Source: an uncultured Christensenellaceae bacterium (GTDB lineage: Bacteria > Bacillota > Clostridia > Christensenellales > SZUA-584). Taken from it: a stretch of DNA of 64,000 bases. The notes beneath the pieces were generated by a model. The model saw only the letters and a program-made list of their open reading frames with translations. It ran no database searches and was not told the origin of the DNA. The DNA is taken from NCBI GenBank assembly GCA_964441275.1, contig CAYTUG010000010.1, positions 6,684-70,683 on the forward strand. The letters run 5' to 3'. Shown here piece after piece: positions 1 to 64,000 of the stretch. How positions within the stretch are numbered: position 1 is the stretch's first letter; the number at the start of each line of letters is the position of its first letter. The translations under genes and the position numbers were made by a program.

Positions 1-2
1 AT

Positions 3-242
3 TTATACAGGTTAGCGGGCACTACCTGCCTTGCCGGCGACATAATAGGAGACTATTCGTTTGACTGCCCGCTCAAGCCGAATACCAAGCTGGTTTTTCT
101 CGATATGGCACATTACACAATGGTCAAAAACAACACGTTCAACGGAATGCCTTTGCCTGCGATTGCGCTTGCTTCAAAAACCGGAGAGGTAAAGATTATC
201 CGAGAGTTTGGATATGACGATTTTAAAAACCGGCTTTCGTAA
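3..242 (+). CDS. nspC: Carboxynorspermidine decarboxylase, 3' end (partial, runs off window start)
   Basis: Manual translation of frame 3: LYRLAGTTCLAGDIIGDYSF...DMAHYTMVKNNTFNGMPLP...FGYDDFKNRLS*. Matches the NspC C-terminal motifs. Confidence 0.85.
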   Translation, partial: LYRLAGTTCLAGDIIGDYSFDCPLKPNTKLVFLDMAHYTMVKNNTFNGMPLPAIALASKTGEVKIIREFGYDDFKNRLS

Positions 243-252
243 CAATTTTATT

Positions 253-284
253 AAAATGCGGCGCATTGCGAAGCCGCTTTTTTT
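253..284 (+). terminator. Intrinsic terminator after nspC
   Basis: GCGGC-loop-GCCGC stem followed by a run of Ts. Confidence 0.7.
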
Positions 285-343
285 ATGGTCACTTTCATGT
301 ATGGCAGAATAAAAAAGCCTAAAGCGGATATCCTTTTTATCAA

Positions 344-1837
344 ATGGCTATAAAGGAGAGGTCTGTTATTTTCCGTTTCATTAAAAAAGATATAAATAAA
401 GCCGGCAGGCAAAGTTCTAAAAACCAGATGGGCATACCCTGCAAAATCGAAGATTGTGAAAAGATGATTAAAAGCCTTTTTTGCAACAGCTTTGACGTTG
501 TTGTTGAACCGTTTGATACTGAAAAAGAGAAGGCCATGATTGTATTTATCGATGGGCTTGTTGATAAAGATTTGATAGACAGGGATGTTATAAAACCTTT
601 AAAAAGCTTGGACTTTAACGGTGATTTGAAAATTGCCTTTAAGACCGTTTACAGCGAATCACAAGACATAGCGCAAGTTGTTAAATGCATTTTGGCCGGT
701 TTTAGCGCGGTGTTTTATACGGGCGAAAGAAAAGCGTATCTGTTTGAGCTAAAACAGTGGAGTCAAAGGGCGGTTGACGAACCGGACGCCGAATCGGTTA
801 TTCGCGGGCCTAAAGAAGGGTTTACCGAAAATATAAGGACAAACACTTCGCTTATCAGAAGAAAGCTTAAAAACCAAAGGCTTGTAATAGAAAATAAAAT
901 TATCGGAAGACAAACGAGCACACCGGTTGAAATTTTGTACATTGACGGAATTGTAAACAGGCGCATATTGGACGAGATAAAAAAGCGGCTTGACAGCATC
1001 GATACAGATTTGATACTTGAGACGGGCGAGATAGAACAATATATATGCGAAAATAGTTTCAGTCCCCTTTCGGGAATAGGGCTGACTCAAAAACCGGACG
1101 TGGTAGCAAGCAAGATAGTTGAGGGGAGAATTGCCATACTTGTTGACGGTACGCCCCATGTGTTGACAGTGCCCGAACTGTTTATTGAAAACTTTCACAC
1201 CGCCGAGGATTATTACAACAGGCCGTTGTATGCGACTTTTATAAGATTGCTTAGGTTTGTTGCGCTGTTTATTACCGTACTGTTTCCCGGGCTATCGATA
1301 GCGATACTAACATTTCATCACGAGATGGTGCCCGATGTCTTTTTGTCGAGCGTTATCTCGGCATCTTTAAAAACGCCTATGCCGCTTATGGCGGAGGTAT
1401 TTTTGCTTACCCTTATGTTTGAGCTTTTGCGTGAGGCGGGCACCAGAATGCCCAAGGCGGTAGGCTCTGCAATAACCATAGTGGGTTCTTTAATAATTGG
1501 CGAAGCGGCGGTTAACGCCGCAATAGTCAGCGAGGCAATGGTTATCGTTGTAGCTCTTACAGCGGTTACAAGCTTTATGTTACCAAACCTTTTAGAGTTT
1601 AGCATAATATACAGAACGTTGTTTTGGATTTTGGGGGGCACCATGGGGCTTATCGGAATAGGCATGGGAATAATGGTTATGCTTACTCAGCTTGCTTCAA
1701 CCGATGCGTTCGGCGTGCCAATTCTCTCGTCTTTTTCAAGACAAGAATTAAAGGACAGTTTTATACGCGTTCAACTGAAAAATATGATATTTAGGCCTGT
1801 TTCAATAGTTAAAGACAACAGAAGGAGAAGGGGTTAA
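344..1837 (+). CDS. Spore germination receptor A subunit (GerA/GerKA family)
   Basis: EPDAESVIRGPKEGFTENIRTNTSLIRRKL, EGRIAILVDGTP and LREAGTRMPKAVGSAITIVG motifs; C-terminal TM region. Confidence 0.95.
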   Translation: MAIKERSVIFRFIKKDINKAGRQSSKNQMGIPCKIEDCEKMIKSLFCNSFDVVVEPFDTEKEKAMIVFIDGLVDKDLIDRDVIKPLKSLDFNGDLKIAFKTVYSESQDIAQVVKCILAGFSAVFYTGERKAYLFELKQWSQRAVDEPDAESVIRGPKEGFTENIRTNTSLIRRKLKNQRLVIENKIIGRQTSTPVEILYIDGIVNRRILDEIKKRLDSIDTDLILETGEIEQYICENSFSPLSGIGLTQKPDVVASKIVEGRIAILVDGTPHVLTVPELFIENFHTAEDYYNRPLYATFIRLLRFVALFITVLFPGLSIAILTFHHEMVPDVFLSSVISASLKTPMPLMAEVFLLTLMFELLREAGTRMPKAVGSAITIVGSLIIGEAAVNAAIVSEAMVIVVALTAVTSFMLPNLLEFSIIYRTLFWILGGTMGLIGIGMGIMVMLTQLASTDAFGVPILSSFSRQELKDSFIRVQLKNMIFRPVSIVKDNRRRRG

Positions 1838-3112
1838 GTGAAATCCGTTGCTGTTAAAATTATTGTAACTGTGCTTTGTATTGTATCTGTTTTTGCAGCC
1901 ACAGGATGCTGGAACAAACAAGAACCAAAGGATTTGGCGGTAGTTCATAGCGTAATATACGATATTGACGAGAACGGACAGATTGTTATGATAGCTGAAT
2001 TAATGAATCCGCAAGGCAAAAGCGGCGAGGACCGCGGGAGCGCAACCCAATTGGAAACAAAGCTTGTGGTTGAGGGAAAAGGCGATTCCGCACGGGAAGC
2101 CCTTGTCGATATTTCAAAGAGCGTTGAGAATTTCGTGTTTGGCGGGCATAATACTGTACGTTTTTTCAGCGAGAGATTTGCGAAAACCGAGATGGTTAAC
2201 GTGCTTGATTTTTTTGCTCGGAGCCGTGTTGCCGATGAGACGTCCGCAATGGTTGTTATAAAAGGCGAAACGCCCTACGATATTTATTTTAGCAAATCCG
2301 GATTTTCTAATATGGTGGGCGAATTTTTTGAGGATTTGGTAGAGACTCAGAAAGAACATACTTCAAAAGCCGTTTATGTTACTACGCTTGATTTTTTTAA
2401 AGATTATCTGACAGCGGGAAAACAACCGGTTGCCGGTTTGGTGAAAACGGTTGAGGAAAAGAAGGGCAAATCTGAAAGCAATCAAAAGGAAGACGGCACG
2501 CAGGGAATGGGGGGCGTGGGGCAACAAGAAGGCGAACAGCAATCCGGTGATCAGAAACAGGAAGAAAAAATAATTGTGTACGAAGGGCTTGCCGCTTTTA
2601 AGGACGGAAAACTTTGCGGTTTTTTAGATGGGGAAGAAGCAAGGGCATACAATATACTTGTTAATGAAATAGGCAATACATTTATATCCATACGCGCGGG
2701 AGACGGCAGAACAGTACTTAAAATTGAGCAATCGCAAGCAAATATAAAAGCTGCGCAAGAAGGCGACAGCGTTAAATTCTTCGTAAATATAGAGATGATA
2801 ACCAACATAATTGAACAAAGCAGTGCGTTGGACATTACCCGGGAGGAATCGGTTTTATTTGTACAAGATTGTTTTAACCAAGTTATGCGGCAACAGATAT
2901 CTGATGCAATATACAAAATACAACATGAGCTTAAAAGCGATATTGTCGGCTTTGGCAGACAGCTGCATACACAGTTTCCGGATAAATGGAGAGAGCTAAA
3001 AAATAACTGGAACGATTATTTTACAAGCGTTGATATCAGCGTGGCTGTGCAATCAACGGTTACCCGTTCGGGCCAAATAAAAAAACCTTTTAAAATGGGG
3101 ACAGAGCGATGA
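1838..3112 (+). CDS. Spore germination receptor C subunit, Ger(x)C lipoprotein
   Basis: Lipobox AATGC followed by WNKQE; GLAAFKDGKL and DIVGFGRQL motifs; adjacent to gerA. Confidence 0.92.
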   Translation: MKSVAVKIIVTVLCIVSVFAATGCWNKQEPKDLAVVHSVIYDIDENGQIVMIAELMNPQGKSGEDRGSATQLETKLVVEGKGDSAREALVDISKSVENFVFGGHNTVRFFSERFAKTEMVNVLDFFARSRVADETSAMVVIKGETPYDIYFSKSGFSNMVGEFFEDLVETQKEHTSKAVYVTTLDFFKDYLTAGKQPVAGLVKTVEEKKGKSESNQKEDGTQGMGGVGQQEGEQQSGDQKQEEKIIVYEGLAAFKDGKLCGFLDGEEARAYNILVNEIGNTFISIRAGDGRTVLKIEQSQANIKAAQEGDSVKFFVNIEMITNIIEQSSALDITREESVLFVQDCFNQVMRQQISDAIYKIQHELKSDIVGFGRQLHTQFPDKWRELKNNWNDYFTSVDISVAVQSTVTRSGQIKKPFKMGTER

Positions 3113-4257
3113 ATGTAAAACCCAAAATTACTTCAATGCAGCTTTTGCTTTTGGCGGTAGGCAGCGCATTAGTATTTCCGTACACATTTTTACCTATAGT
3201 TAACAGCCCCCCCGCCAATCAAGACGCTTGGATTGTGCTTGTTATTTCTTACGTGTATGTATTTTTATTAAACCTTCCCGCTTTGATATTGATGAACAAG
3301 TTCAGGGGGGTTAACATGATTCAGTCTACCGAAATAGTATTAGGCAAACTATTGGCTAAAATAATAATTGTCCCGATTGTTATATTTACAATATTTTGTT
3401 ACGTTGCGTGTTCTCTGATAACGTTATGCTTTATGGACTTGTACGTCTTGCCGGATGTGCCTATGTGGGCGGTGATGCTGTTTATGGTTATACCCACATT
3501 ATATGCGGCGTACAAAGGAATAGGAACGATGGCAAGGGTGAGCAATTTTATTGTGCCTTTTGCGCTGGCAACAGTAGTAGTGTTTTTTTTACTTGGTTTG
3601 AAGGACATGGATTTGCATAATCTTGAGCCGGTTTTAGCCGATTCAAATTTTATTGAAATTAATTTAGGCGCTTTTCTTACTGCGGCGCGTTATTCTGAAA
3701 TTATAATTTTATGGGTATTTTCATATTATCTTGTTAAGAATGCGAGCATAAACAAAGTATACGCAAAAGCGCTGACGACATTCGGAATTGTATTTATGCT
3801 TATCGTGATATCGGTAATAACCGTGCTTGGCGTAGAATATGCCAAACTTGCATGGAGCCCGTACTATATCTTTACTCGTCAGCTAAAGGCGTTTGATTTT
3901 ATCCAGCGGATGCATTCTTTTAATATACTTGCGTGGTTTCCCGTTACGCTTTTGAAGCTAACAATTTACATGTACATAGGCAGCGAACTGTTAGCGGGTA
4001 TTTTTAAGGCAAAATCGCATAAACCTTTCATATTTCCCATAGCTGTAATAGGTTATGTTTTTGCGGTAATTCCTCAGATTAACAGGTCAATTGTAATAGA
4101 CGCTATCCGCTCAGATGAGGTGTTCCCGTTTTTTATCATACCCGTGATTTTTATTATTCCGGTAATCATTTTAGCGGTATATTTGTTTAGAAAGAAAAAA
4201 GTGGATGCGGCGTTAAAAGAAGTTCTTGCCGCTAAGGCGCATGAAGATAATGAATAG
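3109..4257 (+). CDS. Spore germination receptor B subunit (GerAB/APC-like permease)
   Basis: About 10 hydrophobic segments, QDAWI and FDFIQRM motifs; overlaps gerC stop (A-C-B order). Confidence 0.9.
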   Translation: MNVKPKITSMQLLLLAVGSALVFPYTFLPIVNSPPANQDAWIVLVISYVYVFLLNLPALILMNKFRGVNMIQSTEIVLGKLLAKIIIVPIVIFTIFCYVACSLITLCFMDLYVLPDVPMWAVMLFMVIPTLYAAYKGIGTMARVSNFIVPFALATVVVFFLLGLKDMDLHNLEPVLADSNFIEINLGAFLTAARYSEIIILWVFSYYLVKNASINKVYAKALTTFGIVFMLIVISVITVLGVEYAKLAWSPYYIFTRQLKAFDFIQRMHSFNILAWFPVTLLKLTIYMYIGSELLAGIFKAKSHKPFIFPIAVIGYVFAVIPQINRSIVIDAIRSDEVFPFFIIPVIFIIPVIILAVYLFRKKKVDAALKEVLAAKAHEDNE

Positions 4258-4369
4258 ATAAAAAGCATTAATGTTTTGCGATTTGATTTAACAGTTGTTT
4301 GACAGGTATATTATAAGCCGTTTTGAGAAAATATATAATTTATCAAAGTTAATCAGGGAGGCCAAACAA

Positions 4370-4639
4370 ATGGGAATAATATCGTGGATAATATTAGGAG
4401 GGCTTGCCGGATGGGTTGCAAGCATGATAACAAGAAACAACCCGTCGATGGGCGCGTTTGCTAATGTTTTGGTGGGCATAATAGGGGCGTTTATTGGAGG
4501 CCTTGTAATGAACCTTATAGGAGCTAAGGCGGACATTACCGGGTTTAATGTTGAAAGCTTTTTAGTTGCGCTGCTTGGTTCAGTAATCTTTTTAGCATTA
4601 ATTAATCTGATTCGCAAGGGAAGCGTGCAGGCAAAGTAA
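4370..4639 (+). CDS. GlsB/YeaQ/YmgE family small membrane stress protein
   Basis: MGIISWIILGGLAGWVASMI...VGIIGAFIGG. Start moved to ATG 4370 behind an AGGGAGG RBS. Confidence 0.9.
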   Translation: MGIISWIILGGLAGWVASMITRNNPSMGAFANVLVGIIGAFIGGLVMNLIGAKADITGFNVESFLVALLGSVIFLALINLIRKGSVQAK

Positions 4640-4760
4640 AAAGCAGCTTGCATTTATGCCGTGCAAAAATGGGATTTGTTTTTTGTGACTGACGGTTTTG
4701 TAAACTGGGAGCCTTCAAGATTTCGCATCGCTTAAAACGCGGGCATGATTTTTCGCCGTG

Positions 4761-5960
4761 CTATTTTGCATGGCTTTTCCAGATTCCGCGGCAAATAAAT
4801 GCCGTTATTACCGAGCTGACAACCGCTGCGCTAAAAACAATCAACACTATTTCGGACAGCGTTATTGGCGGGGTGTCAAGAGCCTTAGCACGCAGCAATG
4901 CGGCCGAGATCGTATCTTCCAAATCTGCCGCAAAATCGGACGGCGCAGCATTTTCCGTATCGGTAATCAATTGCGAAGAAAGAAAGTAGCTTGAACAATG
5001 CTCTATGTTGAAAGAAGCATATCCGTTTTCATCCACAGCCGTTTTATCCTTCATTTCTATTAATCCGGCCGGCTTAACGTAATGATAAAGGTACAGCACA
5101 TCCCCGAAGTCATGCTTGCTTGTGCGAAAGCTTATTGTTATGCCAAAGGGAAGAGCGCCGCAGTGTGAGAAGTGGATTTGATAATCGTCTAAATTGTTTG
5201 ACGCATCTGAAATCAAAGCCAACTTAGACACAGATGCGGACAGGTCCAATTGCGGAAAATTTTCCGGAATATCTATTATGCTGTTTCCGTCAACTGTGCA
5301 AATATAGTCTCCAAAATCTATATTTAGGATTGCCCCTTTTTGTTTTAATTCCAATAGGTCATCCTTAGACAGATACGATAGCTGTTCGGCGCAAAGATTT
5401 ATAACGCCGCCGGCGGCAACAGATTCAAGCCCGCCCGGCAAACTTTCCGTGTTAGATGATTGAGGGGAATCTATTGAGTCTAAGGAGGTTTGAGAAGCTT
5501 TTTTCGCTTTGGCGCTTTTGCTTTGTTTTGAATCAGACTTCTTTGCCACGGTTGCGATTAGCTCTTTTTTAATAGTGCCGGATTTAGGGTTGTACTCTTC
5601 GTCAACTTCCTGATAAGTGATTTTGACAGTTATTTTGCCGGTTTGACCCGGCTGGGCGTCGCTTTTCACCCGTACCTTAACTGTTTTTGAATAAGTTGCG
5701 CTGTTGCAGCTGCCGCTTATTGCGAGTTCGATTATTTCTCCGCCCGAACAGATTTCAAATACTCCGTCTGCAGTTACTTTCGCGTTGCCTTCTATACAGG
5801 ATGAAAAAGATACGGTGTAGTTGTATGAATAAGTTTCGCCCGCGAAAACTTCGGAAGCACCTTTTATTTTAGCAGTTGCGCCCGCTAAAGCAGGCGTAAC
5901 GCAAAACAAGAAGACAATAATGACGACAAGCGTCAATACCCCTAAAAAACGCTTAACCAT
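4761..5960 (-). CDS. Secreted, C-terminally membrane-anchored surface protein with an N-terminal beta-sandwich (Ig/cohesin-like) domain
   Basis: Signal peptide, beta-rich domain, K/S-rich linker, HCSSY-type motif, C-terminal TM helix. Function unknown. Confidence 0.6.
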   Translation of the reverse strand: MVKRFLGVLTLVVIIVFLFCVTPALAGATAKIKGASEVFAGETYSYNYTVSFSSCIEGNAKVTADGVFEICSGGEIIELAISGSCNSATYSKTVKVRVKSDAQPGQTGKITVKITYQEVDEEYNPKSGTIKKELIATVAKKSDSKQSKSAKAKKASQTSLDSIDSPQSSNTESLPGGLESVAAGGVINLCAEQLSYLSKDDLLELKQKGAILNIDFGDYICTVDGNSIIDIPENFPQLDLSASVSKLALISDASNNLDDYQIHFSHCGALPFGITISFRTSKHDFGDVLYLYHYVKPAGLIEMKDKTAVDENGYASFNIEHCSSYFLSSQLITDTENAAPSDFAADLEDTISAALLRAKALDTPPITLSEIVLIVFSAAVVSSVITAFICRGIWKSHAK

Positions 5961-6193
5961 TATATTAACCCCTATTTAATTATTATTGAGTCTCAAAGTG
6001 GTTTTAGAGAACATTGGCTGCGACTGAAATCTGTTAACAAACTGCTGGTGATTAGCGTATTTTTATATTGGTGCGTATTCCGTATAGAGTGACAAGACGG
6101 CGGCAACCAATATAAATTAAGAAATAGCGTTTTACAAACTGTTAAATTTATTTTTACATGACAACAAACATTTGTCAACAATAATATTGTGTT

Positions 6194-8092
6194 TTAATCC
6201 AATTTAACGTAAGAGGAGCTGATATACGCGGCAGCTCCGCCGTAGTTGATTTTATGCCAACCCGATGCCGCATTTTTTTGGGTAACCTGTATACGCGCGC
6301 CGTCGGGTAATGCGCCAATAATATTTGAATCGCTCGATGAGCTTGCGCTGCTTCTGATATTAACCAGCCTTGAGCCGTACACTGCAGCGTTGGTAGGGAC
6401 ATAGGGCGCGCCATTGATAATATTCCTAAGATTAAGTATATGAAGCCGGACCATTGTGTAATCGGTAATGTCAATTACCCCGTCTTGATTGACGTCTGCC
6501 TTGGCAAGATCGTCTCCTTTTAACATTTTCAACTCAAGAATATGAAGCCGGATAGCTGTGTAATCGCTGATGTCAATTACCCCGTCGTTGTTTGCATCGC
6601 CGAGCATTATGTCGCTTTCGAAAAAGGGCGTCAGCTTCGGGGGAGCGATTGTAGGCTCATTAGCGATGTGCGTTCCCTCAAAATAGAACAGCAAGATATC
6701 TTCAAAGTTTTGCCCGCCGCCGCCTTTGTCCACCGATTTTGCCCGCTGTTGTGCGCCTCGTTGGCTCAGGCCGATTCCATGACCGTAACGCCTGCGGTAT
6801 AACCGAAATTCCGTATCGGTTTCTTCTGCTGTAAGTATGCGCAGATTAGTTGACGAGAAAACACAGTATTCTCCGCCCGCATTTTGCAGTTCGTGCATAT
6901 TAATATCGAAATTAACAGTGTCTGGCGCCGGCGTTTCGTTGCGGTTATCGAGAAACCTCATTGTAATATTAGCCATCTTAAAGTCGGGACATAAATTTTG
7001 GCCGCTGTAATCATTGCACACCCCGTGCTGCCCGTCATAAGTGTGCGTTGTAAAGCTGTCAAAACCAAGTATATCGATTTTATTCAAATCTTTTGCGGAG
7101 ATTTTGGGGAACGCTGAGGTTTTTAGCAATTTTTCAATTTTTGCGCGCCTATCCGCAGCATCGGCAGGCACTGTCATTTTGCCGTAATTGCCGCTTGAAT
7201 ATTGTATCTTAGCGTCTGCCGTAATTGTTTTGGGAAATACTATTAAGTTTTGCAGGCTTGACGGATTAATAATATCAAACTCGTCGTATTTAATTATGTG
7301 GTACGGCTTTAAAGGCGCGGTTGCAGTCCACGAATGTTGGGGAATATCAGTCCACCCGCCGTTGGATGCGGCATAATAACCCTCTACGTATTCAATTTTT
7401 GTGCTGCCCGATTTTTCGTATTCGCATTTTAAAACCATACCTTTGGTTTCATCAACAGCCATATTGGCATTTTTGTACGATGGGGTGTAGCCTTTGAATA
7501 CCTGATGAGACGATGTGTCGTTTATATCGTACAATGCGGACGCCGATGCGGTTGAAATTTTGTTTACCGCATATGTGCGCGCACATATTGCCTGCGCCTT
7601 CAACGCTTCCAGCGGAAAACTATCGGACATTTCGTGCGGCACCACGCCATAGAGATATTCTTCGGTATACAGGTGGTTGATAAGGACGATTTTATTGCTG
7701 TCACAGCGGATTTGAAAATCGCCAAGGTAAGCGCACCAGCCGTTGCGCGAATTGTTGTGCCAGATAAAATTGTTAAGGCCTTCGGTTGCAACGTGCCGGA
7801 CAAGCATAATGTTCGCCGCTGAAACTATTGCGGTTGTCTCTTTGGCTCGATATAGTGAAACCTTGGAATTTTTTATTTTTGCAGTGTATAAATCGCGCGC
7901 GAGGGGTATGCCGTTTATGCTGTAGTTGCCGTCAACATAAAACTTAATCTGGGTGCAGCCGGAAGGCACGGATAACAACACGCGGATTTTAGCAAAATCC
8001 TTGCTGCCCGCATACGAAGGCGAAGACGCTGCAAAAAATGCGGTAAAAACTATTAATATAGATAGCGAAAAAACGGCAATTCTTCTTTTCAC
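6194..8092 (-). CDS. SpoIID/LytB-domain peptidoglycan hydrolase with dockerin and C-terminal SH3b domains
   Basis: YLYGVVPHEM..EALKAQAICARTY and HGIGLSQRGA (SpoIID); duplicated DxNxDGVIDIxDY (dockerin); VNIRSSASS...WHKINYGG.AYISSSYV (SH3b). Confidence 0.88.
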   Translation of the reverse strand: MKRRIAVFSLSILIVFTAFFAASSPSYAGSKDFAKIRVLLSVPSGCTQIKFYVDGNYSINGIPLARDLYTAKIKNSKVSLYRAKETTAIVSAANIMLVRHVATEGLNNFIWHNNSRNGWCAYLGDFQIRCDSNKIVLINHLYTEEYLYGVVPHEMSDSFPLEALKAQAICARTYAVNKISTASASALYDINDTSSHQVFKGYTPSYKNANMAVDETKGMVLKCEYEKSGSTKIEYVEGYYAASNGGWTDIPQHSWTATAPLKPYHIIKYDEFDIINPSSLQNLIVFPKTITADAKIQYSSGNYGKMTVPADAADRRAKIEKLLKTSAFPKISAKDLNKIDILGFDSFTTHTYDGQHGVCNDYSGQNLCPDFKMANITMRFLDNRNETPAPDTVNFDINMHELQNAGGEYCVFSSTNLRILTAEETDTEFRLYRRRYGHGIGLSQRGAQQRAKSVDKGGGGQNFEDILLFYFEGTHIANEPTIAPPKLTPFFESDIMLGDANNDGVIDISDYTAIRLHILELKMLKGDDLAKADVNQDGVIDITDYTMVRLHILNLRNIINGAPYVPTNAAVYGSRLVNIRSSASSSSDSNIIGALPDGARIQVTQKNAASGWHKINYGGAAAYISSSYVKLD

Positions 8093-8351
8093 TGCGGCTC
8101 CTTAGTGTACGGTTGCATTTTGTAATAAGAAAGTAATAATATCTTTAGTAACATATATCATATATCACACAAAAAGTATAGACAAAAACGGAAAAATGAA
8201 AATATCCGAAGATATTGTTAGCTTATGCGCCGTGCAAACGTATTCTGATAAAACGGGCGGTATTGCAACACTTAATATGTTAATGATAAAAGCTGACAAC
8301 ATAATTTTTAGGTGATATACTTTAACAAAAGGCTGTGTTTGGGAGAAAGAT

Positions 8352-9374
8352 ATGAAAAACAAACTTACGGTTGCGGTTTTGGGTGCGGGGGCGATTGGAG
8401 GCATAACGGCGGCTTATTTAAAACGTGCAGGCTACGACGTAACGTTAGTGTGCAAGCACGAACAAAAAGCAGAGCAAATAAAAACTAAGGGTTTGCACAT
8501 TGTCGGAGTGCGCGGAGAGCATTACGTAAAAATGAATGCCGTAGCGAAAGCGGAACAGCTGTCCGGCAAAAAGGATTTGGTGCTTATCGTTACCAAGGCA
8601 TATGACATGCCGGACGCTGCAAACAGTATAATGGGCTTTCTAAAAGAAGACAGCCTTGTTGTTTCCATGCAAAATGGCATTTGTGTTGAAGCGCTTGCCG
8701 ATATTGTAGGGGATAACCGCGCGGTTGGGTGCGTTGTGGGCTGGGGCTCAACAATGCTTGAGGACGGTACGCTGAACATGACGTCCGAAGGCGATTTTGT
8801 TATAGGCGGATTTCTGCCAAACTTGGATGTCAGCGCGATAAAACAAGCATTAGACAACGTTGTGCCTGTGCGCATTTCAGATAACATTATAGCGGATCTT
8901 TATTCCAAAATGATAGTTAACGCTTGCATTACTTCCCTCGGCGTTTTGAGCGGGTTAAATCTTGGCAAAATACTAAAAAAAAGAGCGGCGCGCAATATTT
9001 TTATATCTATTATCCGCGAGGCTGTGCAGGTTGCTGATGCGATGGGGCTTAGAATAAAACCATTTGGGGGAAAGCTTGATTATTATAAACTAACCAGAGG
9101 AAGCGGCAGTCTTGCCGGTATTAAAAGGCATGCGCTGATAAGAATTATCGGCTTTAAATACAGGAGGTTAAAATCGTCAAGCCTGCAGGCGTTAGAACGC
9201 GGCAAGCCCACGGAAGTGGATTATTTCAACGGATACATTGCCGCTAAGGGCGAGCAATACGGAATTAGCACCCCCGTGAATGCCCGCATTGTGCAGATGA
9301 TTAAAGAGATAGAAAACAAAAAGCGCGCTATAGGCGTAAGCAATATATTTGACGGAGAACTTTTGCGTAGATAA
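8352..9374 (+). CDS. panE: 2-dehydropantoate 2-reductase (ketopantoate reductase family)
   Basis: GAGAIGG Rossmann motif, LIVTKAYD, SMQNG, SKMIVNA, SSLQALERGKPTEVDYFNG. Confidence 0.88.
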   Translation: MKNKLTVAVLGAGAIGGITAAYLKRAGYDVTLVCKHEQKAEQIKTKGLHIVGVRGEHYVKMNAVAKAEQLSGKKDLVLIVTKAYDMPDAANSIMGFLKEDSLVVSMQNGICVEALADIVGDNRAVGCVVGWGSTMLEDGTLNMTSEGDFVIGGFLPNLDVSAIKQALDNVVPVRISDNIIADLYSKMIVNACITSLGVLSGLNLGKILKKRAARNIFISIIREAVQVADAMGLRIKPFGGKLDYYKLTRGSGSLAGIKRHALIRIIGFKYRRLKSSSLQALERGKPTEVDYFNGYIAAKGEQYGISTPVNARIVQMIKEIENKKRAIGVSNIFDGELLRR

Positions 9375-9470
9375 AACCTGTTGCAATGTCACCGGCGAAT
9401 ACCGGCGCAAATCATAGCTCATTTTTATAGCTTTTAGACGTTACAACAGTTATATTGCGGCAAGTAAACT

Positions 9471-9513
9471 TTGAGCGATTATGAGTGCGGCTTTATTTGA
9501 CAATAACCATAAT
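9471..9513 (+). promoter_or_regulatory. Putative activator-dependent late promoter of the phage structural operon
   Basis: Tandem TTGAGCG/ATGAGTG with 10-bp period (9471, 9481) and a CATAAT -10-like hexamer at 9508-9513; similar motif upstream of the holin. Confidence 0.4.
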
Positions 9514-9567
9514 AAATGAATGGGCGTAAAGAAACGCCTATTTTTGTTGTCGAAGGAGGAAATTATA

Positions 9568-9768
9568 ATGCTTATAAATATTGTAACCGCATCGGTTACG
9601 TTTGCCGGCACCTGCGCGCTTTGTATTGCGTGTTACTTAAAAGGAAAAAAAGCCGGCAAAAAAATTGCCGGCACAACAACAGCCGTACAAGAACAGCAAG
9701 AGCAAAACGCGTTGATGAAAAAATATGAGACCATAATAGGTTATGACCCTTACGGTGAAAACATATGA
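9568..9768 (+). CDS. Small membrane-anchored phage protein preceding the portal
   Basis: 66 aa from ATG 9568 behind GAAGGAGGA; N-terminal hydrophobic helix; stop overlaps the portal start. Confidence 0.7.
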   Translation: MLINIVTASVTFAGTCALCIACYLKGKKAGKKIAGTTTAVQEQQEQNALMKKYETIIGYDPYGENI

Positions 9769-11285
9769 GCATCACTTTGGCGTGGAAGGAATACGAGCAA
9801 GGGGTTGATTATAAAACGCGTATTGGCCTTTACCGTACCGTAGATTTAAACGAGCGTTTCTATGCCGGGGACCAGTGGGCGGGCATACCGCACGAGGGGT
9901 TGCCAACTCCCGTGGTAAATTTCATCCGATATGCTTCGGCATGGAAAATTGCCGCGGTAACCGACAGGCGCCTTTGTTTAAAATTTATGGCGGAGGGCGT
10001 CAACGATGGAAGCGATATTGGCGTGTACGCGAGGCAGATATCGGCTCACTGCGATCTTTTATGGGAACGGCTTAAAATGGACTATTTAACGAAAGAAGGG
10101 CTAAAACAGGCCGCGATAACCGGCGATTACGTGCAGTATTTTTATTGGGATTCATCGCTTGATACCGGTCAGGCGCTTTCCGGAGATATTGCAACCCAAC
10201 TTATTGACAACGTTAACTATTATCCGGGCAATCCTAACAGCGATGACGTGCAAAATCAACCTTATATAATTTTGTCATTTAGGGAACTGCTCTCAAAAAC
10301 ACGAAAGGAGGCGCGTGATAACGGGTGCGGCAGCTCAAACGAGATAACCGCAGATGAAAATAACGAATACGCCTCGGGAGATTGCGGAAAAATCGAGCTT
10401 GACGACAGCGGCAAATGCAATGTGCTGCTTAAGATGTACAAAAAAGACGGTAATGTGTGGTGTGAAAAATGCGTTAAAAACGCAATGGTGCAGCCGCCAA
10501 AAAACACTATGCTTACGAGATATCCAATTGCCGTTATGAACTGGGACACGCGGAAAAACTCATGCCACGGGGTGGCGGAAGTTACGGGGCTTATCCCCAA
10601 TCAGGTGTTTATTAACAAGATACTTGCGTTGTCGCAGCTTAACCAGATGCAGCTTAGCTTTCCTAAAGTGGTGTATGACCGCACGAGAATACGCGAGTGG
10701 AGCAACAAAGTTGCGGGGGCAATTGCGGTAAACGGGGATATAAGCGGAGCGGCGCAATATCTTTCCCCTCCCGGGATGTCGTATGACGCATGGAAGGGTT
10801 TAAACTCGACATTAGAAACCACTATGAGGATGATGGGCGCAAACGAAGTTACGCTTGGAAACATAAAAAACCCGGACAACACATCGGCTTTTATTGCGAC
10901 AAGGGATGCCGCTCTTGTGCCTTTGCAATCCCAGCAAGAGAGGTTTTATGCTTTCGTTGAAGATATCGGTTTGATATGGCTTGACTTTATTAAGCAGTAT
11001 TACCGGGCGGGGCGCATGATACCCGTTGAGCAAGACGGCGACCGGGTTTTCGTGCCGCTGCCCGATAACGTTTTGCAACAATATTCTATGCGGCTTAAAG
11101 TGGACGTTGGGCCTTCTTCTATGTGGAGCGAGGTTCAAGTTATAAAAACATTAGATAATCTCTTAAAGGGCGGACAGATAAGCTTGAGGCAATACCTTGA
11201 ACGCATGCCGGAGGGGTATATACCGCTTAAGGAAGAGTTAATAACGCAAATCAGCCAAAATGAACTACAGCCGGATGAAATGTAA
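9765..11285 (+). CDS. Phage portal protein (P22/podovirus-like)
   Basis: 506 aa; NERFYAGDQW, PVVNFI, TRYPIAVMNW..RKNSCHG, ANEVTLGN.....NTSAFIA, YLERMPEGYIP motifs typical of podophage portals; position before scaffold and capsid. Confidence 0.85.
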   Translation: MSITLAWKEYEQGVDYKTRIGLYRTVDLNERFYAGDQWAGIPHEGLPTPVVNFIRYASAWKIAAVTDRRLCLKFMAEGVNDGSDIGVYARQISAHCDLLWERLKMDYLTKEGLKQAAITGDYVQYFYWDSSLDTGQALSGDIATQLIDNVNYYPGNPNSDDVQNQPYIILSFRELLSKTRKEARDNGCGSSNEITADENNEYASGDCGKIELDDSGKCNVLLKMYKKDGNVWCEKCVKNAMVQPPKNTMLTRYPIAVMNWDTRKNSCHGVAEVTGLIPNQVFINKILALSQLNQMQLSFPKVVYDRTRIREWSNKVAGAIAVNGDISGAAQYLSPPGMSYDAWKGLNSTLETTMRMMGANEVTLGNIKNPDNTSAFIATRDAALVPLQSQQERFYAFVEDIGLIWLDFIKQYYRAGRMIPVEQDGDRVFVPLPDNVLQQYSMRLKVDVGPSSMWSEVQVIKTLDNLLKGGQISLRQYLERMPEGYIPLKEELITQISQNELQPDEM

Positions 11286-11381
11286 TTATATTTCGTTCAG
11301 TTATCAAAATAGTATAAACTCTAAATGCATTTTTCGCATAATATAAGACAGGGTTGCTGCCTTACCAAAATAGGAAAGTAG

Positions 11382-11786
11382 GTGACGCCCACGCAAGAAG
11401 ATACGTTGGAAAAAGAGCTCAAAGAAGCGTTTAAACGGCTTGAAACGGCAGACAAAGATTGCTCGCTGCTGATAAACAATGTGATTGAAAAAAATGCGGC
11501 CCGTCAAAACGGACGGATTGAGCAGCTGCATGAACAGTTAAGCAAATCGCGCGTTGCGATAGCTGAAACGGGCGGGCAAATTGTTGAGATAAAAGCCATT
11601 ATGCAAGGCGAATTAAAGCTTGTTTATGAAATGATCAACCGCCTGAATGAAAAGATAGAGCGCATAGAAGCTAACACCTCAAAAGAGCAAAACTCTAAGA
11701 TGATGTGGCGCATTGCGCTTATTGCCGCATTGCCGGGCGTAGTATCAATAGTAATAAAAATATTGGAGATCTTTTTAGCCGGTTAG
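11382..11786 (+). CDS. Coiled-coil protein with C-terminal TM helix (XhlA-like phage protein)
   Basis: Heptad-rich N-terminal ~110 aa followed by WRIALIAALPGVVSIVIKILEIFLAG. Confidence 0.55.
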   Translation: MTPTQEDTLEKELKEAFKRLETADKDCSLLINNVIEKNAARQNGRIEQLHEQLSKSRVAIAETGGQIVEIKAIMQGELKLVYEMINRLNEKIERIEANTSKEQNSKMMWRIALIAALPGVVSIVIKILEIFLAG

Positions 11787-11891
11787 AAGAGCCTGCTAAA
11801 CTATATTTGCGTTTAATCGGCAATTAATAAAATGCTTATCAAAGAAGGCTTTAAAGGCCTTTTTTGATACTTAAAAATAAGGAGATTAAAA

Positions 11892-12551
11892 ATGGAAAAC
11901 AATGCCCAACCACAGGCGCAAACGGCAAACCAGCCGGATATTCAAACCGATGTAGAAACCGGGTCAAACGATAAACAAGCGTTTTTAACGGTGCGCTACA
12001 ACAAAGAAGAGTTGCCTTTGTCCCGGGAGGCGGCAACGGAATATGCCCAAAAGGGTTTAAATTACGACAAAATAAGCGGCAGATTATCGCAATTGTCGCA
12101 AAAGGTTGAGGACTATCAGCATATTAACACTCTTGTCAGCGAAATTGCCCAGCAAAACGGAATAAGTGAAAACGACGCTTTCCTTGCACTGCGCCAGCGT
12201 GTGAGCGAAGAAGGCGCAGCACAGGCAAGTATAAACGCTCAGCTTGACGAGTTTATCGCCGCCCATCCGGATTACGATCCTTTGTCTTTGCCGGAAAGCG
12301 TAATAAACGAATGGAAAAGCGGCGTTCCGTTGTGTGATGCTTATGCCGCGTATGAAGAAATTAAAATCAGGCAGGTTAATGCACGGCAAACCAACGAGCA
12401 GAATGCCGCGGCAAGCATGGGGGGCGCGCAGGGAATAGGGGCTGCGGCGCCAAAGCCGCTTTCAAAAGAGGTTATTGCGCAGATGTCGCATTCCGAATTG
12501 GAAAACAACCATGGCAGGATATGGGCATTTTTAACGGGACAGAAAGAATAG
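11892..12551 (+). CDS. Phage capsid scaffolding protein
   Basis: Acidic helical protein, VRYNKEE...AQKGLNYDK motif, C-terminal MSHSELENN coat-binding-like end; directly upstream of the capsid gene. Confidence 0.75.
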   Translation: MENNAQPQAQTANQPDIQTDVETGSNDKQAFLTVRYNKEELPLSREAATEYAQKGLNYDKISGRLSQLSQKVEDYQHINTLVSEIAQQNGISENDAFLALRQRVSEEGAAQASINAQLDEFIAAHPDYDPLSLPESVINEWKSGVPLCDAYAAYEEIKIRQVNARQTNEQNAAASMGGAQGIGAAAPKPLSKEVIAQMSHSELENNHGRIWAFLTGQKE

Positions 12552-12566
12552 AAAGGAGAGATAGAT

Positions 12567-13406
12567 TTGCCTTACGAAAGTTTCAGGCCGGAAATTTTGG
12601 CCAAAGAGCTTATGACCGACAGGGGAAGAGATTGCGTTTTTAAAAACCTTTGCTACAAAGGTCCTATAATCGGCGAGATAGCGAAGAAGGGAGACGTTTT
12701 GCGAATAGCGGGCGTTGGACGCCCTACTGTGCGTGATTATATCCCCGGCAAAGACATAACGCTCGAGCAGAAAAAAAGCTATAACCAGGACCTGTATATA
12801 ACCGAGGCTAAGTATGTCAATGTTGAGGTGGACAGGGTAGATAAAGCGCAGGCGCAGGGAGAGGTGTTCGGGGTTGAAGTGCGGGAAGCAAAAAAGGCGC
12901 TTGCCCAAACGCTTGACGAACACCTTGCCGGGCTGCACAAACAGGCGGGCGGCGTGATAGAGAACAAAAGCTGCAATTCAGCCTCGATACTGTCTACTCT
13001 TGCGCAGGCCGAACAGGCTTTGCTTGAGATGGACGTGCCGTTTGAAGAAGAACGGTTTCTTGTAATATCGCCGGCAATTTATACAAAGCTTGTGCTTGGC
13101 AAGATAGTTTTTTTGCAGTCCAACGCCGAGGTTTTTGGCAAAGGATTTAAAGGAAGCTACTTAAATTTTGGGGTTTATGTGTCAAACTCTATCAAAAAGA
13201 CCGGTGAAGTGCACCATTGCATGGCATTTACCAGGCAGGCGATTGCGCTGGCGGAGCAAATACCGGCAAGCATGATAGAGCGTTATAAGCCCGAAAAAAC
13301 TTTTGCCGATGCCTTTAAAGTGTTGCATCTTTACGGAAGCACGGTTATAAGGCCGTCAGAGCTTATCCGCGTTGATTTAACAACGTCGGAAGAAACACAA
13401 ATATAG
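12567..13406 (+). CDS. Major capsid protein (P22 coat-like, HK97 fold)
   Basis: GEIAKKGDVLRIAGVGRPTVRDY, ITEAKYVNVEVDRVDKAQ, RFLVISP, FADAFKVLHLYGSTVIRP; TTG start behind GAAAGGAG. Confidence 0.85.
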   Translation: MPYESFRPEILAKELMTDRGRDCVFKNLCYKGPIIGEIAKKGDVLRIAGVGRPTVRDYIPGKDITLEQKKSYNQDLYITEAKYVNVEVDRVDKAQAQGEVFGVEVREAKKALAQTLDEHLAGLHKQAGGVIENKSCNSASILSTLAQAEQALLEMDVPFEEERFLVISPAIYTKLVLGKIVFLQSNAEVFGKGFKGSYLNFGVYVSNSIKKTGEVHHCMAFTRQAIALAEQIPASMIERYKPEKTFADAFKVLHLYGSTVIRPSELIRVDLTTSEETQI

Positions 13407-13418
13407 GGGGTGTTGTGT

Positions 13419-13793
13419 ATGGCTAATGTAAGCTTATTCGATATAAGCAAAGGCATGCCCGCCATTTTGCAAACCGAATCTATGACGCCGGCGGCAGCGG
13501 TACAGCAGGTGCCGTGCAAAAAAGATTCGAGGCTGTGCCTAAGGGTTTGCAATGCGAACGAGCAGGAGGACGTTGTGGTGCGGCTTAAAGCGGGCGGCGG
13601 GCCGCGGTGCGTGCTTGGAGATAAAGACATAACGGTAAAGGCGGGAGAGGTTGCGTACATTGCGCTTTGGGACACCGCGCGCTATAAAGATTTGGCAAGC
13701 GGAAACGTTAGCGTTGATTTGGTGGACGGCAACGGCGACGCTCTTAGCGAACAGTTGCTTTTACTGATTACAATAGAGGCGGCGCAGCTTTAA
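13419..13793 (+). CDS. Probable capsid decoration/cement protein
   Basis: 124-aa beta-rich protein immediately after the capsid gene; start moved to ATG 13419. Confidence 0.5.
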   Translation: MANVSLFDISKGMPAILQTESMTPAAAVQQVPCKKDSRLCLRVCNANEQEDVVVRLKAGGGPRCVLGDKDITVKAGEVAYIALWDTARYKDLASGNVSVDLVDGNGDALSEQLLLLITIEAAQL

Positions 13794-13805
13794 AGAAGCC
13801 GGACG

Positions 13806-13833
13806 GGGGGCATACCTGCCCCCTTAAATTTTT
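13806..13833 (+). terminator. Terminator-like hairpin after the capsid/decoration genes
   Basis: GGGGGCA-TACC-TGCCCCC stem followed by TTAAATTTTTT. Confidence 0.6.
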
Positions 13834-13853
13834 TAATTTTGGAGGTTGAGAAT

Positions 13854-14216
13854 ATGACTGCACAAGAAGCGTATGAGATGTCGCTTGCGCTTATCGACCA
13901 AGCCGAAGGCATTGATACTGCCGACTATGCATCAAGAGCGCCTGCTTTAATAGATGTGCTGCAGCGCGAACTTGCTTTTTATGAGGGAACAGCCGTCACA
14001 AGGCGGATAAAGAAACTTGAAGATATTTTGGAGATAGGGGAAGATACTGCAGAACGCATACTTCCCTATGGTTTGGCCGCAAACTTTGCGCTGTCCGATA
14101 AAAACGCGGATATGTATTCGGATTACAGTGCAATGTATCGCGCGCTTATTCGCACGATAAGGCCTGAAGATTCCGATATAACAGACGAGTACGGAGTTTT
14201 GGAGGGGCTTAAGTGA
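13854..14216 (+). CDS. Probable head-tail adaptor (P22 gp4 / tail tubular A-like)
   Basis: 120 aa helical, ILPYGLAANF motif, position between capsid and tail tube B; ATG 13854 behind GGAGG. Confidence 0.55.
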   Translation: MTAQEAYEMSLALIDQAEGIDTADYASRAPALIDVLQRELAFYEGTAVTRRIKKLEDILEIGEDTAERILPYGLAANFALSDKNADMYSDYSAMYRALIRTIRPEDSDITDEYGVLEGLK

Positions 14217-14267
14217 TAATCCGCCATTACCCGGGCGGGCAAACCCCAACGCAAGGAGCGAACTGCT

Positions 14268-16094
14268 ATGGAAAGAATAAAAGAGATTATGCTGCCCGAA
14301 TTAAACGGAGGGCTTAATGTTAACGATCCGGAGTATGCAATACTCGACAGCCAGAGCCACGATATGCTCAACATGTGGTACAGGGGAAAATCCTTAGTCA
14401 AGCGCAACGGTCAGGCTTTGATCGATTGCGGGATAGCGGGCGAGGTGCAAAGCATATCGCCGCTTTACTGCGATTACTATGTTGTGCATTCGAACGATAG
14501 GCTTTATAAATGGCGAGGAAATGAGGCGCAGCTGTTAAAGAGCGGCGTTGCAAGCGCCGAGGGCGTTTTTTGTGAGTTTTGCGGTACACTATATTATCTT
14601 GACGGAAATGAAATATGGGAAATCGCGCCTGATTTTAGCGTAAAGGAAGCGCGTCCTTACATACCTGTGGTAATTATAAACGCTCATCCCGACCTATCGG
14701 GCGGAGATGATAACGAGGCGTACAATATAATAGGTGCTGGATTTTGCGTAAAATACAATGGCGATGAAACATCGGCAGTGTATTCGCTGCCGCAAAAAGA
14801 GATTGACGAGACCGCGGTTTTGGTAAGCATAGACGCAGCCGATTTGAATGAAGGCGAGCATTTTAGCGTGGATAGAACGCAGGGCATTGTGAATTTTGCC
14901 GAAGGGACAAGCCCGAACGGGCCGCCCGGCGCAGGCACTAATAATGTATGGATTAGCGCGTTTAAAACGGCGCCGGAAAACAAACGGAAAATTACGGGGT
15001 GCAAAATAGCTTTGCCTTTCGGCGGGGAGGCATCCGGCATATTCGGGGGCACCAGGGTTTTTGTAACGGGCAACCCAAAGCATGCAAGAACGTACTGGCA
15101 CAGTGACTTAGGGCATGGATTGGGGAGCGGTATGCGTTATTTTCCGGATACTTGCGAAGAACATTTAAACCAAAACAATCAGCCGATAACCGCGGCGGCA
15201 AAAATGGGGGGAGAGCTCGTATTATTTAAACAGAGTTCGATATTTGTGCTTGGGTACGTATTCGACGGAGTTGACGCGTTTTACCCGGTAAGGGAGTGCC
15301 ACAGCGCCATTGGTTGTGATATGCCGAAAAGTTTAGCATTGATTGACAACGCGCTTGTTTTTGCGAATTCGAGCAGCGGAGTGCACATGCTAACGTCTAC
15401 CGACAACAAATCTGAAAACGTGGTAAAGCCGTTATCGGCAAATATAAATAAACTGCTTCTTAGTGAACCCGGGCTGCGCGATGCGTGTTCTATCGATCAC
15501 GGCAGGTACTATTGGTTATGTGCAGGAGGGCGGGCGTATCTTTGGGATTATGAGCAGACACCGTTTTATGACTTTGCAGATTACAAAAAAGCTCAACGCA
15601 GGCTTGCGTGGTATAGGTTTGATAACATAGACGCAAATGTTTTATGCGCCGATGCCGATACGCTTTATTACGGCGGCAAAAAGGGCATAGTATTATTCTG
15701 CAAAAATAAAAGCGACTTTGGCAGAAAATATGACGCTTATTTTACAACTAAGGCGTTTGATTTGATGTGTCCAAACAGATTAAAAACATTTCTAAAAGTA
15801 TATCCGAGTTTTGCGGCGCAGGGTAACATAAAAGCAACCGTTACCATATCAAGCGAAACCCATGATGTGTTTTCGAAACGAGTATTTGATATAAAGTCGT
15901 TTTCGTGGCTCGATTTTAACTGGAGCACATTTACGTTTGACGTTATAAAATTTTCAAGAACTTATGTTGTGCGTTTATCTATGCGGCGCGCCGCCTACAT
16001 ACAAATAAAGGTATCGGGAAGCGATAAAGACAGAGACGTGGGGATATCGGCGCTTAGGATAGAATACTGCTTTAACAACAAATTAAGGAGGTAA
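14268..16094 (+). CDS. Tail tubular protein B / DNA-stabilisation-like (P22 gp10 / T7 gp12-type beta-propeller)
   Basis: 608 aa; LNGGLNVND...MLNMW start, repeated beta-blade character, TRVFVTGNP, YFPD, VRECHSAIGCD motifs. Confidence 0.7.
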   Translation: MERIKEIMLPELNGGLNVNDPEYAILDSQSHDMLNMWYRGKSLVKRNGQALIDCGIAGEVQSISPLYCDYYVVHSNDRLYKWRGNEAQLLKSGVASAEGVFCEFCGTLYYLDGNEIWEIAPDFSVKEARPYIPVVIINAHPDLSGGDDNEAYNIIGAGFCVKYNGDETSAVYSLPQKEIDETAVLVSIDAADLNEGEHFSVDRTQGIVNFAEGTSPNGPPGAGTNNVWISAFKTAPENKRKITGCKIALPFGGEASGIFGGTRVFVTGNPKHARTYWHSDLGHGLGSGMRYFPDTCEEHLNQNNQPITAAAKMGGELVLFKQSSIFVLGYVFDGVDAFYPVRECHSAIGCDMPKSLALIDNALVFANSSSGVHMLTSTDNKSENVVKPLSANINKLLLSEPGLRDACSIDHGRYYWLCAGGRAYLWDYEQTPFYDFADYKKAQRRLAWYRFDNIDANVLCADADTLYYGGKKGIVLFCKNKSDFGRKYDAYFTTKAFDLMCPNRLKTFLKVYPSFAAQGNIKATVTISSETHDVFSKRVFDIKSFSWLDFNWSTFTFDVIKFSRTYVVRLSMRRAAYIQIKVSGSDKDRDVGISALRIEYCFNNKLRR

Positions 16095-16097
16095 GAT

Positions 16098-17030
16098 ATG
16101 GCGTTTGACAGGATGGCTTTTGAACCGCCGGAAGGTTTGCGCAATTCGGAATATTATCCGACTGCGCCCGAAAGCGAAGCTGATGCGCGCGAACAAGTGC
16201 AAGGGGTTTCCGACCAGATTAAAGAATTCTTAAACGAAACATTGCTGCCGCAGGTTGAGAATGCGGCCGCAGGCTGCTCGGGTGCGCAAAAAATAGGCAG
16301 CGAGGAGATACAAGGGGTTGACGGGACAAATGTTTTTGCGCAGATTGTCAGCCTTAAAACGCAGATAGACGATGTTTCGGCAGGCAGCGTCAGCGATGGT
16401 TCTATCACTACCCAAAAGATTGCGGAAGCTGCGGTTACCAAAGCAAAGGTTGCAAACAATGCGATTGGGGAGGCGCAATTAGCCCCAAGCGCCGTCACTC
16501 AAGAAAAGATTTGTAACGGAGCGGTCAGCGGAACGAAGATAGCCGAAAGCGCGGTTGCAGGCAACCATATAATGCCGGCGGCGGTATCGGGTGCGCATAT
16601 TGCCGACGGGGCGATCGGCAATACAAAGATAGCGGCGGGCGCGGTTAGCGCAACGAAGATTGCGGACGGGTGCGTTACCAAGTCCAAACTTTCACAAGCT
16701 GCGCTTGGATGGTCATTGGTGTTGGAAGAAGGGTTGAATTCGGGAAACGGAAGCATAGACATGCCGAGCCAGGCGGGCAAATCCGAAATGATGATACAGC
16801 TAAAAAGCGCGGACGGGATAGTGGCGTATGGCGAATCTGTTGCGCCCCTGAACGCGGAAGGGCGCACCATACCATATATGCACAACATAAGCACTTTCAA
16901 CCCCGGCAATTTCTCAGTGGATTACAGAACGATAACGGTGGGGGCTGTACAGATAAGCTACACATCTTCAAGAGCGGAAACAGTAGGAGGCTCAACCAAT
17001 CTTAAGCGGATAAGCGTTTTTACAAGATAG
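16098..17030 (+). CDS. Tail fibre/spike-like protein with decapeptide repeats
   Basis: Last gene of the module; ten 10-aa repeats of GAV(T/S)xxKIAx type; distinct beta-rich C-terminal domain. Confidence 0.65.
   Translation: MAFDRMAFEPPEGLRNSEYYPTAPESEADAREQVQGVSDQIKEFLNETLLPQVENAAAGCSGAQKIGSEEIQGVDGTNVFAQIVSLKTQIDDVSAGSVSDGSITTQKIAEAAVTKAKVANNAIGEAQLAPSAVTQEKICNGAVSGTKIAESAVAGNHIMPAAVSGAHIADGAIGNTKIAAGAVSATKIADGCVTKSKLSQAALGWSLVLEEGLNSGNGSIDMPSQAGKSEMMIQLKSADGIVAYGESVAPLNAEGRTIPYMHNISTFNPGNFSVDYRTITVGAVQISYTSSRAETVGGSTNLKRISVFTR
16398..16697 (+). repeat. Ten tandem 30-nt / 10-aa repeats inside the tail fibre gene
   Basis: aa 101-200: GSITTQKIAE AAVTKAKVAN NAIGEAQLAP SAVTQEKICN GAVSGTKIAE SAVAGNHIMP AAVSGAHIAD GAIGNTKIAA GAVSATKIAD GCVTKSKLSQ. 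Confidence 0.9.
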
Positions 17031-17149
17031 CGGTATGGTTGCAAAAAGCGCATACACAAGAAAAGCTGTTGCGCCTTTTTGAAGTTGAGGTATAATAGAA
17101 CATATAGTAACAAAACATAACATAGAGGAACTGCCGAAAGGAAGCTGAC

Positions 17150-17944
17150 ATGCTAAAGCAAAACCGGCAAGCGCAGATACTTGAAATGCTGCATAATGAC
17201 GGCGAGGTAATGATAAGCAAGCTAAGCCGTCATTTTGGAGTAGCGGAGATGACCATACGGCGTGATCTTGATTCGCTTGCGCAAAACGGGCAGATTTTGC
17301 GAATACATGGAGGTGCGGTACCCAAAGAACAGGGCTTAGAACAAGCCGGAACAGGCAAACCGAAGATTGACAACAAACAAGCCAAAATAGCAGTGGCATG
17401 CAAGGCGCTTTCATTTATTTGCGATGGCATAACAGTATATTTTGATTCGGGAGACATAAACTTTATGTTGGCGCAGCTTCTGCCCGTCTCTTATCATATA
17501 ACGGCGTTGACCAATTCCATACCCACGGCGACAGAGCTTATCAAGCGTCCTTTCGTTTCGGTTATAATGGTCGGCGGAGAGATAAAAAAAAGCGCTTTGG
17601 CGTGCAGGGGCCCGGCGGCCGAAGAGTTTATTGGGCGTTTTAGGGTTGATCTTGCTTTTATGGACGTTAGCGCGATAGGGGCGCGCGGCGAGCTGTTTGT
17701 GAGCAGCGTTTTGGAGGCGGGGTTTAAAAAGAATGTATTGGCGGCGGCGGGACAAAGCATAGTTGTTGCCGATTCTTCGAAAATTGGCAAGCACAGCCTA
17801 TGCAGCTTTGGAGACGCTTATCAGATCGCCGCAATTGTAACGGACGATGGTATTGAACCTTCGCATCTATCAATGCTGCACAAATGCGGCGCACAGGTTA
17901 CTGTGGCAAAAAGCGAAGGGCAGAGGGCTTCGCTGTTAGGTTAG
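17150..17944 (+). CDS. DeoR/GlpR family transcriptional regulator
   Basis: HFGVAEMTIRRDLDSL..RIHGGA HTH; YFDSG, VVADSSKIG sensor-domain motifs. Confidence 0.93.
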   Translation: MLKQNRQAQILEMLHNDGEVMISKLSRHFGVAEMTIRRDLDSLAQNGQILRIHGGAVPKEQGLEQAGTGKPKIDNKQAKIAVACKALSFICDGITVYFDSGDINFMLAQLLPVSYHITALTNSIPTATELIKRPFVSVIMVGGEIKKSALACRGPAAEEFIGRFRVDLAFMDVSAIGARGELFVSSVLEAGFKKNVLAAAGQSIVVADSSKIGKHSLCSFGDAYQIAAIVTDDGIEPSHLSMLHKCGAQVTVAKSEGQRASLLG

Positions 17945-18017
17945 CGGTATTTTTTAATCCGGGTATAAACGGGTTTAAATACAGAATGTTATCGCTCGGT
18001 TTTGGAGGGAAAAAAAT

Positions 18018-18374
18018 ATGTCATTTTGCTGGTGTACAATACATGTGCGCAACATGGAAGAATCGCTCTTGTTTTATCAGGATATTGTGGGGCTAAGATT
18101 AACGCGCCGGTTTAACGAAACGCCCGGTACGGACATATCTTTTTTGGGCGACGGAGAAACGCAAATCGAGCTGATAGTCGGAAAGGGCGAGCCGTATTCG
18201 GGCGGCGGAATAGCGATAGGGTTTATGGTTGGCAGCCTTGAAAAGAAGATGGAGTTTGTTATCGGAAAAGGATTAAAAATTCACAGCGGCCCTTTTTCGC
18301 CAAGCGCCCGCACTCGTTTTTTCTTCGTGCAGGACCCAAACGGAGTGCTTGTGCAGTTTGTTGAACAAAAATAA
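18018..18374 (+). CDS. VOC/glyoxalase family protein
   Basis: TIHVRNMEESLLFYQDIVGL and FFFVQDPNGVLVQFVE. Confidence 0.9.
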   Translation: MSFCWCTIHVRNMEESLLFYQDIVGLRLTRRFNETPGTDISFLGDGETQIELIVGKGEPYSGGGIAIGFMVGSLEKKMEFVIGKGLKIHSGPFSPSARTRFFFVQDPNGVLVQFVEQK

Positions 18375-18380
18375 TAGCCA

Positions 18381-18899
18381 TTATCTGCCGGCTACAACGG
18401 ATTCATAATCAACCGGAGTATTCGTTTTATTTATCTCGTTTATCATTAACGCGCGCAAATATCCCCTGGCGCAAGTAACGGAGTGCACAAAATATCCGTT
18501 TTTTTCGTACAGAGCGACAACGGAGGGCATGCAGGCGGCGGTGTGCAGCGCAATAGCGCTAACGTTTAAGGCAACGCATTCCTGCTTCACTTTTTCAATA
18601 AGCAGCTTCCCAACCCCAAAAGATTGGTATCTTGGATGTACCGCAAGCCTTGAAAGGTAAGCGGTCTGACTGCCTAACAACTCAAACCGCACAGCCCCGA
18701 TTGCGATATTGTCAATTTCACATAAGTAAACTTCTTTTTGCTCAATATCTTTTTTTATATCATCAATTGTTTCGTTGAGCGCCGCTACGTTATTTTTTTG
18801 GCCGATAGAACGCGCATAATCTAAAAAAGCTTTTCGGGTTAAAGATTTTACCGCATTGGCATCGTTGATCGACGCTTTTCTGATGACGGCGTTTAGCAT
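18381..18899 (-). CDS. GNAT family N-acetyltransferase, translationally coupled to argF
   Basis: YLSRLAVHPRYQSFGVGKLL motif A; start overlaps the argF stop at 18899. Confidence 0.88.
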   Translation of the reverse strand: MLNAVIRKASINDANAVKSLTRKAFLDYARSIGQKNNVAALNETIDDIKKDIEQKEVYLCEIDNIAIGAVRFELLGSQTAYLSRLAVHPRYQSFGVGKLLIEKVKQECVALNVSAIALHTAACMPSVVALYEKNGYFVHSVTCARGYLRALMINEINKTNTPVDYESVVAGR

Positions 18900-19861
18900 T
18901 ATTTGTTGCCCATAAGCAGCGCCATGACGGCCTTTTGAGTATGCAGCCTGTTTTCCGCCTCGTCAAACACAACGCTGTGAGGCCCGTCTATTATTTCTGC
19001 TGACACTTCTTCGCCGCGGTGGGCGGGCAGACAGTGCATGAATATATAATCCTTTTTGCATACGCTTAGAAGCTTTGAGTTTACCTGAAAACCCGTAAAG
19101 TGCTTATATTTTTGCAGGGCGTTTTTCTCTTCGCCCATACTTGCCCATACATCTGTGTATACCGCATCCGCGTTTTGCACTGCTTCTCTCGGGTCGTTCG
19201 TTACAATGATATCAGCGCCGCTTATTTGCGCCTCCCGCTTTGCTTTGCGCAGCACATCTGCATCGGGACCAAACCCTGAAGGACAACCGAGCGATATATC
19301 AAGCCCAAGCTTGGCGCATATTGTAATAAGCGAATTGGCAACATTATTTCCATCGCCGACATAAGCGATTTTGCCGCGGAAACAATGCTTGTTTTCGTAA
19401 TATGTCATTAAATCGGCAAGCGCCTGGCAAGGATGCAGCAAATCAGTAAGCCCGTTTATCACGGGTATGCTTCCGTGTCTTGCAAGCTCTTCAACGTCGG
19501 ATTGAGCGAATGTGCGTATCATCACGCCGTCCACCATGCGGGAGAGAACTTTTGCGGTATCGGATATGGGTTCGCCCCTGCCCAATTGAATATCGTTGCT
19601 GTTTAGAAACTGGGCGGTGCCGCCAAGCTGATAGATGCCGGCTTCAAAAGAAACCCGGGTTCGGGTTGAACTTTTTGCAAATATCATAGCTAAAATCTTT
19701 CCGCTTAAAATAGGCGGCAGAACGCCTTGTTTTTTTTGTTCTTTCAGTTTTATGGCAAGGCTTATTAAGTTTAGAATTTCGTCTTTTGAATAACCCGAAA
19801 GCGAAACAAGATGTTTTTGCGTAAACGGCTTTAAAGGCTTGTATTCTGACAAATCAGTCAT
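18899..19861 (-). CDS. argF: Ornithine carbamoyltransferase
   Basis: SSTRTRVSF, HPCQALAD, FMHCLPAHRGEE, EAENRLH. Confidence 0.97.
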   Translation of the reverse strand: MTDLSEYKPLKPFTQKHLVSLSGYSKDEILNLISLAIKLKEQKKQGVLPPILSGKILAMIFAKSSTRTRVSFEAGIYQLGGTAQFLNSNDIQLGRGEPISDTAKVLSRMVDGVMIRTFAQSDVEELARHGSIPVINGLTDLLHPCQALADLMTYYENKHCFRGKIAYVGDGNNVANSLITICAKLGLDISLGCPSGFGPDADVLRKAKREAQISGADIIVTNDPREAVQNADAVYTDVWASMGEEKNALQKYKHFTGFQVNSKLLSVCKKDYIFMHCLPAHRGEEVSAEIIDGPHSVVFDEAENRLHTQKAVMALLMGNK

Positions 19862-19975
19862 TTTGATTATCCTTTCAAATATTCATTTCCCGGTGTATGC
19901 GTTTGCTCAATTGCTAAAATCGCTTTGGGCGGAACCAAATTTGTTAACAGGTTACTTGCTTGAAGGCGTTTTATA

Positions 19976-21166
19976 TTAAACGGATTCAAGCAATGATTGC
20001 AGCGCATCGCACAATTTATCAATATGAATGCTTCTGATTGTGTAGGGCGGCAAAAATCGAAGTACGTTTTGGCCCGCGGTTGCGGTGACAAAACCTTTTC
20101 TCAACAGCGATATTTGCACTGCTTTGGCGCTTAAAGTTTCACCCAAGCGAATTCCAAGCATGAGCCCCCTGCCCCTAACATCGAGTATATGGCAGCAGTT
20201 TTGCGTTATATCAATCAGTTTTTGCTTAAAATATGCGCCCATATTTGTTACATTATCCATGATGTTTGTGTGCACCAACTTTTCGGTAACGTATAATGCT
20301 GCGGCGGAGGCAAGATAGTTGCCGCCGAATGTTGAACCGTGATCTCCTGTGCAAAGCGCCTGCGCAGCCTCGCCGCGCGCCAAGAAAGCGCCAACCGGAA
20401 TTCCGCTTCCTAACGACTTGGCAAGCACAACAACATCGGGAAGCGCGCCTAAAGAGGGGGAAGCTAAAAGCTCTCCTGTGCGGCCCATGCCGGTTTGGAT
20501 TTCGTCCGCTATCATAAGAGCGCCATATTTGTCGCAAATATTTCTGACGGCGCAAAAATATTCCGGCTCAATCTCTATTATCCCGCCTTCGCCTAATATT
20601 GGCTCTATTATAACTGCGGCGGTTTTTTCGCTTACTGCATTTTCAAGAGCGCAAATATTGTTGGGTGAGACATAATCAAAGTCGAATATCAGAGGCTCGA
20701 ACGCTGTATGAAATTTTTGTTGGCCTGTTGCCGCAAGCGTTGCTAATGTGCGGCCATGAAAACTTTGGCGCATAGACACAAAATGCGTGCGCGGCTGTGC
20801 GCTATGGTATTTGCGCGCGAGTTTTAATGCGCCTTCCATTGCTTCGGCGCCGCTGTTAGCTAAAAACACATTATCATACCCGGTTTGTTCGCATATTAGC
20901 CTTGCAAACATAGCTTGTTTTTCGCTATAAAAATAATTTGAAGTATGCATAAGGCTGTTTATTGTATCACATAGTGCTTTTTTAAAGCCCCGGTCGGAAT
21001 AACCAAGGCAGTTAACCGCTATGCCTGACAAGAAGTCGATATAGCGGCCGCCTATGCCGTCAAACAAAAACACATCTTCCGCGTCCACAAAATGTACTGG
21101 CATTCTGCTGTCAAAGACCGGGCAATAATATTGACTGTCGATTTGCATTATTTCTTTTATGTCCAT
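19976..21166 (-). CDS. argD: Acetylornithine aminotransferase
   Basis: SGAEAMEGALKLARK, FHGRT, DEIQTGMGRTG, AKSLGSG, HGSTFGGN. Confidence 0.95.
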   Translation of the reverse strand: MDIKEIMQIDSQYYCPVFDSRMPVHFVDAEDVFLFDGIGGRYIDFLSGIAVNCLGYSDRGFKKALCDTINSLMHTSNYFYSEKQAMFARLICEQTGYDNVFLANSGAEAMEGALKLARKYHSAQPRTHFVSMRQSFHGRTLATLAATGQQKFHTAFEPLIFDFDYVSPNNICALENAVSEKTAAVIIEPILGEGGIIEIEPEYFCAVRNICDKYGALMIADEIQTGMGRTGELLASPSLGALPDVVVLAKSLGSGIPVGAFLARGEAAQALCTGDHGSTFGGNYLASAAALYVTEKLVHTNIMDNVTNMGAYFKQKLIDITQNCCHILDVRGRGLMLGIRLGETLSAKAVQISLLRKGFVTATAGQNVLRFLPPYTIRSIHIDKLCDALQSLLESV

Positions 21167-21170
21167 TGGT

Positions 21171-22034
21171 TTACTCCTTTACCATTGTGCCTATACCGGT
21201 ATCGGTAAATATCTCAAGTATTATCGGGTGAGGAATAGTGCCGTTTAATATATGTGTGCGTTTCACGCCGCCTTTTATTGCCCTTATGCAGCTTTCAACT
21301 TTAGGCAGCATTCCTTTGCTTATTGCTCCGGTATTTATGTATTTGTATATTTCATCGATAGATATTTCGAATAAAAGAGAATCAGGGTCTTTTGGATCGC
21401 TCAATATTCCGTCTATATCGGTAAGAAAGATCAGTTTTTCCGCCTTTAATGCCGCCGCAATTTCGCCGGCTACGGTATCGGCGTTTATGTTATACGATTC
21501 GCCGCCTTCACCGATGCCCACAGGCGCGATTACGGGAATGTATTCGTCTTGAACGAGAGTGTTTAACAGTTTAGTGTTAATGGCTGTTATGCTGCCAACC
21601 TGGCCCAAATCGGCGCCGTCGCCGGCCAACAGTTTCTCGGCGCAAATAAGCCCTGCGTCTTGGCCGCAAAGGCCTATTGCTTTTGCGCCCGCAAAGCCAA
21701 GTTGCGATACTATGCCTTTGTTAATCTTTCCGGTAAGCACCATCTGAACAATCTCCATCGTCGCGGCGTCCGTTACCCTAAGCCCATTGTGAAACTTTGA
21801 CTCTATGCCGTATAAAGAGAGAAGATGGTTTATATCGGCGCCTCCGCCGTGTACAACGATTGGGCGTATCCCGACAAATTTGAGCAGCGTGATATCTTGC
21901 ATAATCTTTTCGGACAGCTCTTTTGTCAGCATTGCCGCACCGCCGTATTTTATGACTACAGTTTTGCCCGACAGCCGCCTTATATATGGAAGCGCTTCTA
22001 TAAGTATGTTTGCTTTTTTATAATATTTATCCAT
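21171..22034 (-). CDS. argB: Acetylglutamate kinase
   Basis: VIKYGGAAM, VVHGGG, YNINADTVAG, GMLPKV. Confidence 0.97.
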   Translation of the reverse strand: MDKYYKKANILIEALPYIRRLSGKTVVIKYGGAAMLTKELSEKIMQDITLLKFVGIRPIVVHGGGADINHLLSLYGIESKFHNGLRVTDAATMEIVQMVLTGKINKGIVSQLGFAGAKAIGLCGQDAGLICAEKLLAGDGADLGQVGSITAINTKLLNTLVQDEYIPVIAPVGIGEGGESYNINADTVAGEIAAALKAEKLIFLTDIDGILSDPKDPDSLLFEISIDEIYKYINTGAISKGMLPKVESCIRAIKGGVKRTHILNGTIPHPIILEIFTDTGIGTMVKE

Positions 22035-23060
22035 TCAAAAATACCACCCCGTATTATTTAAACCTTCGCACTCGTCAAACCCGCAAATCAAGTTTAAGTT
22101 TTGTATGGCGCAACCGGCCGCGCCTTTTATCAGATTATCAAGACAGGAGACTACCACCAACCGGTTTGCGCGCTTGTCTAAAACAAAGCCTATTGCGCAG
22201 TTGTTGCTTCCGGTTACGTGTTTGATTTCGGGTATGCCTTGCTTGTACACGCTTATAAAGGGCTCGTCATCATACATTGAATATGCACCATATATTCCCT
22301 CCTCATCAACCTGGGGAGTTAAATAAATAGTACATATTATACCCCGGTTTATGGGCAGCAGATGCGGCGTAAACGAGATTATAACATCTCTGCCCGCGGC
22401 AAGAGAGATTTCCTGCTCTATTTCCGAAGTGTGACGATGCGCGGCGATTGCATATGCTTTCACAGATTCGTTAACCTCGCAAAAAGACAGTTCCAACTTT
22501 CCGCTGCGCCCGGCGCCGCTTACACCCGATTTGGCGTCAACTATTATCCCGGTGTGCCGCACGACGCCCGCTTTTAAAAGCGGATAAATGGCGAGTATTG
22601 CGCATGAAGCATAGCATCCGGGATTTCCTATTAATTTCGCTTTTTTTATGGTTTCCCTATAGATTTCGGGTAACCCGAATACGCTTTGCGACAAAAGGCT
22701 TTTGGCCGGATGTATCGTTTTGTACCACTCTTCATATAAACCGGAGTCCTTATATCTAAAATCGGCGGATAAATCTATAACCTTAACACCTTTTTGAATT
22801 AAATCCGGCACAACCTTATAAGATTCCCCGTGGGGTAAGCATGTAAATACGATGTCGCTGTCAGAGCATATTTTATCGTATTGCAAATCTTTCAGAGCAA
22901 AGTCGTTTTGAACAAAGTTTTTATATATGCATGAAATATTGCTTCCCGAAAAACTTTTCGATATTGCGTGAGAAATATGTACCTCTTTGTGGCCTGATAA
23001 AAGCCTCATTAGCTCCGCACCCGCATATCCTGTTGCGCCTATTACGCTGACTTTAACCAA
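22035..23060 (-). CDS. argC: N-acetyl-gamma-glutamyl-phosphate reductase
   Basis: VIGATGYAGAEL, IDLSADFR, GNPGCY, DAKSGVSGAG, DNLIKGAAG; TTG start at 23060 behind AAGGAGG. Confidence 0.97.
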   Translation of the reverse strand: MVKVSVIGATGYAGAELMRLLSGHKEVHISHAISKSFSGSNISCIYKNFVQNDFALKDLQYDKICSDSDIVFTCLPHGESYKVVPDLIQKGVKVIDLSADFRYKDSGLYEEWYKTIHPAKSLLSQSVFGLPEIYRETIKKAKLIGNPGCYASCAILAIYPLLKAGVVRHTGIIVDAKSGVSGAGRSGKLELSFCEVNESVKAYAIAAHRHTSEIEQEISLAAGRDVIISFTPHLLPINRGIICTIYLTPQVDEEGIYGAYSMYDDEPFISVYKQGIPEIKHVTGSNNCAIGFVLDKRANRLVVVSCLDNLIKGAAGCAIQNLNLICGFDECEGLNNTGWYF

Positions 23061-23085
23061 AGGTTCGCCCTCCTTAAAATATGTG

Positions 23086-23119
23086 CTTATAAATATACAA
23101 CATAATGTATAAAAATGCA
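23086..23119. promoter_or_regulatory. Tandem ARG boxes (ArgR/AhrC operator) upstream of argC
   Basis: TGTATAAAAATGCA (23106-23119) and CTTATAAATATACA (23086-23099), 20-bp period, resemble the ARG-box consensus. Confidence 0.7.
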
Positions 23120-23197
23120 ACATCTTTTTTAAGAATACTGTGCTTATTTTTCTGCCAAACTAAAATTGAAAAAGCACATTTTTAAGGGGGCGTCTGA

Positions 23198-24373
23198 TTG
23201 AAAAAAGCAATTCTATTGGTGGCAGTATTGGTTTTTATAACTGCAGGTTGGTTTTTATTCTTAGGTGACGGCGAAACGCAGACATTTGTAACGGTTTACA
23301 TAACAAGGTACATAGATCTTGAAAATACATTGGAATTTTCGGGAGAAGTCTGCCCGGCAGCAAAGTACAATGTTATGAGCGAGACGGGCGGGACGGTTTG
23401 CAATCTGAAAGTTTTTGAGGGCGAAGCGGTTAAAGCAGGCGATACGTTGTTTGTGCTTGATGATGCGGATTTGAAAACCCAGCTAAAAGAGGCGCGGTTG
23501 CGCGCAAGCATTCTTGGCGAGATCAATTCTAAAACGGTGTTAGCTCAAAAGAGCGGGGGAGTTGCGGCGGACAAGGCTAAACTTGCGATTGCGCTCTCAC
23601 AGACCGTCGGGTACGATTACGATTCTTTAAACCAAGCGTTTGGCAGCGATGCGGCACAGCAGATACAGCAGGCAAGCGCATCTTTGGCTGAAAGCCTTTC
23701 GGGGCTTGGTATAAATACATCGGACGACGGCAGTGTAACTACCGCCCAGATTGAGCTTGCCGATGTGGAAATACAGCGGCTTGAAAAGCTAATTGACAAC
23801 ATGAGTATAAGAAGCAAAATAAAAGGCACCGTAATTGCTGTAAATATTAACGAAGGGGAAGTGCTGCCGCCCGGTTTGCCCGCAATGGTTGTTGCGGACA
23901 CAGACAGGTTTATAATAACGGGTTTTGTTTACGAGAAAGATGTGCAGGATCTGGAGGCCGGTATGGACGTTTGTATAATTGCAGATGAAAAAACGTATAA
24001 AGGAAAGATTAAAAGGGTGGGGGTTTCGGCTTTAGGGCAGGAAGGAAGCGCATCGGCGTTTGATTCTATGGCTAAAATTGAGATCGAGCCGGAAGGAGAT
24101 TTTAAAAGAATGTTGGGAGCCGCCGTTGATTTAAAGATATTATTAAGCAGCAAAAATAATGTACTTTCCATACCGGTAGACTGTTTGACTTCTGACGGAT
24201 GTGTTTTTGTGTTGGATTCGGACGATACCGCGCATAGGCGCGCCATAGTTACGGGTTTTGAAGATGCGTTTTTTGTTGAGGTTTTAGACGGCGTTGAAGC
24301 AGGGGAACGGTTGGTTGTTTGCCCGAAAAATGTTAAAGATGGTGAGAAGTTAAGTTATGATAAAGGTGAATAA
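23198..24373 (+). CDS. Efflux periplasmic/membrane fusion adaptor (MacA/YknX-like)
   Basis: N-terminal TM, lipoyl-like halves VCNLKVFEGEAVKAGDTLF / IRSKIKGTVIAVNINEGE, TGFEDAFFVEVLDG. Confidence 0.85.
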   Translation: MKKAILLVAVLVFITAGWFLFLGDGETQTFVTVYITRYIDLENTLEFSGEVCPAAKYNVMSETGGTVCNLKVFEGEAVKAGDTLFVLDDADLKTQLKEARLRASILGEINSKTVLAQKSGGVAADKAKLAIALSQTVGYDYDSLNQAFGSDAAQQIQQASASLAESLSGLGINTSDDGSVTTAQIELADVEIQRLEKLIDNMSIRSKIKGTVIAVNINEGEVLPPGLPAMVVADTDRFIITGFVYEKDVQDLEAGMDVCIIADEKTYKGKIKRVGVSALGQEGSASAFDSMAKIEIEPEGDFKRMLGAAVDLKILLSSKNNVLSIPVDCLTSDGCVFVLDSDDTAHRRAIVTGFEDAFFVEVLDGVEAGERLVVCPKNVKDGEKLSYDKGE

Positions 24374-25031
24374 TTTATATAAAACCTATGGGCGCGGCGA
24401 AACATGCGTGCACGCTCTTAAAGACGTTTCGTTTATTATACCAAAAGGCGGGTTTGTCGCCGTTATGGGCCCGTCCGGCTCGGGCAAAACAACGCTTATG
24501 AATATACTCGGGTGTATAGACTCTCAAACAAGCGGGGATTATTTTTTTGCCGGCTCTGATGTGCGCAGGCTTACTGCCCAAGGAAAGGTTTATTTGAGAA
24601 ACAGGCATATAGGGTTTATATTCCAATCGTTTTACCTGCTGCCCTCGCTTACGGCTAAGCAGAATATTGAATTGCCTATGGTATACGCAGGCGTGCCAAT
24701 CAGGGAAAGACGAAAAAAATCCGCCGAACTTTTAGAGCTTACGAAGCTTTCAGACCGCGCCTCGCATTTGCCGGCGGAACTTTCGGGAGGCCAGCGCCAA
24801 AGGGTTGCTATTGCACGCGCGCTTGTCAACTCTCCAAGCCTAATACTTGCAGACGAACCCACGGGAAACCTTGACAGCCGGACGGGGGAAGAGATAATGC
24901 GCATTTTGCTCGGTTTGAACAAAAACGGCACGAGTATAGTGCTGATAACGCACGAAATTGGTGTTGCGCGGTGCGCGAAAGAAGTTGTAATACTGCGTGA
25001 CGGCAGGTTGACAAAAGGTGCGGCGTCATGA
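24357..25031 (+). CDS. ABC transporter ATP-binding protein (MacB/LolD family)
   Basis: GPSGSGKT, LSGGQRQRVAIARAL, ILADEPTGNLD. Confidence 0.95.
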   Translation: MIKVNNLYKTYGRGETCVHALKDVSFIIPKGGFVAVMGPSGSGKTTLMNILGCIDSQTSGDYFFAGSDVRRLTAQGKVYLRNRHIGFIFQSFYLLPSLTAKQNIELPMVYAGVPIRERRKKSAELLELTKLSDRASHLPAELSGGQRQRVAIARALVNSPSLILADEPTGNLDSRTGEEIMRILLGLNKNGTSIVLITHEIGVARCAKEVVILRDGRLTKGAAS

Positions 25032-26197
25032 AAATCTGGGATTATTTATATATTGCGGCGCACCAGCTTAAAAAGAACAGCCAAAGAACATTTCTTACCG
25101 TTTTAGGGATAATGATTGGGATAGCTTCCATGATAACGGTTATTTCCGTGGGCAACGGCGGGCAACAGATGATAAACGGCGAGCTTAAAAAATTCGGCAT
25201 AAACAGGGTTTGGTTCTTTTCCAACAATGTGCGGGGGCCTAAGGATATGCTTGTGCTGTCGGACGTCGGGTTGCTTGAAAACGTAAGCAACGTGAGCGAG
25301 GTTGCGCCTTCGGTATACAAAAAAAGTTTTTTGTCCGTAGGAAACAAAAAGATAGTTTCAGATGTAGTGGGCACCAGCGATTCGCTGTTTTCTATCGAAC
25401 AAACACCTTTCCTTGAAGGGCGGGCGTTATCTTCAAAAGACATTGAGTACAGCCGAAGATTTGTTGTACTAAGCCAAGATGCGAAAGACGAACTTTTTGG
25501 TGAAGAGAAAGCGGAAGGCAAAAGAGTTAGTATAAACGGCCAAAAATATACTGTTGTCGGGGTGGAAAAAGAAGAAAAGTCGATATACTCCTCTTTTTTT
25601 TCAGGCAAGTGTTATATTCCCGTTACTACTTTTAGCGCAATGTTCTCTAACAAATATATTGACGAGATATCGGTTGTTGCGGCTAATACGGCTGCGCTCG
25701 ATAACGTTATAAGCGATTGCAGCGCCTTGCTGCTCGCCAAGTACGGCAAAGGCACAATAAAGATAATAAATTTGTCGAAAGAACTTGAAAATGCCCAAAA
25801 TATACTCGATATATTTAAAACGGTTGTCGGCGCGGTTGCCGGGGTTGCGCTGCTTGTGGGCGGTATAGGCATAATGAACATAATGCTTGTAACGATAAAA
25901 GAGCGCACTCGAGAGATTGGCATACGCAAGGCGTTAGGCGCCGGAGAGCATCATATATTAGGCCAGTTTTTAGCCGAAGCTTTGTTTTATGCTATGTTCG
26001 GGGGGTTGCTCGGGCTTTTGCTCGGCGTGGCGATGACCCGCATAGCGGGCGGGATATTGGATATCAAGGCCGAGGTTTCAAAGGGCGCGGCGCTGCTTAG
26101 CGTTTTGTTTTCAGCCACCGTGGGCATAGTGTTCGGGCTCATACCGGCATACAAAGCGTCTAAGCTTGACCCGGTTGACGCGCTGCGCCATGAATAG
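25028..26197 (+). CDS. ABC transporter permease (MacB/FtsX family)
   Basis: RTFLTVLGIMIGIAS, GGIGIMNIMLVTIKERTREIGIRKALGA, PAYKASKLDPVDALR. Confidence 0.95.
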   Translation: MKIWDYLYIAAHQLKKNSQRTFLTVLGIMIGIASMITVISVGNGGQQMINGELKKFGINRVWFFSNNVRGPKDMLVLSDVGLLENVSNVSEVAPSVYKKSFLSVGNKKIVSDVVGTSDSLFSIEQTPFLEGRALSSKDIEYSRRFVVLSQDAKDELFGEEKAEGKRVSINGQKYTVVGVEKEEKSIYSSFFSGKCYIPVTTFSAMFSNKYIDEISVVAANTAALDNVISDCSALLLAKYGKGTIKIINLSKELENAQNILDIFKTVVGAVAGVALLVGGIGIMNIMLVTIKERTREIGIRKALGAGEHHILGQFLAEALFYAMFGGLLGLLLGVAMTRIAGGILDIKAEVSKGAALLSVLFSATVGIVFGLIPAYKASKLDPVDALRHE

Positions 26198-26304
26198 CAT
26201 TTTAAGACAAACAAAGCGATTGTTTGTTGCAAAGCTGTGCATAAAATCGGAATTGAAAAATTTATAAAACCCCAATATAGTTTTTGCCCCGGTTTATAAT
26301 CGTG

Positions 26305-26802
26305 CTATTTATTTCGGATATAGGACGATTCCATATTCAGCAGGTACTTTTTTATATCTGCGCCGCCGCGATATTTGAATTTTGAAGAATTTTTGTGCAC
26401 AACCCTGTGGCACGGTATCAGTATGGGCAGTTTTATTCGTTTTAACGCCGTGCCGACGGCACGCGCCGCAAGCGGGTACCCGGCTTTTAACGCAAGCGCA
26501 GAGTAAGACAGCGTAGTTCCATAGGGTATTTGAAGGGCGGCCCGGTATACGGATTGCATAAAAGGAGTGCCGGTTATTTCAATCGGCAGCAAAAATTGTT
26601 GACGCTTGCCTTCAAAATATTCAATCATCTGCTGTGAAAACGGCAAAGAATCATCGTGCATTTGATATTGTGCGCTTATCGTTTCATCAGGAAACAACAC
26701 TCGTACTATGCGTTCGTTATTGTACAGCGCCGCAAGCACTCCGATGGGAGTTTTTACACGGCATATAAAGCGCAATGCGTTTGATTTGTTGTCTGTGCTC
26801 AT
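26305..26802 (-). CDS. ogt: Methylated-DNA--protein-cysteine methyltransferase
   Basis: GTPFMQSVY..IPYGTTLSY, ARAVG, IPCHRV active site. Confidence 0.9.
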   Translation of the reverse strand: MSTDNKSNALRFICRVKTPIGVLAALYNNERIVRVLFPDETISAQYQMHDDSLPFSQQMIEYFEGKRQQFLLPIEITGTPFMQSVYRAALQIPYGTTLSYSALALKAGYPLAARAVGTALKRIKLPILIPCHRVVHKNSSKFKYRGGADIKKYLLNMESSYIRNK

Positions 26803-26923
26803 TGTTATTCAATATATACTTTTATAAACAATTTTTTTAATAATAACATGTTTGCAAACATGCGGCAACTGTTAAGGGGAAACAAAAAAGCCTCCGGTTG
26901 TTTCACGAAGGCTTTGGCAAGTC

Positions 26924-27301
26924 TTATTTCAGTTCTGCAGTTGCGCCGGCTTCCTTAAGCTTGGCAACAATTTCGTCCGCTTCTTCTTTAGAAACGTTCT
27001 CTTTAACAACGCTTGGGGCGCCGTCTACTAAATCTTTTGCTTCTTTAAGCCCAAGACCGGTGACCTCGCGAACAACTTTAATAACCTTTATCTTTTCGGC
27101 TCCGATCTCCTTAAGCCCGACATCAAATTCTGTCTTTTCTTCTTCTGCGGCGGCTGCGGAACCGGCGGCAGGGCCGGCGGCGGCAACAGCAACGGGCGCT
27201 GCGGCGCTAACGCCGAATTTGTCTTCAATTGCTTTAACAAGCTCGGAGAGCTCAAGCACCGTCATTTTTTCGATTGCTTCAAGTATTTGATTCATATCCA
27301 T
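26924..27301 (-). CDS. rplL: 50S ribosomal protein L7/L12
   Basis: [43 protein letters not shown]. Confidence 0.99.
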
Positions 27302-27341
27302 TATTATATTCCTCCAAAATTTTAATTTGTAACCGGCACGT

Positions 27342-27872
27342 TTATGCCTGTTGTTTTTGCTCTATAACTGCGTTTAGCGCATACCCTAACTTGCATATTA
27401 TGCCCGAAAGAGAGCGGGCAAACCCGGATACCGGCGCTTGCAGGGTTGCCGCGAGCATACCCAAAAGCACTTCCCTGCTCGGCAGGTCCGCCAAACTCTT
27501 TATGCCGTTAACATCGATTACCTTTGTTCCAAGCAGACCGGCTTTTATCTGCGTCTTTTTAACTTTCTTGATAAACTCGACAATTACCTTGGCTGCTTGC
27601 GCCGCATCGGAATATCCGAATGCCACGCCTGTCGGCCCTGTGAGAGTTTCGTCAAGACCTTTGATGTCGAGCATATCAAAAGCGCGGCTGAGCAAAGCGT
27701 TTTTGATTACGCGGTATTCAACCCCCGATTCGCGGAAGTTGTTGCGCAATGCAGTTACCTCTTCAACGGTAAGACCTCTGTAGTCGTAAAAAATAATTCC
27801 CTGCGAGCGCTCGACCTTTTGCTTTATATCAAGAACCTGTTGCTTTTTTTGCGCTATTGCTTTTTCACCCAA
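27342..27872 (-). CDS. rplJ: 50S ribosomal protein L10
   Basis: [33 protein letters not shown]; TTG start at 27872 behind GGGAGG. Confidence 0.98.
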
Positions 27873-27899
27873 AAGTTTCACCTCCCTTTTGCACCAATC

Positions 27900-28006
27900 A
27901 AAAACCCTTTTTCGCGCGGAAAGCCACACAAAAAAGGGTTGTATTTTCGTATAAACTCTCCTCGACAGGCATTAAATTTAAGCTTTACGCGCCTGTTGTC
28001 TTAGGC
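27900..28006 (-). ncRNA. L10 leader (ribosomal protein autoregulatory RNA)
   Basis: Minus strand reads CCTAAGACAACAGGC...GCCTGTCGAGG, the conserved L10-leader pattern, directly upstream of rplJ. Confidence 0.8.
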
Positions 28007-28063
28007 AGATTTTTGATTATGAAATTATGTTCTTTGCTATTTTAGCAATACAAAACCAATTTG

Positions 28064-28759
28064 TCAATTACTAAAGCGGGCAGCGTTAATTTTTATCCCC
28101 GGTCCCATCGTGGCTGAAACAACTACGCTTTTTAAATACGTACCTTTGGACGCCGGCGGCTTCGCCTTGATGACGGCTTCCATAAGCGCCTGCAAGTTTT
28201 CGGAAAGCTTTTCTTTACCGAAGCTCTTCTTGCCAATAACAACGTGGATAATCGCGGTTTTATCGACGCGGTATTCAACTTTACCCGCCTTAATGTCAGA
28301 TATTGCACGCGAAATGTCTCTTGTGACAGTGCCCGATTTGGGGTTGGGCATAAGCCCTTTCGGCCCAAGCACACGCCCGATTTTGCCAACTACGCCCATC
28401 ATATCGGGCGTGGCTACGCAAACGTCAAACTCAAACCAGTTTTCATTTTTGATTTTTTCTACTAATTCGTCCCCGCCGACATAGTCCGCACCCGCCTGCT
28501 CGGCCTCTTTCGCTAAATCGCCTTTGGCGAACACCAACACGCGCTGTACCTTTCCAGTGCCATGCGGAAGCACCAAAGCGCCTCTTACCTGCTGGTCGGC
28601 ATGGCGCGGATCAACGCCAAGGCGAATAGACACATCGATAGTTTCGTCAAAATTTGCTTTCGCGGTTTCTATCGAAAGCGCAAGCGCCTCGTCCGGGTCA
28701 TGCAGTACATTTTTATCAAAAGCCTTAAGGCTATCTTGATACTTTTTTCCTCTTTTCAT
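28064..28759 (-). CDS. rplA: 50S ribosomal protein L1
   Basis: [47 protein letters not shown]; ATG 28759 behind AGGAGG. Confidence 0.99.
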
Positions 28760-28770
28760 TATATCCTCCT

Positions 28771-28830
28771 TGTGGTTAAGCGGTCGGCAGCTTAAAAAAC
28801 CCTTTCCCGCAGCTGCGCTAACCTTCCACA
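28771..28830 (-). promoter_or_regulatory. Putative L1-binding RNA hairpin upstream of rplA
   Basis: Minus strand TGTGGAAGG...TTAACCACA closing directly before the RBS. Confidence 0.5.
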
Positions 28831-28836
28831 CTACTC

Positions 28837-29262
28837 TTAGTCGATAACTTCTACGCCCATGCTTCTTGCCGTTCCGGCAATCATACGCATTGCCGCCTCT
28901 GTGCTTGCCGCGTTAAGATCCGTTTTTTTAAGCTCGGCTATCTCTTTTAACTGAGCCTGCGTAATTTTTCCTATTTTTTTGCTGTTGGGCTCGCCGCTGC
29001 CAAGCTCGATGCCTATCGCTTTTTTGATAAGAACGGGCGCCGGCGGAGTTTTCAATATAAACGAGAACGTTCTGTCGGCATAAACCGTAATAACGACGGG
29101 TATTATATATCCCGCCTGTTTGGCTGTTCTTTCATTGAATTCTTTGCAAAACCCCATGATGTTCACAGCGTGCTGCCCGAGTGCCGGACCAACCGGCGGG
29201 GCGGGCGTTGCCTTGCCTGCAGGAATCTGCAGTTTGACGTAACCGGTAATCTTTTTTGCCAT
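28837..29262 (-). CDS. rplK: 50S ribosomal protein L11
   Basis: [31 protein letters not shown]; ATG 29262. Confidence 0.99.
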
Positions 29263-29287
29263 GGTTACACCTCCTGTTGCTAAAATT

Positions 29288-29346
29288 GTGGTACAAGCGG
29301 AATTTAAAAAACCCGCGGCACGGCCGCTTGTTGTGTTTCCTCCCAC
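29288..29346 (-). promoter_or_regulatory. Putative L1-binding RNA hairpin upstream of rplK
   Basis: Minus strand GTGGGAGG...GTACCAC before the rplK RBS, as in Firmicute rplK leaders. Confidence 0.55.
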
Positions 29347-29373
29347 TTGCTATAAAAAGAAGAAAACTTCTTT

Positions 29374-30000
29374 TTATATTCTTTTTATCTGCACGAAATC
29401 CAGATCGACATGTGTGTCGCGCCCAAACATAGACACAACCACTTTAACCTTCTGTCTTTCGGGTTGCACTTCTTTTATTACTCCTACAAAACTTTCAAGC
29501 GGACCTGACGTAATCATTATATTTTCGCCCACTTCGACATCAAGTTTAATGGGTATATTTTCAACCCCCATAGCGCGAACTTCTTTATCGGTTAAGGGTA
29601 TAGGTTTAGAGCCGGGGCCGACAAAACCGGTGACGCCCCTTGTGTTGCGCACCACGTACCAGGTTTCATCGTCAAGAATCATCTTGATCATAACATAGCC
29701 CGGATAGCGCTTTTTCATAACGTGTTTCTTTTTGCCGTTTTTTACTTCTATGCTCTCTTCCATGGGAACTTTTACTTCGAGTATTAAATCCTCAAAACCG
29801 CGGTTTTGTATCGCTTTTTCAAGGTTAGCTTTAACTTTATTTTCGTACCCGGAATAGGTATGCACAACATACCAATAGGGTTTGTCCGTTTTTTCTTGCT
29901 TGATAAAGACGCCCTGAAGTTCGGGATTTTTCGGCTGTTCAGTTTCTGATTCCGAAGAAAGCGGCTCGCCGTTTTTTTCGGTTGTTAGTTCATCGGACAT
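29374..30000 (-). CDS. nusG: Transcription termination/antitermination factor NusG (acidic N-terminal extension)
   Basis: WYVVHTYSGYENKVK, YPGYV, VRNTRGVTGFVG, SMFGRDT. Confidence 0.98.
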   Translation of the reverse strand: MSDELTTEKNGEPLSSESETEQPKNPELQGVFIKQEKTDKPYWYVVHTYSGYENKVKANLEKAIQNRGFEDLILEVKVPMEESIEVKNGKKKHVMKKRYPGYVMIKMILDDETWYVVRNTRGVTGFVGPGSKPIPLTDKEVRAMGVENIPIKLDVEVGENIMITSGPLESFVGVIKEVQPERQKVKVVVSMFGRDTHVDLDFVQIKRI

Positions 30001-30040
30001 TTACTAAGTGCGCTTAAATAAAAACTTTTTGCGCGTCTCC

Positions 30041-30313
30041 TTATTTTTTTAGCATGAGATTAAACAACGAGCTTAACCCCAAATCCATCAAGCCTACTAT
30101 AACTGCCAAAACAATAATAAAAGCTATAACGGCGCCTGCATATTTGATAAGCTCTTTGCTTGTCGGCCATGTAACTTTTTTGAGCTCGGATATAACGTCT
30201 TTAAAAAACCGCGCCGGGCTTTTGCGTTTCTTTTTGTTAGCTTTTTTTGCGGCTTTTCTTTGCTGTTCAAGCTTATCTTTCTTATCGTTGCCGAGTAGTT
30301 TTGTTTTTGCCAT
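30041..30313 (-). CDS. secE: Preprotein translocase subunit SecE
   Basis: FFKDVISELKKVTWPT plus single TM; lies between rpmG and nusG. Confidence 0.95.
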   Translation of the reverse strand: MAKTKLLGNDKKDKLEQQRKAAKKANKKKRKSPARFFKDVISELKKVTWPTSKELIKYAGAVIAFIIVLAVIVGLMDLGLSSLFNLMLKK

Positions 30314-30344
30314 AACCCTCACATCCTAAACATTATTATCGATA

Positions 30345-30494
30345 CTACTTTGTTTCCTTATGTGCGGTATGCTTTTTGCAGAAACGGCAGTATTTGCTCA
30401 ATTCCATCCTGTCAGGATCGTTTTTTTTGTTTTTCATAGTATCATAGTTTCTTTGCTTGCATTCAGTGCACGCTAACGTAATTTTGGTACGCAT
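30345..30494 (-). CDS. rpmG: 50S ribosomal protein L33 (Zn-ribbon form), below the ORF-track length cutoff
   Basis: Manual translation [49 protein letters not shown]; GGAGG RBS. Confidence 0.98.
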
Positions 30495-30567
30495 CGGTAT
30501 CCTCCAAATAAATATCCGGCGCAATTAAAAAAGGCCTCAAAAAGCCTTGATGAAAAGCACTATCCGT

Positions 30568-30596
30568 AATTTATCACAAGCGGTAGTCGTTGTCAA
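30568..30596 (-). promoter_or_regulatory. SigA-type promoter for rpmG-secE-nusG
   Basis: Minus strand TTGACA-17 nt-TAAATT with TG extension. Confidence 0.7.
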
Positions 30597-30782
30597 CGAT
30601 TACGAAATGTTTTTTGCCGTAAACAGATGGTAAATTCAGCATAAACGGTTACGTTTAAACCGTTTTATTAATTAGATGTCTTACACAATACTATTCGTTT
30701 AAATGTTTTAGGACAAAGTGCGCCATATCGTCATTGTTATTCTGCTTAACACATGATAAAATTAGCTCTCGAAAGGAAAAGC

Positions 30783-31649
30783 ATGTTCGGTTATATTCAG
30801 CCGCTTAAGCCGGAGCTTAAATTGAAAGAATATGAAGCGTATAAGGGCTATTATTGCGGGCTGTGCAAACAAATAAAAGAAAACTATACTAACGCCGCGC
30901 GCTTTATGTTAAACTTCGATTGTGCTGTGCTATATTTATTGTTTGGCTCTTTAAGCGACGCCGCCCCGAAGATATTCACGGAAAGATGCATCGCAAATCC
31001 GTTTAAAAAAAGAATCGTCGTACGCTCGGGCGAGGCGGAATATGCGGCGGCGGTAAATATGCTTTTAGGTTATGCCAAAATAAAAGACAATGTGCGCGAT
31101 GATAAAAAAGCTTCCGCAAAAGCTGCGGCGTTGTTTTTTAAAAGGGTGGGCAAGCGTGCAAAAGCGAAACATGCAGAGCTTTCAAAAGAAATAGAAAAAA
31201 GGCTGGACAATCTTTTTTGCTTAGAGGCGAGCCGTTGCACCCAAATTGACACGGTTGCGGACGAGTTCGCAAATATTCTTGCCGCAGTCTTTAGCATGGC
31301 TCCGTTCGAATTTTTAGACGATGCGGCTAAAAGAACTCTCAGGCATTTTGGCTATAATTTAGGGCGTTGGATATATCTTGCGGATGCCATCTGCGATGTT
31401 GAAACCGACATGAAAAACAATAATTACAATGTGTTTGTCGAGCGTTTTAGCAAAAATTCCGATAATATCAGGCGCGATGCAAAAGAAGAAGCCGAGTTTA
31501 ACTTAAAATACTCGCTTTGCGAAGCGTGCAAGGCCTACGAGTTGTTAGACATAAAAAGAGACAAGCCTTTGCTCGACAATATAATGTATTTAGGTTTGGC
31601 TAAAAAGACGCAGGATGTAATAAAGGGGGAAGCCGATGGATCCGTATAA
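30783..31649 (+). CDS. DUF5685-type conserved protein
   Basis: [39 protein letters not shown]; start moved to ATG 30783. Confidence 0.75.
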
Positions 31650-32238
31650 AGTTTTGGGGGTTAATCCAAATGCAACGGACGCCGAAATTAAAACGGCATA
31701 TCGCCGGTTAGCAAAAAAATATCATCCCGATAAATACCGGGGACATGATCTTGAAGACCTTGCCGGAGAGCGGTTAAAAGAAATAAACGAAGCGTACGAT
31801 GTAATACAAAAACAGCGTCAATCCGGGGGAGGTCATTCGTACAACACGGCAGGCCAATATAATTCGGGTTCACCTCAGTTTGCGCAAATCCGTAATGCAA
31901 TTACAAGAGGAGAGTTAACCCGGGCGGAAGCAATGTTGGATCAGATGGCTGATCATACTGCGGAATGGCACTATCTTAAAGGCATGGTTTTGCTTAGAAA
32001 GGGTTGGTACGAAGGCGCCCGCCAGCATTTTGCCACAGCGGTAGGGCTTGACCCGACAAACATGGAGTATGCCAACGCATACAACACCGTTAACAGAAGC
32101 GCAAGCGGATACGGCCAAACATATTACGGAGGGCGGGCAAACGACGGCGGATGCGATGTGTGCAATTTGTGTGCCGGGTTAATGTGTGCGGATTGCTGCT
32201 GCGAATGTGCGGGAGGAGATTTAATACGTTGTTGTTAA
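31636..32238 (+). CDS. J-domain protein with TPR-like middle and Cys-rich C-terminus
   Basis: MDPYKVLGV...YHPD J domain; AEWHYLKG; tail [28 protein letters not shown]. Confidence 0.88.
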
Positions 32239-32262
32239 TAACCCCCGGGAAGGAGAGCGAAC

Positions 32263-32790
32263 ATGCCTCGGTTTCATCGTACATCGCATAGGATAAGCTT
32301 AACCGCAATGTTTGCGGCTATGACGCTTTTAGTATTGTTCTTAGCATCGGTGCTTCCGACTTTGCGCATTTCTATGTTTTTTTTAAGCTCCATATTTGTT
32401 ATGGGCCTATTGATAGAAGAGGAGATAGGGCTTGCGCTGCTTATGTTTGCGGTCGTTTCAATACTGTCGCTTTTGCTTATGCCCTTGTCCCGCGCGATGT
32501 ATTACATACTCTTTTTTGGGCATTACGGAATAGCTAAACATGTTATTCAAACGCGTATAAAAGATAAAGTGATAGCTTATGTTTTAAAGATAATATATTT
32601 TAATGTTGCGCTATCGCTAATCTATTTAATTGCGCGTCAGGCGGTTATAGAAGATGTATTAGCGTCGGGCTGGGCGCTTGCGGTTATTATCGGCGTGGCT
32701 CAGGTCGCGTTTATAATCTATGATTACGCATTCACAAAGGTAACAAAATATTATATAAACAATATCAGAAGACTGCTCATGAAAAACTAA
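32263..32790 (+). CDS. Small multi-pass membrane protein
   Basis: About 5 hydrophobic segments; co-oriented after the J-domain gene. Confidence 0.7.
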   Translation: MPRFHRTSHRISLTAMFAAMTLLVLFLASVLPTLRISMFFLSSIFVMGLLIEEEIGLALLMFAVVSILSLLLMPLSRAMYYILFFGHYGIAKHVIQTRIKDKVIAYVLKIIYFNVALSLIYLIARQAVIEDVLASGWALAVIIGVAQVAFIIYDYAFTKVTKYYINNIRRLLMKN

Positions 32791-32798
32791 ACGGCCGC

Positions 32799-33479
32799 TT
32801 AGTTTTTATCGAAAGTTAAATTGCTTTTACCGAATATAGGTATCGAGTCGCCTAAGTATTTTGGTTCCGGTAAAAATATGTGGACATACAGAAAATCTTT
32901 TACACGGGCTATGCTTTCGCGTATATTGTTATAACTCTCTGCCGCGTAACGCCGTAAATCCGATTTAACGCCGCGTGCGTTAAGTGAAAGCGCTTGGGCT
33001 ATATATATTGCCCTTGAAAGGTGAAACTCCTGTGTAACTATTATTACATTGCGCACCAAAAATACATCGCGCGCACGATAAATGCTTTCGTATGTTGAAA
33101 AACCTGCATGGTCAAGGAATATATCTTCTTTTGGCACGCCGCATGAAACGGCGTATTCCATCATTGCGTTTACTTCGTCATACTCTTTTTGGCCATGGTC
33201 TCCCGACAGCAGAAGTTTATCCGCTTTGCCTGCTTTATATATGGCAATAGCCGTTTGCATCCGATCGGCAAGTATAGGCGATATATGCGTATCGTCATAT
33301 ACGAGCGCGCCCAATACTAAAACGCAGTCTGCCGTATCGAGCGTATCAATGTTCTCAATATCGGTTATGTATTGTTCAGAAGCATTAATAACAATGCTGT
33401 TTATAATAAATAACGCAGCAGCGCATAAAACGATTAATGAAACCAGCACTGCCAACGCGGTAAATATTCTTTTTTTCAT
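32799..33479 (-). CDS. SanA/YdcF (DUF218) family protein
   Basis: VLVLGA, LLLSGDHG..YDEV, DHAGFSTYESIYRA, IVTQEFHLSRA. Confidence 0.9.
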   Translation of the reverse strand: MKKRIFTALAVLVSLIVLCAAALFIINSIVINASEQYITDIENIDTLDTADCVLVLGALVYDDTHISPILADRMQTAIAIYKAGKADKLLLSGDHGQKEYDEVNAMMEYAVSCGVPKEDIFLDHAGFSTYESIYRARDVFLVRNVIIVTQEFHLSRAIYIAQALSLNARGVKSDLRRYAAESYNNIRESIARVKDFLYVHIFLPEPKYLGDSIPIFGKSNLTFDKN

Positions 33480-33647
33480 AGTTTCCTTGTAAATATTTTT
33501 TATATACAGATAAATGAGTATTTATGGATTGAGTGCGCCCGCCCGGGCTATAAGCGATACACATGCTGCATAACAAAATTGAATCATGTTGTGAAAACAT
33601 GTTAAATACTTGATACTGCCTTGTTTTAGCCAGTATCAAGTAAAAAA

Positions 33648-33836
33648 CTACACTCGCGAAACTTTACCCGACCGCAAGCATCTTGTGCACACATACAGCC
33701 TTTTTGGTGCACCGTCAACAACGGCGCGCACGCGCTGAACATTAGGGGACCATGATTTTCTTGCTTTACGGTTGGAATGGCTTACCGTATTGCCGCTCAT
33801 TTTGCCTTTATTGCATATATCACAAAAATTAGCCAC
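33648..33836 (-). CDS. rpmB: 50S ribosomal protein L28
   Basis: CDICNKGKMSGNTVSHSNRK..WSPNVQ..VCTRCLRSGKV. Confidence 0.98.
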   Translation of the reverse strand: MANFCDICNKGKMSGNTVSHSNRKARKSWSPNVQRVRAVVDGAPKRLYVCTRCLRSGKVSRV

Positions 33837-34015
33837 GCTTTACACCTCTCTTTTAAGTTGCCGTTTGGTATTCTAACATTTGAATTATTATTTTGCAAGT
33901 TAAAAAACAAGATTGAATATTTTATATTGTTACAACGTGCCTTTTAATTGCCTTGACAAAAAATCCGTTTAATATGGGCAACCTTTTAAAGCGCAAGATT
34001 GTCAAATATTATGGA

Positions 34016-36463
34016 TTAAAAATATTTTGCAGGTTTAAACCGTTTTAGGCGCAAAGCGTTGGTTACCACCGAAACGGAGCTTAGCGCCATGGCTGCCCCG
34101 GCAAAAACGGGGTTGAGCAAAGGCCCGCCAAACAGGTAGAAAACTCCTGCGGCAAACGGAATGCCCGCAAAATTGTATATAAACGCCCAAAACAGATTTT
34201 GCTTAATTGTGCGCATTGTAGCGCGGCTTAACGCTATAGCGGTGGGCACTTTCATAGGGTCGCCCTGCATAAGCACTATATCGGCGGACTCTACCGCTAT
34301 ATCCGTACCCGTACCTATCGCCATACCCGTATCGGATTCTACAAGGGCGGGCGCATCGTTTATGCCGTCTCCTACCATTGCCACTTTTTTGCCTTGTTCT
34401 TTAAGTTTTTTTATCTGCGCAGCTTTATCTTGAGGGAGCACATCGGCAAGAACTTTTTGTATGCCTGCCTCTTTAGCAATTGCATACGCAGTGTTTTTGT
34501 TATCGCCGGTTATCATAACGGCGTCTATGCCCATATTTTTAAGCGCATGTACAGCATTTTTGCTTGTGGGTTTAAGCTCGTCTGCTGCGGCTAACAGCCC
34601 CCAAAGCCTGTTGTTTACTGCTACATACATTAATGTGCGCCCCTTATTAGAAAGCGATTGTGCGTCTTTTTGCGATAAAGACAAATCAATGTTGTTTTCG
34701 CTCATCAATTTAACGTTGCCTGATAACACGTGACTGCCCGACACGTAAGCGTCAATTCCGCGGCCGGGCACGGCTTTGAAAGATTCGGGATTGCTAAGAT
34801 TTATTTTCTGATTATTTGCGTGCTCGACAATTGCGCGCGCTATCGGATGTTCGGAGCCTTTTTCCGCGGAAGCGGTAAGCTGCAACAACGTGTTTGCATC
34901 GGTATCGCCGTATGCGACTATATCGGTTAACACAGGCTCTCCCTTTGTCAAAGTGCCGGTTTTGTCAAACACCACAGTGTTGATGCCATGCGCAGTTTCG
35001 AGCGCTTCGCCGCCCTTAACCAACACTCCAAGCTCGGCTCCTTTGCCGGTGCCCACCATAATGGCAGTAGGCGTGGCAAGGCCAAGAGCGCACGGACACG
35101 CAATTACCAATACCGATACAAAGCTGTTTAGTACAAAGTTGAAATCTTTTCCGGCGAGCGTCCATGCAAAGCCGCTTAAAATAGCAATAATTATTACCGT
35201 GGGCACAAAATAACCGGAAACTTTGTCGGCTATTTTAGCAATAGGCGCTTTATTGCTTTGCGCCTCTTCCACAATGTGTATTATTTGTGCTAACGTTGTG
35301 TCTTCGCCAACCTTGGTAACCTTAAGCCTAAGCAATCCTTCGCCGTTTATGCTTCCCCCCGTAACCGCGCTGCCCGGGTGCTTTTCCGCCGGTAGGCTTT
35401 CTCCTGTTAGCATCGATTCGTTTACCGAAGATATGCCCTCAATTACAACCGCATCGACAGGTATTGACGCACCGGGGCGCACTATAACAATATCCGATAC
35501 CGCCACTTCCTCTATCAACACTTCTGTTTCTTCTTCGCCCCGCAGAACCGTTGCGGTTTTGGGCGCAAGTTTTATAAGCTTTTTTATTGCCTGAGACGTT
35601 TTGCCTTTGCTGATGGCTTCAAGATATTTGCCTAACATCACAAGCGTCACAACAACCGCGGCGCTCTCAAAATATATCGACTGGGCGAAGCTTAAATCGC
35701 CAAAATACACTCTTGACAGCGCATAAACGCTGTATAAGAATGCGCTGCTTGTGCCTATGGCAACTAAAGTATCCATGTTAGGCGCTCTTTTGAAAAGCAT
35801 TCTAAAACCGTTGATATAAAAATGTCTGCCCGCAATAAGTATAGGTATTGTCAGCACAAGCTGAATAAGCCCAAAATTTAGCGGATACAAGTGAGGAGTG
35901 ATAAACCATGGCAAGGGCAAAAACGGCAGCATATGAGCCATGCCTATATACAGTTCGGGCAATGCAAAAACAGAAGCGATTATAATGCGCAGGCGCATAC
36001 TCCGCAACATTTTTGCCCTTTTAAGCTCGCTTTCGTCTTTTTCACCGGCTTGCGGGGTATACCCGGCTTTTATAACCGCATTTTTGATCTGTATAAAGTT
36101 TGTTACCCCGGCGTCATATTTCACGCGCGCACGGTTTGTGGCTAAGTTTACCGATGCGGACTTAACCCCTTCAACGCCTAAAAGCGCACGTTCAACGGCG
36201 GCGGCGCATGCGGCGCACGTCATACCGTCTATTGCAACGGTTACGCTGCTTATGCTATCGGCGATGTCGTATCCGGAATCCCGAACTCTCTTTTTTATTG
36301 TCTCAAAGTCCAGTTTGGTTTCGTCAAACAGCAGGCGCAACTTTTCGGTTGCAATGTTTACATCTGCCGAAATAACCCCGGGCAGCTTTGCGATTTCTTT
36401 TTGCAGGTGCGCTGCGCAAGCGGCGCACGACATGCCGGTAATGGAATATGTTCTTTCAGTCAT
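34016..36463 (-). CDS. copA: Cu(I)-translocating P1B-type ATPase with two HMA domains
   Basis: Two GMxCxxC HMA motifs, TGES, CPC, DKTGT, SEHP, GDGINDAP, YN and MALSS. Confidence 0.93.
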   Translation of the reverse strand: MTERTYSITGMSCAACAAHLQKEIAKLPGVISADVNIATEKLRLLFDETKLDFETIKKRVRDSGYDIADSISSVTVAIDGMTCAACAAAVERALLGVEGVKSASVNLATNRARVKYDAGVTNFIQIKNAVIKAGYTPQAGEKDESELKRAKMLRSMRLRIIIASVFALPELYIGMAHMLPFLPLPWFITPHLYPLNFGLIQLVLTIPILIAGRHFYINGFRMLFKRAPNMDTLVAIGTSSAFLYSVYALSRVYFGDLSFAQSIYFESAAVVVTLVMLGKYLEAISKGKTSQAIKKLIKLAPKTATVLRGEEETEVLIEEVAVSDIVIVRPGASIPVDAVVIEGISSVNESMLTGESLPAEKHPGSAVTGGSINGEGLLRLKVTKVGEDTTLAQIIHIVEEAQSNKAPIAKIADKVSGYFVPTVIIIAILSGFAWTLAGKDFNFVLNSFVSVLVIACPCALGLATPTAIMVGTGKGAELGVLVKGGEALETAHGINTVVFDKTGTLTKGEPVLTDIVAYGDTDANTLLQLTASAEKGSEHPIARAIVEHANNQKINLSNPESFKAVPGRGIDAYVSGSHVLSGNVKLMSENNIDLSLSQKDAQSLSNKGRTLMYVAVNNRLWGLLAAADELKPTSKNAVHALKNMGIDAVMITGDNKNTAYAIAKEAGIQKVLADVLPQDKAAQIKKLKEQGKKVAMVGDGINDAPALVESDTGMAIGTGTDIAVESADIVLMQGDPMKVPTAIALSRATMRTIKQNLFWAFIYNFAGIPFAAGVFYLFGGPLLNPVFAGAAMALSSVSVVTNALRLKRFKPAKYF

Positions 36464-36783
36464 TGCGATTACCCTCCCGATTATACTAAAAGTGTTTAAT
36501 AATAAATGCTATCGGCGGCAAACAACCCGATGCTTTGAGCCTGCGAAATAATATGCTTATTTTACTTACAAATACTACTCTTTGTCAAACATATCAACCA
36601 ATATTATATGCTCATTTTACGGTTATTAAATGCTGCAAAAAATATTTGACCGGCAATTTTAAAAGACGCGGATTGTATTAAGCATTTTGTTTATGCGGCG
36701 GCGCGAATTTATATTCGTTGTCTTAGCCGTTTGATGGGCAAAACCAAACGGAATACGTTGCAAGCCGGAGTTTTGTTTTTACA

Positions 36784-36833
36784 TTGACAATCGAAGACCC
36801 ACATGTTACCATTTTTAATGCAATAGTTTTGCA
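36784..36833 (+). promoter_or_regulatory. SigA promoter and Zur/Fur-like palindrome upstream of the Zn ABC operon
   Basis: TTGACA (36784)-17 nt-TACCAT with TG extension, then palindrome TGCAATAGTTTTGCA (36819-36833). Confidence 0.6.
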
Positions 36834-36850
36834 ATAAGGAGCGAAGAATT

Positions 36851-37738
36851 TTGAAAAGAGCGGCAAAACTTATATTATTAGCAGCTTTAGTTTGTTTAAT
36901 TGGATGCGGCGGAAACGATCAAGCGTTAAATATCGGCAAACAGAAACTGAACGTAGCGGTCGGAATCGCACCTTTAGCCGAGTTTGTTGAAAAGACGGGC
37001 GGGGAACTTGTGCAGGTTGTGACAATGGTCCCCCCGGGAAACAATCCCGAAACATATTCTCCCTCCGCCGGCCAGATGAAAACGCTTTCCGATGCATCTG
37101 TATATTTTTCGCTTGAGCTTCCTTCCGAGCAGGCTAATATTTTGCCCAAATTGCATGATTTAAGCCCGGGCATAAGGGTTGTTGACCTTCAATCCGAAGC
37201 CGAAAAGGTATACCCCATGCTGCATTTTGACAATGAACATCACGACAAAAACGAATACACAAAAGATTTTCACATTTGGCTGTCCCCCAAACGGGCTATT
37301 GTAATTGTAAGCGCAATCGCAGATGTGCTTTGCGAAATCGATAAGGGGAACGAGAACGCTTATAAGGCTAACGCCAAAAACTATATAGACGAGCTGTCCT
37401 CACTCGATTCCAAAATTAAGGATTTGCTTGAAGAACGCGGCACCAAAGCTTTTATAATATATCACGCGGCATACGCATATTTTGCCGATGACTATGACGT
37501 TGCCATGGTAGCTATTGAGGCGGAAGGGAAAAAAGCTTCGGCGACTGATTTGCAGGCGGTGATTGAGTTCGCAAAAGCAAACGGCATAAAGACAATTCTT
37601 TATCAGCAAGAGTTTGACGCGGGGCAGGCGCGCACAATTGCTTCCGAAATAGGCGGAGTGGCAAAACAAGCCGCACCGCTATCCAAAGATTATATTAACT
37701 CGATGCGCGATTTTGCAGCAGCGATAACGGAAAATTGA
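36851..37738 (+). CDS. Zn/Mn ABC transporter substrate-binding lipoprotein (ZnuA-like)
   Basis: Lipobox LIGC, PGNNPETY, DFHIWLSP, YHAAYAYFADDY. Confidence 0.9.
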   Translation: MKRAAKLILLAALVCLIGCGGNDQALNIGKQKLNVAVGIAPLAEFVEKTGGELVQVVTMVPPGNNPETYSPSAGQMKTLSDASVYFSLELPSEQANILPKLHDLSPGIRVVDLQSEAEKVYPMLHFDNEHHDKNEYTKDFHIWLSPKRAIVIVSAIADVLCEIDKGNENAYKANAKNYIDELSSLDSKIKDLLEERGTKAFIIYHAAYAYFADDYDVAMVAIEAEGKKASATDLQAVIEFAKANGIKTILYQQEFDAGQARTIASEIGGVAKQAAPLSKDYINSMRDFAAAITEN

Positions 37739-38418
37739 TGGAAACTGCGATTCGATTGGAAAACATAAGATATTGTTTTGGAAATGTATGCGCGTTAAAC
37801 GGCGTAAACTTTTCCGTTGCTAAAAACTCGCTGACGGTGCTTGTAGGGCCTAACGGAGGCGGAAAGAGCACACTTATACGCCTGATTTGCGGGCTGCTTG
37901 CACCGGACGACGGCAGCATAAAAGGAGCCGGTATTGCGGCATATGTGCCTCAGAATTTAAGCTTTGACGTTTCATTTCCTGTTAAGGTTAAAGAATTTGT
38001 GCTTATGGGAATGATAAGCAGGCGGATAAGCCCCTTTTTTCGCTTTGGCGGCAACCATCGTTTGATAGCAAAAGAGACAATGCGGCAGGCGGGGATTTTA
38101 GACGTAGCCGAAAGAAGCATCAGCCAACTTTCAGGCGGGCAGCGCGGGCGCGCGCTTATAGCCCGGGCGCTGGTATCCGATGCGGACATAATAGCGCTTG
38201 ACGAACCGGACGCAAATCTTGATATTGATGCGGCGCGCTCGCTGTATGCTATGTTGAAAACATTGAAAAATGAGAAGACGATAATAATGGCAAGTCACCG
38301 TTTGGGCGATGTGGTTGATATTGCGGACAAATTGTTATATGTAAACAATACGGTAAACGAGTACACAGACCCCAACGAGTATAAACACGGGTTTAAGGAG
38401 AGACGGCAAAGTGATTGA
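37735..38418 (+). CDS. Metal ABC transporter ATP-binding protein (ZnuC-like)
   Basis: GPNGGGKST, YVPQ, LSGGQ, LDEP. Confidence 0.9.
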   Translation: MMETAIRLENIRYCFGNVCALNGVNFSVAKNSLTVLVGPNGGGKSTLIRLICGLLAPDDGSIKGAGIAAYVPQNLSFDVSFPVKVKEFVLMGMISRRISPFFRFGGNHRLIAKETMRQAGILDVAERSISQLSGGQRGRALIARALVSDADIIALDEPDANLDIDAARSLYAMLKTLKNEKTIIMASHRLGDVVDIADKLLYVNNTVNEYTDPNEYKHGFKERRQSD

Positions 38419-39268
38419 AGCAATTTTAAACTATGCATTTATGCGCAATGCCATTATTGCCGCGGCGCTTGCCAGCATAACGGGGGGAATTATTGGCGCC
38501 ATCGCAATGGAAAAAAAGCTTATCAGCATGTCGGGCGGAATAGCGCATGCATCGTTCGGCGGAATAGGGTTAGGGTACCTTGTCGGGTTTGAGCCTATTT
38601 TCGGCGGAGTTGCATTTGCAATAGCAACATCTGCTCTAATAGCTAAGATGCCCGAAAATGCGCGCCTTAAGGCGGACACCATGACGGGAATACTCTGGTC
38701 TTTTGGCATGGCGCTTGGGATATTGTTTATTTCGCTGCGTCCCGGGTACACGCCCGATATGACCAGCTATCTGTTTGGCGATATTCTTTCGGTTTCATCG
38801 GACACCGTTGTGTACTTGGCGATATTTACTTTGGCTGTATCTCTCGTATTTGTATCATTCTATAATCATTTGGTGCTTTATCTATTTGATGAAGAATACG
38901 CCGCCGCGGCAGGTATAAAAGTTAACGTTTTAAAGTGGATAGTTCACATAATAATACCCGTGGGCATAATAGTACTTTTAAAAATTGTAGGAATACTGCT
39001 TACAATCGCTCTTATGACCATTCCGGTATCGGCCGCAAAAATGCTATGCAATTCTTTCGGCAGGGTAATTGCCGTATCCGTGCTGGTCAGCCTTTTATTT
39101 TGTATTACCGGGCTTGTTGTCTCTTACTATTTAAACATCCCTTCCGGCGTGTGCATTGTTGTTATTAGCACATTGGCGTATCTGTTGTTGCTTGCGACAA
39201 AGGGCAGCCTTACAAGATGGATGCACAGGCGCGCAAAACATAAACTTAAAAAACCCCAACCTGTCTGA
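38411..39268 (+). CDS. Metal ABC transporter permease (ZnuB-like)
   Basis: GIAHASFGGIGLG, SYLFGDIL, FDEEYAAAAG, IVGILL. Confidence 0.92.
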   Translation: MIEAILNYAFMRNAIIAAALASITGGIIGAIAMEKKLISMSGGIAHASFGGIGLGYLVGFEPIFGGVAFAIATSALIAKMPENARLKADTMTGILWSFGMALGILFISLRPGYTPDMTSYLFGDILSVSSDTVVYLAIFTLAVSLVFVSFYNHLVLYLFDEEYAAAAGIKVNVLKWIVHIIIPVGIIVLLKIVGILLTIALMTIPVSAAKMLCNSFGRVIAVSVLVSLLFCITGLVVSYYLNIPSGVCIVVISTLAYLLLLATKGSLTRWMHRRAKHKLKKPQPV

Positions 39269-39319
39269 TGGAAATTTGTTTTAAAGATTCTGTAATTACA
39301 AAGTATTGTAATTTAAGGT

Positions 39320-42300
39320 TTGATTTGTTGGATTGGTGGTATCAATAGCAAACAAAAATATCGTGAAGAAGGGTTTTTTTTGACCGAAATACTCTCCGCT
39401 TTTTTCGATAACGAAGCGTTGCTTTGTCTTGATCTAAAGAAAAACATTAAATACTGCAACTTTCAGCTACTAAAACTTTTTGGACTTAAACAATTGCCGG
39501 TCGGCACCAGGTTTGACGATGTATTCGATTTAGCTACCGACTATATGAAAGATTGCGCTGTTTGGCAGCCGTTTTGCGCTATTTACAAACCCACGGGCGC
39601 TAAGGCGGACGGTATTTTGCGCTGCGATAAAAACGGCTACCGGTTCATTTTTTGTGAATGCGGCCAGCGCGAGCGGATATGCCCGCTTCACTTCGATCAA
39701 AAACATGTTTCTTTACTGTTTAGCAACATGCGTGAAGGCGTTGCGATACACCGGCTTGTTTTCAAAGCCGGAAAAGCGGTTGACTATATTATTGAAGGCA
39801 TGAATGAAAGCTTTGCGGCAATGTTTGGTCTTGAGTGCAAAAAAGCGGTAGGACGGCTTGCGAGCAGTTTATTCGACAATGCAAAGGCGCCGTTTATAAA
39901 TAAGTTTGCAAGCGCAGTGCAATCCGAACAGCCGAGCCAGTTCGATATATTCTATTCCCGTTTAAACAGGCATTATTTATTTTCAGTCACTCCATGGGAT
40001 AAATCGCATTTTGGCACCGTAGTTTCGGATTTATCGCAAAGCCGATATTCGCAAATGCTTTATAAAGCGCTTAACGAGGCGGCGGCCGATATAAGCAACG
40101 TAGTCGAGATGGACAAATTGTTTGACGGCACAGAAAAAGCGCTGCGCAAAAACGGGTTTGAATGTATGCTCATTCTTCTAAATGAAGAGGCAGTAGCCAC
40201 CGAAACATATCAAAGCTTTAGCGAGCCAAAGCGAATTGAGCATAAAGAGCAACCTTGCATGTTAGACAAGATTTGTTCAGATGCTGTCGCTAAACGCCGT
40301 ACCGCTTATATTGAAAGCCTGAATATGCATAAAATTTTGTCTAAGGCTGGTTATGACAAAGATTTGAAATGTATTGTTTCTCCTTTAACGCAATCAGGCA
40401 AACTGATAGGTATATTTGCGGTTTTATCGGCCGGGCTCAAACAGAGAGATGTTGACGCAGTAACTGCATTCGCCAATCAGTTAGCCGCCATTATTGAAAA
40501 AGTTGCGTTGATTAAGGATTTGCGCGCGCATATCGTTAAACTTGAAATGTCAAGAAAAGCGCACAAGGACGCGGCGGAGCGGTTGAAATTAGCATCAAGC
40601 GCAAGCCGCGTCGGGGTTTGGGACATAGATTTAATTCGCAAAGTTGAATACATTGATTCAACCCTCGAAAAAATTTATGGCATTGAACCGGACTCTTTTG
40701 ACGGGAACATTAAAACCCAGAACAAGTATATCCACCCCGACGATTCGGAGCGTGTCAAAAAGGCTTTTTACGATGCGTTAAAAGGCAACGCAAACTATTC
40801 TGTTGAATATCGCATTGTTTTGAAAGACGGTACTATTCGTCATATAAGCAGTACGGGGATGCTGCACAAAGATGAGAACGCAGATCCTATAAGGATGGTA
40901 GGCACCGATTGGGACATAACCGAGAGCAAAAAGGCGGAACTCGCTCTGATGGCGGAAAAAGAGTTGATGGCGGCAACGCTCAGATCAATTGGTGACGGCG
41001 TTGTGGTGACAGATAAAGACGGGCGGGTAACGCTTGCGAACGCTCAGTTTGAACAGATCAGCGGGCTTGAGCGCGCGCAGATAGACGGGCGTTTGTTAGG
41101 AGAGTTATTTATAACGGTCAACAAGGGCTCAAATGATACTGCAGGGTTTAGCATTATAGAAAAAGCGTTAAGAACAGGCCGCGTATATTCTTATTCGGAC
41201 TGTGAAATGATACGCAAGGATGAAAAAATTGTGCCCGTTGCCTATACTGCTGCTCCTATAAAGGATTCCAAATCAGAAATATGCGGGAGCGTAGTCGTTA
41301 TCCGGGACATTACGCAAGAAAAGAAGAAACAGGAAAGAATAGACTTTTTGTTATATCATGATACGCTTACCGGAGTGTTCAACAGGCGATATTTCAACAT
41401 GATGTTAAGAAAATATGATACGAAAAACTGTTTGCCTATATCAATTTTAAGCTGTGACGTCAACGGGTTAAAGCTTACCAACGATGCTTTTGGGCATGAT
41501 GCCGGGGACAGGCTTTTGCAGCGTATGGCGTCTATTATGGAAAGATCGGTACGGGCTAACGATATTGTTGCGCGTATAGGGGGAGACGAATTTTACATAC
41601 TTTTGCCAAACGCCGACGAGCTGCAAGCAATTGAAATTTGCGAAAGGATAGAGGAATTGGCTGCCAACAGCCGAAAACTTGAGATTGATTCTACAATCTC
41701 TATTGGCATAGGGACAAAATATAAGATTGACGAAAAAATAAGCACGATAATAAAAATGGCCGAAAGCAAGATGTATCGCACCAAAACTTTTAAAGATTCC
41801 GACAGGAAGGACAACCTTATAAACAACATATTGCAAACGCTGCATAAAAAAAGGCCTTGTGAGAAGCGTCACGCGCAATCAGTTAGCAATATAAGCGCCG
41901 GAATTGCAAAGCAAATGGGATTAAGCCAACGGGAAATTGACGAAATAAAAATTGCGGGGCTTATGCACGACATAGGCAAAATTGCATTACCGGAAAATAT
42001 CTTTAATAAACGGGAAGCTTTATCGGAAGCCGAGTGGGCGGAAATAAAAAGACATTGTGAAATAGGCTTTCGGATTATTTCTACATCTGTTGATTTGGCG
42101 TACATTGCAAAGACGGTTATAGCACATCATGAACGTTTTGACGGAAAAGGTTATCCGAGCGGGCTAAAAGCCGAAGAAATACCGCTTGCGGCAAGAATCT
42201 TAGCCGTTGCCGACGCTTATGACGCCATGACAAATGAAAGGCCTTACCGTTCGCCTTTTAATAAGTCTGCAGCCTTAAAAGAAATATCGGATTGCAGCGG

Positions 42301-42376
42301 CACTCAGTTTGACCCAAAAGTTGTGGATATGTTTTTCAAGTTTATTCAAAAAGACGATGAAAAATCGTTGTTTTGA
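39320..42376 (+). CDS. PAS/GAF sensor, GGDEF and HD-GYP protein (true start may be downstream, e.g. TTG 39380)
   Basis: IHPDD PAS; DVNGLKLTNDAFGHDAGD; RAND I-site then GGDEF; HDIGK, HHERFDGKGYP. Confidence 0.92.
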   Translation: MICWIGGINSKQKYREEGFFLTEILSAFFDNEALLCLDLKKNIKYCNFQLLKLFGLKQLPVGTRFDDVFDLATDYMKDCAVWQPFCAIYKPTGAKADGILRCDKNGYRFIFCECGQRERICPLHFDQKHVSLLFSNMREGVAIHRLVFKAGKAVDYIIEGMNESFAAMFGLECKKAVGRLASSLFDNAKAPFINKFASAVQSEQPSQFDIFYSRLNRHYLFSVTPWDKSHFGTVVSDLSQSRYSQMLYKALNEAAADISNVVEMDKLFDGTEKALRKNGFECMLILLNEEAVATETYQSFSEPKRIEHKEQPCMLDKICSDAVAKRRTAYIESLNMHKILSKAGYDKDLKCIVSPLTQSGKLIGIFAVLSAGLKQRDVDAVTAFANQLAAIIEKVALIKDLRAHIVKLEMSRKAHKDAAERLKLASSASRVGVWDIDLIRKVEYIDSTLEKIYGIEPDSFDGNIKTQNKYIHPDDSERVKKAFYDALKGNANYSVEYRIVLKDGTIRHISSTGMLHKDENADPIRMVGTDWDITESKKAELALMAEKELMAATLRSIGDGVVVTDKDGRVTLANAQFEQISGLERAQIDGRLLGELFITVNKGSNDTAGFSIIEKALRTGRVYSYSDCEMIRKDEKIVPVAYTAAPIKDSKSEICGSVVVIRDITQEKKKQERIDFLLYHDTLTGVFNRRYFNMMLRKYDTKNCLPISILSCDVNGLKLTNDAFGHDAGDRLLQRMASIMERSVRANDIVARIGGDEFYILLPNADELQAIEICERIEELAANSRKLEIDSTISIGIGTKYKIDEKISTIIKMAESKMYRTKTFKDSDRKDNLINNILQTLHKKRPCEKRHAQSVSNISAGIAKQMGLSQREIDEIKIAGLMHDIGKIALPENIFNKREALSEAEWAEIKRHCEIGFRIISTSVDLAYIAKTVIAHHERFDGKGYPSGLKAEEIPLAARILAVADAYDAMTNERPYRSPFNKSAALKEISDCSGTQFDPKVVDMFFKFIQKDDEKSLF

Positions 42377-42420
42377 TTTATGTACAGAACTGCAATAAAG
42401 GCGTACGGGGGGAAATGTTG

Positions 42421-43452
42421 ATGCAAAAACTTTCAACTATAGAATGGGACGGGCGTTGTTTGGAGCTGCTGGATCAAACCCAGCTGCCGAGTAAAACTGT
42501 TTACCTGAGCATTGATACGGTAAAAGGTGTTTATGACGCAATAAACACTATGCAGGTAAGGGGGGCGCCGGTAATCGGTGTGGCGGCTGCTTATGGGATG
42601 GTGATGGCGGCGCGCAACATAAAAGCAAAGAAGTTTGATTCCTTTTTAAGAGAGCTAAAAAAGCAAGCGGATACGCTCTCGTCTGCGCGCCCTACTGCTG
42701 TAAATTTGCCTTGGGCAGTTGGAAGGATGTTAGACGCCGTAAGAATTCACGGTAAACTAAACGGATTGCTTGAAAGGCTCGAGCAAGAAGCGATAACTAT
42801 ACACAAAGAAGATATATTTACAAACAGGCGCATAGGCGAATACTCTTTAAGCCTATTAAAAACCGGGTACGGGGTTCTTACCCATTGTAATGCGGGCATG
42901 CTTGCCACCACAAAATACGGCACGGGGCTTGCCGCATTCTATTTGGCGAAAGAGCGCGGAATGGATATTAAAGTATATGTAGGAGAAACGCGCCCGCGCT
43001 TTCAAGGCGCGTCGCTTACGGCGTATGAACTGCTGCATTCCGGGATTGACGTTACTTTAATCTGCGACAGCACCGCGGCTTTTCTTTTTAAACAGGGGAA
43101 GATAGACGCCGTTTTGACAGGTTGCGACAGGGTGGCTGCCAACGGCGATATTGCAAATAAAATCGGCACGTTCGGGCTCTCAATTGCCGCGAAACATTTC
43201 GGGATACCTATGTATATTGCGGCTCCCGTCTCGACAATAGATTTAGGCTGTGAAACCGGGGACCAGATTCCCATTGAAGAGCGCAGCGGAGACGAAATAA
43301 AAAATATAGGCGGCATATACATAGCGCCAAAGGACGTAAAAACATACAACCCGGCTTTCGATATTACCCCTGCCGAGAACATAACCGCAATTATAACCGA
43401 ATACGGTATAGCCCGTCCGCCTTATAACGAGAGTTTGAAAGATATAGTTTAG
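42421..43452 (+). CDS. mtnA: S-methyl-5-thioribose-1-phosphate isomerase
   Basis: LDQTQLP, MQVRGAPVIG, ARPTAVNL, THCNAG, ETRPRFQG, ANKIGT, NPAFDITP. Confidence 0.96.
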   Translation: MQKLSTIEWDGRCLELLDQTQLPSKTVYLSIDTVKGVYDAINTMQVRGAPVIGVAAAYGMVMAARNIKAKKFDSFLRELKKQADTLSSARPTAVNLPWAVGRMLDAVRIHGKLNGLLERLEQEAITIHKEDIFTNRRIGEYSLSLLKTGYGVLTHCNAGMLATTKYGTGLAAFYLAKERGMDIKVYVGETRPRFQGASLTAYELLHSGIDVTLICDSTAAFLFKQGKIDAVLTGCDRVAANGDIANKIGTFGLSIAAKHFGIPMYIAAPVSTIDLGCETGDQIPIEERSGDEIKNIGGIYIAPKDVKTYNPAFDITPAENITAIITEYGIARPPYNESLKDIV

Positions 43453-43720
43453 TAGGATTAAACAAACGGCATAAGTTTAAAACATATTAAATCTTATAGT
43501 AAAAGTTAGCTGCTATAATTTTTGCATATGCGCTTTTTGAACAGGCGTTATTTTGTATTCTTAAGATAAAAATATTTATTATAGCGCGCAAAGAATCTGC
43601 TTGGCGAGGTATAGCCAAATTGCCAAAAAACCAAGCGGATTTTTTAATACTGCTTTTTAACGCATATAAGAAAGCTGAATTTGGTTATCATATAATCAAA
43701 AGAATTAACGAGGATATAAT

Positions 43721-45640
43721 GTGATGTTTGAAAAATTTCTCTCTCCCGGAAAAATAGGAGGTTTAGAGCTTAAAAACCGCAGCATATTTCCGCCCATGGG
43801 TTCCGGGTATGTTGACGATGAGTATGTGCGCGATGTGCTTATTGATTATCATGTGCGGCGCGTTCAAGGCGGATGCGCAATGAACATTGTCGAGATTGCA
43901 TCGGTGCATATTACCAGCAAAGCGCCTAATATAATAGGAATTTACGACGATAAGTTTATACCCAGCCTTAGCAGGTTAGCGCAGTCCATAAAGGCGGCGG
44001 GCGGAATCGCCTGCATACAGCTTTGGCACGGCGGACGTCAAACATCGGGCAAGCCGTTTGGCGGCAAACCGTTTGCGCCCTCGGCAATAACGTGCGCTAT
44101 GATAGGCGAAACGCCGCATGCCATGACATTAGAAGAGGTTGAGCAGATAGTAAGCGCATACGGAGACGCCGCTGTGCGGGCAAGGGAAGCCGGTTTTGAC
44201 GCTGTCGAGATTCATGGCGCTCACGGATATCTGATTGACGCTTTTCTAAATCCGTATACGAACGTGCGTACAGACAAATACGGCGGCAGCCCCGAAAACC
44301 GCGCAAGGTTCGGGTGTGAGGTTATTGCGGATGTCAGGCGGAAAACAGGCTCTGATTATACTGTGCTGTTTAGAATGAGCGCGCGCGAAAATGTTAAAGG
44401 CGGGATTGAGCTTGATGATGCAATCGATGCGGCTAAACGGTACCAAGCGCAGGGAGTTGATGCGTTTGACGTATCCCAAGGATGCTATGACGCATTGCCT
44501 TATACCGTTCCGCCGTATTATCAACCGCATATGGTAAACGTAAACAACGCCGGCGCAATAAAAAGACAAACAAATGTGCCTATGGTTGTGGCAGGCAGGA
44601 TAACAACCCCGCAGATGGCGGAATATGTGCTGCAAAAAGGTTATGCGGATTTTATTTCTTTGGGAAGACCGCAGCTTGCCGACCCCGATTTTGTCAACAA
44701 AACGATGCAAGGGCGCGCCGATGAAATAGTACGGTGCATAGCCTGCAACCAGGGCTGTGTCGGGCGGATGTTTGCCGGACTGGGCGCAAGCTGTATATTT
44801 ACCCCCGCTACAGGCAATGAAAAGGAAGCTGTGATGACAGCAGCGAAGAAAAAGAAGAAGGTTTTGGTAATAGGCGGAGGGCCGGCGGGCTTGGAAGCGG
44901 CGCGGGTTGCCGCGCAGCGCGGGCACAGCGTTACTCTTTTTGAAAAAACGGTGTCGCTTGGCGGACAGTTTTTGCAGGCCGGAAGGGCGCCCCATAAGCG
45001 CGAATTTAGCGCATCCGCGCAGCATATGGGATACCGGGCGCACAAGGCGGGGGTTGACATAAGGCTTTACACTGAGGCGACGTTGGAAAACATAAAAGAG
45101 ATCGGGCCCGATGTGATTGTATTGGCAACGGGAAGCGACCCGTATTTTCCCGATTTGCCGGGGGCGCAAAAAGGTAACGTTTACGAAGGCCGGCTTGTTA
45201 TAGCGGGGGAAACGTTTGTAAAAGAGCAGTGCGTAGTCGTAATCGGGGGAGGGCTTGTCGGGCTGGAGGCTATGGAGGTTTTGACGGCTCAGGGCAAAGC
45301 GGTGACCGTGGTTGAGATGCTTGACGAGATAGGAATGGACCTTGAGATGTACATACGCCCGTATATGCTAAGCATAATAGAAAAGAACGGTGTGAATGTG
45401 CTTACGGGCACAAAATGCCTCACTGTCTGCGACGGTTATATCACCGCAGCTAAAGACGAAGATACAATAGAACTGCGCTGCGAAGCAGTCGTTATAGCGG
45501 CGGGCGCCGTCTCAAACAGAAATGTCAAAGATATTGCAGATGATTTAGAAATTGAATGCCATGTTATAGGCGATGCGAAAGAACCGGGGAAAGTTTTGGC
45601 CGCAATATGGGAAGGCAACGAATTAGCTAAAAGTTTGTAG
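43721..45640 (+). CDS. NADH:flavin oxidoreductase (Old Yellow Enzyme plus Fe-S and FAD domain; BaiCD/BaiH/FadH-like)
   Basis: EIHGAHGYL, RTDKYGGS.ENRARF, CIACNQGC, IGGGPAGLEAA, VIGGGLVG. Confidence 0.92.
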   Translation: MMFEKFLSPGKIGGLELKNRSIFPPMGSGYVDDEYVRDVLIDYHVRRVQGGCAMNIVEIASVHITSKAPNIIGIYDDKFIPSLSRLAQSIKAAGGIACIQLWHGGRQTSGKPFGGKPFAPSAITCAMIGETPHAMTLEEVEQIVSAYGDAAVRAREAGFDAVEIHGAHGYLIDAFLNPYTNVRTDKYGGSPENRARFGCEVIADVRRKTGSDYTVLFRMSARENVKGGIELDDAIDAAKRYQAQGVDAFDVSQGCYDALPYTVPPYYQPHMVNVNNAGAIKRQTNVPMVVAGRITTPQMAEYVLQKGYADFISLGRPQLADPDFVNKTMQGRADEIVRCIACNQGCVGRMFAGLGASCIFTPATGNEKEAVMTAAKKKKKVLVIGGGPAGLEAARVAAQRGHSVTLFEKTVSLGGQFLQAGRAPHKREFSASAQHMGYRAHKAGVDIRLYTEATLENIKEIGPDVIVLATGSDPYFPDLPGAQKGNVYEGRLVIAGETFVKEQCVVVIGGGLVGLEAMEVLTAQGKAVTVVEMLDEIGMDLEMYIRPYMLSIIEKNGVNVLTGTKCLTVCDGYITAAKDEDTIELRCEAVVIAAGAVSNRNVKDIADDLEIECHVIGDAKEPGKVLAAIWEGNELAKSL

Positions 45641-45711
45641 AAGACACGGTGCCCGTGGATTGAAACGAAAAAATAAAGGCAACGAATTAGCTAAAAGCTT
45701 GCAAAAGACAC
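45612..45711 (+). repeat. Imperfect 36-nt direct repeat duplicating the oxidoreductase 3' end
   Basis: AAGGCAACGAATTAGCTAAAAG(T/C)TTG(T/C)A(G/A)AAGACAC at 45612 and 45676 (33/36 identical). Confidence 0.9.
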
Positions 45712-45908
45712 AGCCTTGGCAGTCGCTAAGGCTTGTTTTGTGTTCTGCATTTTTGCGATATTAAGCGGTATCGGAATCAAATTAACCAATTTTGTACGGC
45801 AAATACTAAATCCGCCGGAATAAAAGAAAGATGCAGAACTGAAAGAATGCAATAATGTTTTGAATTATCGTTTAATAAGGCGCGCTTGAAATTTTTTCTT
45901 GAAAAGGC

Positions 45909-45964
45909 TTGCTTTTTTTAATGAATCATTATATCATAAAACCATATGGTCAAAGAAAGTCAAA
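45909..45964 (+). promoter_or_regulatory. SigA-type promoter and CtsR box upstream of cbpA-clpB
   Basis: TTGCTT-17 nt-TATCAT, then GGTCAAA-GAA-AGTCAAA (45948-45964) matching the CtsR heptad direct repeat. Confidence 0.7.
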
Positions 45965-46008
45965 GGTTATAAATGGAAAGCAAAAGCGGCTGAAAGGAGG
46001 GATGCGCA

Positions 46009-46974
46009 GTGGAGTATAAAGATTATTATAAAATTTTAGGAGTAGAAAAAACATCATCACAGGATGAAGTGAAAAAGGCGTACAGAAAGCTTGCAAAAAA
46101 ACATCATCCGGACGCCAACAAAGGCAACAGCGCATCTGAAGAAAAGTTTAAAGAGATAAGCGAAGCTTATGAAGTGCTCGGGGACGAACAAAAACGCAAA
46201 AAATACGATACGTTCGGGAATCAGACCCAATTTGCAGGGGGGCATAACTTTGATCCTTCGCAGTACGGGTTTGGAAATGTACGGTATGAACATGCGGGCT
46301 CGGGCGATAGGAGCGATTTTTTCAACATGTTTTTTTCGGGCGCTTTTGATGATTTATTATCTGCCGCCCAGGGCAACGGTGCATACTATTACCAAACCGA
46401 TGATATGTCGAATCTGTTCAGGGGAGGCAGACAGCATAAAGCGAGGGCTTATGACGGAGAGAATATACAAGCGCAGATAAGCTTGACGCCTGAAGAAGGC
46501 GCTTTTGGGGTTGCAAGGCAGATTGCGGTAAAAACCGATAAAGGTATGCGTACAATAAACTTTAAGGTGCCTGCCGGGGTGTCGGACGGCGAGACAATAC
46601 GAATAAAGGGGCAGGGACAGCAAGGCGCAGGCGGCGGAAAGAGCGGAGATATAATGCTGACCGTACATATGACAAACAGCGCCCGATATTCTTTTGACGA
46701 CGGCAAACTTGTTATGCATGCGGACATCAGTCCATGGGACGCGGCGCTTGGGGCAAAATTGGCTGTAGATACGTTCAACGGGAGGATTATGGTTAACGTG
46801 CCGCCCGGAGTGCAAACGGGCAAAAGGATTAGAGTCGCCGGGAGGGGCTATCCTTTCAGGGGGAAGGCTCAGGGAAATTTGCTTATAGAGCTTAGCATAA
46901 AAAATCCCGTTCGGCTGACCGATTCTCAAAAGAAGTTATATGAACAGCTTAAAAGCTTAGACGATGGTCGTTAA
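46009..46974 (+). CDS. DnaJ class II co-chaperone (CbpA-like)
   Basis: J domain with HHPD, G/F-rich region, no Zn finger, DnaJ C-terminal domain. Confidence 0.92.
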
Positions 46975-47010
46975 ACTATTGCGGCAATATGCCATTAAGG
47001 AGGGATAAAA

Positions 47011-49590
47011 ATGGAACTTGACAGATTTACTGAAAAAGCGATTGCGGCGATTAACGCGGCGCAACAGGCTGGAATCCGCAGCTCTCATCAGCAGATTGAC
47101 GGAGAACATCTGAATTGGGCGCTCGTCTCGCAGCAGGAAGGGCTTATACCTAAGCTATTGCAGTATATGGGAATTGATACGGCGCAGTATTTATCTGCGC
47201 TTGAAGATAAGTTAAACCGGCTGCCCAAGGTGCAGGGCGCTTCCGCTTCGGTATACGCTTCACGCCGTTTCAGCGAGATTATCGTTGGCGCGCAGGATGA
47301 AGCAAAGCGTTTTAAGGACGATTATGCGGGTGTGGAACACCTTTTCATATCTCTTATAAAAGAGCGAGGTACGCCTTCTTCGAATTTATTTGCTCAGTTT
47401 GGAATAACGCTTGATAAGTTTATGGAGGCGCTTTCAAAGGTGCGGGGGAACCAGCGCGTGACTTCACAAAACCCGGAAGAGACTTACGACTCGCTAACCC
47501 GGTTTGGGCGGGATCTTGTAGAGCTTGCGCGGCAGGGGAAGATTGATCCGGTGATAGGGCGCGATGGCGAAATACGCCGAGCCATAAGAATTCTATCCCG
47601 GCGTACAAAAAACAATCCGGTGCTGATAGGAGAGCCGGGGGTTGGGAAAACGGCCGTGGTTGAGGGGCTTGCGCAGCGCATACTTGAAGGCGATGTGCCC
47701 GAAGGGTTAAAAGACAAAACCATATTCGCGCTCGATTTGGGCGCGCTTATCGCAGGGGCAAAGTATCGCGGAGAGTTTGAAGAGCGTTTAAAAGCTGTAT
47801 TGTCGGACATCAACAAATCGGAAGGCAGGATAATATTGTTTATCGATGAGCTGCATAACATAGTGGGCGCGGGAAAAGCGGAAGGCGCAATGGATGCGGG
47901 CAATATATTAAAACCAATGTTAGCAAGGGGGGAGCTTCACTGCATAGGCGCAACTACGCTTGACGAGTACCGCAAATATATAGAAAAGGACGCGGCTCTC
48001 GAGAGGCGGTTTCAGCCAATACTTATTGAACCGCCGTCGGTTGAGGATACCATATCCATATTGCGGGGGTTAAAGGAAAGGTTTGAGATACACCACGGAG
48101 TAAAAATAACAGACGGTGCGCTTATATCGAGCGCCGTATTATCCGACCGGTATATATCCGATAGATTTTTGCCCGATAAGGCTATAGATCTGATGGACGA
48201 AGCGGCGGCTATGATACGCACAGAGATAGACAGCATGCCGACGGAACTTGACGAGATATCGCGCCGGGTCATGCAGCTTGAGGTTGAGCGGCAGGCGCTG
48301 AAAAAGGAAAGCGATGCGGCAAGCAAAGCGAGGCTAAAGGCGTTAGAAAAAGAGCTTTCAAGCCAAAAAGAACAGGCCGACAAACTAAAAGCGCAGTGGG
48401 AGCTGGAGAAAGCCGCGTTATTGAAAGAGAAAGAGCTAAAGCAGCGGATAGAGGAGCTTAAGCGGCGCATAGAAGATGCAAAAAGGCAATATGATTTTGA
48501 ACAGGCGGCAAAGCTTGAATACGGAGAGTTGCCCGCCCTTGCAAAACAGCAAGAGCAAGAGCGCGGAAAAAAAGCGGAAAATGTGCTTTTAAAAGAAGAG
48601 GTTACGGAGGAAGAAATAGCGCAGATAGTATCGCGGTGGACGGGTATTCCGGTGTCAAAGTTAGTTGAACAAGAGCGCGATAAGCTGTTGAACCTTGAAA
48701 ATATTTTACATAAGCGCGTTGTCGGGCAGGACGAAGCTGTAACCACCGTAAGCGAGGCGGTGCTGCGCGCGCGAAGCGGCTTGAAAGACCCAAAGCGCCC
48801 AATAGGTTCTTTTATATTTTTAGGTCCTACGGGAGTGGGCAAAACAGAGCTTGCGCGAGCCGTTTCGGAAGCGCTTTTTGACAGCGAGGAAAATATGGTG
48901 CGCATCGATATGTCCGAGTACATGGAGAAACACGCGGTTGCGCGGCTTATTGGAGCGCCGCCCGGATACATAGGTTACGATGAGGGAGGGCAGCTTACCG
49001 AGGCAGTGCGCACAAGACCGTACAGCGTAATATTGTTTGACGAGATAGAAAAAGCGCATCACGACGTGTTTAACGTTCTGCTGCAGCTGCTTGACGACGG
49101 GCGTTTAACGGACAGCTCCGGACGTACAGTGGATTTTAAAAATACGGTGGTAATTATGACAAGCAACATAGGCAGCGAGTATTTGCTTACCGGGATAGAT
49201 CAGACGGGGGAGCTTAAAAAAGATGTGCGCGCTATGGTAATATCCGAACTGACGAGCCATTTTAGGCCTGAGTTTTTAAACCGGGTTGACGATATTGTAG
49301 TGTTTAAACCTCTTAAAATTGGGGATATTGTTAAAATAATTGATTTGTCGGTTGCCGCATTGCAATCCCGGCTTGCCGAAAGAAACATTACGCTTGAACT
49401 GACAGCTGCGGCAAAGCGGTTTGTCGCCGAGCAATCGTATACCCCGGCATACGGGGCGAGGCCTGTAAAAAGATATTTGCAAAAAATTATTGAAACCCGG
49501 CTTTCACGAATGATTGTTGCGGGCGGGATAGCTGACGGAGGACATATTACGGTAGACGAATCGGAAGGCGAACTTACCTTTGCAACATAA
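47011..49590 (+). CDS. clpB: ATP-dependent disaggregase ClpB
   Basis: Two AAA modules ([16 protein letters not shown]), [11 protein letters not shown], long coiled-coil middle domain, RIDMSEY. Confidence 0.97.
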
Positions 49591-49699
49591 AAACGAATCA
49601 TAGTATGTCCGTAAAGTGAGAACATGCGGTGTGAAATTAGCTGTTTTCGGTCAATTAATTGTAAAAAATGCGGCGTTATTGCCCGGAATAAAGTTTTGC

Positions 49700-49731
49700 G
49701 GCGAAAGGCTGGAACCATATAGCCTTTCGCC
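49700..49731. terminator. Strong hairpin between convergent clpB and DUF362 genes
   Basis: Perfect 11-bp stem GGCGAAAGGCT/AGCCTTTCGCC. Confidence 0.7.
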
Positions 49732-49760
49732 AACGCTCTGTTTTTATAAACCTTGGGGGC

Positions 49761-50843
49761 TTACAATACGGTGCACAACTCGTATTTCTCTTTGCCAAGC
49801 CCGAGCACTGAAAGCTCTTTTAGCTGCACAAAAGGGTCTTTGCCGTGTATACGCTCAAACAGGTGACCCGTTTCGCCTAATTTATGATCAATTGGAATAC
49901 CGTCAGGTATTAGCCTTTCCGGCCGGATAGCATCAAGGCTTGCGCGTTCTATGGCGACAATATCACTTCCTGCCATTATTCCGACATCCGGCACCAGAGG
50001 CGGCGTTGATATTCCCCAGCAGTCACAAACAAAAGTTATATCGGTTAAAAAATTAATATAAAATACGCTGCCGGGGTTGAAAGTATCGAGCACTGTTTTA
50101 GTGCATAGCGCCATACCTTTCTGAAAATCGGTATAGTTATGCGAATCAAGCGTAATAGCGTTTGTGGGGCACACCTTAACGCAGTGTTGGCACAATGTGC
50201 AGTTATGATAAAACACGGTATATTTGCCGTTTTCATCGAAGCTGTTTGCATTGTGGTTGCAGCTTGTGATGCATGCCTCGCAGTGGGTACAAAGCGATTC
50301 GTCCCATAAAAGGCCGCCTTCCAAACCGTGTATCTGCTGCCGCGTTCTGTCGGTCACACAGCCCATTGCTATGTTTTTGCAAGCTCCGCCGTAGCCGCAA
50401 GCGCCATGGCCTTTAATATGCGATAGAATTATCATGGCTTCGGCATCGTGAATATTGCCTCCTATATCCACGTTTGTAAAACTGCGGAATGAAACTTCTT
50501 TTTCGTATATGTATTTATCCACAGTGCCGCATACAGGAACAATAGGAGCGCCGATGTAGTTTTCCGTATAACCTCTGCGCTCTGCGCCGTCAACAATATT
50601 ATCTGTTATAAAAGGTTTAGCACCCAAACATTTGAGCTTATCAACAAGCATGCGCACAAAAAGCGGATGGATAGTCGTATATCCTATGTTTCTGCCTACA
50701 TGCATTTTAATCGCTATCCATTTGCCGGCGACATTATCTCCCATATCCATATTTTCGAGAAGTTTTTCAAACCGTGCCGGTAAAGTTTCGCTTGGATCGA
50801 GCGTTTTAAATGTAACCGGCGAGAATAAAATTCTTGAACTCAT
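49761..50843 (-). CDS. DUF362-domain Fe-S protein with 2x[4Fe-4S] ferredoxin insert
   Basis: AIKMHVG, SHIKGH..GGACKNIAMG, CTHCEACITSC / CTLCQHCVKVCP, CDC; ATG 50843 behind GGAGG. Confidence 0.85.
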   Translation of the reverse strand: MSSRILFSPVTFKTLDPSETLPARFEKLLENMDMGDNVAGKWIAIKMHVGRNIGYTTIHPLFVRMLVDKLKCLGAKPFITDNIVDGAERRGYTENYIGAPIVPVCGTVDKYIYEKEVSFRSFTNVDIGGNIHDAEAMIILSHIKGHGACGYGGACKNIAMGCVTDRTRQQIHGLEGGLLWDESLCTHCEACITSCNHNANSFDENGKYTVFYHNCTLCQHCVKVCPTNAITLDSHNYTDFQKGMALCTKTVLDTFNPGSVFYINFLTDITFVCDCWGISTPPLVPDVGIMAGSDIVAIERASLDAIRPERLIPDGIPIDHKLGETGHLFERIHGKDPFVQLKELSVLGLGKEKYELCTVL

Positions 50844-51126
50844 TTTTGCCTCCAATATGTTAATCACATTATTGTATCATAGCCTTGGGTATTAATGAAA
50901 TGAATAATTTATTCAATTTCTGCCTTAGCGTTTGAAGCTTCTTGCGCTTTTTGTGTCAAATAATATTTTTAGAATAAAAAGCTATAGTAATAAGAAAGTG
51001 GTTGAATGTTTACAGATGTGTTTATTAATATAAGCGGCTCGGAATAGCAAAATAACAGCAGGTAATTTATATAAAAAATTATCATTTGGTATAAATGCTG
51101 CCCAATAAATATTTGGAGACCTATGT

Positions 51127-53856
51127 ATGTTCCCGGATACTGAAAATATTAAGATTGATGCCTTGATAAAATCAAAGTGGAAAAAGATACTTGATTTTAC
51201 CGCTCAGATGACAGAGTGCAGCCACGCATACATTATGTATAACACGTCAGACGGCATAGAAATTTTAGTTAAAGGTACATTTGGAGTATCCGAAGTTAAG
51301 CATCTGTTAGCCGATGCATCCGCCCTTTGCAAAATAGTAATCGATAACTCAAAAGAGCTCATTATTCAAAATATACAAGCAAATAAAGAATATAAAAATA
51401 TAAAAAGTGCATCGGCGTTTATGGCATATCCTATTTTGCTTCCGGATAAAAAAGCGTGCGGTGCTTTGTGCGTTATTGACGCCCGGGTAAAACAATTTTG
51501 GAACTGGAGCAGGCAGCTGCTTTCACAATATGCCGAATTTGCTACGGATGAACTTGGGGCAATCATAGAAAAGGATGGGTTAAATAAAAAGGCGGACAAA
51601 ACAGCAAGCGAACAGCTTGCAAAAATATTCAACCTTCTGCCCACAGCCATAATAGTTACTGCAATAGACGATGGACGGGTGATAGACGCCAATGACAGCT
51701 ATTTTAAGCTTTTCGGATTTAACCGTGACGAGATAATCGGAAAAACGGGGATGCAGCTTTTCGTTTTTGACGATCCTAACATTAGGCGCGTTATTTCAGG
51801 CAGGTTGGAAAACGCTCAGCCGCTGCGGGATTTTGAGACATCGCTTCTCACAAAGTCGGGGGAAACTCTGCGAGTTATTCTATCTGTCGAAAAAGCGGAA
51901 TTTGTGGGTATACAATGCTTAATATCAACCATTTTAGACTTATCGCCTACTATTGATTTAGAGCGGAATATAAAAACGATTAACGAGCGTTTATCATTGG
52001 CCGCCCATGCCGCGGATATGGGAGTGTGGGACTACAATATACCAAAGCAGACTTTGGCATGGGATGACAGATCGTTGAAGCTGTTCGATATAGAAAGAAA
52101 AAACCTTACGGGCAAACTGTCCGACTGGCTTGCGATTATTCATCCCGACGACAGAGAAAGCGCAAAGCAAAAGCTAAACGGCGCAATGCATGAAAAAGAG
52201 TTTTCACACGAGTATCGGGTGGTAAGGCAAGCCGGGCAGATTCGTTATATTAAAGCCTATGGGCACACGCAACATGACGAGACCGGTGCACCTATGCGCA
52301 TTACGGGCGTAAATTTTGATATGACGGACATACGCAAAGCTCAGGCGCAGACGAGGGAAATAGAGCAAAAATACCGCAGCCTTTTTCACAACAACAATGC
52401 CATACAAATAATTGTAAACAGCGACACTGGCGAAATAGTAGATGCAAATTCCGCCGCGTGCGAATTTTATGGTCATTCATCGTGCGAGATTAAACAGATA
52501 AAGATATGGAATATTGACGACTCTAACGAAGGAGTGTTGCGCAAACAATTAAACGAGATATACAACAAGAGTTCGGATTCGGTGGAGATGGTTCATCGTC
52601 GGTTTGATGGGCAGCTGCGTGAGATGGAGGTTTTTTGCGGTTGCGTCTCATTTAACGGAGATAAATTTTTGCACATGATAATTCACGACGTAACAGAAAG
52701 AAAACGTATTGAACGAGGACTTATCGAAAGCGAAAACCGGTTCAGGCTGTTTGTTGAAAGCGCGCCCGACGGCGTGCTTGTAGAAATGGACGGCCTTTTT
52801 GCATATGTAAACCGGAAAACGGTTGAGCTTTTCGGCGTGTCTTCAGAATACGACCTGCTCGGCAAGCCTATCGAGGCGTTCTTCCCCAAAAAAAGACGAA
52901 AAGGCGTTTTGGCTTTTGTAAGGAGGCTAAACGTTTTGAAAAAACCGGTATCTCTTCTAAATGAAACAATTGAGAGCAAGGACGGGACAGAGGTGGCAGT
53001 TGAAATTTCCGCTGTGCCTTTCAATTTGGGTGGGGAAGCAGGAGCGATAATCTTTTTTCACGACATTTCAAAGCGCAGAAAGCTTGAGGATGAAAAAATA
53101 TATTTTGAAGCCCAGCTCAGACAAAAACAAAAGCTCGAGTCTATTGGTGTTTTGGCAGGCGGAGTTGCACATGAAATAAACAATCCGGTAAGCGGAATTA
53201 TAAATTACGCACAGCTAATATACGAAACGCTTGATTATAAGTCGAAAACAGCCGAATATTGCGCCGATATTGTCCGTGAAGGAAGAAGGATAGCAGATAT
53301 AGTTAAAAACCTGCTTAAATTTGCGCGTCAAGAAAAACAAACGCACAGCGTTGCGCAGGTTAACGATATAATAAATGACACGCTATCGTTCATAAGGACG
53401 ATATTAAAAAAAGACAGCATATCGCTCGAGTTAGAACTGGATCCGGATTTGCCATGTATTAAATGCCGCAGCCAGCAAATACAGCAAGTGCTTATGAACT
53501 TAATCACCAATGCTCGCGATGCGCTAAATGCGCGTTACAAGAGCGATAACAATAACAAAAAGATTGTTCTTTCAAGCGCAACGGTAGAAAAGGACGGTAA
53601 CAGATGTGTTCAAGTAACGGTTATGGACAGTGGCACAGGGATCCCGGACAGTATCAAGGAAAAACTGTTCGATCCGTTTTTTACGACTAAATCCCGGGAC
53701 GAGGGAACGGGGTTGGGTTTGTCGATTAGCCACGGTATAGTTGAAGATCATCGCGGCGCGCTGTATTTCGATTCGCAGGAAGGGGAATATACGCGTGCGG
53801 TATTAGAGTTGCCCATAAACAACGGGTGGACGATGACGGCGCGTATGGAGGGTTAG
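51127..53856 (+). CDS. GAF/multi-PAS sensor histidine kinase
   Basis: [10 protein letters not shown]-box, [33 protein letters not shown]. Confidence 0.93.
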
Positions 53857-53857
53857 A

Positions 53858-54889
53858 ATGCCGAAGGTTTTGGTTGTCGATGATGAAAAAAGCATACGCG
53901 TTACAATAGGGGAGTTTTTAAAAAGAGCGGGATATGATGTCGTTACGGCCGATAATATGCAATGTGCGACCAATCTTATCAATGAAAACGATTTTGACGC
54001 TGTTTTGACGGATATTATAATGCCAAAAGGCTCGGGAGTATCTTTACTAAAGGAAATCCATAACAGGCAATTAAATATGCAGGTGCTCATGATGACGGGA
54101 GAGCCTACGGTGGAAACCGCAGTCGATGCCGTAAGGCATGGCGCTCGGGATTATCTTGCCAAACCAATAGACCGTGACGAGCTGCTTAAGGCCGTAAGGA
54201 ATGCGGTAAGCTACAAAAAATTGCTTGATGATAAAGAGCGCCTTGAACGTGAAAACAAGGAGCAAAAGCTTAACTTGGTGTGCCTTGTAGAAGAGCGGAC
54301 ACAAAAGATGCGGCAGGCGATGCTAAACACTGCGTATGCGGCCGCTGCAATGCTTGATTTGCGGGACCCTTACACCGCCGGGCACCAGCGCAGGGTGGGC
54401 AACCTTGCAAGCATCATCGGGCGCGAGATAGGCCTTTCGGAAGATCTGCAAGAAGGGCTTAACCTTATAGGATGCATTCATGATGTGGGAAAAATCATGG
54501 TGCCTACCGATATTCTTAACAAACCGGGACAAATATCAGAGCTTGAATACGAACTTATAAAAGAACATGCGCAAAAGGGTTACGAGGTGTTACGCAACTA
54601 TGAGATGCCATGGCCTGTTGCAGAGATTATCTATCAGCATCATGAGCGGCTTGATGGAAGCGGTTATCCCCGCGGTCTAAAAGGCGATGAAATTTATCTT
54701 GAAACTTGTATTATATCGGTTGCCGATGTGGTGGAGGCAATGATGACGCACCGCCCGTACCGGCCGAGCCTTGGATTAAAAGCCGCGCTTGATGAGATAA
54801 CCTTAAACAAAGGTACTCTCTATCACCCGGATGTAGTGGATGTTTGCGTTAAGCTGTTTCTTAAAAAAGATTATCAGCTTATAGAATAA
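53858..54889 (+). CDS. Response regulator with HD-GYP phosphodiesterase domain (RpfG-like)
   Basis: VVDDE..DIIMP..KP receiver; HQRRV, HDVGK, HHERLDGSGYP. Confidence 0.93.
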   Translation: MPKVLVVDDEKSIRVTIGEFLKRAGYDVVTADNMQCATNLINENDFDAVLTDIIMPKGSGVSLLKEIHNRQLNMQVLMMTGEPTVETAVDAVRHGARDYLAKPIDRDELLKAVRNAVSYKKLLDDKERLERENKEQKLNLVCLVEERTQKMRQAMLNTAYAAAAMLDLRDPYTAGHQRRVGNLASIIGREIGLSEDLQEGLNLIGCIHDVGKIMVPTDILNKPGQISELEYELIKEHAQKGYEVLRNYEMPWPVAEIIYQHHERLDGSGYPRGLKGDEIYLETCIISVADVVEAMMTHRPYRPSLGLKAALDEITLNKGTLYHPDVVDVCVKLFLKKDYQLIE

Positions 54890-55180
54890 TATATTAAGAC
54901 AGGCCGCATAGCATAAAAACGTTATATTTGCGGTAACTTATAGCAGTTTGCAACAAACAAAGCAGATTTTAGTTGCGTACATAACCCATACGGTTGTATC
55001 AAAGGTTTGGACGCCCTGTTTTAATGTATTTGAAACAAGCAAGAAGGTTTAAAACGCTTGCCGTTTGCCTGTAAATAAGATCCGCTTTAAAGTATAATTA
55101 TTTAGTTATGACGGATTAGACAAAGTTTATTGTTTAATATTGTGTTATTATAATAGACTAATTAAAAAAGGGAGTACGGA

Positions 55181-56806
55181 ATGGAAAAACACTGCTATGT
55201 AAATTATGCCGGGCGCAAAAACATTAAGACATATTTTGACGACTGCACGCGGCTATGGCAGATTGCCGGCAATCTTGGGGCTAAAGATGCGGTGTGCGCA
55301 CTGCTTAACGGCCGTTTAGTTTCGCTTTCCGATGCGCCGGAAGAGGGTGCGAGCGTAACGCTGCTAAAACCAACTGAACATGAACATGCATCACGCGTAT
55401 TTATGCGCGGGCTGACATTTGTGCTCTACCGCGCAGCACATGAACTGTTCCCGGACAGAAAACTGCGTATAGATTATATGCTTTGCGGAGGCGTTTACTG
55501 TGAATTGGGAAAGCTCAATAAAAACGATATTGACAGAATACAAAAAAGAATGTACGAGCTAATAGCGAAAGATGAAGATTTTGTGTTAAGGCTTATGCGG
55601 GTTGACGAGGCCGAAAGGATAATGCGCAAAGAGGGGCTTGAATCAAAGGCAAAGCTGCTGAAGTTTCGGCCGTTTGATTATTACCGTCTTTATCAATACG
55701 GACAATTGCATAACTATTTTCACGGTATAATGCCCAAAAGTGCGGGCTGCCTTAAAGGCTCTAACATTTTTGCATATGCAGACGGCATGATACTCGTATA
55801 TCCGACTCCTTATTCAATGGCGCACACCCCCATCATTGAACAACCCAAATATGCTGAGATATTCCGGCAGGCCGACCGCTGGGCAAAAGAGCTTTCGGCT
55901 TCTTATGTAACCGATTTAAACAACCTTCTAAGGGAAGGCAATATTGAGGAGTTAATAAACATTAACGAGATGCTGCACGAACGCACCATTTCGGAAATAG
56001 CAAATACTATTGCAAACAGAAAGGATGTTCGGGTGGTGCTTATTGCGGGGCCCTCGTCCTCAGGAAAAACGACTTTGGCTTCCCGTCTAACTGTTCACTT
56101 AAAGGCGCAAGCCAAGCGATGTTTTGCCGTATCGCTTGATGATTACTATAAAGATAAAGCAGACCAGCCATTGGGTGAAGACGGTGAATACGATTTTGAA
56201 AGCATAGATGCGCTGGACATTCCTAAGTTTAGCAATGATATAAAGCTGCTTCTTTCGGGGGCGCAAGCCCAAATGCCTAAGTACGATTTCTTTTCGGGCG
56301 TCCGGGTTAAAACTGTGCCCATAGAGATTGACGATGAGATTGTAATTGTTGAGGGCATACATGGCTTAAACAACGCATTGCTTGAAAGTTTAGAAAGAAA
56401 ATTTAAGTTTAAAATATTTATTTCGCCGCTTACCACTCTTAACTTAGACGAGCACAGCGTTGTCATGCCCGAAGATTTGCGGCTTTTAAGGCGGTTAGTG
56501 AGGGACAAAAGGGCAAGAGGTTTTTCGTTCGCGCAAACTTTTGCTATTTGGGATAAGGTAAGGCATGGCGAATACAAGTACATATTGCCGTATCAAGAGT
56601 CGGCGGATGTAATGTTTAATTCCACATTGCTCTACGAGCCGCTGATACTAAAAAAATATGCGTACAGCGAATTGAGACGCTTTACACCCGATATGCCAAA
56701 TTATCCCGAGGCGTTATCTCTGCTTAAGTTCTTGAATTACTTTTTAAGTTATGGCGAGGATGGCTCCGTTCCCCGCTACAGCATATTGCGCGAATTTATT
56801 GGATAA
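55181..56806 (+). CDS. Uridine kinase/phosphoribulokinase-family protein with N-terminal TGS/ThrRS-like domains
   Basis: IAGPSSSGKTT, SLDDYY, VEGIHGLN, RRLVRD, YQESADVMFNS; N-terminal region resembling ThrRS N1/N2. Confidence 0.85.
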   Translation: MEKHCYVNYAGRKNIKTYFDDCTRLWQIAGNLGAKDAVCALLNGRLVSLSDAPEEGASVTLLKPTEHEHASRVFMRGLTFVLYRAAHELFPDRKLRIDYMLCGGVYCELGKLNKNDIDRIQKRMYELIAKDEDFVLRLMRVDEAERIMRKEGLESKAKLLKFRPFDYYRLYQYGQLHNYFHGIMPKSAGCLKGSNIFAYADGMILVYPTPYSMAHTPIIEQPKYAEIFRQADRWAKELSASYVTDLNNLLREGNIEELININEMLHERTISEIANTIANRKDVRVVLIAGPSSSGKTTLASRLTVHLKAQAKRCFAVSLDDYYKDKADQPLGEDGEYDFESIDALDIPKFSNDIKLLLSGAQAQMPKYDFFSGVRVKTVPIEIDDEIVIVEGIHGLNNALLESLERKFKFKIFISPLTTLNLDEHSVVMPEDLRLLRRLVRDKRARGFSFAQTFAIWDKVRHGEYKYILPYQESADVMFNSTLLYEPLILKKYAYSELRRFTPDMPNYPEALSLLKFLNYFLSYGEDGSVPRYSILREFIG

Positions 56807-56847
56807 ATGTAATTAGTATTTGCGGCTGGCCGGCTGTTATCGGCGCT

Positions 56848-56901
56848 AAAATGAGCGGCATTGAGCGAACCTGTGATGTAACCTTTTTTTGCGGGGATAA
56901 T
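56848..56901 (+). promoter_or_regulatory. Putative activator-dependent late promoter of the holin operon
   Basis: ATGAGCG/TTGAGCG with 10-bp period (56851, 56861) and GATAAT at 56896-56901. Confidence 0.4.
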
Positions 56902-56926
56902 GCATCCTTGCGGAAAGGAGGCTTTT

Positions 56927-57319
56927 ATGGATTGGACACAGGTTGTGACAGCTGTTGTAGGGCTGATGTTTACCGGGGTGTTGTTGCCGCTTATAAACGC
57001 TTTATTCGTGTGGCTGAAAAACAAAACGAGCAATGACCAAATGTTCGCGGCGCTTTGCGAGGCTCAAACAGTTGCGGATGATGTTGTGGCAAGCCTTTCG
57101 GCCACCGTGGTCAGCTCTCTTAAAAAAGCAAGCGGCAACGGAAAGTTAACGGCCGATGATGCAAAAAAAGTGGCCGCATTAGCGGCGGAGCAATTTATTA
57201 GCGATTTGTCCGAGCGGTCGCTTGAGCTGCTGAAAAACAGGACGGATGATTTTGCATCGTATGTTGCCCGGTTGATTGAGGCGCGGCTGGTTGTGCTTAA
57301 AGGAGGGGGAAAGGCGTGA
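56927..57319 (+). CDS. Phage holin-like protein (LL-H type)
   Basis: 130 aa from ATG 56927 behind GAAAGGAGG; N-terminal TM, then LKKASGNGKLTADDAK...LIEARL soluble part typical of LL-H holins. Confidence 0.7.
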   Translation: MDWTQVVTAVVGLMFTGVLLPLINALFVWLKNKTSNDQMFAALCEAQTVADDVVASLSATVVSSLKKASGNGKLTADDAKKVAALAAEQFISDLSERSLELLKNRTDDFASYVARLIEARLVVLKGGGKA

Positions 57320-57936
57320 ATGCGGCGGACAGCATTAAAAGCTATTTTGACAACCTTGAGCAAGCACAAAAAGCTTCGATTATAGCGCAGTTTGAACAGG
57401 CCTACGCAGAGCTGCAAAAAAAGTATGAAAACGTGCCGGCGCAATATCAGTATCTCAAAAATGAAGCGTATGTAAATAACGCGCTAATCGAAAAGGCCCG
57501 CCGTGAAAACATGGCAAACATGGGGTTAGGCGGTACCGGAGGAGCTTCTCAAACTTTGGAGCAACGTAACACGGGGCGGCTTTTAAGAGAGATTGGAGAC
57601 ATTTCAAGACAGCAACAGGATTACAGCGATAACGTTAACATGGCTTTGTACAATCTGAAAACAAAGCACAAAGCCGACTTAACGGAAGTAGAATCTAAAA
57701 CGGCGTCCGAGCGTATAGCCGCTTTAACCGAACAGGCGCGTTTTGAAGCGCAATTCGAGCAAGCGCGGCAAAAAAACTTGTTTGACCAGGCTTACAGCCT
57801 TTACAAGAAAAAACTAATAACCGCAGCGCAATTTACAGAGATGACAGGCATAGCTTTGAAAAAGAGCGGTTCAAAAAAGAATAAAAACCCCGTGCAAAAG
57901 AGCACGCCGTATATTGATAATTATTATATGGTTTAG
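57316..57936 (+). CDS. Phage virion-associated (internal/ejection-like) helical protein
   Basis: Q/A-rich helical protein with AYVNN...RENMANMGLGGTGGASQT motif recalled from Clostridial podophage late proteins; coupled to the holin gene. Confidence 0.5.
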   Translation: MNAADSIKSYFDNLEQAQKASIIAQFEQAYAELQKKYENVPAQYQYLKNEAYVNNALIEKARRENMANMGLGGTGGASQTLEQRNTGRLLREIGDISRQQQDYSDNVNMALYNLKTKHKADLTEVESKTASERIAALTEQARFEAQFEQARQKNLFDQAYSLYKKKLITAAQFTEMTGIALKKSGSKKNKNPVQKSTPYIDNYYMV

Positions 57937-57942
57937 TGTAAC

Positions 57943-57963
57943 AGGGGCGAGATGAACCGCCCC
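57943..57963 (+). terminator. Hairpin after the holin operon
   Basis: GGGGCG-AGATGAAC-CGCCCC stem. Confidence 0.55.
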
Positions 57964-58280
57964 GTTAACAAAAACGGTGTGAAAAAGCAGCATTAACACC
58001 GCCGACGTTTTACAAGCGGCTAAACCTTGTAATAGTCCAATGTTAGAACCTGCGGAATGCGGCAGCAAATCTAACATCTTGCAAGCCAGCTTTTTGGGTT
58101 TTCCGAATCAGCAAAAGTAAAACAAAAATTAGCGCTTATATATCAAGTATATTATGCGGTTATCGAATCTAATAATTTAATAACACAATCAAAGGGTTAA
58201 TTGGAGCCGCTAATATGCTTAGCAAACAAAAACTGATTACAAAAAATCGCAGAGTAATTTAGTGCGAGCCGCCTAAACAG

Positions 58281-58685
58281 CTATTTTTTTTGGTCGGCGT
58301 TTGCTTGCTTATCGTCTTTCATTGCCTGGGCGAGCTTAATGGCAAGCCGAAGTTCTTCACCGCTTACGTTGCGCTCTGCAAGCTCTTCCAACATTTCTAA
58401 CGTAATTCCGCGGCTTGACAGCGCGGGCGATAGAGTGGGCTGATTCAGGGTTTTATAACGGTGCTGCTGCGCAATTCCAAGAAGGTAATCGGCTGAGCAT
58501 ACCAAAGCGTCGCAAAGCTTTTCAAGAACCTCTATTGACGGGCGCTTGCGCCCACTCTCTATCTCCGCAAGAAAAGCCTGGGTGATACCAATGCGCGCGG
58601 AAAGCTGAGACTGCGTTAAACCGAGCTGCTGCCGCTGATGCTTTAATTTTTTGGGGAGGCTGTCCAAATTAGTTACTTCCTTCAT
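58281..58685 (-). CDS. XRE-family CI-like repressor
   Basis: LKHQRQQLGLTQSQLSARIGITQAFLAEIESGRKRPSIEVL HTH; start probably ATG 58685 or TTG 58667, not 58862. Confidence 0.88.
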   Translation of the reverse strand: MKEVTNLDSLPKKLKHQRQQLGLTQSQLSARIGITQAFLAEIESGRKRPSIEVLEKLCDALVCSADYLLGIAQQHRYKTLNQPTLSPALSSRGITLEMLEELAERNVSGEELRLAIKLAQAMKDDKQANADQKK

Positions 58686-58710
58686 ATAATAATTTAAGGC
58701 ACACAAATGG

Positions 58711-58784
58711 ATTATAGCCATAAGCGATAGATTTGTAAAGTATAGCTTTAAGCTATTGACAACTTGTTTGATTTTGGATAGGGT
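58711..58784. promoter_or_regulatory. Divergent promoter pair with two 15-bp operators (lambda-like switch)
   Basis: Leftward TTTACA-17-TATAAT (58739..58711); rightward TTGACA-17-TAGGGT (58756..58784); operators ATAGCcataAGCgAT (58714-58728) and ATAGCtttaAGCTAT (58742-58756). Confidence 0.75.
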
Positions 58785-58808
58785 GAAAGAGAATACGGAG
58801 GTGAGATC

Positions 58809-59045
58809 ATGAGAGTGGCGTTGGCTTTGATACGTGAGGGCGCGAATATTTCGCAGGTGCAAATTTCTAAAAGAGCAGGAATATCTCAGGGCTATTATTC
58901 AGACATTGAATGCGGCGTCAGACGCCCTTCGCCCGATGTTGCGGTGCGCATTGCGCGGGCGCTCGACATCCCCGAATGTGAAATATTCAGCATATTTTAC
59001 AATGAGAATCAAAGCAGAAAAGGACATGCAACACGGTTATCATAA
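58809..59045 (+). CDS. Cro-like XRE HTH protein
   Basis: 78 aa, ISQVQISKRAGISQGYYSDIECGVRRPSPDVA; GGAGGTG RBS; divergent from the CI-like gene. Confidence 0.88.
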   Translation: MRVALALIREGANISQVQISKRAGISQGYYSDIECGVRRPSPDVAVRIARALDIPECEIFSIFYNENQSRKGHATRLS

Positions 59046-59180
59046 TTTATCACTTTAAAAGAGTATCATGACTTTGTGACATATCGCAGCGTAAAGTTGC
59101 GCATTTGGGTTTCTGATGGGCAATTTTCTCCTGTTTTCAAATGCGGTTAGACGCCGTAATATTAGTTGCGAGGTTAATCT

Positions 59181-59651
59181 ATGAGAGAAATAGAAATATT
59201 TTTAAAGGATTATTGGTATGCTACACGCAGCATAGGCAGGTTGATGCTTGATTTATCGGCCGCGCGGCACGCTTATGAACAAAGCCGCCAATATATACCG
59301 TCTACAGGCGGGCTGATAAAAACAAATAGATCGCGCTATGCGCATGACAGCGCGGTTGAGAAGGCGGTAATACTTGCGGTGGATCAATTCCGTGCTGAAG
59401 TTGAAAGCATTGAGCGCAGGCTAAACTACGAAAGGCGCACCATTGAAATTATTGAACAGACGGTTGCCAACGCGGGACTGTCCGCACCTGAAGCCGCATA
59501 CATAAGATTGCGTTACTTCGAGGGAAAAAGTGTAGAAGCTTCTGCGCAGCGTTTGTTTTGCTCGGTAGCAACAGCCGGAAGAATAAGAGTTTGCGCGCTT
59601 GATAAAATAGAGAATGCGGTGGGGAAGGAGAATATTGCAAAAGCGCTGTGA
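59181..59651 (+). CDS. RinA/ArpU-family phage late transcriptional activator
   Basis: 156 aa; N-terminal coiled coil, C-terminal sigma4-like HTH IRLRYFEGKSVEASAQRLFCSVATAGRIR. Confidence 0.75.
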   Translation: MREIEIFLKDYWYATRSIGRLMLDLSAARHAYEQSRQYIPSTGGLIKTNRSRYAHDSAVEKAVILAVDQFRAEVESIERRLNYERRTIEIIEQTVANAGLSAPEAAYIRLRYFEGKSVEASAQRLFCSVATAGRIRVCALDKIENAVGKENIAKAL

Positions 59652-59919
59652 AACAATAAATTAAACGGAATGAGTCAGAAAGGCGGGACGAAAGTTGATA
59701 CATTAAGTTGACAAATATGTTTTTGCAAAAGGTTTAGAACATGCAAAACCCAATACCAGGTTACGCCCAAGATGCCTTAATACCGGTTGCCGAGAAGATA
59801 TTTTTCCGGAATTATTATTCAATTATATTTGATTTTTGGCAATGTGAAACCAAGTAACAAAACTACATAACAATAAGCGAAGCATATGAATATATATAAT
59901 CACAGGGGGGTGAAGACTT

Positions 59920-60045
59920 ATGTGTGGCGGATACTCCTGCGGTCGCAGCCAAATGCGAAGCAGTTACCGCAGCCGTAGTTGCTTATGCAACTGTTTGTGC
60001 GGTTGCTTGGGCTGCTGCTTTTGCCGTGGCAGGCGTTGTTGGTAG
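59920..60045 (+). CDS. 41-aa Cys-rich peptide (below the ORF-track length cutoff)
   Basis: MCGGYSCGRSQMRSSYRSRSCLCNCLCGCLGCCFCRGRRCW*; AGGGGGGTGA RBS. Confidence 0.6.
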   Translation: MCGGYSCGRSQMRSSYRSRSCLCNCLCGCLGCCFCRGRRCW

Positions 60046-60129
60046 AATATAATTCAGACGGCTCGCCACTACAGGCGGGCCATACATGCAGCATGGGCCG
60101 CCCTCCTTATTCTGCGATATATTTTGACA

Positions 60130-60249
60130 TTATCCGTCATGCGGATTTGCCTCGTTGCTGTGAACAAGACGAATATTTTCAGGAAGCCCCAAATCGTTGT
60201 TCCTATTCTTAATTTTGGGCGCTCTTTTTTTTGTTTTTTTCTGTTTCAT
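60130..60249 (-). CDS. 39-aa basic small protein (below the ORF-track length cutoff)
   Basis: MKQKKTKKRAPKIKNRNNDLGLPENIRLVHSNEANPHDG*; AGGAG RBS; CATACTA upstream. Confidence 0.45.
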   Translation of the reverse strand: MKQKKTKKRAPKIKNRNNDLGLPENIRLVHSNEANPHDG

Positions 60250-60360
60250 AAGATGCTCCTTTTTGTTTTTAGTATGCGCAATAAGGCGTTTAGATAATCA
60301 TAAAACGAAATAAATCAGAGCGCATGCATAGCAATGCCAATCTTAGTATTTAGTTGCGCA

Positions 60361-60894
60361 TCAAAGCTGTTTTGCGTTTTCGGTTATCTGCGCAATTTCA
60401 TTTCTGCCCGCAAGTTTATTTATGGCTAACGCAATAAAGACAATGCCAAATAGGCTTACGGCAAGGCGGGTCAGTGTAAACAATGCGCCCATAGACGCAA
60501 ATTCGAAAAGAAGCATAGGAATTTTTGTCGTCGACCATGCGCCTATAAATAATAGTATGTTAATAAAACTTGAGCCTTTCTTCATAAAAATTGCGGCTAC
60601 CGGGAACGCGGCATAAAGCGGGCCCGCTGCGGCGGAACCGAGCAAAACGGCAAGAGCGCCTCCGCGGACTCCGGAACCTTTGCCTAAAAAACGTACCATT
60701 GTTTCGCGAGGCACCCAAACGTCAAGCAATCCCAAAAGCACGAATATAGGCGGCACCACAAGCAACATTTCTTTGATTCCCGTAAGCGATTTTTCAAACG
60801 CAACGCCACCCTTATCGGGCATAAAAATAAGCAAAGCTATAAGAACAACAAGGGTAACCAAAGAGAAAGAATATCGTTTAAGCAATTTTTTCAT
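60361..60894 (-). CDS. Predicted permease (DUF318/ArsP-like), subunit 2
   Basis: LLGLLDVWVP, GSAAAGPLYAAFPVA, GAWSTTKIPMLLFE. Confidence 0.8.
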   Translation of the reverse strand: MKKLLKRYSFSLVTLVVLIALLIFMPDKGGVAFEKSLTGIKEMLLVVPPIFVLLGLLDVWVPRETMVRFLGKGSGVRGGALAVLLGSAAAGPLYAAFPVAAIFMKKGSSFINILLFIGAWSTTKIPMLLFEFASMGALFTLTRLAVSLFGIVFIALAINKLAGRNEIAQITENAKQL

Positions 60895-60896
60895 AA

Positions 60897-61385
60897 TTAT
60901 CCTCCCATAACAATTCCGATGGCAAGCGCAGCGACAAAAGCAAAAATGAAAGATAAACCGTTACGCAGCAAAGCGGTTTTTTTACGTAAATATTTGATTT
61001 CCACCGGCAGGGTAACCACCCCAACCATCATAAGCGACGATACGAACGCGCCAACTTGCATGTAGCCGGCGCCGCCTGACAACAATAGAGCAGCGGTAGG
61101 GAATGCCACAAAGCCGGGTATCAGGGTGATTGCGCCGACAACCGAGGCGATAGCGACGCCGAGCCAGCCGGATTCTTTGCCCACGATAAGGCTCATAGTG
61201 GCGGCGTTTACGAATGTTAACAAAATACCCAAAAGTATCATTATGCCTATAATTTGGGGCAGTATGTTTTCAAACGCCTTCCAAGCTTTAATAAAAGCTT
61301 TTTTTGTTTTCTCTTTGTTTTTGATAAGCGATACAACTGAAAGCGCGACCGCAAGCGTATAGAATATGATGGTATCCAATCCCAT
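60897..61385 (-). CDS. Predicted permease (DUF318/ArsP-like), subunit 1
   Basis: KAWKAFENILP, GAITLIPGFVAFP, VGVVTLPVEIKY. Confidence 0.8.
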   Translation of the reverse strand: MGLDTIIFYTLAVALSVVSLIKNKEKTKKAFIKAWKAFENILPQIIGIMILLGILLTFVNAATMSLIVGKESGWLGVAIASVVGAITLIPGFVAFPTAALLLSGGAGYMQVGAFVSSLMMVGVVTLPVEIKYLRKKTALLRNGLSFIFAFVAALAIGIVMGG

Positions 61386-61403
61386 AATTTTGCCTCCAAC
61401 CTT

Positions 61404-61757
61404 TTATATATTTGTTTTGTCGTGAGCGTTGAGCAGTTTGGTTATCCGTTCCCGCCTGGCTTTTAGTATAGATATCCATTGCTCAAGCGCTACTTTGCCT
61501 TGTTGTGTTATACGGTAAACCCGGCGCTTAGGACCGTGGGCGCTTTGTTCCCAGACAGAGTTTACCCAGCCAAAATGCTCCATTCCGCGCAGCGTCCGGT
61601 ATAAGGTACTTATGTGCAGTTCATCGCTTTTAAAACCAAACGCTACAAGCTGATCGGCAAGCGCATAACCGTGCGCATCGCCCTTTTGGAGCAGCTCTAA
61701 CAAACACACTTCCATAAAACGGCGCATCTGCCCGCCGCACTGTTTTTCATTAATCAT
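61404..61757 (-). CDS. PadR family transcriptional regulator
   Basis: LLELLQKGDAHGYAL, STLYRTLRGME, GPKRRVYRITQQG; ATG 61757. Confidence 0.9.
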   Translation of the reverse strand: MINEKQCGGQMRRFMEVCLLELLQKGDAHGYALADQLVAFGFKSDELHISTLYRTLRGMEHFGWVNSVWEQSAHGPKRRVYRITQQGKVALEQWISILKARRERITKLLNAHDKTNI

Positions 61758-61879
61758 GCTACACCTACATTCACACAGACTATATACATAGCGCATATAG
61801 CGTCATCAACAATATATTAAAAAAGATTGTGTTTGTCAATAGTTTTTTTAATCGGCTTATAAGTTGTCAAATGATAAGT

Positions 61880-62420
61880 TCACCGGACTATTTATACACG
61901 ATATCACTTACAGAGCTGTATGATATAGCATATAAACCCAAGATGAAGATTGTCGATAATCTTATTTGCTTGGGAGTGTATCTGTTTGCGGGAGCACCAG
62001 AGGCGGGTAAATACTTTTATGGCTCAACTCGGGTACCATGTAAGCAGAGATGTTCCCCTGTGGGAGCATACGGTTTATAAAGGTACAGTATCTTGCTTTG
62101 GAGGGCGATTACGGAAGGCTACAAAAGCGTTTACCCCGTATATTTAGTATGGATGGTATTGACAACTTTCACTTTGCTACTCATGCCAAAAACCTGCGGG
62201 AAGGTCTGGACGGACAGTTAAAAAAGTTTATGCGGGAGCATCCCGATACCAAACTGATTATCATTGGTACCCTTCAAAGAATTCGTTAGGTGGGCGGCGA
62301 GAAATATAGTTACGCCAGCGATTATGAAATCGTAACACGACTCAAGCAAACTGCAGATCAGTATAACATATGCATCCTGATAGTCCATCATACACGGAAG
62401 CAAGACATTTCTCGAGATAG
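61880..62420 (+). pseudogene. Disrupted AAA_25/RepA-like helicase of a Clostridial integrative element
   Basis: Pieces in three frames (TISLTELYD..GVYLFAGAPEAGK / MAQLGYHVS..LW..KGTV / YLALEGDY..LIIIGTLQRIR*VGGEKYSYASDYE..LIVHHTRKQ): two frameshifts and a TAG at 62287. Confidence 0.8.
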
Positions 62421-62440
62421 ATAAACTGGGCCGGAAAAAG

Positions 62441-62770
62441 ATGTTCGGAAGAGTAGAATTAATCGAGCAGAATTACAAGGAGATGATATCCTTTGCAAAG
62501 GAAGGAATTCTTCCCCGGAATAAGATAACCGATTTGATACGGCAGTTACGCGAAAGTTCATCGGGGTTATTTAGTTCGCAGAGCAGCTGGGAACAGCTTT
62601 ACGAACAGACTATTGACTTTCATCAGACAATGAAGTTAGCACCGCAACACATAAAGGAAGTCTTTGCTGGGATATTCTTAAAGGATAGTGAAGAACGCGC
62701 AGCGCGGACGATGATCTTTGACGATTTTTATTGGAATTGCAAATTAAGCAGTATACAAAAGCGGGTGTAA
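62441..62770 (+). CDS. Hypothetical protein or fragment within the mobile-element remnant
   Basis: 109-aa ORF from the track; no recognised motif. Confidence 0.3.
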   Translation: MFGRVELIEQNYKEMISFAKEGILPRNKITDLIRQLRESSSGLFSSQSSWEQLYEQTIDFHQTMKLAPQHIKEVFAGIFLKDSEERAARTMIFDDFYWNCKLSSIQKRV

Positions 62771-62910
62771 TGTCCGCAAAAAAGCGTATGGTCTATATTT
62801 TTGGTGAAGTGATACAGTCTTTGGCGAGTACGTTGATTTCGTATAGACTGGCGTATTATGACAGTAAGGAAGGGCGGCAAGAGTTCGCGGGATGGAAAGA
62901 AAAGAGATAG
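62770..62910 (+). CDS. Small protein of the type found in Clostridial mobile elements
   Basis: Manual translation MSAKKRMVYIFGEVIQSLASTLISYRLAYYDSKEGRQEFAGWKEKR*; resembles the recalled xSEEGQREFAEWK motif. Confidence 0.5.
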   Translation: MSAKKRMVYIFGEVIQSLASTLISYRLAYYDSKEGRQEFAGWKEKR

Positions 62911-63025
62911 TAAGTCAGGCAATAGGGGAGACTGATAAACTTGAGTAGCATAAGCGGGTGCGCCGGTTTTCGGCTCGCATAGTTAAGGCTTTAGCCCGGT
63001 CGCCTTTTTTGTCTGCTGATTATTT

Positions 63026-64000
63026 TTAAACGATAAGCGAGGCTACAACAAAAAGTATTGCAGAGCCGCCGATGCCAACAAGGCTAATGGGCAGCTGCGA
63101 TTTAATATGTTCCATCAAAGGTATTTTTGATATTGTTGCGGACAGGATAGCGGTTTCCCCTAACGGGGAAGCGTTATCGCCAAGAGATCCCCCCGCCAAA
63201 ACGGCGCCGACGACTAAAGGTATGTTCAACCCCGTACCTACCGCTAAGGGGATTGCGATGGGCATAAGCAGCGCCCATGTTCCCCAAGCCGTGCCCATAA
63301 AGTATGACGCCGCACAGCCAATGAGATATAAAGCGGCAGGCAGGAGGAAAGCGGGCACTTTGTTAGCTACCATATTTCGGACAAAATCCGCAAACCCCAA
63401 ATCTTTAACTATGGCGGAAAGCCCCCAGCTTAGAACCAACACAATTATTGGCGTTATCATTTCGTTTCCGCCCGATAAAAAATGGCTTTCCAGCTCGCGC
63501 ATAGGGATTTTTCTAAACAGATAGAAAACAGTGGTCAAAACAACCGTAATAACTGCCGATACAAGTATAGACTTTTCAAAATCCGCATTCATCATTGCAT
63601 TAAAAACCCCGGGCTGTTTTGTGTTCCCGGTATACCAAAACAAAAAGAACGTTGACGCCACCAACAAAACAAGGGGTACAATTAAGTTTAAAGCGCGCGG
63701 GGGCGCCTTTTGTTCAAATTCGCATTGATGGTGCGCCTCATGCGCATTGTGCGCGCTTTCCTTCGTTTTGCCGCCGCTATGTACAATCTTGGTGAAACCG
63801 AAGTTAAATGTGATTAATGCCAAGCTTATAAGCAACATTATTATCGCGTAAAAGTTAAAAGGAATGCTTTTTACAAAAATACTGTATGCGGGTTCCGTTA
63901 CGCCCGCTTCGCTTATTGAAGAGGCAATGATGCTGACTATATAGCCAACGTATGTTGTTCCGAAAGGTATCAGAATTATTAAAAGGCATGAAGTAACGTT
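63026..64000 (-). CDS. NhaC-family Na+/H+ antiporter-like transporter (partial, 5' end beyond the window)
   Basis: Frame is open to the window end (NVTSCLLIILIPFGTTY...PFNFYAI); MGTAWGTWALLMP, GGSLGDNASP, HIKSQLP. Confidence 0.85.
   Translation of the reverse strand, partial: NVTSCLLIILIPFGTTYVGYIVSIIASSISEAGVTEPAYSIFVKSIPFNFYAIIMLLISLALITFNFGFTKIVHSGGKTKESAHNAHEAHHQCEFEQKAPPRALNLIVPLVLLVASTFFLFWYTGNTKQPGVFNAMMNADFEKSILVSAVITVVLTTVFYLFRKIPMRELESHFLSGGNEMITPIIVLVLSWGLSAIVKDLGFADFVRNMVANKVPAFLLPAALYLIGCAASYFMGTAWGTWALLMPIAIPLAVGTGLNIPLVVGAVLAGGSLGDNASPLGETAILSATISKIPLMEHIKSQLPISLVGIGGSAILFVVASLIV

Follow-up and report, generated by a model that had tools for sequence, protein, structure and literature searches.

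A conserved tandem-repeat promoter element joins dispersed particle operons in Christensenellaceae and points to a sigma region 4-like activator

How might two phage-like operons separated by ordinary host genes be switched on together? The stretch of DNA analyzed here, a window of 64,000 nucleotides (C10:6684-70683 in the 1.83-Mb, 42-contig assembly of an uncultured Christensenellaceae bacterium), carries a head/short-tail operon and a holin operon, and the 40 kb between the two loci encodes ordinary host functions. An earlier reading of the sequence (the original prediction) proposed that a tandem motif upstream of both operons places them under one activator, encoded at position 59181. We asked whether this motif is more than a chance resemblance, how it is built into a promoter, and which protein reads it. 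The operons and the two sites are as follows.

9568 to 17030, plus strand: head/short-tail operon, encoding a 66-aa membrane protein, the portal, a 134-aa protein, a 219-aa scaffold-like protein, the major head protein, and, as its remaining genes, two small proteins, a 608-aa virion protein, and a tail-fibre-like 310-aa protein.
9765 to 11285, plus strand: P22-like portal gene of the head/short-tail operon.
12567 to 13406, plus strand: major head protein gene of the head/short-tail operon.
56927 to 57319, plus strand: holin-like gene, 130 aa (phrog_36209, E 8e-5), conserved across the family.
57316 to 57936, plus strand: 206-aa gene of the holin operon, with no assigned function, overlapping the holin-like gene.
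9472 to 9487, plus strand: tandem repeat TGAGCG-ATTA-TGAGTG with a 10-bp period, proposed from conservation and matrix score as the operator of the head/short-tail operon promoter (approximately -39 to -24).
56852 to 56867, plus strand: tandem repeat TGAGCG-GCAT-TGAGCG of the holin operon promoter, identified by conservation and matrix score, and the best-scoring site in the genome.

The first of these sites lies between a host ketopantoate reductase gene and the head/short-tail operon. The component words are TTGAGCG at 9471 and ATGAGTG at 9481 for the head operon and ATGAGCG at 56851 and TTGAGCG at 56861 for the holin operon; these coordinates were exact in the original prediction, as were those of CATAAT at 9508, GATAAT at 56896, and a hairpin at 9523 to 9546. 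We found that the tandem pattern WTGAGYG-N3-WTGAGYG, written as WTGAGYGNNNWTGAGYG, has 2 matches in the window versus 0.01 expected, a count reached in 0 of 100 shuffles. In the whole assembly there are also only 2 matches, both inside the window, so the sharing of a tandem motif that had been claimed for the two operons is not a matter of background frequency. The single word TTGAGCGA is not enriched in the window, with 4 matches versus 2.7 expected. Two accessory features that had been linked to the motif, CGGC doublets at a 10-bp period and an inverted copy of AAAATGAGC, were not supported as anything other than chance: CGGC-N6-CGGC has 6 matches versus 3.7 expected, and AAAATGAGC has 4 versus 1.35 expected, with four or more in 3 of 100 shuffles. 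Among 47 sites checked for these features upstream of the motif, only those of the window genome itself carry them.

Since the tandem pattern was written after seeing the data, we built a 36-nt weight matrix from relatives only, training it on 31 orthologous sites with the window genome left out, and used it to scan all 3.66 million positions of the window genome. In this matrix, both hexamers contain 1.3 to 1.8 bits of information per position, versus 0.1 to 0.4 in the spacers. The holin site scored highest of the 3.66 million positions (26.3 bits), and the head-operon site was second (23.0 bits). These ranks, in a matrix built without the window genome, exclude chance. We also found TGAG(C/T)G-N4-TGAG upstream of the portal operon at the orthologous position in most relatives, approximately 20, and the motif 60 to 100 nt upstream of the holin start in approximately 20 relatives. 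The motif precedes portal, holin, and terminase operons in at least seven genera. The idea that two intergenic regions merely resemble each other by chance could draw on the shortness of the individual words, on the chance frequency of TTGAGCGA alone, and on the several accessory features of the original prediction that are at chance level. However, it is already refuted by the comparative data, and we give it a negligible probability: the tandem motif is unique in the genome, its position, spacing, and orientation are kept before three orthologous operons in dozens of genomes, and it predicted where the terminase genes lie. The conservation of the motif before both operons across relatives thus supports the proposal that it is a functional cis-element joining the structural and holin operons in one regulon.

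To locate the -10 element, we picked 51 sites on their repeats alone and scored A at position 2 and T at position 6, the sigma-A -10 signature (A2/T6), at every spacer. With a spacer of exactly 11 nt, 45 of 51 sites have the signature; any other spacer gives 0 to 7 of 51. The layout of the element is therefore two hexamers one helical turn apart, 11 nt, and a sigma-A-type -10 hexamer. The original prediction had instead taken CATAAT (9508) and GATAAT (56896) as -10 hexamers and argued from a similar distance, 37 and 35 nt, to an upstream sequence. They follow the repeats at distances of 20 and 28 nt, whereas the conserved spacer is 11 nt, and it is the series of repeats, 11 nt, and -10 that has a fixed geometry. 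The promoter and leader features of the two operons, corrected for this geometry, are listed here.

9499 to 9504, plus strand: GACAAT, -10-like hexamer 11 nt past the repeats, identified by the A2/T6 geometry; the portal-type hexamer is nAnAAT.
9507 to 9517, plus strand: block CCATAATAAAT surrounding the predicted transcription start and containing CATAAT; its form in most genus relatives is CCATAACGAGA, and it lies at a fixed distance in L004-L010 and L025.
9518 to 9546, plus strand: leader hairpin GGGCGT-AAAGAA-ACGCC with a T-run, intrinsic-terminator-like in a terminator scan, between the promoter and the first ribosome-binding site.
56879 to 56884, plus strand: TAACCT, -10-like hexamer 11 nt past the repeats, identified by geometry; holin-type hexamers of relatives are TAGCCT, TAGCAT, TAGCTT, and TAATCT.
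56891 to 56911, plus strand: hairpin GCGGGGA-TAATGCA-TCCTTGC, from approximately +1 to just before the ribosome-binding site, with no T-run and at a conserved position.

The corresponding hexamers of terminase promoters are TAAGCT and TATGAT. A promoter scan of the head-operon and holin regions found no complete -35/-10 promoter in either. When the transcription start is placed approximately 7 nt after the -10 hexamer, the repeats span approximately -39 to -24. Thus, the repeats appear to take the place of the -35 element and not to be remote activator sites; they would occupy the promoter's own -35 position, whereas the original prediction had described sites for an activator acting upstream of late operons. 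The CCATAACGAGA block is kept within the genus at the portal start and is absent from the holin and terminase promoters. As a candidate -10 element, GATAAT at 56896 was rejected, as it lies within the conserved leader hairpin.

This arrangement has parallels among class II activator promoters, in which the -10 is normal, the -35 hexamer is missing, and repeats stand in its place. Direct repeats approximately 10 bp apart around -35 are found at promoters of lambda CII (TTGC-N6-TTGC), in the pho boxes of PhoB, and in the MotA boxes of T4. The folds of CII, PhoB, and MotA differ from that of the 59181 protein, and the analogy is one of geometry only.

We also compared the leaders downstream of these promoters. 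The first ribosome-binding site of the head operon lies at most 10 nt past the hairpin at 9518 to 9546, so this hairpin must be transcribed. Among relatives, approximately 14 portal-type leaders have a hairpin 15 to 45 nt after the -10, with stems that differ and a T-run that is always present. A strict hairpin detector scored 10 of 23 leaders, versus 0.18 expected in shuffles and a shuffle maximum of 3. The small hairpin with a T-rich tail that had been noted here earlier is therefore more than a local feature: it looks like a conserved leader terminator, which on sequence grounds suggests attenuation or anti-termination. At the holin operon, relatives have a GGGC...GCCC hairpin at the same place with compensatory changes, and this hairpin is likely a 5'-end stabiliser.

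The original prediction named terminase and endolysin as modules that a genome-wide motif scan might recover, and the outcome differed between the two. The third-ranked site in the matrix scan (22.8 bits; C1:92941-92956, minus strand, intergenic) consists of TGAGCGATGCAGAGCT, 11 nt, and TAAGCT and lies approximately 35 nt ahead of the genes for a TerS-like protein of 146 aa and a TerL of 495 aa (phrog_979, E 1.6e-42), so the terminase was recovered at rank 3. Motif sites also precede TerS/TerL in G003, G004, G005, G024, G026, G027, and G033. For the endolysin, a minus-strand site at C15:49532-49547 lies before the genes for a LysM/peptidoglycan-binding endolysin and for a second holin, a paralogue that matches the same holin family at 1.5e-10, but this site scores only 13.2 bits and is not conserved; of the relatives, only G013 has a true homologue of this endolysin, and no motif lies upstream of that homologue. 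The endolysin and second holin on C15 are thus weak candidates that possibly belong to the regulon. The site at rank 4 (C1:145583-145598; TGAGAAGTTTTGAGGA, 11 nt, and TAGCCT) has a downstream gene that is unique to the window genome and is either a strain-specific hitch-hiker or chance. The rank-5 site (C3:19073) was taken as chance because it lies within a transporter gene, on the opposite strand.

The question of which protein reads the motif leads to the gene at 59181, whose product the original prediction had named as the activator.

59181 to 59651, plus strand: proposed activator, 156 aa, pI 9.14, with a two-helix hairpin and a C-terminal sigma region 4 helix-turn-helix.

This gene adjoins a CI-like HTH_3 gene. 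Its family is present in 22 of 22 genus genomes and in most of the family and is essentially absent outside the family, a distribution common to the regulator, portal, and holin; the portal is single-copy and 73 to 89% identical in 19 of 22 genus genomes and six further genera of the family. The operon nearest to the regulator gene is the holin operon, 2.3 kb upstream and in the same orientation; the distance to the head operon is 50 kb, and the terminase genes are on another contig. In an AlphaFold model of the protein (pLDDT 86.6), helices 3-37 and 58-97 form an antiparallel hairpin and residues 102-155 form a three-helix helix-turn-helix. The modeled C-terminal domain superimposes on Escherichia coli sigma-E region 4 bound to -35 DNA (2h27) with an rmsd of 2.1 Å and 30% identity and on Mycobacterium tuberculosis SigD4 with an rmsd of 1.4 Å. 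A Foldseek search with the full-length model matched phage proteins annotated as DUF1492, Sigma70_r4, or transcriptional activator, with E values from 3e-5 and TM-scores of up to 0.76. At the sequence level, the protein matches phrog_36 (E 4e-11) and phrog_248, "transcriptional activator" (5e-4); a Pfam search gave no match for the protein, and its distant homologues carry Sigma70_r4 (PF04545, PF08281).

The Ltr superfamily comprises late activators of Gram-positive temperate phages, including RinA, ArpU, LtrA, LtrB, LtrC, TP901-1 Alt, and phi13 Ltr (PMC3753634, PMC3152322, PMC13123087), among which LtrA is Sigma70_r4-like (family II) and LtrB is a DUF1492 protein (family III) (PMC3753634). 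These activators bind direct repeats upstream of terS, with specificity set by the C-terminal part (PMC3753634), and both phi13 Ltr and TP901-1 Alt work in combination with a sigma-A TATA box (PMC13123087). The 59181 protein is basic, lies within the approximately 130 to 170 aa of the Ltr superfamily size class, and, like Ltr proteins, has its gene next to a CI-type switch. The predicted structure adds a full-length match to phage DUF1492 and Sigma70_r4 proteins. Judged from sequence, its proposed promoters also resemble Ltr promoters in having direct repeats before terS and late genes, a sigma-A -10, and no good -35. Unlike RinA and ArpU, the 59181 protein has no HMM match of this kind: an NCBIfam search gave no RinA or ArpU model and returned TIGR02937 only, below its cut-off. 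The label "RinA-type" in the original prediction is thus too specific, and the protein appears closer to the sigma-region-4/DUF1492 branches of the Ltr superfamily.

The similarity to sigma region 4 raises a different reading, in which the 59181 protein replaces sigma-A as a genuine alternative sigma factor and the whole element is its bipartite -35/-10 promoter. The sigma region 4 fold, the weak match to TIGR02937 (sigma70-ECF; 22.9 bits, E 5e-5), a match to phrog_3512 ("sigma factor"), the many structural matches to phage proteins annotated "ECF sigma factor", and the missing sigma-A -35 in both regions all fit this reading. However, the model lacks a sigma-2 domain, with the N-terminal 100 residues (modeled residues 3-97) folded as a two-helix hairpin, and the TIGR02937 score falls far below the cut-off of 42.9, so the protein is not a complete sigma factor. 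In addition, the -10 hexamers retain the A2/T6 signature of sigma-A, the repeats lie 11 and 21 nt from the -10 with none at 16 to 18 nt, the site is duplicated in a way typical for activators, and the characterised Ltr proteins are activators (PMC3753634). Two repeats at these distances also set the element apart from sigma-70/ECF promoters, which have a single -35 approximately 16 to 18 nt from the -10. We therefore consider an alternative sigma factor improbable and regard the 59181 protein as a probable activator.

A natural change in the repeats provided a second line of evidence on the reader. In five relatives (G008, G010, G012, G014, and G016), the holin promoter is TGAAAG-N4-TGAAA(G/T), followed by 11 nt and TAGCAT. 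We aligned 30 regulators and compared these five TGAAAG genomes with 19 TGAGCG genomes. Six columns separate the two classes, of which two, G133W and R136K, are in the recognition helix (C127-SVATAG133-R-I-R136 in the 59181 protein); the helix is CS-ATCGRLR in TGAGCG users versus CS-TTCWRIK in TGAAAG users. W133/K136 occurs in seven genomes, with TGAAAG at the portal, holin, and terminase promoters in the same 11-nt geometry, so at least three unlinked promoters per genome changed with the regulator. For G001 and G006, TGAAAG repeats were forecast from the W/K helix alone, and both forecasts held: the portal promoter of G001 is TGAAAGATTATGAAAA, 11 nt, and CAGAAT, and G006 has five TGAAAG-type full sites and zero of the TGAGCG type. 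We then counted full-architecture patterns in 61 genomes, with the following mean matches per genome.

TGAAAG type: 3.0 in W/K genomes, and 0.17 both in G/R genomes and outside the family.
TGAGCG type: 0.43 in W/K genomes, 2.7 in G/R genomes, and 0.29 outside the family.

G/R and W/K genomes differ in both the TGAAAG pattern (Mann-Whitney, p = 6e-5) and the TGAGCG pattern (p = 8e-4), and the TGAGCG pattern also distinguishes G/R genomes from genomes outside the family (p = 1e-7). By these counts, each type of regulator helix goes with one repeat type and excludes the other. When the family profile was aligned to AlgU/sigma-E, G133 corresponded to R171, R134 to S172, and residue 136 to I174; the matches to solved structures were marginal (E approximately 0.1 to 0.8) and were used for residue alignment only. 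In the sigma-E4/-35 structure, R171 and S172 contact bases, and I174 is not a listed base contact (PMC1540707).

The W/K clade is monophyletic, so this covariation represents one evolutionary event, and shared ancestry alone could link the helix and repeat changes. In G030 and G033, residue 133 is Arg although the repeats are of the TGAGCG form; thus, residue 136 alone follows the repeat type in every case, and 4 of the 6 class-discriminating columns fall outside the recognition helix. G036, a genome of another genus with K136, was rejected as a second independent switch, as its holin and portal loci are organised differently and have no clear promoter.

Given these features of the covariation, a different protein, either a host factor or one encoded by the element, might read the repeats while the change in the 59181 helix shares only their ancestry. 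This reading would be compatible with a single event in which position 133 is not strictly tied to the repeat, with the presence of nearby helix-turn-helix proteins such as the HTH_3 protein at 58281-58862, and with the requirement of the Caulobacter gene transfer agent for IHF as well as GafY (PMC11150451). Against it, the distribution of the motif equals that of the 59181 family, the switch residues belong to the recognition helix, in a type of domain that reads similar hexamers in related proteins, and by structure the protein falls into the only class of phage regulators known to work through direct repeats in front of terS. We give another reader only a slim chance. The sigma region 4 fold, the Ltr-like full-length match, and the helix-repeat covariation, which like the C-terminal specificity of Ltr proteins concerns the C-terminal helix-turn-helix and is here a single event, leave the 59181 protein as the best candidate reader, in keeping with the original prediction, and it most likely reads the motif.

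We consider it quite probable that the motif forms the operator half of a late promoter that depends on an activator, and that it serves a regulon of particle genes and is read by the 59181 protein. In the mechanism that we propose, the 59181 protein would be made under the control of the neighbouring CI/Cro-like switch, and its C-terminal sigma region 4 helix-turn-helix would bind both hexamers of TGAGCG-N4-TGAGYG, probably with two subunits arranged head to tail and held together through the N-terminal helical hairpin. The bound protein would recruit sigma-A RNA polymerase to promoters that lack a -35, with the housekeeping-type -10 (A2/T6) 11 nt downstream of the repeats completing the promoter; physical binding, stoichiometry, sigma-A use, transcription starts, and terminator function are the elements of this scheme that we infer. 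The regulon would include TerS/TerL on C1, the head/short-tail operon (9.5-17 kb), the holin operon (56.9-57.9 kb), and possibly the endolysin and holin on C15, and the terminator-like leader hairpin could serve as a second checkpoint at the head operon. Against this scheme, a symmetric dimer would be expected to prefer inverted over direct repeats, and the regulator gene is located away from its targets, unlike in characterised Ltr systems.

An extension of the scheme, which we regard as rather unlikely, is that the 59181 protein stays with the polymerase, or loads a partner, and reads through the leader terminator approximately 10 to 35 nt into the transcript. The CCATAACGAGA block would then be a pause or loading site, by analogy with lambda Q or GafZ. 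If this reading were true, promoter specificity and anti-termination would be combined in one Ltr-type "partial sigma", and a Gram-positive gene transfer agent would have a simple promoter code that can be re-programmed through the two-residue switch.

The proposed system differs from known Ltr systems in several respects. Here, there are two hexamers 10 bp apart at approximately -39 to -24, in contrast to three to four longer repeats at approximately -107 to -32; at least three unlinked operons are involved, in contrast to one operon just downstream of the regulator gene; and the system is chromosomal, vertically inherited, and family-wide, whereas Ltr systems reside on mobile prophages. Nearly all genomes of the genus and family have the portal, regulator, and holin, and host genes flank the terminase, head, and lysis loci, which are not linked to one another. 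Judged from gene content, this is the pattern of a vertically inherited, dispersed, domesticated gene transfer agent (GTA)-like particle system of Christensenellales, not of a prophage.

To our knowledge, GTA-like particles of gut and digester Clostridia have been recognised only lately, and we know of no account of their activation. Among described elements, the nearest is FpGTA of Faecalibacterium prausnitzii, which, compared by layout, is likewise a podovirus-like domesticated system with split loci in anaerobic Clostridia (PMC12946183). FpGTA has its packaging and head genes together, with tail and lysis genes elsewhere (PMC12946183); in contrast, in the putative particle system of the window genome, the terminase genes lie apart from the portal gene as well. 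In faecal virus-like particles, packaging of a GTA-like kind has been seen for Christensenellaceae genomes (PMC12946183), and the words "promoter" and "regulator" each occur 0 times in the text of the FpGTA paper (PMC12946183).

In its proposed control, the system resembles GTAs of another lineage, in which a dedicated activator, GafY/GafZ for CcGTA or GafA for RcGTA, serves a main cluster and accessory loci at other chromosomal positions (PMC11150451). CcGTA has a two-tier control, with promoter activation and, within the operon, terminators to be bypassed (PMC11150451), and a similar arrangement is proposed here by analogy. Unlike in those systems, the candidate terminator here is in the 5' leader before the first gene, and the proteins and the lineage are unrelated to GafY, GafZ, and GafA. 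Ltr activators have so far been single-operon switches of mobile phages; here, one has apparently been kept by the host for a scattered regulon, in parallel with the unrelated GafA/GafY control in alphaproteobacterial GTAs.

What is new here is the motif statistics, the corrected geometry and -10, the terminase promoter, the repeat-helix switch, and the conserved leader terminator. The promoter code of two hexamers, 11 nt, and a -10 finds terminase, head, and lysis operons in family genomes; since it can be searched for throughout the family, it allows the full regulon of each genome to be charted with sequence data alone. With a likely master activator named, the natural swap of G133W/R136K together with TGAGCG to TGAAAG makes the protein-DNA code testable. 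The sequencing runs found to contain the window sequence were all DNA metagenomes, from bioreactor and wastewater sources.

We found that in other genera of the family (genomes G024, G030, and G033), the modules of the particle system, a proposed domesticated GTA-like phage remnant, lie together within ~25 to 50 kb, in compact loci that carry 3 to 5 consecutive promoters bearing the late-promoter motif (two TGAGCG-type hexamers with a 10-bp period, then 11 nt and a -10-like hexamer). In contrast, the modules are spread across separate contigs in the genus of the source genome, G000. Thus, the element seems to have been progressively dispersed. The features noted are as follows.

Window 9507-9517: CCATAACGAGA/CCATAATAAAT block, at the same offset in relatives' portal loci L004 to L010 and L025
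Window 9568-9768: 66-aa ORF with a hydrophobic N terminus and an ATGA overlap with the portal start
Window 57316-57936: 206-aa gene overlapping the holin stop
G000 contig C1, 142365-145598: rank-4 matrix site and three downstream AT-rich genes (159, 380, and 263 aa)
G000 contig C15, 47775-49547: LysM/PG_binding endolysin, then a second holin paralogue (outside the window)
G024 contig C1, 2530518-2578944: compact module locus with motif-bearing promoters in series

The promoter lies 665 to 1168 nt from the portal gene in G005, G011, G018, and G022, so insertions have placed additional genes between the two. In addition, portal locus L006 (G005, contig C32) carries the portal-type promoter twice: the second copy (TGAGCGATTTAGCGAG ... 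ATGGCCATAACGAGACA), which is partly degenerate, is found ~1430 nt before the portal gene.

Within the genus, the CCATAACGAGA block is kept exactly where transcription of the head operon is predicted to start, with CCATAATAAAT as the G000 form, and it is missing from the holin and terminase promoters. It looks like a -10-like element of the initially transcribed region, a possible site of pausing or loading.

The 66-aa ORF had no family match; it also precedes the portal gene in other genera, with 33 to 45% identity in G024 and G026. Searches of Pfam, PHROG, and NCBIfam returned no match for the 206-aa gene, which, from its position, could be a lysis partner. The second holin shares 49% identity with the 56927 gene product and has an N-terminal signal-like extension; the endolysin-holin pair has a leader of ~230 nt, with the end of a tRNA gene immediately upstream.

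When G000 was ranked with the relatives' weight matrix, the fourth-best site was TGAGAAGTTTTGAGGA, 11 nt, and TAGCCT, outside the window. The genes that follow it include matches to phrog_33355 and phrog_30874, two families with no assigned function, and the first (159 aa) had no counterpart in any other genome searched. The late promoter may thus have been borrowed here by an islet specific to the strain. Separately, the smallest G000 contigs (C27 to C42) have a markedly lower G+C content (37 to 41% versus 43 to 45%) and may be plasmid, phage, or binning contaminant.

Follow-up and report, generated by a model that had tools for sequence, protein, structure and literature searches.

Two separated phage-type operons with a common promoter signature are probably parts of a domesticated, GTA-like particle system in Christensenellales

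Do two phage-type gene clusters that lie far apart among host genes belong to a single system kept by the host? The question is raised by a 64 kb stretch of DNA from an uncultured Christensenellaceae bacterium (the window), which carries a head/short-tail operon at 9568-17030 (locus 1) and a group of regulatory and other phage-type genes at 56927-59651 (locus 2). The first-pass annotation had proposed that the two complement each other within one phage-derived particle system maintained by the host. The loci are 40 kb apart and are separated by host genes (argBCD/OTCase, L1/L10/L11, NusG, ClpB, DnaJ, transporters and signalling proteins). No terminase, integrase or replication gene was detected in the 64 kb window when its large ORFs were scanned against Pfam, and tblastn of the window with the terminase, TerS-like protein, endolysin and c33 of the family gave no match, in agreement with the annotation on both the intervening core genes and the missing phage functions. 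A clearly decayed element lies nearby, at ~62 kb of the window.

Locus 1 consists of nine intact ORFs on the + strand. A small 66-aa protein with an N-terminal TM helix (9568..9768) is encoded first, and its stop codon overlaps the start of the portal gene (9765..11285). The portal is P22-like and of podovirus type (Pfam P22_portal, 1.5e-9; phrog_156, 3e-23), with 34% identity to that of Bacillus phage Page. It is followed by a 134-aa coiled-coil protein with a C-terminal TM helix (11382..11786; weak XhlA-like match), a scaffold-like protein (11892..12551; phrog_14606; 29% identity to Page_5), the 279-aa major capsid protein (MCP; 12567..13406; phrog_267, 1.7e-34) and two small conserved proteins, the head-associated structural protein p127 (13410..13793) and the candidate head-tail adaptor p125 (13839..14216), between which an internal terminator-like hairpin is found on the same strand (13805..13824), 3' of p127. 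The operon is completed by a 608-aa virion structural protein, p608 (14268..16094; phrog_3287, 2.7e-21; 29% identity to Page_15), and a tail fibre (16098..17030; phrog_892, 6e-22). Host genes, panE (8352-9374) and a DeoR regulator gene (17150-17944), lie within ~200 nt at either end. The Pfam and phrog matches thus bore out the head/tail operon described earlier, and the ORFs of locus 1 were, as had been stated, uninterrupted by frameshifts or internal stops.

Locus 2 begins on the + strand with a 130-aa protein containing one N-terminal TM helix (56927..57319). Its weak matches to holins (phrog_36209, 1e-4) leave the holin label weakly founded, and the protein may be either a holin or ejection-associated. 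Next to it is p206 (57316..57936, +), a 206-aa helical-hairpin protein with no family assignment. A CI-like HTH repressor gene on the - strand (58281..58685), with an 11/12 match to a sigma-70 promoter (58739-58711, - strand), diverges from a Cro-like HTH gene (58809..59045, +), and the cluster ends in a putative Ltr-type late activator (59181..59651, +) that is ArpU/RinA-like and sigma-70 region-4-like (phrog_36, 4e-11; sigma70-ECF superfamily, 5e-5). Against the curated ArpU model and the NCBIfam families, the activator gave no match above cutoff. The genes of the cluster were as annotated, although the terms 'holin' and 'virion-like' for the 130-aa and 206-aa proteins had little foundation; similarly, the activator falls in the Ltr/sigma-region-4-like class, but is not demonstrated to be ArpU or RinA.

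A feature absent from the first-pass annotation ties the two loci together. Each is preceded by a direct repeat, TGAGCG-N4-TGAGCG, followed by a -10-like box and a leader hairpin. At locus 1 the repeat (TGAGCGATTATGAGTG; 9472..9487, +) is followed 11 nt 3' of its second half by the hexamer GACAAT (9499..9504, +), and the interval between promoter and first gene contains a terminator-like hairpin with a T-run (9518..9543, +; dG -15.9 kcal/mol, z -3.15). At locus 2 an exact copy (TGAGCGGCATTGAGCG; 56852..56867, +), kept in L041 and L039, precedes a hairpin that pairs with the ribosome-binding site (56884..56918, +; dG -18.4 kcal/mol). These are the only two intergenic matches in the window, where the motif at <=1 mismatch occurs three times against 0.23 expected. 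Over 897 kb of non-redundant loci, the exact motif was found 20 times on the gene strand and never on the opposite strand, and 34 aligned sites gave a -10-like consensus, nAnAAT, at constant spacing from the repeat. The sites are located 5' of the small/portal genes, of terminase operons, of inserted late operons and of the 130-aa gene. Relatives keep the repeat at the equivalent place 5' of the head-tail operon, together with equivalent leader hairpins, and their terminase operons are preceded by the same signature. Each scattered operon thus retains one architecture of repeat, -10-like box 11 nt on, and leader hairpin. Anti-termination at these operons is only suggested by the conserved hairpin.

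A common origin of the two loci is indicated by a single podophage contig of ~40 kb, L056, which contains, in the same order, homologues of ten genes drawn from both loci. The contig encodes in turn an HTH protein (50% identity to the Cro-like protein), a 156-aa activator homologue (38%) located 5' of the late operon, a TerS-like protein, TerL, a small ORF homologous to the 66-aa TM protein and 5' of the portal, the portal (49%), scaffold, MCP (48%), p127, p125, a 605-aa homologue of p608 (47%), the fibre (33%) and a p206 homologue (30%). Since this last gene lies directly 5' of that for a giant internal protein, p206 is a candidate internal or ejection protein. The direct repeat is present in L056 only in degenerate form. 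The two loci do not trace to unrelated phages, an origin that would have told against the earlier proposal; rather, both derive from one short-tailed phage lineage, that of L056, which is distantly related to the Bacillus Pagevirus phages. No close relative of the portal or MCP was present in 2.9 M IMG/VR contigs, which suggests that the module is not a circulating phage.

The head-tail module was found in 31 GTDB species, in genomes titled as Christensenellales, Christensenellaceae, Clostridia/Clostridiales or Bacillota MAGs, with one exception (L018, Burkholderiales). As the annotation had suggested checking, we looked for conserved synteny, and both arrangements recur in related species: panE lies 5' of the module in L007-9, L013-15 and L059, DeoR lies 3' in L011, L014, L015 and L059, and the order udk-130aa-206aa-HTH-HTH-activator is found again in L041/L042. 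Because independent assemblies carry both loci and the syntenies recur in other species, misassembly is unlikely. In two Christensenellaceae genomes, homologues of the 130-aa protein and p206 are placed just 3' of the module in one element (the 3.09 Mb contig of L002/L038, with ~27 kb from terminase to p206, and L030), and neither element contains integrase or replication genes.

In more distant species the module sits in different host neighbourhoods and, as capsid-forming satellites exist, one could suppose that the head-tail operon is a helper-dependent, PICI-like satellite or part of an active prophage, with locus 2 an unrelated regulatory remnant. We regard this as extremely improbable, since integrase, excisionase, replication and att-like features are missing from within 10 kb of every locus, host genes closely abut the operon on both sides, its position stays the same within clades, IMG/VR lacks the family, and locus 2 has the same motif and the same phage ancestry. 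The divergence of the module, moreover, tracks that of panE: pairwise identities correlated with r=0.96 for both portal and p608, in line with the congruence with the host that had been called for, in a test that is not fully independent because panE adjoins the module.

Selection bears on a further alternative, namely that the loci are inert, now functionless remnants of one or two decayed prophages, as the lack of terminase, integrase, replication and endolysin genes in the window and the decayed element nearby might suggest. Between species, MCP identity was 87-92%. In comparisons of the window with L007/L008, dN was 0.05 for the MCP and 0.08 for the portal, against 0.15 for panE and 0.16 for SpoIID, so that both phage proteins have changed less than the products of the flanking host genes. 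With dS >1 or saturated, omega was ~0.02-0.3, rough values given that saturation, which nevertheless point to the purifying selection that was looked for. Locus 2 genes were 72-77% identical to those of L041 (host neighbours, 66-87%), and omega of the CI/Cro/activator cassette was 0.08-0.12. Functionless remnants are thus very improbable: in all 31 species the ORFs are intact even though synonymous divergence is saturated, dN is lower than in neighbouring host genes, the promoter motif is conserved with a strict strand bias, and synteny is conserved with divergence following panE. Both operons are intact, inherited vertically and under strong purifying selection. Given also the single phage lineage and the common promoter signature, the loci look like host-kept parts of a GTA-like system.

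The terminase, which had been predicted to lie at further loci, is indeed present in relatives, where TerL genes occur in host context (L043/44, L045, L057). One of these operons, L057 (motif, TerS-like, Fer4, TerL), shares a 199 kb contig with module L059 and lies 32 kb from it, among host genes. The large ejection proteins predicted alongside were found nowhere in the family, and none of the domesticated loci encodes a homologue of the 2005-aa internal protein of L056, so that DNA delivery is doubtful. Sixteen relatives, L007 among them, encode an NlpC/P60 endolysin and the TM protein c33 next after the fibre, and a Gp10_C-like gene is found in a sister clade; as all three are absent from the window, its copy may be partly eroded.

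The missing ejection protein raises the question of whether the particles serve gene transfer at all. They could be PBSX-like killer or lysis particles, capsids with another host function, or particles in which DNA is packaged yet undelivered. PBSX is a Gram-positive precedent, most relatives retain endolysin and fibre genes, and the authors who described FpGTA leave the same question open for their system. We consider a non-transfer role unlikely, although deserving of serious attention: portal, TerS-like protein and TerL are intact and under selection in relatives, indicating that DNA packaging matters, and p206, a helical hairpin placed like a podovirus internal protein, is retained. In addition, GTA-like packaging of Christensenellaceae genomes has been reported from gut VLPs (~6.3 kb fragments in QANA01, genes not identified; PMC12946183).

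We therefore favour, as likely, the view that the two loci survive, under common regulation, from a podophage domesticated in an ancestor of a Christensenellales clade, the host-maintained system proposed at first pass being supported by ancestry, synteny, selection, terminase and promoters. Integration, replication and most early genes have been lost, and the late genes that remain are dispersed between host genes. The retained CI-like/Cro-like switch would control the Ltr-type activator, which, once de-repressed, would bind the direct repeats in trans. This would switch on the dispersed late operons, including the TerS-like/ferredoxin/TerL operon at a further locus in relatives, and the cell would assemble small short-tailed capsids. 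Because no replicating phage genome is available, these would most likely package host DNA by headful, like a GTA-like viriform, and the particles may deliver DNA, or serve killing or lysis.

The activator is thus a candidate trans-activator of the repeat-bearing promoters, a link that we infer. Ltr activators, themselves under cI control, bind short direct repeats 5' of late promoters (PMC3753634), and the experimentally studied RinA, ArpU and LtrC bind such repeats at terS promoters. Alternatively, the cassette could be a leftover of the same phage that no longer controls the structural operons, with a host regulator driving the TGAGCG promoters. Only in the window and L041 was it found beside the system, and the 10 kb flanks of the other loci lacked it. 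The 10-bp period of the repeat, which replaces a -35 box, also resembles the sites of response-regulator-type activators. That the cassette is under purifying selection, that Ltr-family proteins act experimentally through such repeats, and that the homologous activator of L056 lies 5' of its late operon make control by a host regulator the less probable reading, if a conceivable one.

The system is probably a domesticated, dispersed and co-regulated GTA-like one. Systems of this sort in gut Clostridia have only recently been described, the precedent being FpGTA of Faecalibacterium prausnitzii (PMC12946183, Nat Commun 2026), which overtakes the earlier statement that no short-tailed GTA was described in Clostridia. 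FpGTA is podovirus-like and phage-derived, lacks replication and integration genes, is near-ubiquitous in its host genus and is divided into head/packaging and tail/lysis operons 125 kb apart. The present system likewise comprises split podovirus-like operons without replication or integration genes in anaerobic Clostridia, but in Christensenellales rather than Oscillospirales. Its capsid showed no match to N4-gp56, the family assigned to the FpGTA capsid; TerS/TerL are apart from the portal operon in relatives' loci, whereas they are together in FpGTA I; and a CI/Cro/Ltr cassette with a common repeat promoter is identified here.

RcGTA of Rhodobacter capsulatus and related alphaproteobacterial GTAs are also domesticated phages, inherited vertically under purifying selection, and their genes, at several chromosomal loci, respond jointly to a dedicated trans-acting activator. 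RcGTA resembles a siphovirus, has its terminase within the main cluster and is governed by the host's GafA/CtrA circuits; it has no phage-type CI/Cro/Ltr control, and its sequences are unrelated to those described here. PBSX of Bacillus subtilis offers a similar case from a Gram-positive host: a defective phage-like element, under a phage-type repressor, whose particles package host DNA. It is, however, myovirus-like and a single uninterrupted prophage that keeps its terminase, and it forms a killing particle. For the Caulobacter crescentus GTA, the account cited in PMC12946183 places a promoter and then a terminator 5' of the structural cluster under GafYZ control, an arrangement like that seen here and suggestive, as far as that account goes, of activation plus read-through control; no GafY/Z-like proteins were identified in the present system.

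L056 and the Bacillus megaterium phages Page, Pony and Pookie (Pagevirus) resemble the window in gene order and in the homology of portal, scaffold, MCP, p608, fibre, TerL, Cro-like and activator genes. Unlike the window, where ~10 late or regulatory genes are dispersed between host genes, they have 40 kb genomes with early/replication genes, TerS-TerL beside the portal, and large tail and internal proteins. Finally, the Ltr systems (RinA, ArpU, LtrA-C; PMC3753634, PMC3152322) have a small sigma-region-4-like activator after the immunity/early region, short direct repeats 5' of the late promoter, and cI control. In those phages a single promoter 5' of terS serves a single contiguous late operon in cis, whereas here the same signature fronts several operons tens of kb apart.

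We examined the gene content of the window using an ORF listing together with Pfam and PHROG scans, and the description in the first-pass annotation was borne out. In the head-tail locus (9568-17030, + strand), nine genes, all of them intact, form a compact operon. It opens with a 66-aa transmembrane (TM) protein whose stop overlaps the start of a P22-type portal (PF16510, 1.5e-9; phrog_156, 3e-23), and continues through a 134-aa coiled-coil/TM protein, a scaffold-like protein, a 279-aa major capsid protein (MCP; phrog_267, 1.7e-34), two proteins of ~125 aa (p127 and p125), a 608-aa virion structural protein (p608; phrog_3287, 2.7e-21) and, as the last gene, a tail fibre (phrog_892, 6e-22). 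The neighbours of the operon, each within ~200 nt, are panE and the gene for a DeoR regulator. The second locus (56927-59651) encodes a 130-aa single-TM protein with weak holin matches, a 206-aa protein (p206) that matches no family, a divergent CI-like/Cro-like HTH pair (Cro-like, 58809-59045) and a 156-aa late-regulator-like protein (59181-59651; phrog_36, 4e-11), referred to here as the activator. The 40 kb separating the two loci is ordinary chromosome, carrying arg genes and genes for L1/L10/L11, NusG, ClpB, DnaJ, metal transporters, PAS/GGDEF/HD-GYP signalling proteins and a uridine-kinase-domain protein.

Pfam analysis of the large ORFs in the 64-kb window detected no gene for a terminase, an integrase or replication. 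When the window was searched by tblastn, the terminase, TerS-like protein and endolysin known from this family gave no match either. The window contains no tRNAs, and composition was not distinctive, since the GC content of the module (0.44-0.49) lies inside the host range. NCBIfam returned nothing useful for any structural protein, and profile searches of the PDB with p608 and portal alignments gave no matches. Antisense 'ORFs' over the capsid gene (cluster c12) were discarded as artefacts of crude ORF calling. Within the operon, 3' of p127, there is a strong terminator-like hairpin (13805-13824; 8-bp stem, 6 GC, T-run), which recalls the terminators annotated 3' of capsid-region genes in phage Page. 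The region at 61829-62770, described earlier as a decayed element, contains short broken ORFs with one weak AAA_25 (RepA/DnaB-like) match, and shows no homology to the compared part of L056, an uncultured podophage contig of ~40 kb.

Relatives of the portal number in the thousands, and those with 73-89% identity are found on large bacterial contigs. Scanning one genome per GTDB species, we found the close portal family in 31 species. With one exception, the titles of the module-bearing records give Christensenellales, Christensenellaceae or higher Clostridia/Bacillota ranks; the exception, L018 (JBLNCA010000034.1), is titled Burkholderiales, and the module contig in this MAG is most likely a binning error. 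Mapping by tblastn gave one gene order for nearly all loci (small ORF, portal, TM protein, scaffold, MCP, p127, p125, p608, fibre). Pfam searches of the window and of 10-kb flanks in relatives revealed no integrase, excision or replication genes near the module, as expected of a gene transfer agent (GTA), which lacks genes for autonomous replication, integration and excision. The conserved synteny that the first-pass annotation had proposed as a check was found, the panE/DeoR position recurring in related species: a SpoIID-dockerin gene and panE lie upstream of the module in L007 and L008, as in the window, panE is upstream also in L009, L013-15 and L059, and DeoR is downstream in L011, L014, L015 and L059.

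Between the window and L007/L008, the MCP (92% identity) and portal (89%) are better conserved than the flanking host genes panE (77-80%) and SpoIID (73-75%). Nei-Gojobori estimates of dN were 0.05 for the MCP and 0.08 for the portal, compared to 0.15-0.16 for the host flanks; dS was >1 or saturated, and omega was ~0.02-0.3 for every module gene, in keeping with the dN/dS below 1 that had been anticipated. Across 28 species pairs, identity of the module tracked that of panE (r = 0.96 for both portal and p608). Searches of the 2.9 million viral contigs of IMG/VR with portal or capsid patterns found no relative, and in the terminase scan all relatives were at 52% identity or less. Synteny, low dN, co-divergence with panE and absence from IMG/VR together indicate that the head-tail module has been inherited vertically over a long time under selection. 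The alternative, that the module is a circulating phage or a decaying remnant, does not fit this combination of conservation, selection, co-divergence and absence from viral contigs. Long vertical inheritance of resident, phage-derived structural genes under purifying selection is also what is expected of a GTA.

A 121-aa dockerin-domain protein is encoded 3' of the tail fibre in several relatives (L038 2697-3062, L027 18759-19124, L030 17146-17511), so that docking of a particle protein to scaffolds of the cohesin/cellulosome type is conceivable; the SpoIID-SH3 protein of the window (6194-8092) bears a dockerin as well. In two genomes the phage-derived element contains mgsA, which encodes methylglyoxal synthase (L002 5028-5480, L030 19757-20194), adjoining the terminase in one and the 130-aa/206-aa pair in the other, and host genes are here interleaved with domesticated ones.

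The decisive evidence that both loci derive from a single phage lineage came from L056. This contig carries early genes followed by a Cro-like HTH, a 156-aa activator, TerS-like, TerL, a small ORF, portal, scaffold, MCP, p127, p125, a 605-aa protein, fibre, a CBM protein, a p206 homologue and a 2005-aa internal-type protein. Identity to the second locus was 50% for the Cro-like HTH, 38% for the activator and 30% for the p206 homologue, and to the head-tail locus 49% for the portal, 48% for the MCP, 47% for the 605-aa protein against p608, and 33% for the fibre. Homologues of ten L056 genes are present in the window, every one of them inside the two loci. Related bacterial contigs show the same genes joined or apart. 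On a 3.09 Mb Christensenellaceae contig (L002/L038), a single unit of ~27 kb begins with the terminase and includes, in turn, portal, MCP, p608, fibre, dockerin protein, NlpC/P60 endolysin and other genes; its last members are the 130-aa and 206-aa homologues, immediately after which lies host feoAB. In L030 this pair is ~3 kb downstream of the fibre, and in L039 it stands alone in a different host context. L041/L042 are syntenic with the second locus (ClpB, DUF362, histidine kinase, response regulator, kinase-domain protein, 130 aa, 208 aa, HTH, HTH, 156-aa activator), and the genes of the second locus are 72-77% identical to those of L041, on par with the host neighbours there. In L041 an inserted serpin gene (8220-9422), not present in the window, separates the 130-aa gene from that of the uridine-kinase-domain protein.

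The nearest cultured phages are the Pagevirus podophages of Bacillus megaterium, with 34% identity in the portal and 29% between the Page_15 'virion structural protein' and p608; Page_5 resembles the scaffold of the head-tail locus. Homologous portal, scaffold, 600-aa virion protein and fibre are thus found in conserved order, as a Pagevirus-like ancestry requires, and the module contains no tail tube, tape-measure or sheath genes. Because the nearest cultured relatives are podophages, the comparison supports a short-tailed morphology. An unannotated 9.6-kb 'Bacteriophage sp.' record from human faeces (MT836592.1, L046, 1-9588) is 26-47% identical to the module family and has a compact layout (TerS-TerL-portal-scaffold-MCP-123aa-203aa-642aa) that includes p127-like and p608-like proteins; it may be another domesticated, GTA-like module instead of a phage fragment.

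Some genes of the relatives are not in the window. The NlpC/P60 endolysin and the c33 TM protein, present 3' of the fibre in 16 relatives including L007 (89% portal identity), are missing, as is the Gp10_C-domain protein of a sister clade. The 2005-aa giant internal protein of L056 has no counterpart in any domesticated locus, and no large ejection protein was found. The p206 family is tiny, with 27 clusters and one named member, from a Christensenellales MAG. A confident AlphaFold model of p206 (pLDDT 84) is a long plain helical hairpin with a Gly-rich loop, and Foldseek searches of PDB and BFVD gave marginal matches (E >= 2e-3), some to 'internal virion protein' and LysM proteins. As the p206 homologue precedes the giant protein in L056, an ejection or internal-protein role for p206 is plausible.

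The first-pass annotation had predicted that the terminase would lie at a further locus. This holds in a relative that shares the panE-module-DeoR position; for the genome of the window itself, in whose 64 kb no terminase was found, such a locus is predicted. On a 199,139-nt contig the module (L059, ~170.1-161.0 kb; portal 82% identical to that of the window) has panE upstream and DeoR downstream, and a separate operon (L057, 128.7-126.4 kb) lies 32 kb away on the same strand among sugar-metabolism and transport genes. This operon consists of a repeat motif described below, a 148-aa TerS-like protein, a 63-aa ferredoxin and a 485-aa TerL. In distant members (L002, L025, L030) TerL is found a few kb upstream of the portal; in the clade nearer the window an intact TerL stands alone among host genes (for example, L043/44 and L045), with 56-61% identity to the TerL of L056 and 68-69% to that of L025. 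The terminase expected of a GTA is absent from the window; relatives have it in an orphan operon that bears the motif, in one case on a contig that also carries the module. The 63-aa 4Fe-4S ferredoxin (Fer4_15/Fer4_13) is conserved directly 5' of TerL (L057 9760-9951; L058 5156-5347; L002 2805-2996; L025, just upstream of 7061), and in L057 and L025 lies between the TerS-like gene and TerL in a motif-driven operon, an odd passenger for a packaging operon. A PHD_like gene directly 3' of orphan terminases (L043 11519-12144, L045 11527-12080) was considered as TerS and rejected; in L043 it is paired with a HicA-like 73-aa ORF, and the two probably form a toxin-antitoxin pair.

Comparison of upstream regions revealed a direct repeat, TGAGCG-N4-TGAGCG, ahead of the head-tail operon (9472-9487) and the 130-aa gene (56852-56867), and also of the terminase operons in relatives. 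Allowing up to one mismatch, the motif occurs three times in the window against 0.23 expected, the third site being inside a coding region. Non-redundant related loci totalling 897 kb contain 20 exact copies of the motif, upstream of late genes, all of them on the gene strand and none on the opposite strand. The consensus from 34 aligned sites is aAa.tTGAGCGATt.TGAGCG, followed after 11 nt by nAnAAT, and a GC hairpin with a T-run usually comes next, just 5' of the first ribosome-binding site (RBS). The hairpin of the head-tail locus (9518-9543) has a dG of -15.9 kcal/mol (z -3.15); at the second locus it is the RBS with which the leader hairpin pairs. Instead of a -35 box, these promoters have 6-bp repeats in tandem with a period of 10 bp, an architecture typical of activator-dependent promoters. 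Members of the Ltr superfamily (RinA, ArpU, LtrC) bind short direct repeats 5' of the terS promoter, are the sole phage protein needed for late transcription, and are controlled by cI (PMC3753634). The architecture of the motif fits late activation of the Ltr type, and short direct repeats of this kind 5' of a predicted late promoter are present and conserved in this system. All operons are preceded by this architecture, which at the sequence level is consistent with co-regulation of the dispersed loci in trans.

We infer that the activator is the protein that binds the TGAGCG repeats. Its match to phrog_36 was accompanied by phrog_248 (5e-4) and by the sigma70-ECF superfamily (5e-5, below the cutoff), and the curated ArpU model gave no match. 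Ltr activators are small proteins with a sigma-70 region-4-like C-terminus, encoded downstream of the immunity and early region; the gene of the activator in the window follows the Cro-like gene, as do its counterparts in L056 and L041, and the CI-like/Cro-like/activator cassette is under purifying selection (omega 0.08-0.12 against L041). The late intergenic region of L056 contains a degenerate copy of the repeat and nothing better. A scan of metagenome contigs for the motif TGAGCGATTNTGAGCG, in search of further regulon members, gave at least 120 matches; tblastn showed no system gene on any of those listed, and these were attributed to chance. Additional copies of the repeat promoter occur within the module in L007 (12359), L002 (12744), L020 (7875) and L022 (5461), either between the TM protein and scaffold genes or ahead of inserted genes. 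Because these lie inside the module, some lineages would divide the head-tail operon into several candidate activator-dependent units.

The central proposal of the first-pass annotation, that the two loci are complementary parts of one host-maintained system, is supported by independent lines of evidence, namely homology to L056, synteny, selection and the shared promoter. The most fitting description is a predicted particle system of podophage origin, which Christensenellales have inherited vertically as dispersed, putatively co-regulated loci, and which is probably GTA-like. In the mechanism that we propose, the late genes of a podophage would now be spread over three or more operons of the chromosome: one for TerS-like, ferredoxin and TerL, a second for head and tail, and a third for the 130-aa/206-aa pair, to which lysis genes may also belong. 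Each would have its copy of one direct-repeat promoter of the Ltr type, which would make the operons a regulon, and the retained CI/Cro/activator cassette would switch them on in trans. A plausible route of domestication would lead from the single late promoter and activator of the phage to a multi-locus regulon. Of the new features, the most informative are the repeat promoter common to the operons and the CI/Cro/Ltr cassette that has been retained.

GTA particles package quasi-random host DNA in pieces too short to hold the full gene set, and the one lead in this direction comes from gut virus-like particles. In these, GTA-like packaging has been seen for Christensenellaceae HGM11616 and QANA01, with fragments of ~6.3 kb in QANA01, and the responsible genes were not named (PMC12946183). 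We suggest tentatively, and with more doubt than confidence, that the gene set described here is the basis of this packaging of Christensenellales chromosomes in gut virus-like particles, through an independently domesticated Page-like podophage with at least three late operons, one Ltr-type repeat-promoter regulon and a CI/Cro/activator switch acting in trans. The analysis provides a concrete candidate gene set, conserved across Christensenellales, for packaging whose genes that study could not name. The promoter signature (TGAGCG-N4-TGAGCG, -10-like box, leader hairpin) could be used to gather all members of the regulon in any Christensenellales genome. Christensenellales are abundant in guts and anaerobic digesters, and the predicted particles would be a major channel for gene flow within this order should they transfer host DNA.

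To our knowledge, very few GTAs are known outside the Alphaproteobacteria. The arrangement found here departs from PBSX-like elements, in which a contiguous prophage carries contractile-tail genes and an in-cluster terminase, and from phage satellites (PICI or capsid-forming PICI), which are mobile islands with an integrase, a replication module and att sites. In the literature searched, the sole podovirus-like GTA described in Bacillota is FpGTA of Faecalibacterium prausnitzii (2026), whose podovirus-like particles of ~40 nm contain ~8.5-9 kb of host DNA (PMC12946183). Its genes form two operons 125 kb apart, the first encoding TerS, TerL, portal, scaffold and MCP, and the second tail, RBP, holin and endolysin (PMC12946183). 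The Christensenellales system does not share the N4-gp56 capsid or the single-operon layout of the FpGTA family: the MCP of the window had no NCBIfam N4-gp56 match even at E<=10, and the terminase lies outside the portal operon, unlike the TerS-TerL-portal-scaffold-MCP operon of FpGTA. FpGTA, compared here from its published description, and the Christensenellales system would be of the same kind and of different families, the latter being set apart also by its Page-like ancestry.

Follow-up and report, generated by a model that had tools for sequence, protein, structure and literature searches.

The window, i.e. the whole 64,000-nucleotide stretch of DNA that was analysed, is chromosome of a spore-forming Christensenellales bacterium. 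Between positions 56,927 and 59,651 it carries the following genes and control elements, the promoters and operators being predicted from sequence:

56927-57319, plus strand: holin-like gene (130 aa, one N-terminal transmembrane segment)
57316-57936, plus strand: gene for a 206-aa, all-helical protein with no family match, function unassigned
58281-58685, minus strand: CI-like XRE repressor gene (134 aa; HTH_3, E-value 8e-17)
58711-58784, both strands: switch region with two palindromic operators and two divergent promoters
58713-58729: operator O1, TATAGCCATAAGCGATA, overlapping the -10 of the minus promoter
58741-58757: operator O2, TATAGCTTTAAGCTATT, overlapping the -35 of the plus promoter
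58739-58734 and 58716-58711, minus strand: minus promoter, TTTACA and TATAAT
58756-58761 and 58779-58784, plus strand: plus promoter, TTGACA and TAGGGT
58809-59045, plus strand: Cro-like XRE gene (78 aa; HTH_3, E-value 2e-14)
59046-59180, plus strand: 135-bp gap from the Cro-like stop to the start of the 156-aa gene, a deletion remnant according to alignment and tblastn
59181-59651, plus strand: Ltr-superfamily regulator gene (156 aa; two-helix hairpin and sigma region 4 HTH)

The five reading frames stand as a preliminary description of this DNA had placed them, with the CI-like and Cro-like genes diverging and 135 bp between the latter and the 156-aa gene. Its remark that replication and recombination genes are missing from the interval was also borne out: no replication, recombination or integrase genes were found between or beside the switch and regulator genes, neither a tRNA nor an att-like feature was found in the 64-kb window, and the early region is pared down to the switch and the activator, plus one or two tiny ORFs in relatives. 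On the 3' side of the 156-aa gene follow 700 bp of non-coding DNA and then permease genes; a frameshifted AAA_25-like gene lies near the module (61829-62770). A synteny survey over 27 independent genome loci (i.e. loci whose contig reaches the upstream flank), of the kind that the preliminary description had called for, recovered the order XRE(-)/XRE(+)/156-aa gene in nearly all of them, and because of this recurrence the arrangement exceeds what would be expected by chance. The chromosomal place is the same in many species, in which the uridine-kinase-like flank gene is kept.

The divergent XRE genes have an intergenic control region in common and are paralogous in their HTH, that of the Cro-like protein being 39% identical to that of the repressor. 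The start of the repressor is ambiguous: ATG 58685 (134 aa) or TTG 58667 (128 aa), of which the TTG has the better Shine-Dalgarno sequence. The repressor consists of an HTH domain and a C-terminal domain and has a full-length CapH-like match (8e-13, PADLOC); Peptidase_S24, i.e. the LexA-like self-cleaving domain associated with SOS induction, had no match in it, the C-terminal domain being CapH-like. A reading of the locus as a defence system was dropped because the PADLOC matches of the XRE proteins were merely generic (HTH or CapH-like) and the other proteins had none. The operators follow the palindromic consensus TATAGC-N5-GCKATA, have no further copy elsewhere in the window and are almost invariant in about 20 species, whereas the encoded proteins are only 40-77% identical. 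Most relatives carry a third operator, which is absent from the window lineage (O1 and O2 only). LexA boxes are present at two loci from distant lineages (L027 and L035), and none was found in the window. As far as these sequences tell, the divergent XRE pair is a genuine switch with conserved, shared operators, in line with the CI/Cro switch proposed before: the HTH genes are divergent and paralogous and the conserved operators overlap both predicted promoters.

The direct wiring of this switch to the activator over 135 bp, a central point of the preliminary description, proved to be a lineage-specific deletion. All of the 22 relatives with sequence at this place keep one or two small ORFs there (a 60-aa ORF and a 68-aa zinc-ribbon ORF), of which the window has lost the first and most of the second. 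A 74-aa ORF and a DUF6054 gene follow the regulator in most relatives and have been lost in the window lineage as well. The losses in this lineage (third operator, zinc-ribbon ORF, DUF6054) could represent decay.

The 156-aa protein, previously described as a RinA/ArpU-type activator, is small and basic (17.7 kDa, pI 9.14), as is the Ltr superfamily (~130-140 aa, ~15 kDa), and matches the PHROG family phrog_36 'transcriptional regulator' over its full length (4e-11). Its AF2 model (pLDDT 87) shows helices 2-37 and 58-97, with the N-terminal part forming a two-helix hairpin, and a three-helix HTH at 102-155. In a Foldseek search against the PDB the C-terminal domain superposes on region 4 of sigma-E, SigD and SigF (TM 0.7-0.8), sigma region 4 being the only match there and a full-length one being absent; full-length fold matches are phage proteins of 135-165 aa annotated as DUF1492, Sigma70_r4 or 'transcriptional activator'. 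At the sequence level its profile matches sigma region 4 of SigB, SigF and FliA at 5e-6. The protein does not qualify as a full sigma-70/ECF sigma factor, which would have region 2 as well: only region 4 is recognisable and the score for TIGR02937 (sigma-70/ECF superfamily), 22.9 bits, stays below the cut-off of 42.9.

With respect to RinA and ArpU proper, the protein itself is matched neither by the RinA model TIGR01636 (at E<=0.01) nor by the ArpU model TIGR01637, and the profile search that had been proposed as a check on its identity thus came out negative for these two models. Among 71 profile relatives, 20 match TIGR01636, sub-threshold or weakly (best 3e-8), five match ArpU, weakly, and the only match to the Q family is that of a single relative (E 0.006). 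The broad family profile aligns with the RinA of 80-alpha (hhalign, probability 96%, E 3.5e-9); the narrow profile (A1) gave no significant alignment with it (2.8%). A 46%-identical relative is encoded on a viral contig (L037), where it is followed by direct repeats (GGAGTT, 3' of its stop codon), a 69-aa ORF, a terS-like gene, terL and an SPP1 portal gene. None of 50,697 phage genomes yielded a tblastn match to the 156-aa protein, and the family comprises 129 cluster representatives among 1.84 billion proteins. Fold, transitive profile and the genomic position of the relative support its assignment to a distinct small family within the Ltr superfamily; the earlier assignment hence stands for the superfamily but not for RinA or ArpU as such.

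The phage-derived genes in the window are found in two operons that are not linked to each other, one beside the repressor gene and the other some distance away. In addition to the holin-like and 206-aa genes given above, the relevant features are:

9472-9504, plus strand: putative head-tail late promoter (TGAGCG 9472-9477, TGAGTG 9482-9487, 11-nt spacer, -10-like GACAAT 9499-9504)
9518-9548, plus strand: head-tail leader hairpin with U-tract, resembling an intrinsic terminator (dG -15.9 kcal/mol, z -3.3)
9568-17030, plus strand: head-tail cluster, without terminase, in the order 66-aa membrane ORF, P22-type portal (9765-11285), XhlA-like protein of 134 aa, putative scaffold of 219 aa, major capsid (12567-13406), 124-aa ORF, 120-aa ORF, 608-aa virion protein and 310-aa tail fibre
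56852-56884, plus strand: putative holin late promoter (TGAGCG 56852-56857, TGAGCG 56862-56867, 11-nt spacer, -10-like TAACCT 56879-56884)
56884-56918, plus strand: holin leader hairpin (z -3.2), in which the 3' arm base-pairs with a portion of the Shine-Dalgarno sequence GGAAAGG

The holin assignment is carried by PHROG holin families, which match the 130-aa window copy at 8e-5 and all 11 of the 11 orthologues examined (best 2e-11); the leader hairpin is kept in orthologues with differing stems. The 206-aa gene is translationally coupled to the holin gene and is its neighbour in 12 species, but the label 'virion-like' that it had been given found no support: Pfam, PHROG, NCBIfam and PDB yielded no sequence match and the single-sequence AF2 model is poor (pLDDT 54). 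Its C-terminal motif resembles XkdX. The claim that these two genes have a terminator of their own holds for the genes, which are present, and not for the terminator, since the GC hairpin that follows 57936 (57940-57968) has no T-tract.

The head-tail cluster is flanked by housekeeping genes and is recognised through PHROG matches of the portal (3e-23), the major head protein (2e-34) and the tail fibre (6e-22). Other species encode, on chromosomal contigs, a portal of 73-89% and a capsid of 89-91% identity to those of the window; IMG/VR yielded no relative when scanned for the portal, and no close relative of the capsid was found in the 50,697 phage genomes. A tblastn search with two TerL queries revealed no terminase in the window, nor did the closest relatives show one at 8 kb or less from the portal, and for this reason DNA packaging in the window lineage is only putative. 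Among other relatives the terminase gene adjoins the cluster (L009, L047), lies 5 kb away from it (L008) or stands alone on the chromosome (L051), and in several genomes one contig carries both portal and terminase. The ribosome-binding site of the first gene follows the leader hairpin, which in turn follows the late promoter, and every portal-type leader examined has an equivalent hairpin followed by T5-7, with different stem sequences. Further terminator-like hairpins occur on the coding strand within the cluster, at ~11845-11868 (read from the sequence) and at 13805-13824, and a single late promoter precedes the whole 7.5-kb cluster in the window. None of the RNA families in Rfam matched the conserved leaders.

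The two operons have a promoter signature in common, which can be written as TGAGCG-N4-TGAGnG-11 nt-(-10). The exact string TGAGCG-N4-TGAG occurs twice in the 64-kb window against 0.07 expected occurrences, both times on the coding strand and just before one of the two phage-derived operons; a third site is lacking, also in an nhmmer search of the window with a profile of 23 promoter sites. The 6-bp direct repeats are conserved at all putative late promoters, the spacing between repeat and -10 hexamer is fixed at 11 nt, and a usable -35 is absent. The same architecture precedes the portal operons of L008, L039, L045 and L048 as well as terminase genes of relatives, including the solitary one, and it is kept upstream of 13 out of 13 distinct orthologous holin genes. 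When a relaxed 12-base motif was searched in ~0.7 Mb of loci, its matches all stood before holin, portal or terminase genes, one sig operon or a structural module of internal position; loosening it further by freeing the first base of each repeat brought in four additional off-target matches. A motif-like match within a GerA gene of L026 (18313) was judged spurious. A promoter variant with TGAAAT/TGAAAG occurs in L041, L043 and L044. The small-ORF/sig operon of L035, i.e. the regulator's own operon, is directly preceded by a triple TGAGCG repeat. Motif and regulator are linked further by the recognition helix: its sequence ATAGRIR is kept in L035, whereas the relative on the viral contig L037, where the repeats read GGAGTT, has STAALIR.

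The module is under purifying selection. Its dN/dS, like that of the capsid and flanking genes, is 0.04-0.17 (with dS saturated) and resembles that of neighbouring housekeeping genes; the least-conserved head-tail proteins reach ~0.3. The structural genes are chromosomally fixed, vertically inherited, under purifying selection and devoid of replication and integration genes, a combination expected of a gene transfer agent (GTA). We therefore propose, with a probability of roughly 0.6, that the module controls a domesticated, multi-locus, podovirus-like element of the GTA type with scattered genes, and not a living prophage. The main idea of the preliminary description, i.e. that a switch plus a late activator serves unlinked phage-derived operons, holds in silico; to the transcription measurements that it had proposed for the two operons, their common promoter signature is the counterpart at the level of sequence.

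With regard to binding partners and the order of events, the element might operate as follows. The XRE protein encoded on the minus strand would bind O1 and O2 and thereby shut the rightward promoter and autoregulate its own. Upon an inducing signal, for which the LexA boxes in two distant lineages suggest SOS, the rightward promoter would fire. Two proteins are encoded on its transcript, the Cro-like one, by which the repressor promoter would be shut, and the Ltr-type one of 156 aa. The latter, which we infer to be the factor acting at the shared promoters, would bind, probably as a dimer, to the two 6-bp direct repeats, which are one helical turn apart at ~-39 to -24, and would there substitute for, or recruit, sigma region 4, the promoters having a -10 but no usable -35. 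The predicted targets are the head-tail operon (9568-17030), the holin operon (56927-57936) and the terminase gene elsewhere in the genome. We tentatively go one step further, although the odds are somewhat against so complete a picture: in Christensenellales a podovirus-like GTA may be inherited vertically throughout the clade, with the module as its master regulator and the TGAGCG-repeat promoters as its 'late promoter code'. Its scattered terminase, head-tail and lysis genes would be joined only by the regulon, and the conserved leader terminators would imply that the Ltr-type protein or a partner acts as an antiterminator as well.

The promoters could be real and yet be read by another factor, i.e. 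a host regulator, a sigma factor or a co-encoded small protein such as the 68-aa zinc-ribbon protein, while the 156-aa protein regulates something else, for instance the 74-aa ORF/DUF6054. Binding by the 156-aa protein is after all our own proposal, these two ORFs do follow the regulator in most relatives, and L008 carries the motif at four sites on a contig of 3.09 Mb that is not among the contigs with a close homologue of the regulator. Nevertheless, the window keeps both promoters despite the loss of the zinc-ribbon ORF, the 74-aa ORF and DUF6054, direct repeats are the documented type of Ltr target (PMC3753634), the repeats in L035 stand at the regulator's own operon, and the XRE proteins have different, palindromic operators of their own; we consider such another reader unlikely. 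A reading of the loci as inert remains of dead prophages (one or several), and of the shared elements as relics devoid of present function, would fit the lack of an integrase, replication genes and a terminase in the window, the lineage deletions of small ORFs and of the third operator, and the frameshifted AAA_25-like gene nearby (61829-62770). It is very improbable given that all reading frames are intact, that dN/dS is as low as in flanking housekeeping genes (0.04-0.17 over saturated dS), that operators and promoters are kept across species in otherwise unalignable intergenic DNA, and that the capsid is ~90% identical between species.

Simple activation does not account for the terminator-like hairpin in the leader before the head-tail genes. 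The 156-aa protein might mainly or additionally be a Q-like antiterminator that is loaded at the promoter via the repeats and lets RNA polymerase pass both the terminator in the leader and the hairpins inside the cluster. The canonical hairpin and U-tract found between -10 and ribosome-binding site in every portal-type leader, with lineage-specific stems, the further hairpins inside the cluster and the single late promoter for 7.5 kb all point in this direction. On the other hand, promoters without a -35 would need activation even under antitermination, a leader terminator is lacking at promoters of the terminase and holin types, and one relative provides the sole Q-family match (E 0.006). We know of no Ltr protein that antiterminates, and the Ltr proteins have been described as activators (PMC3753634); all in all we regard antitermination by this protein as rather improbable.

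Activation by an Ltr-type protein, the reading that we prefer, has parallels. The Ltr superfamily of temperate phages of Firmicutes encompasses RinA, ArpU, LtrA/Sigma70_r4, LtrB/DUF1492 and LtrC (Quiles-Puchalt 2013, PMC3753634), and its members bind direct repeats before late promoters (PMC3753634, PMC13123087). The 156-aa protein resembles them in its small size, basic character and sigma-region-4-like C-terminal domain, in its putative targets (short direct repeats before late promoters of packaging, morphogenesis and lysis genes) and in that its relative on the viral contig occupies the canonical slot before terS. It differs in belonging to a separate sequence family that is not matched by the RinA or ArpU models, and in its gene, which is chromosomal, vertically inherited and, with no terS downstream, outside the canonical slot (i.e. 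last early gene, directly before terS and the late operon). In addition, it would serve several unlinked promoters instead of one, and the repeats lie at ~-39 to -24 and not further upstream, a difference that depends on our own -10 assignment. In lambda, the site of the regulator Q lies inside the late promoter pR' and the terminator tR' shortly 3' of the start site. The head-tail promoter, with its putative regulator site and its terminator-like hairpin, shows the same layout, but the 156-aa protein is unrelated to Q in sequence and in fold, the late promoter here also lacks a -35, and antitermination is hypothetical.

At the level of the whole element, the defective, DNA-packaging, phage-like particle PBSX of Bacillus subtilis is reportedly controlled by the Xre repressor and the sigma-like positive factor Xpf, which drives its late operon (a finding attributed to McDonnell et al., 1994). 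Here too, an XRE repressor would stand above a small sigma-like late activator in a domesticated, phage-derived particle system of a Firmicute, a likeness of arrangement. PBSX is, however, one contiguous, myovirus-like block with several early genes between xre and xpf, whereas in the module the early region consists of the Cro-like gene, 0-2 tiny ORFs and the activator, and the structural genes are podovirus-like and dispersed. Xpf has been called 'sigma-like' in print (PMC4243946). The RcGTA of Rhodobacter has its head-tail, lysis and accessory loci scattered under a dedicated activator, GafA, with sigma-like features. Scattered GTA loci and one dedicated DNA-binding activator would be common to both systems; the proteins and host inputs are unrelated, and RcGTA, in Alphaproteobacteria, has no CI/Cro-type switch.

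A further counterpart, in gene content, is FpGTA of Faecalibacterium (Nat Commun 2026), a podovirus-like GTA with two loci, namely a capsid/packaging cluster (small ORF, TerL, portal, scaffold, capsid, hypotheticals) and a second, distant locus with lysis genes (PMC12946183). The window has a podovirus-like cluster and a distant lysis locus as well, a similarity of gene content, and each of the two elements is near-ubiquitous within its clade of gut or anaerobe Clostridia; in the clade of the window, unlike in FpGTA, the terminase gene lies apart from the cluster. GTA-like DNA packaging was just reported to be common in gut Clostridia, including Christensenellaceae, and no regulator or promoter is described for FpGTA, the only clusters identified so far (PMC12946183). 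If our interpretation is correct, the newly found GTA-like elements of anaerobic Clostridia would with this module have their first described regulatory circuit, in which three proteins and two operators make up a compact candidate for the master switch. The module would also be a natural case of domestication stripping the early region of a temperate phage to a switch and a late activator; antitermination, if true, would be a new activity for the Ltr superfamily. The promoter signature is short and highly specific and can be used to trace such elements in any genome, with all their scattered parts.

The divergent repressor pair and the regulator downstream of it should, on comparative sequence grounds, be restated as a putative control unit for a GTA-type element, podovirus-like in character, that has become domesticated and dispersed, and the element's activator, on its sequence profile and structural model, as a probable new family of the Ltr superfamily. 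The main thrust of the preliminary description, in which a switch and an activator together act as a controller, finds independent in-silico support in a shared promoter code and in conservation, and its ORF positions were borne out, including the 135-bp gap before the regulator.

Genes and operators of the module and the adjoining holin operon (window coordinates)
56927-57319 (+): holin-like protein, 130 aa, with one hydrophobic segment at the N terminus (weak PHROG holin match, 8e-5)
57316-57936 (+): 206-aa protein, its start overlapping the stop codon of the preceding holin-like gene
58281-58685 (-): XRE repressor (HTH_3, 8e-17)
58713-58729: operator O1, TATAGCCATAAGCGATA
58741-58757: operator O2, TATAGCTTTAAGCTATT
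58809-59045 (+): Cro-like XRE protein, divergent from the repressor (HTH_3, 2e-14)
59181-59651 (+): 156-aa regulator, starting 135 bp past the Cro-like stop codon

All 11 tested orthologues of the 130-aa protein match the same PHROG holin families (best 2e-11). The 206-aa protein has no match in Pfam, NCBIfam, PHROG or the PDB and its single-sequence AF2 model, all-helical, is unreliable (pLDDT 54), so that the label 'virion-like' once attached to it is unsupported. No integrase, replication, recombination or terminase genes were found in or near the module region and no tRNA within the 64-kb window, the remainder of which is ordinary chromosome (GerA and spore-germination GerAC domains, SpoIID, arginine biosynthesis, an L10 leader, ClpB, DnaJ and two-component systems). 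Where homologues carry named taxa, these are Christensenellales or Christensenellaceae.

The DNA 5' of 13 orthologous holin genes was aligned and proved unalignable save for one block, TGAGCG-N4-TGAG(A/C/G)G followed after 11 nt by TA(G/A)CCT and a hairpin that abuts the Shine-Dalgarno sequence. On both strands of the window the exact core TGAGCG-N4-TGAG occurs twice (0.07 expected; two were reached in 0 of 100 shuffles):

Exact-core sites in the window
56852: 75 nt 5' of the holin ATG
9472: 96 nt 5' of the gene that opens the portal/capsid/tail operon (9568-17030)

Within ~0.7 Mb of fetched loci, the relaxed 12-base motif TGAGNG-N4-TGAGNG is confined to sites 5' of holin orthologues, of portal operons (L008, L045 and L048, loci from other genomes), of an internal structural module and the terminase genes of L008, and of the regulator's own operon in locus L035. 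A looser pattern, in which the first base of each repeat is free, adds sites in L039 (portal and internal) and that of the solitary terL in L051/L052, which is flanked by housekeeping genes, together with four off-target matches. At all signature sites a -10-like hexamer (TAnnnT or nAnAAT) lies exactly 11 nt past the second repeat, so that the repeats would cover about -39 to -24, the normal place of a -35 element. One lineage (L041, L043, L044) has the variant TGAAAT-N4-TGAAAG in identical geometry, and a promoter profile built from 23 sites recovered no additional site in the window.

The 156-aa protein (17.7 kDa, pI 9.1) had been described as a RinA/ArpU-type activator. Direct profile searches gave no Pfam match and none to RinA (TIGR01636) or ArpU (TIGR01637), and membership of either family in the strict sense was therefore rejected; PHROG phrog_36 ('transcriptional regulator') matches the full length (4e-11). 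Its 36 close homologues all come from Christensenellales-like MAGs, and the family is small, with 129 cluster representatives (E<=1e-3) in 1.84 billion proteins. In the AF2 model from the family alignment (pLDDT 87), helices 2-37 and 58-97 pair as a hairpin, which a disordered linker joins to an HTH of three helices (102-155). The HTH superposes on region 4 of sigma-E, SigD and SigF (TM 0.7-0.8, rmsd 1.3-2.1 A), and the sequence profile matches region 4 of SigB, SigF and FliA (5e-6). A complete sigma factor was nevertheless rejected, since in the PDB only the HTH is matched and never the full protein, and since the score against the sigma70-ECF superfamily model is sub-threshold (22.9 bits, cut-off 42.9). 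Among predicted viral structures, by contrast, the whole protein matches phage proteins of 135-165 aa that carry the names transcriptional activator, DUF1492 or Sigma-70 region 4 (lowest E 3e-5, highest TM 0.76). The profile has 71 full-length relatives; RinA is matched by 20 of them (best 3e-8), ArpU by five and the sigma-ECF superfamily model by 50. The broadened family profile aligns with phage 80-alpha RinA over 122 columns (probability 96%, E 3.5e-9), whereas the narrow one does not.

The Ltr superfamily comprises RinA, ArpU, LtrA/Sigma70_r4, LtrB/DUF1492 and LtrC, small basic activators that are encoded directly before terS and bind direct repeats 5' of the late promoter (PMC3753634; PMC13123087). 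Fold, size, pI and profile links of the 156-aa protein are all Ltr features, and a relative with 46% identity occupies the exact Ltr slot in L037, a viral contig from IMG/VR: helicase and early genes lead up to the regulator, GGAGTT-TTTT-GGAGTT repeats lie directly past its stop codon, and a membrane ORF of 69 aa, a terS-like HTH protein, terL, a portal of SPP1 type and a Mu-F protein follow. We conclude from sequence and predicted structure that the 156-aa protein represents a new family within the Ltr superfamily.

Because the XRE proteins own separate palindromic operators, the regulator, as the module's remaining DNA-binding protein, is the obvious candidate reader of the TGAGCG repeats, and the direct-repeat binding known from the superfamily points, by analogy, to the same candidate. 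In L035 the repeats precede the operon of the regulator itself, which agrees with this, as does the pairing of recognition helix and repeat: ATAGRIR is common to the L035 and window regulators, and L037, with its GGAGTT repeats, has STAALIR.

The two 17-bp palindromes O1 and O2 lie in the 123 bp between the XRE genes, the HTH domains of which are 39% identical to each other, and have no other copy within the window. O1 overlaps the TATAAT of the leftward promoter (TTTACA-17-TATAAT, an 11/12 match) and O2 the TTGACA of the rightward promoter, recognized by inspection as TTGACA-17-TAGGGT. Operators and promoter hexamers are near-invariant in ~20 species in which both XRE proteins are just 40-77% identical. 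The repressor lacks an S24 peptidase domain and resembles CapH-type repressors along its whole length. Public gene calls start it at ATG 58721 (146 aa), a codon that falls within O1 and within the -10 of the repressor's promoter; a start at 58685 or TTG 58667 is favoured by orthologues and by Shine-Dalgarno position. No LexA box was found in the window. Two distant lineages carry Gram-positive LexA (Cheo) boxes, GAAC-N4-GTTC, at the rightward promoter (L027, ~8300-8690; L035, 9512-9523), and in L035 the XRE pair is entirely missing, which suggests that the same regulator was brought under SOS control via different routes.

The 'direct wiring' of the Cro-like gene to the regulator holds as a 135-bp gap and fails as an ancestral arrangement. 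A 68-aa zinc-ribbon ORF occupies the interval in 22 of 22 relatives with sequence there, many of which also carry a 60-aa ORF, and in the alignment the window interval is a deletion with 3'-end remnants; the close spacing is secondary. The window has also lost a 74-aa ORF, DUF6054, DUF975 and a third operator, which lies directly 3' of the rightward -10 in most species and is missing from the window's clade. The DUF975 membrane-protein gene adjoins the repressor in relatives (L001, 8174-8788; L003, 7970-8581) and also lies ~5 kb 5' of the portal cluster in L039 (2214-2906).

In closer relatives the module is found at the same site, 3' of a 541-aa uridine-kinase-like gene, in the order holin, 206-aa gene, variable insert, XRE(-), XRE(+), small ORFs and regulator, with amino-acid identities that parallel those of flanking housekeeping genes. 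By NG86, with dS saturated for all values, dN/dS is 0.08 for the regulator, 0.09-0.17 for the XRE proteins, 0.125 for the holin-like protein and 0.04 for both the 206-aa protein and the capsid, against 0.04-0.05 for flanking housekeeping genes. The portal is 73-89% identical on other chromosomal contigs, some as large as 3.8 Mb. Capsids of different species are ~90% identical; the closest capsid match among sequenced phages reaches 33%. Among relatives the terminase changes place: L009 and L047, both distant, have it next to the portal, L008 has it 5 kb away and L051 has it on its own; neither the window nor, in L039 and L045 as the nearest relatives, the 8 kb 5' of the portal contains one. 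At the sequence level, this is what a GTA-like element with several loci looks like.

PBSX, in which an Xre repressor is paired with the sigma-like Xpf, is the closest regulatory analogue of the module. FpGTA of Faecalibacterium is a recently demonstrated podovirus-like, two-locus GTA, and the same study reports GTA-like packaging in Christensenellaceae and describes no regulator or promoter (PMC12946183). The 33% capsid match is MT836592.1, an unannotated 'Bacteriophage sp.' record from human faeces, the size of which (9.6 kb) is close to that of the DNA packaged by FpGTA-type particles.

In every portal-type leader examined, the -10 is separated from the ribosome-binding site by a canonical intrinsic-terminator-like hairpin with U-tract, its stem lineage-specific. 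Further coding-strand hairpins lie at ~11845 and 13805 in the window, where a single late promoter serves all genes of the head-tail cluster, which suggests attenuation or antitermination. In holin-type leaders the hairpin instead pairs with part of the Shine-Dalgarno sequence, and terminase-type leaders have neither.

Between the portal and scaffold genes, 11382-11786 (+) encodes a 134-aa coiled-coil protein with a membrane anchor at its C terminus and a weak PHROG 'hemolysin' match (1.6e-4), which may be XhlA-like and may act as a lysis accessory protein within the head cluster. In L008, from a genome of 3.09 Mb, a structural sub-module is duplicated (5728-8013 versus 12851-15563) between terminase and portal, with a 489-aa gene that corresponds to a fusion of 216-aa and 282-aa genes (54-71% identity) and is accompanied by a paralogue of a 387-aa gene; a partial exact-core motif, TGAGCG-N4-TGAG, lies within the sub-module at 7880. 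A Cys/Gly-rich 92-aa ORF (8873-9151) immediately precedes the regulator operon of L035. In the window, a small ORF 3' of the regulator (59920-60052, +) has a strong ribosome-binding site and two overlapping frames, which would give a 41-aa product very rich in Cys or a 42-aa product rich in Ala and Val. Further on, 61829-62770 (+) holds short ORFs in shifting frames that resemble a RecA/DnaB-like ATPase gene disrupted by frameshifts. 'IVHHTRKQ' occurs in one fragment, 62290-62424 weakly matches AAA_25 (7.5e-4), and the whole is probably a decayed mobile-element gene.

Follow-up and report, generated by a model that had tools for sequence, protein, structure and literature searches.

What does a compact, phage-type genetic switch control when it lies in a bacterial chromosome, and is it still in working order? 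The question is raised by a pair of divergently oriented genes for small helix-turn-helix proteins in the stretch of DNA analysed here (the window, 64,000 nucleotides), which belongs to a metagenome-assembled genome (MAG) of an uncultured Christensenellaceae-type bacterium from bioreactor and wastewater samples. A first-pass annotation of the same DNA had described the space between the two genes as an intact, lambda-like arrangement of operators and promoters that would form a functional switch. By comparing this region with its counterparts in related genomes, we arrive at a different account of its history, in which the control sites appear to be preserved with little change across a bacterial family, the module around them has been pared down in this genome, and the switch probably governs the gene for a sigma-like activator with candidate targets elsewhere on the chromosome.

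Results

Two divergent repressor genes and a sigma-like activator

The genes ci and cro, both of which match the HTH_3 model, point away from each other across a common short control region that holds two promoters (Table 1). Translation of the CI-like repressor most likely begins at TTG 58667 rather than at ATG 58685, from which a longer reading of 134 aa would be possible; an AAGGAG/AAGGAA block at the position of its Shine-Dalgarno sequence is conserved in 12 species, and its relatives start with MNDLPKK. Scans against Pfam, NCBIfam and PHROG found no domain in the repressor besides HTH_3, in agreement with the earlier observation that it has no S24 peptidase domain. Its predicted structure consists of a five-helix HTH (residues 7-68), a disordered linker and a small all-helical C-terminal domain (87-133); the nearest solved sequences are those of the 434 repressor, SinR, P22 C2, ImmR and the phage phi106 repressor, and the C-terminal domain taken alone has no relative in the PDB. 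Values of dN/dS are low for both genes (0.08-0.15 for the repressor, 0.04-0.18 for the Cro-like gene).

Beyond cro, and separated from it by a shortened spacer whose junction is uninterrupted and indel-free in independent wastewater assemblies, lies a gene for a small protein that we call the sigma-like activator. It is predicted to fold into a helical hairpin followed by a C-terminal three-helix HTH, and it matches PHROG 3512, annotated as 'sigma factor', with E=1.7e-3; its score against the ECF-sigma model TIGR02937 is 22.9 bits, below the cut-off of 42.9. In Foldseek no match fell below E=0.1, and the weak matches include ECF sigmas; no sequence relative was found in the PDB. We also considered whether the XRE genes might encode a restriction-modification C protein or an XRE toxin-antitoxin pair, and rejected both, as no partner restriction, methylase or toxin gene occurs within ~5 kb on either side in the window or in the relatives. 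No Rfam family reached threshold in 56500-60500.

Table 1. Features of the switch, its control region and its candidate targets (positions in the window)
Feature	Position	Strand	Details
CI-like XRE repressor gene (ci)	58281..58667	-	128 aa from TTG 58667; HTH_3 E=7.6e-17
Repressor Shine-Dalgarno AAGGAAG	58676..58682	-	direct reading; 8 nt before TTG 58667
Conserved control core	58711..58761		leftward -10, OL, leftward -35, OC, rightward -35, in that order
Leftward promoter -10 TATAAT	58716-58711	-	promoter scan; ATTATAGC invariant, 19 species
Weak operator OL (putative)	58714-58728		ATAGCCATAAGCGAT; 3-bp overlap with leftward -10, also covers spacer
Leftward promoter -35 TTTACA	58739-58734	-	promoter scan; TTTACA or TATACA at the equivalent place in relatives
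Strong operator OC (putative)	58742-58756		ATAGCTTTAAGCTAT; perfect 7-1-7 palindrome; direct reading
Rightward promoter -35 TTGACA, perfect	58756-58761	+	direct reading; TTGAC invariant, 19 species
Rightward promoter -10 TAGGGT, weak	58779-58784	+	direct reading; 17-bp spacer
Place of lost third operator OR	58785..58800		window has GAAAGAGAATACGGAG and a 5-nt deletion
Cro-like XRE gene (cro)	58809..59045	+	78 aa; HTH_3 E=2e-14; Shine-Dalgarno GGAGGTG 58797-58803
cro-activator spacer, shortened	59046..59180	+	135 nt; weak hairpins 59085-59101 and 59142-59158
Sigma-like activator gene	59181..59651	+	156 aa; PHROG 36 E=4.3e-11
Tandem repeat before holin-like operon	56852..56867	+	TGAGCGGCATTGAGCG; conserved before same gene in relatives; proposed activator target
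Holin-like gene and conserved 206-aa gene	56927..57936	+	56927-57319 and 57316-57936; proposed late operon
Tandem repeat before head/tail operon	9472..9487	+	TGAGCGATTATGAGTG; proposed activator target
Phage-derived structural operon	9569..17030	+	portal, major head protein, virion protein, tail fibre; proposed circuit output

Two promoters overlap two putative operators

Direct reading bears out the two promoters of the first-pass annotation (TTTACA-17-TATAAT leftward, TTGACA-17-TAGGGT rightward) as well as its two related 15-bp sites, 28 bp apart and overlapping the promoters as it had described. The leftward promoter, with a 17-bp spacer and an 11/12 match to consensus, is the top promoter-like site of a scan of 57900-59900. 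Its rightward counterpart falls below the threshold of that scan because its -10 element matches the consensus at just 3/6 positions (T1, A2 and T6 only).

The last base of the putative strong operator, OC, is at the same time the first base of the rightward -35, and OC ends 2 bp from the leftward -35. Measured from the predicted leftward start, its centre lies ~45 bp upstream, close to the position from which lambda repressor at OR2 contacts RNA polymerase. The putative weak operator, OL, is a poor 7-1-7 palindrome (4/7) and departs from the consensus derived from relatives, ATAGCY-N3-RGCTAT, by one mismatch, a G for T in the right half-site (AGCGAT for AGCTAT). The 28 bp between the two sites are measured from centre to centre, and with a repeat finder the pair can be extended to 19 nt (79% identity).

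Perfect 7-1-7 palindromes occur 355 times in the 1.83-Mb genome, which corresponds to 0.024 expected per 123-bp spacer. A genome-wide search for operator-like sites, which the first-pass annotation had proposed, found ATAGCY-N3-RGC[TG]AT in four places; two of these are OC and OL, and the other two, inside ORFs of 483-531 aa and at chance expectation, were rejected as operators, so that the consensus scan yields no further plausible operator elsewhere in the genome. The operator motif is not enriched genome-wide (63 matches vs 85 in a reversed control), and both XRE proteins therefore appear to regulate their own locus only. Two further candidates were discarded: an apparent third site within cro (58881-58895, ATATCTCAGGGCTAT) arises simply from the codons that specify the invariant ISQGYY helix and has its half-site broken by GGG/GGT in relatives, and ATAGC half-sites 5' of the structural operon (9414-9438) have no conserved counterparts among relatives.

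The control core is frozen across species

In a phylogenetic footprint of 19 species, anchored on the rightward -35, the core that runs from the leftward -10 to the rightward -35 has a mean column identity of 0.94, with 36/51 columns invariant and zero gaps, compared with a mean of 0.47 and no invariant column in the 21 bp to its left. The repressors of the same 19 species are 39-77% identical to that of the window, and the synonymous sites of ci, cro and the activator gene are saturated (dS 0.5 to >3, with dN/dS 0.04-0.18). Given such saturation, the identity of the core points to constraint far above that of neutral DNA, and since the core is situated between the two predicted start sites, near 58704 for the leftward and 58791 for the rightward promoter, it should be neither coding nor transcribed.

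Both operators share in this constancy. OC occurs at the equivalent position in 19/19 species and matches ATAGC-N5-GCTAT without mismatch in all but one of the species scanned site by site. The right half of OL, AGCGAT, is identical in 19/19 species; conservation of the same defect in all of them argues for a tuned low affinity, in a site deliberately kept weak. In independent wastewater assemblies ~99% identical to the window, the spacer shows two SNPs (58731 and 58764), both outside every hexamer and both operators, and no indels. On the protein side, the recognition helix of the repressor (GITQAF..EIE.G) is invariant or nearly so across the species compared, and that of the Cro-like protein (ISQGYYS[DE]IE) is conserved in 18 species with one D/E change.

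Of 185,579 species genomes, 23 contain a 24-position pattern drawn from the core, with a single copy per genome, and each of the 23 is a MAG of Christensenellales type or of unclassified Clostridia/Bacillota; no IMG/VR contig has the pattern. Taken together, sequence comparison indicates that the promoters and predicted repressor-binding sites are real and near-unchanged across a family of uncultured Christensenellaceae; that the sites behave as real operators is supported by the cross-species invariance of the sites and of both XRE recognition helices.

A chromosomal module of phage origin

The genes around the switch are cellular, among them a response regulator with an HD domain, a uridine-kinase-like protein, permeases and PadR, and no integrase, replication or att features were found around it. 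DNA of the switch region is present in 22/22 genomes of the genus, where gene order is uridine-kinase-like (udk), holin-like, 206-aa gene, a variable stretch, ci, cro and activator. A decayed element lies nearby, at 61.8-62.8 kb.

An orthologue of the activator is present in 37/40 genomes of the family and in 0 of ~145 genomes from other families of the order. No match to the switch region was found among the phage records of INPHARED, and relatives of the activator were found neither in IMG/VR nor by tblastn against 50,697 INPHARED phage records. From synteny and distribution, we conclude that the repressor, the Cro-like protein and the sigma-like activator form an inherited, syntenic chromosomal module of phage origin that is kept in ~37/40 genomes of the family. 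The resemblance to lambda in the first-pass annotation thus stands for the divergent two-promoter layout; a prophage setting, three operators in this genome and the spacing of lambda do not.

A reduced derivative of the ancestral design

Relatives of this genome have three operators, with a fixed spacing of 28 and 43 bp. Their third site, OR, has the form ATAGCY-N3-AGCTAT and sits exactly 43 bp to the right of OC, directly after the rightward -10 and across the start site; it is present in 16/19 species and missing or decayed in this genome and the two closest species. The rightward -10 of the relatives reads TAGATT, TAAATT, TAAAAT, TATAAT or TAGAAT, always at 17-bp spacing, and the two closest species share with this genome the element TAGGGT together with a decayed or deleted third operator. 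Some relatives have a fourth site in the repressor leader.

Genes have been lost as well. Between cro and the activator gene, relatives carry two small conserved genes, one for a ~70-aa helical protein and one for a ~75-aa CxxC...CxxC zinc-ribbon protein, on which Pfam gave nothing beyond weak zinc-ribbon hints; this genome has neither, and one close relative keeps the second (zinc-ribbon) gene only. The DNA between the 206-aa gene and ci, which bears genes in relatives, is likewise missing here. The description of the architecture as intact therefore has to be given up, since a third operator, a better -10 and two genes, all present in relatives, are lost. Read against its relatives, the 1.8-Mb genome carries a reduced derivative of a three-operator, five-gene module, in which the weakened rightward -10 possibly compensates for the lost third operator. 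One complete genome of the genus, G013, keeps both small genes, the activator and both motif-bearing operons, and has no ci, cro or operators; the switch is therefore dispensable or replaceable.

Tandem repeats mark candidate target operons

No phage-like genes follow the activator gene; of the two candidate late operons, one is found 2 kb upstream and the other at a distance of 40 kb. The nearer one begins with a holin-like gene that has weak matches to PHROG holins (E=9.6e-5) and is syntenic with the switch across the genus. The distant one encodes structural proteins with PHROG matches to portal (3.2e-23), major head protein (1.7e-34) and tail fibre (6.1e-22); its portal was found in 33/40 family members, where its identity is 73-89% except in two genomes (47-48%). 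Co-occurrence of switch and portal is uninformative, because both are near-universal in the family and the MAGs are incomplete.

What ties the two operons together is a tandem repeat, TGAG[CT]G-N4-TGAG[CT]G, which occurs exactly twice in the 1.83-Mb genome, 5' of and co-oriented with the structural and holin-like operons, where about one chance match would be expected anywhere. A looser form, TGAGYG-N4-TGAGNG, occurs in G013 at exactly the same two places and in G024 at six places (vs zero in a reversed control), one of which precedes a large-terminase operon; the large terminase gene of the present genome, on another contig, has no tandem repeat upstream. Among portal loci, the repeat is found at 20/26 within the family vs 1/23 outside it, where the activator is also absent.

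In a subclade with TGAAAG/TGAAAT repeats, the activator's C-terminal HTH has C-W-R-[IL]-K-[NKL] in its second helix and not C-G-R-[LI]-R-V, and this co-variation of repeat and helix is the best available evidence that the activator reads the repeats. Relative to -10-like elements, the repeat is shifted by roughly one helical turn between the structural and the holin-like operon, as is more in keeping with an activator site than with a -35 element.

Discussion

A proposed circuit and its rivals

We propose a circuit in which the 128-aa XRE repressor would be produced from the strong leftward promoter and, as a dimer on OC, which abuts or overlaps the rightward -35, would shut off the rightward operon from cro through to the activator. 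At higher repressor concentration the imperfect OL over the repressor's own -10 would be filled, limiting its synthesis. The first-pass annotation had assigned these same roles to the perfect and the weaker site, and both geometry and conservation across species support them. Lambda-style activation of the repressor's own promoter would not be needed, because the leftward promoter is near-consensus. The Cro-like protein, with its related and conserved recognition helix, would probably bind the same sites and turn down the leftward promoter once the rightward operon fires, giving two stable states. The sigma-like activator at the end of that operon would most likely turn on the head/tail and holin-like operons through the tandem TGAGCG repeats, as its distribution and co-variation with them suggest, and the switch would decide whether the cell makes phage-like, gene-transfer-agent-like (GTA-like) particles and lyses. 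In a repressor lacking an S24 domain, a non-RecA trigger is plausible, as the earlier proposal of non-SOS induction had it.

We consider it probable that the locus is a functional repressor switch on the activator operon. That the output of the switch is a GTA-like particle system is a more finely balanced matter, on which doubt weighs slightly the heavier. The broadest reading, that the family keeps a complete two-repressor phage-type switch as master control of a scattered, domesticated GTA-like system and that this genome contains its minimal working form, we put forward tentatively, as one that invites somewhat more doubt than assent. If it is true, the circuit would lead from the switch through a sigma-like activator to tandem-repeat promoters at the head/tail, lysis and, in relatives, packaging operons; the switch would determine what share of cells lyse and release particles; and its DNA contacts would have been frozen over a divergence that saturated synonymous sites.

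The losses in this genome lend themselves to another explanation, in which the switch works elsewhere in the family and is being dismantled here, with the rightward operon silent or the repressor merely autoregulating. Loss of the third operator, degradation of the -10 to TAGGGT, deletion of both genes between cro and the activator, the missing DNA between the 206-aa gene and ci and the presence of a decayed element close by would all fit such decay. Yet all three ORFs are intact, with dN/dS of 0.07-0.18 against the nearest relatives; every invariant position of the core is retained; strains from independent samples keep the arrangement, with SNPs that avoid its elements; and the two closest species share both TAGGGT and the decayed third operator, so that the reduced form has persisted through speciation. 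Because this form is common to three species, stable in natural strains and made up of constrained genes, we favour a working minimal version over debris and regard a decaying remnant as unlikely. We think it distinctly unlikely, too, that the module is a host regulator of lysis or secretion that controls the neighbouring holin-like operon only, the head/tail operon being regulated separately. Such a regulator would explain why the switch has the holin-like operon beside it, in conserved synteny, throughout the genus, why the structural operon is 40 kb distant and why no portal was found in some switch-bearing MAGs (G007, G014 and G020). Those MAGs, however, are 85-92% complete, and in this genome as in G013 the rare tandem repeat stands before the holin-like and structural operons and nowhere else; in G024 it also precedes a terminase operon.

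Domesticated repressors can confer immunity, and a retained immunity module, in which the repressor silences incoming phages with the same operators (superinfection exclusion), would account for a pair of operator and recognition helix that is frozen as if to match an external target. We judge this very improbable, since no IMG/VR contig contains the core pattern, neither the region nor the activator is matched in INPHARED phages, the operators occur nowhere else in the genome outside ORFs, and a conserved Cro-like gene and activator would be left unexplained. An ordinary prophage immunity region, to which the divergent XRE genes and the matches to phage-family HMMs might point, is barely credible: the flanks are cellular, with no integrase, replication or att features, synteny at an equal chromosomal position across species contradicts it, and the module is near-universal in the family yet absent from phage collections. 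We thus return to a switch that probably controls the activator operon as the preferred reading of the locus.

Comparison with known systems

The closest analogues are the Xre-Xpf cassette of PBSX, the defective prophage and phage-like particle of B. subtilis, and the RogA-GafYZ circuit of Caulobacter. In the PBSX-like region of B. pumilus 15.1 the gene order is XRE(-)/XRE(+)/small genes/sigma-like factor (PMC8347963). As at the present locus, a small, peptidase-less XRE repressor is divergent from an operon that starts with a second small XRE gene and ends with a sigma-like positive control factor; in the PBSX cassette and in the module of the relatives, the middle of the operon holds small genes of unknown function; and the PBSX factor activates the late genes, for structure and lysis, of a phage-like element that has been domesticated and is inherited vertically. 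Xre reportedly binds several operators in the intergenic region, a result attributed to McDonnell & McConnell (in 1994). The likeness described here is one of gene order. Among the differences, the late genes here are scattered, the terminase being on another contig and the head/tail genes at a distance of 40 kb; the particle genes are podovirus-like whereas PBSX has a contractile tail; and the operator sequence and the 28- and 43-bp spacings are lineage-specific, with two operators only in this genome.

With the CI-Cro switches of lambda, 434 and P22 the locus shares two divergent promoters in a common short spacer. In the relatives, the three sites follow the order OR1/OR2/OR3, one covering the rightward start, one the rightward -35 close beside the leftward -35, and one the leftward promoter; the weakest site lies over the repressor's own promoter, and among solved structures the repressor HTH is closest in sequence to the 434 repressor, SinR and P22 C2. 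Unlike lambda, the locus has no S24 autopeptidase domain, its leftward promoter is near-consensus and not activation-dependent, its spacings are 28 and 43 bp in place of 23-24 bp, the module lies outside a prophage, and the OR1 equivalent has been lost in this genome.

In its proposed logic the circuit resembles that of Caulobacter crescentus, where RogA represses GafYZ and GafYZ activates dispersed GTA loci (PMC9632790). There, cI-like RogA sits on the promoter of the activator genes via inverted repeats, and GafYZ induces the main particle cluster, dispersed loci and lysis. The proteins are unrelated, however: the S24-like domain of RogA is degenerate, GafYZ is an activator of a different kind, and this system of the Alphaproteobacteria has no Cro-like antagonist and no divergent-promoter switch.

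How the repressor might be relieved is suggested by SinR-SinI (PDB 1b0n) and by the phage phi106 repressor, which is bound by the small anti-repressor AimX (PDB 9sf2; bioRxiv 10.1101/2025.11.23.689978). In both, as here, HTH_3 is followed by a short helical C-terminal domain of ~50-60 residues, and the full-length repressor gives weak matches to each (Foldseek 2.8e-4 to 1b0n; a profile match of residues 7-123 to 9sf2). By analogy, induction might come from a small anti-repressor protein and not from cleavage. The analogy is tempered by the resemblance resting mainly on the HTH, as the C-terminal domain alone has no PDB match, and by the absence from this genome of the relatives' two small genes, which are possible anti-repressors.

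Gene content invites a last comparison, with FpGTA of Faecalibacterium prausnitzii, a split, podovirus-like GTA for which no regulator has been described (PMC12946183). GTA-like packaging has also been seen in gut Clostridia including Christensenellaceae, with no genes or regulators assigned in that family (PMC12946183). Both systems are podovirus-like, domesticated and laid out in separate operons in Clostridia of the gut or other anaerobic settings; the present locus, in a different family, would supply the regulatory layer.

On the strength of these comparisons, we place the locus with the PBSX-like, RogA-GafYZ and GTA systems, as a member from a new lineage, distinguished by an unusually well-preserved operator set and a naturally reduced variant. 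It would offer a concrete control point, with a defined repressor, two or three operators and an activator whose candidate motif co-varies with its DNA-reading helix, in parts small enough for testing in a laboratory host, and a clean natural example of a phage switch that was conserved, and then pared down in one lineage, after domestication.

Variation of the switch locus among relatives and in a wastewater sample

The interval between cro and the activator gene holds two conserved small genes in relatives (loci L006-L016 and L038-L043), both of which are missing from the corresponding interval of the window (59046-59180). Their helical and zinc-ribbon products, neither of which has a Pfam family, could be anti-repressors or co-activators. 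Both small genes and the activator are retained in a relative of the same genus whose genome is complete (G013; locus L019, G013:C1:1857100-1858700), as are both operons of that genome that bear the tandem TGAGCG-type repeat, the proposed activator target. From this genome ci, cro and the operators are all absent, and the locus holds just a short, unrelated XRE fragment.

A low-depth contig of 151 nt from a wastewater sequencing run (X5) matches the window in the conserved core alone (58711-58761), with 3 differences; beyond the core it diverges from the window and carries the third operator (TTTATAGCCA). The same wastewater community is also home to another species, one whose switch is complete with three operators.

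Features in the window, its own genome (G000) and relatives
Feature	Location	Strand	Description
Small gene 1 of relatives	between cro and activator		~70-aa helical protein, MQD...KTKD...AAAALVLTELAL
Small gene 2 of relatives	between cro and activator		~75-aa zinc-ribbon protein, C.YCG...C.xC...RFAW
Conserved 206-aa gene	window 57316-57936		after holin-like gene
Large-terminase gene, stand-alone	G000:C1:90709-92166, outside window	minus	485 aa

Proposed late operons and neighboring genes

In G024, the genome of a member of another genus of the same family, four promoters with the tandem repeat are clustered in 20 kb (G024:C1:2536101-2556766; L148, L151, L153 and L155), ~22 kb away from its switch. 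Behind them stand the portal operon, an operon for a terminase, and a gene starting MSNSSPYNWFEEDEEE that is present twice. The large terminase of G000 is 64% identical to the motif-preceded G024 terminase; its gene is immediately preceded by a ferredoxin gene and its terminator, and the tandem TGAGCG repeat is absent from its upstream region. In another relative, a different contig carries the same tandem repeat (L141, G005:C1:148604) ahead of apparent phage head-tail or tail genes, which may represent an additional late operon or a related prophage.

Downstream of the activator in the window, two overlapping ORFs of 41-42 aa (59920-60052), one frame Cys-rich and the other hydrophobic and Ala/Val-rich, are preceded by a strong Shine-Dalgarno sequence (GGGGGGTG). 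Farther along, a series of short plus-strand ORFs (61829-62770), with no match in PHROG or NCBIfam, looks like a single broken gene of a decayed element. The C-terminal part of the 206-aa gene faintly matches XkdX, a family of PBSX proteins (E=0.049).
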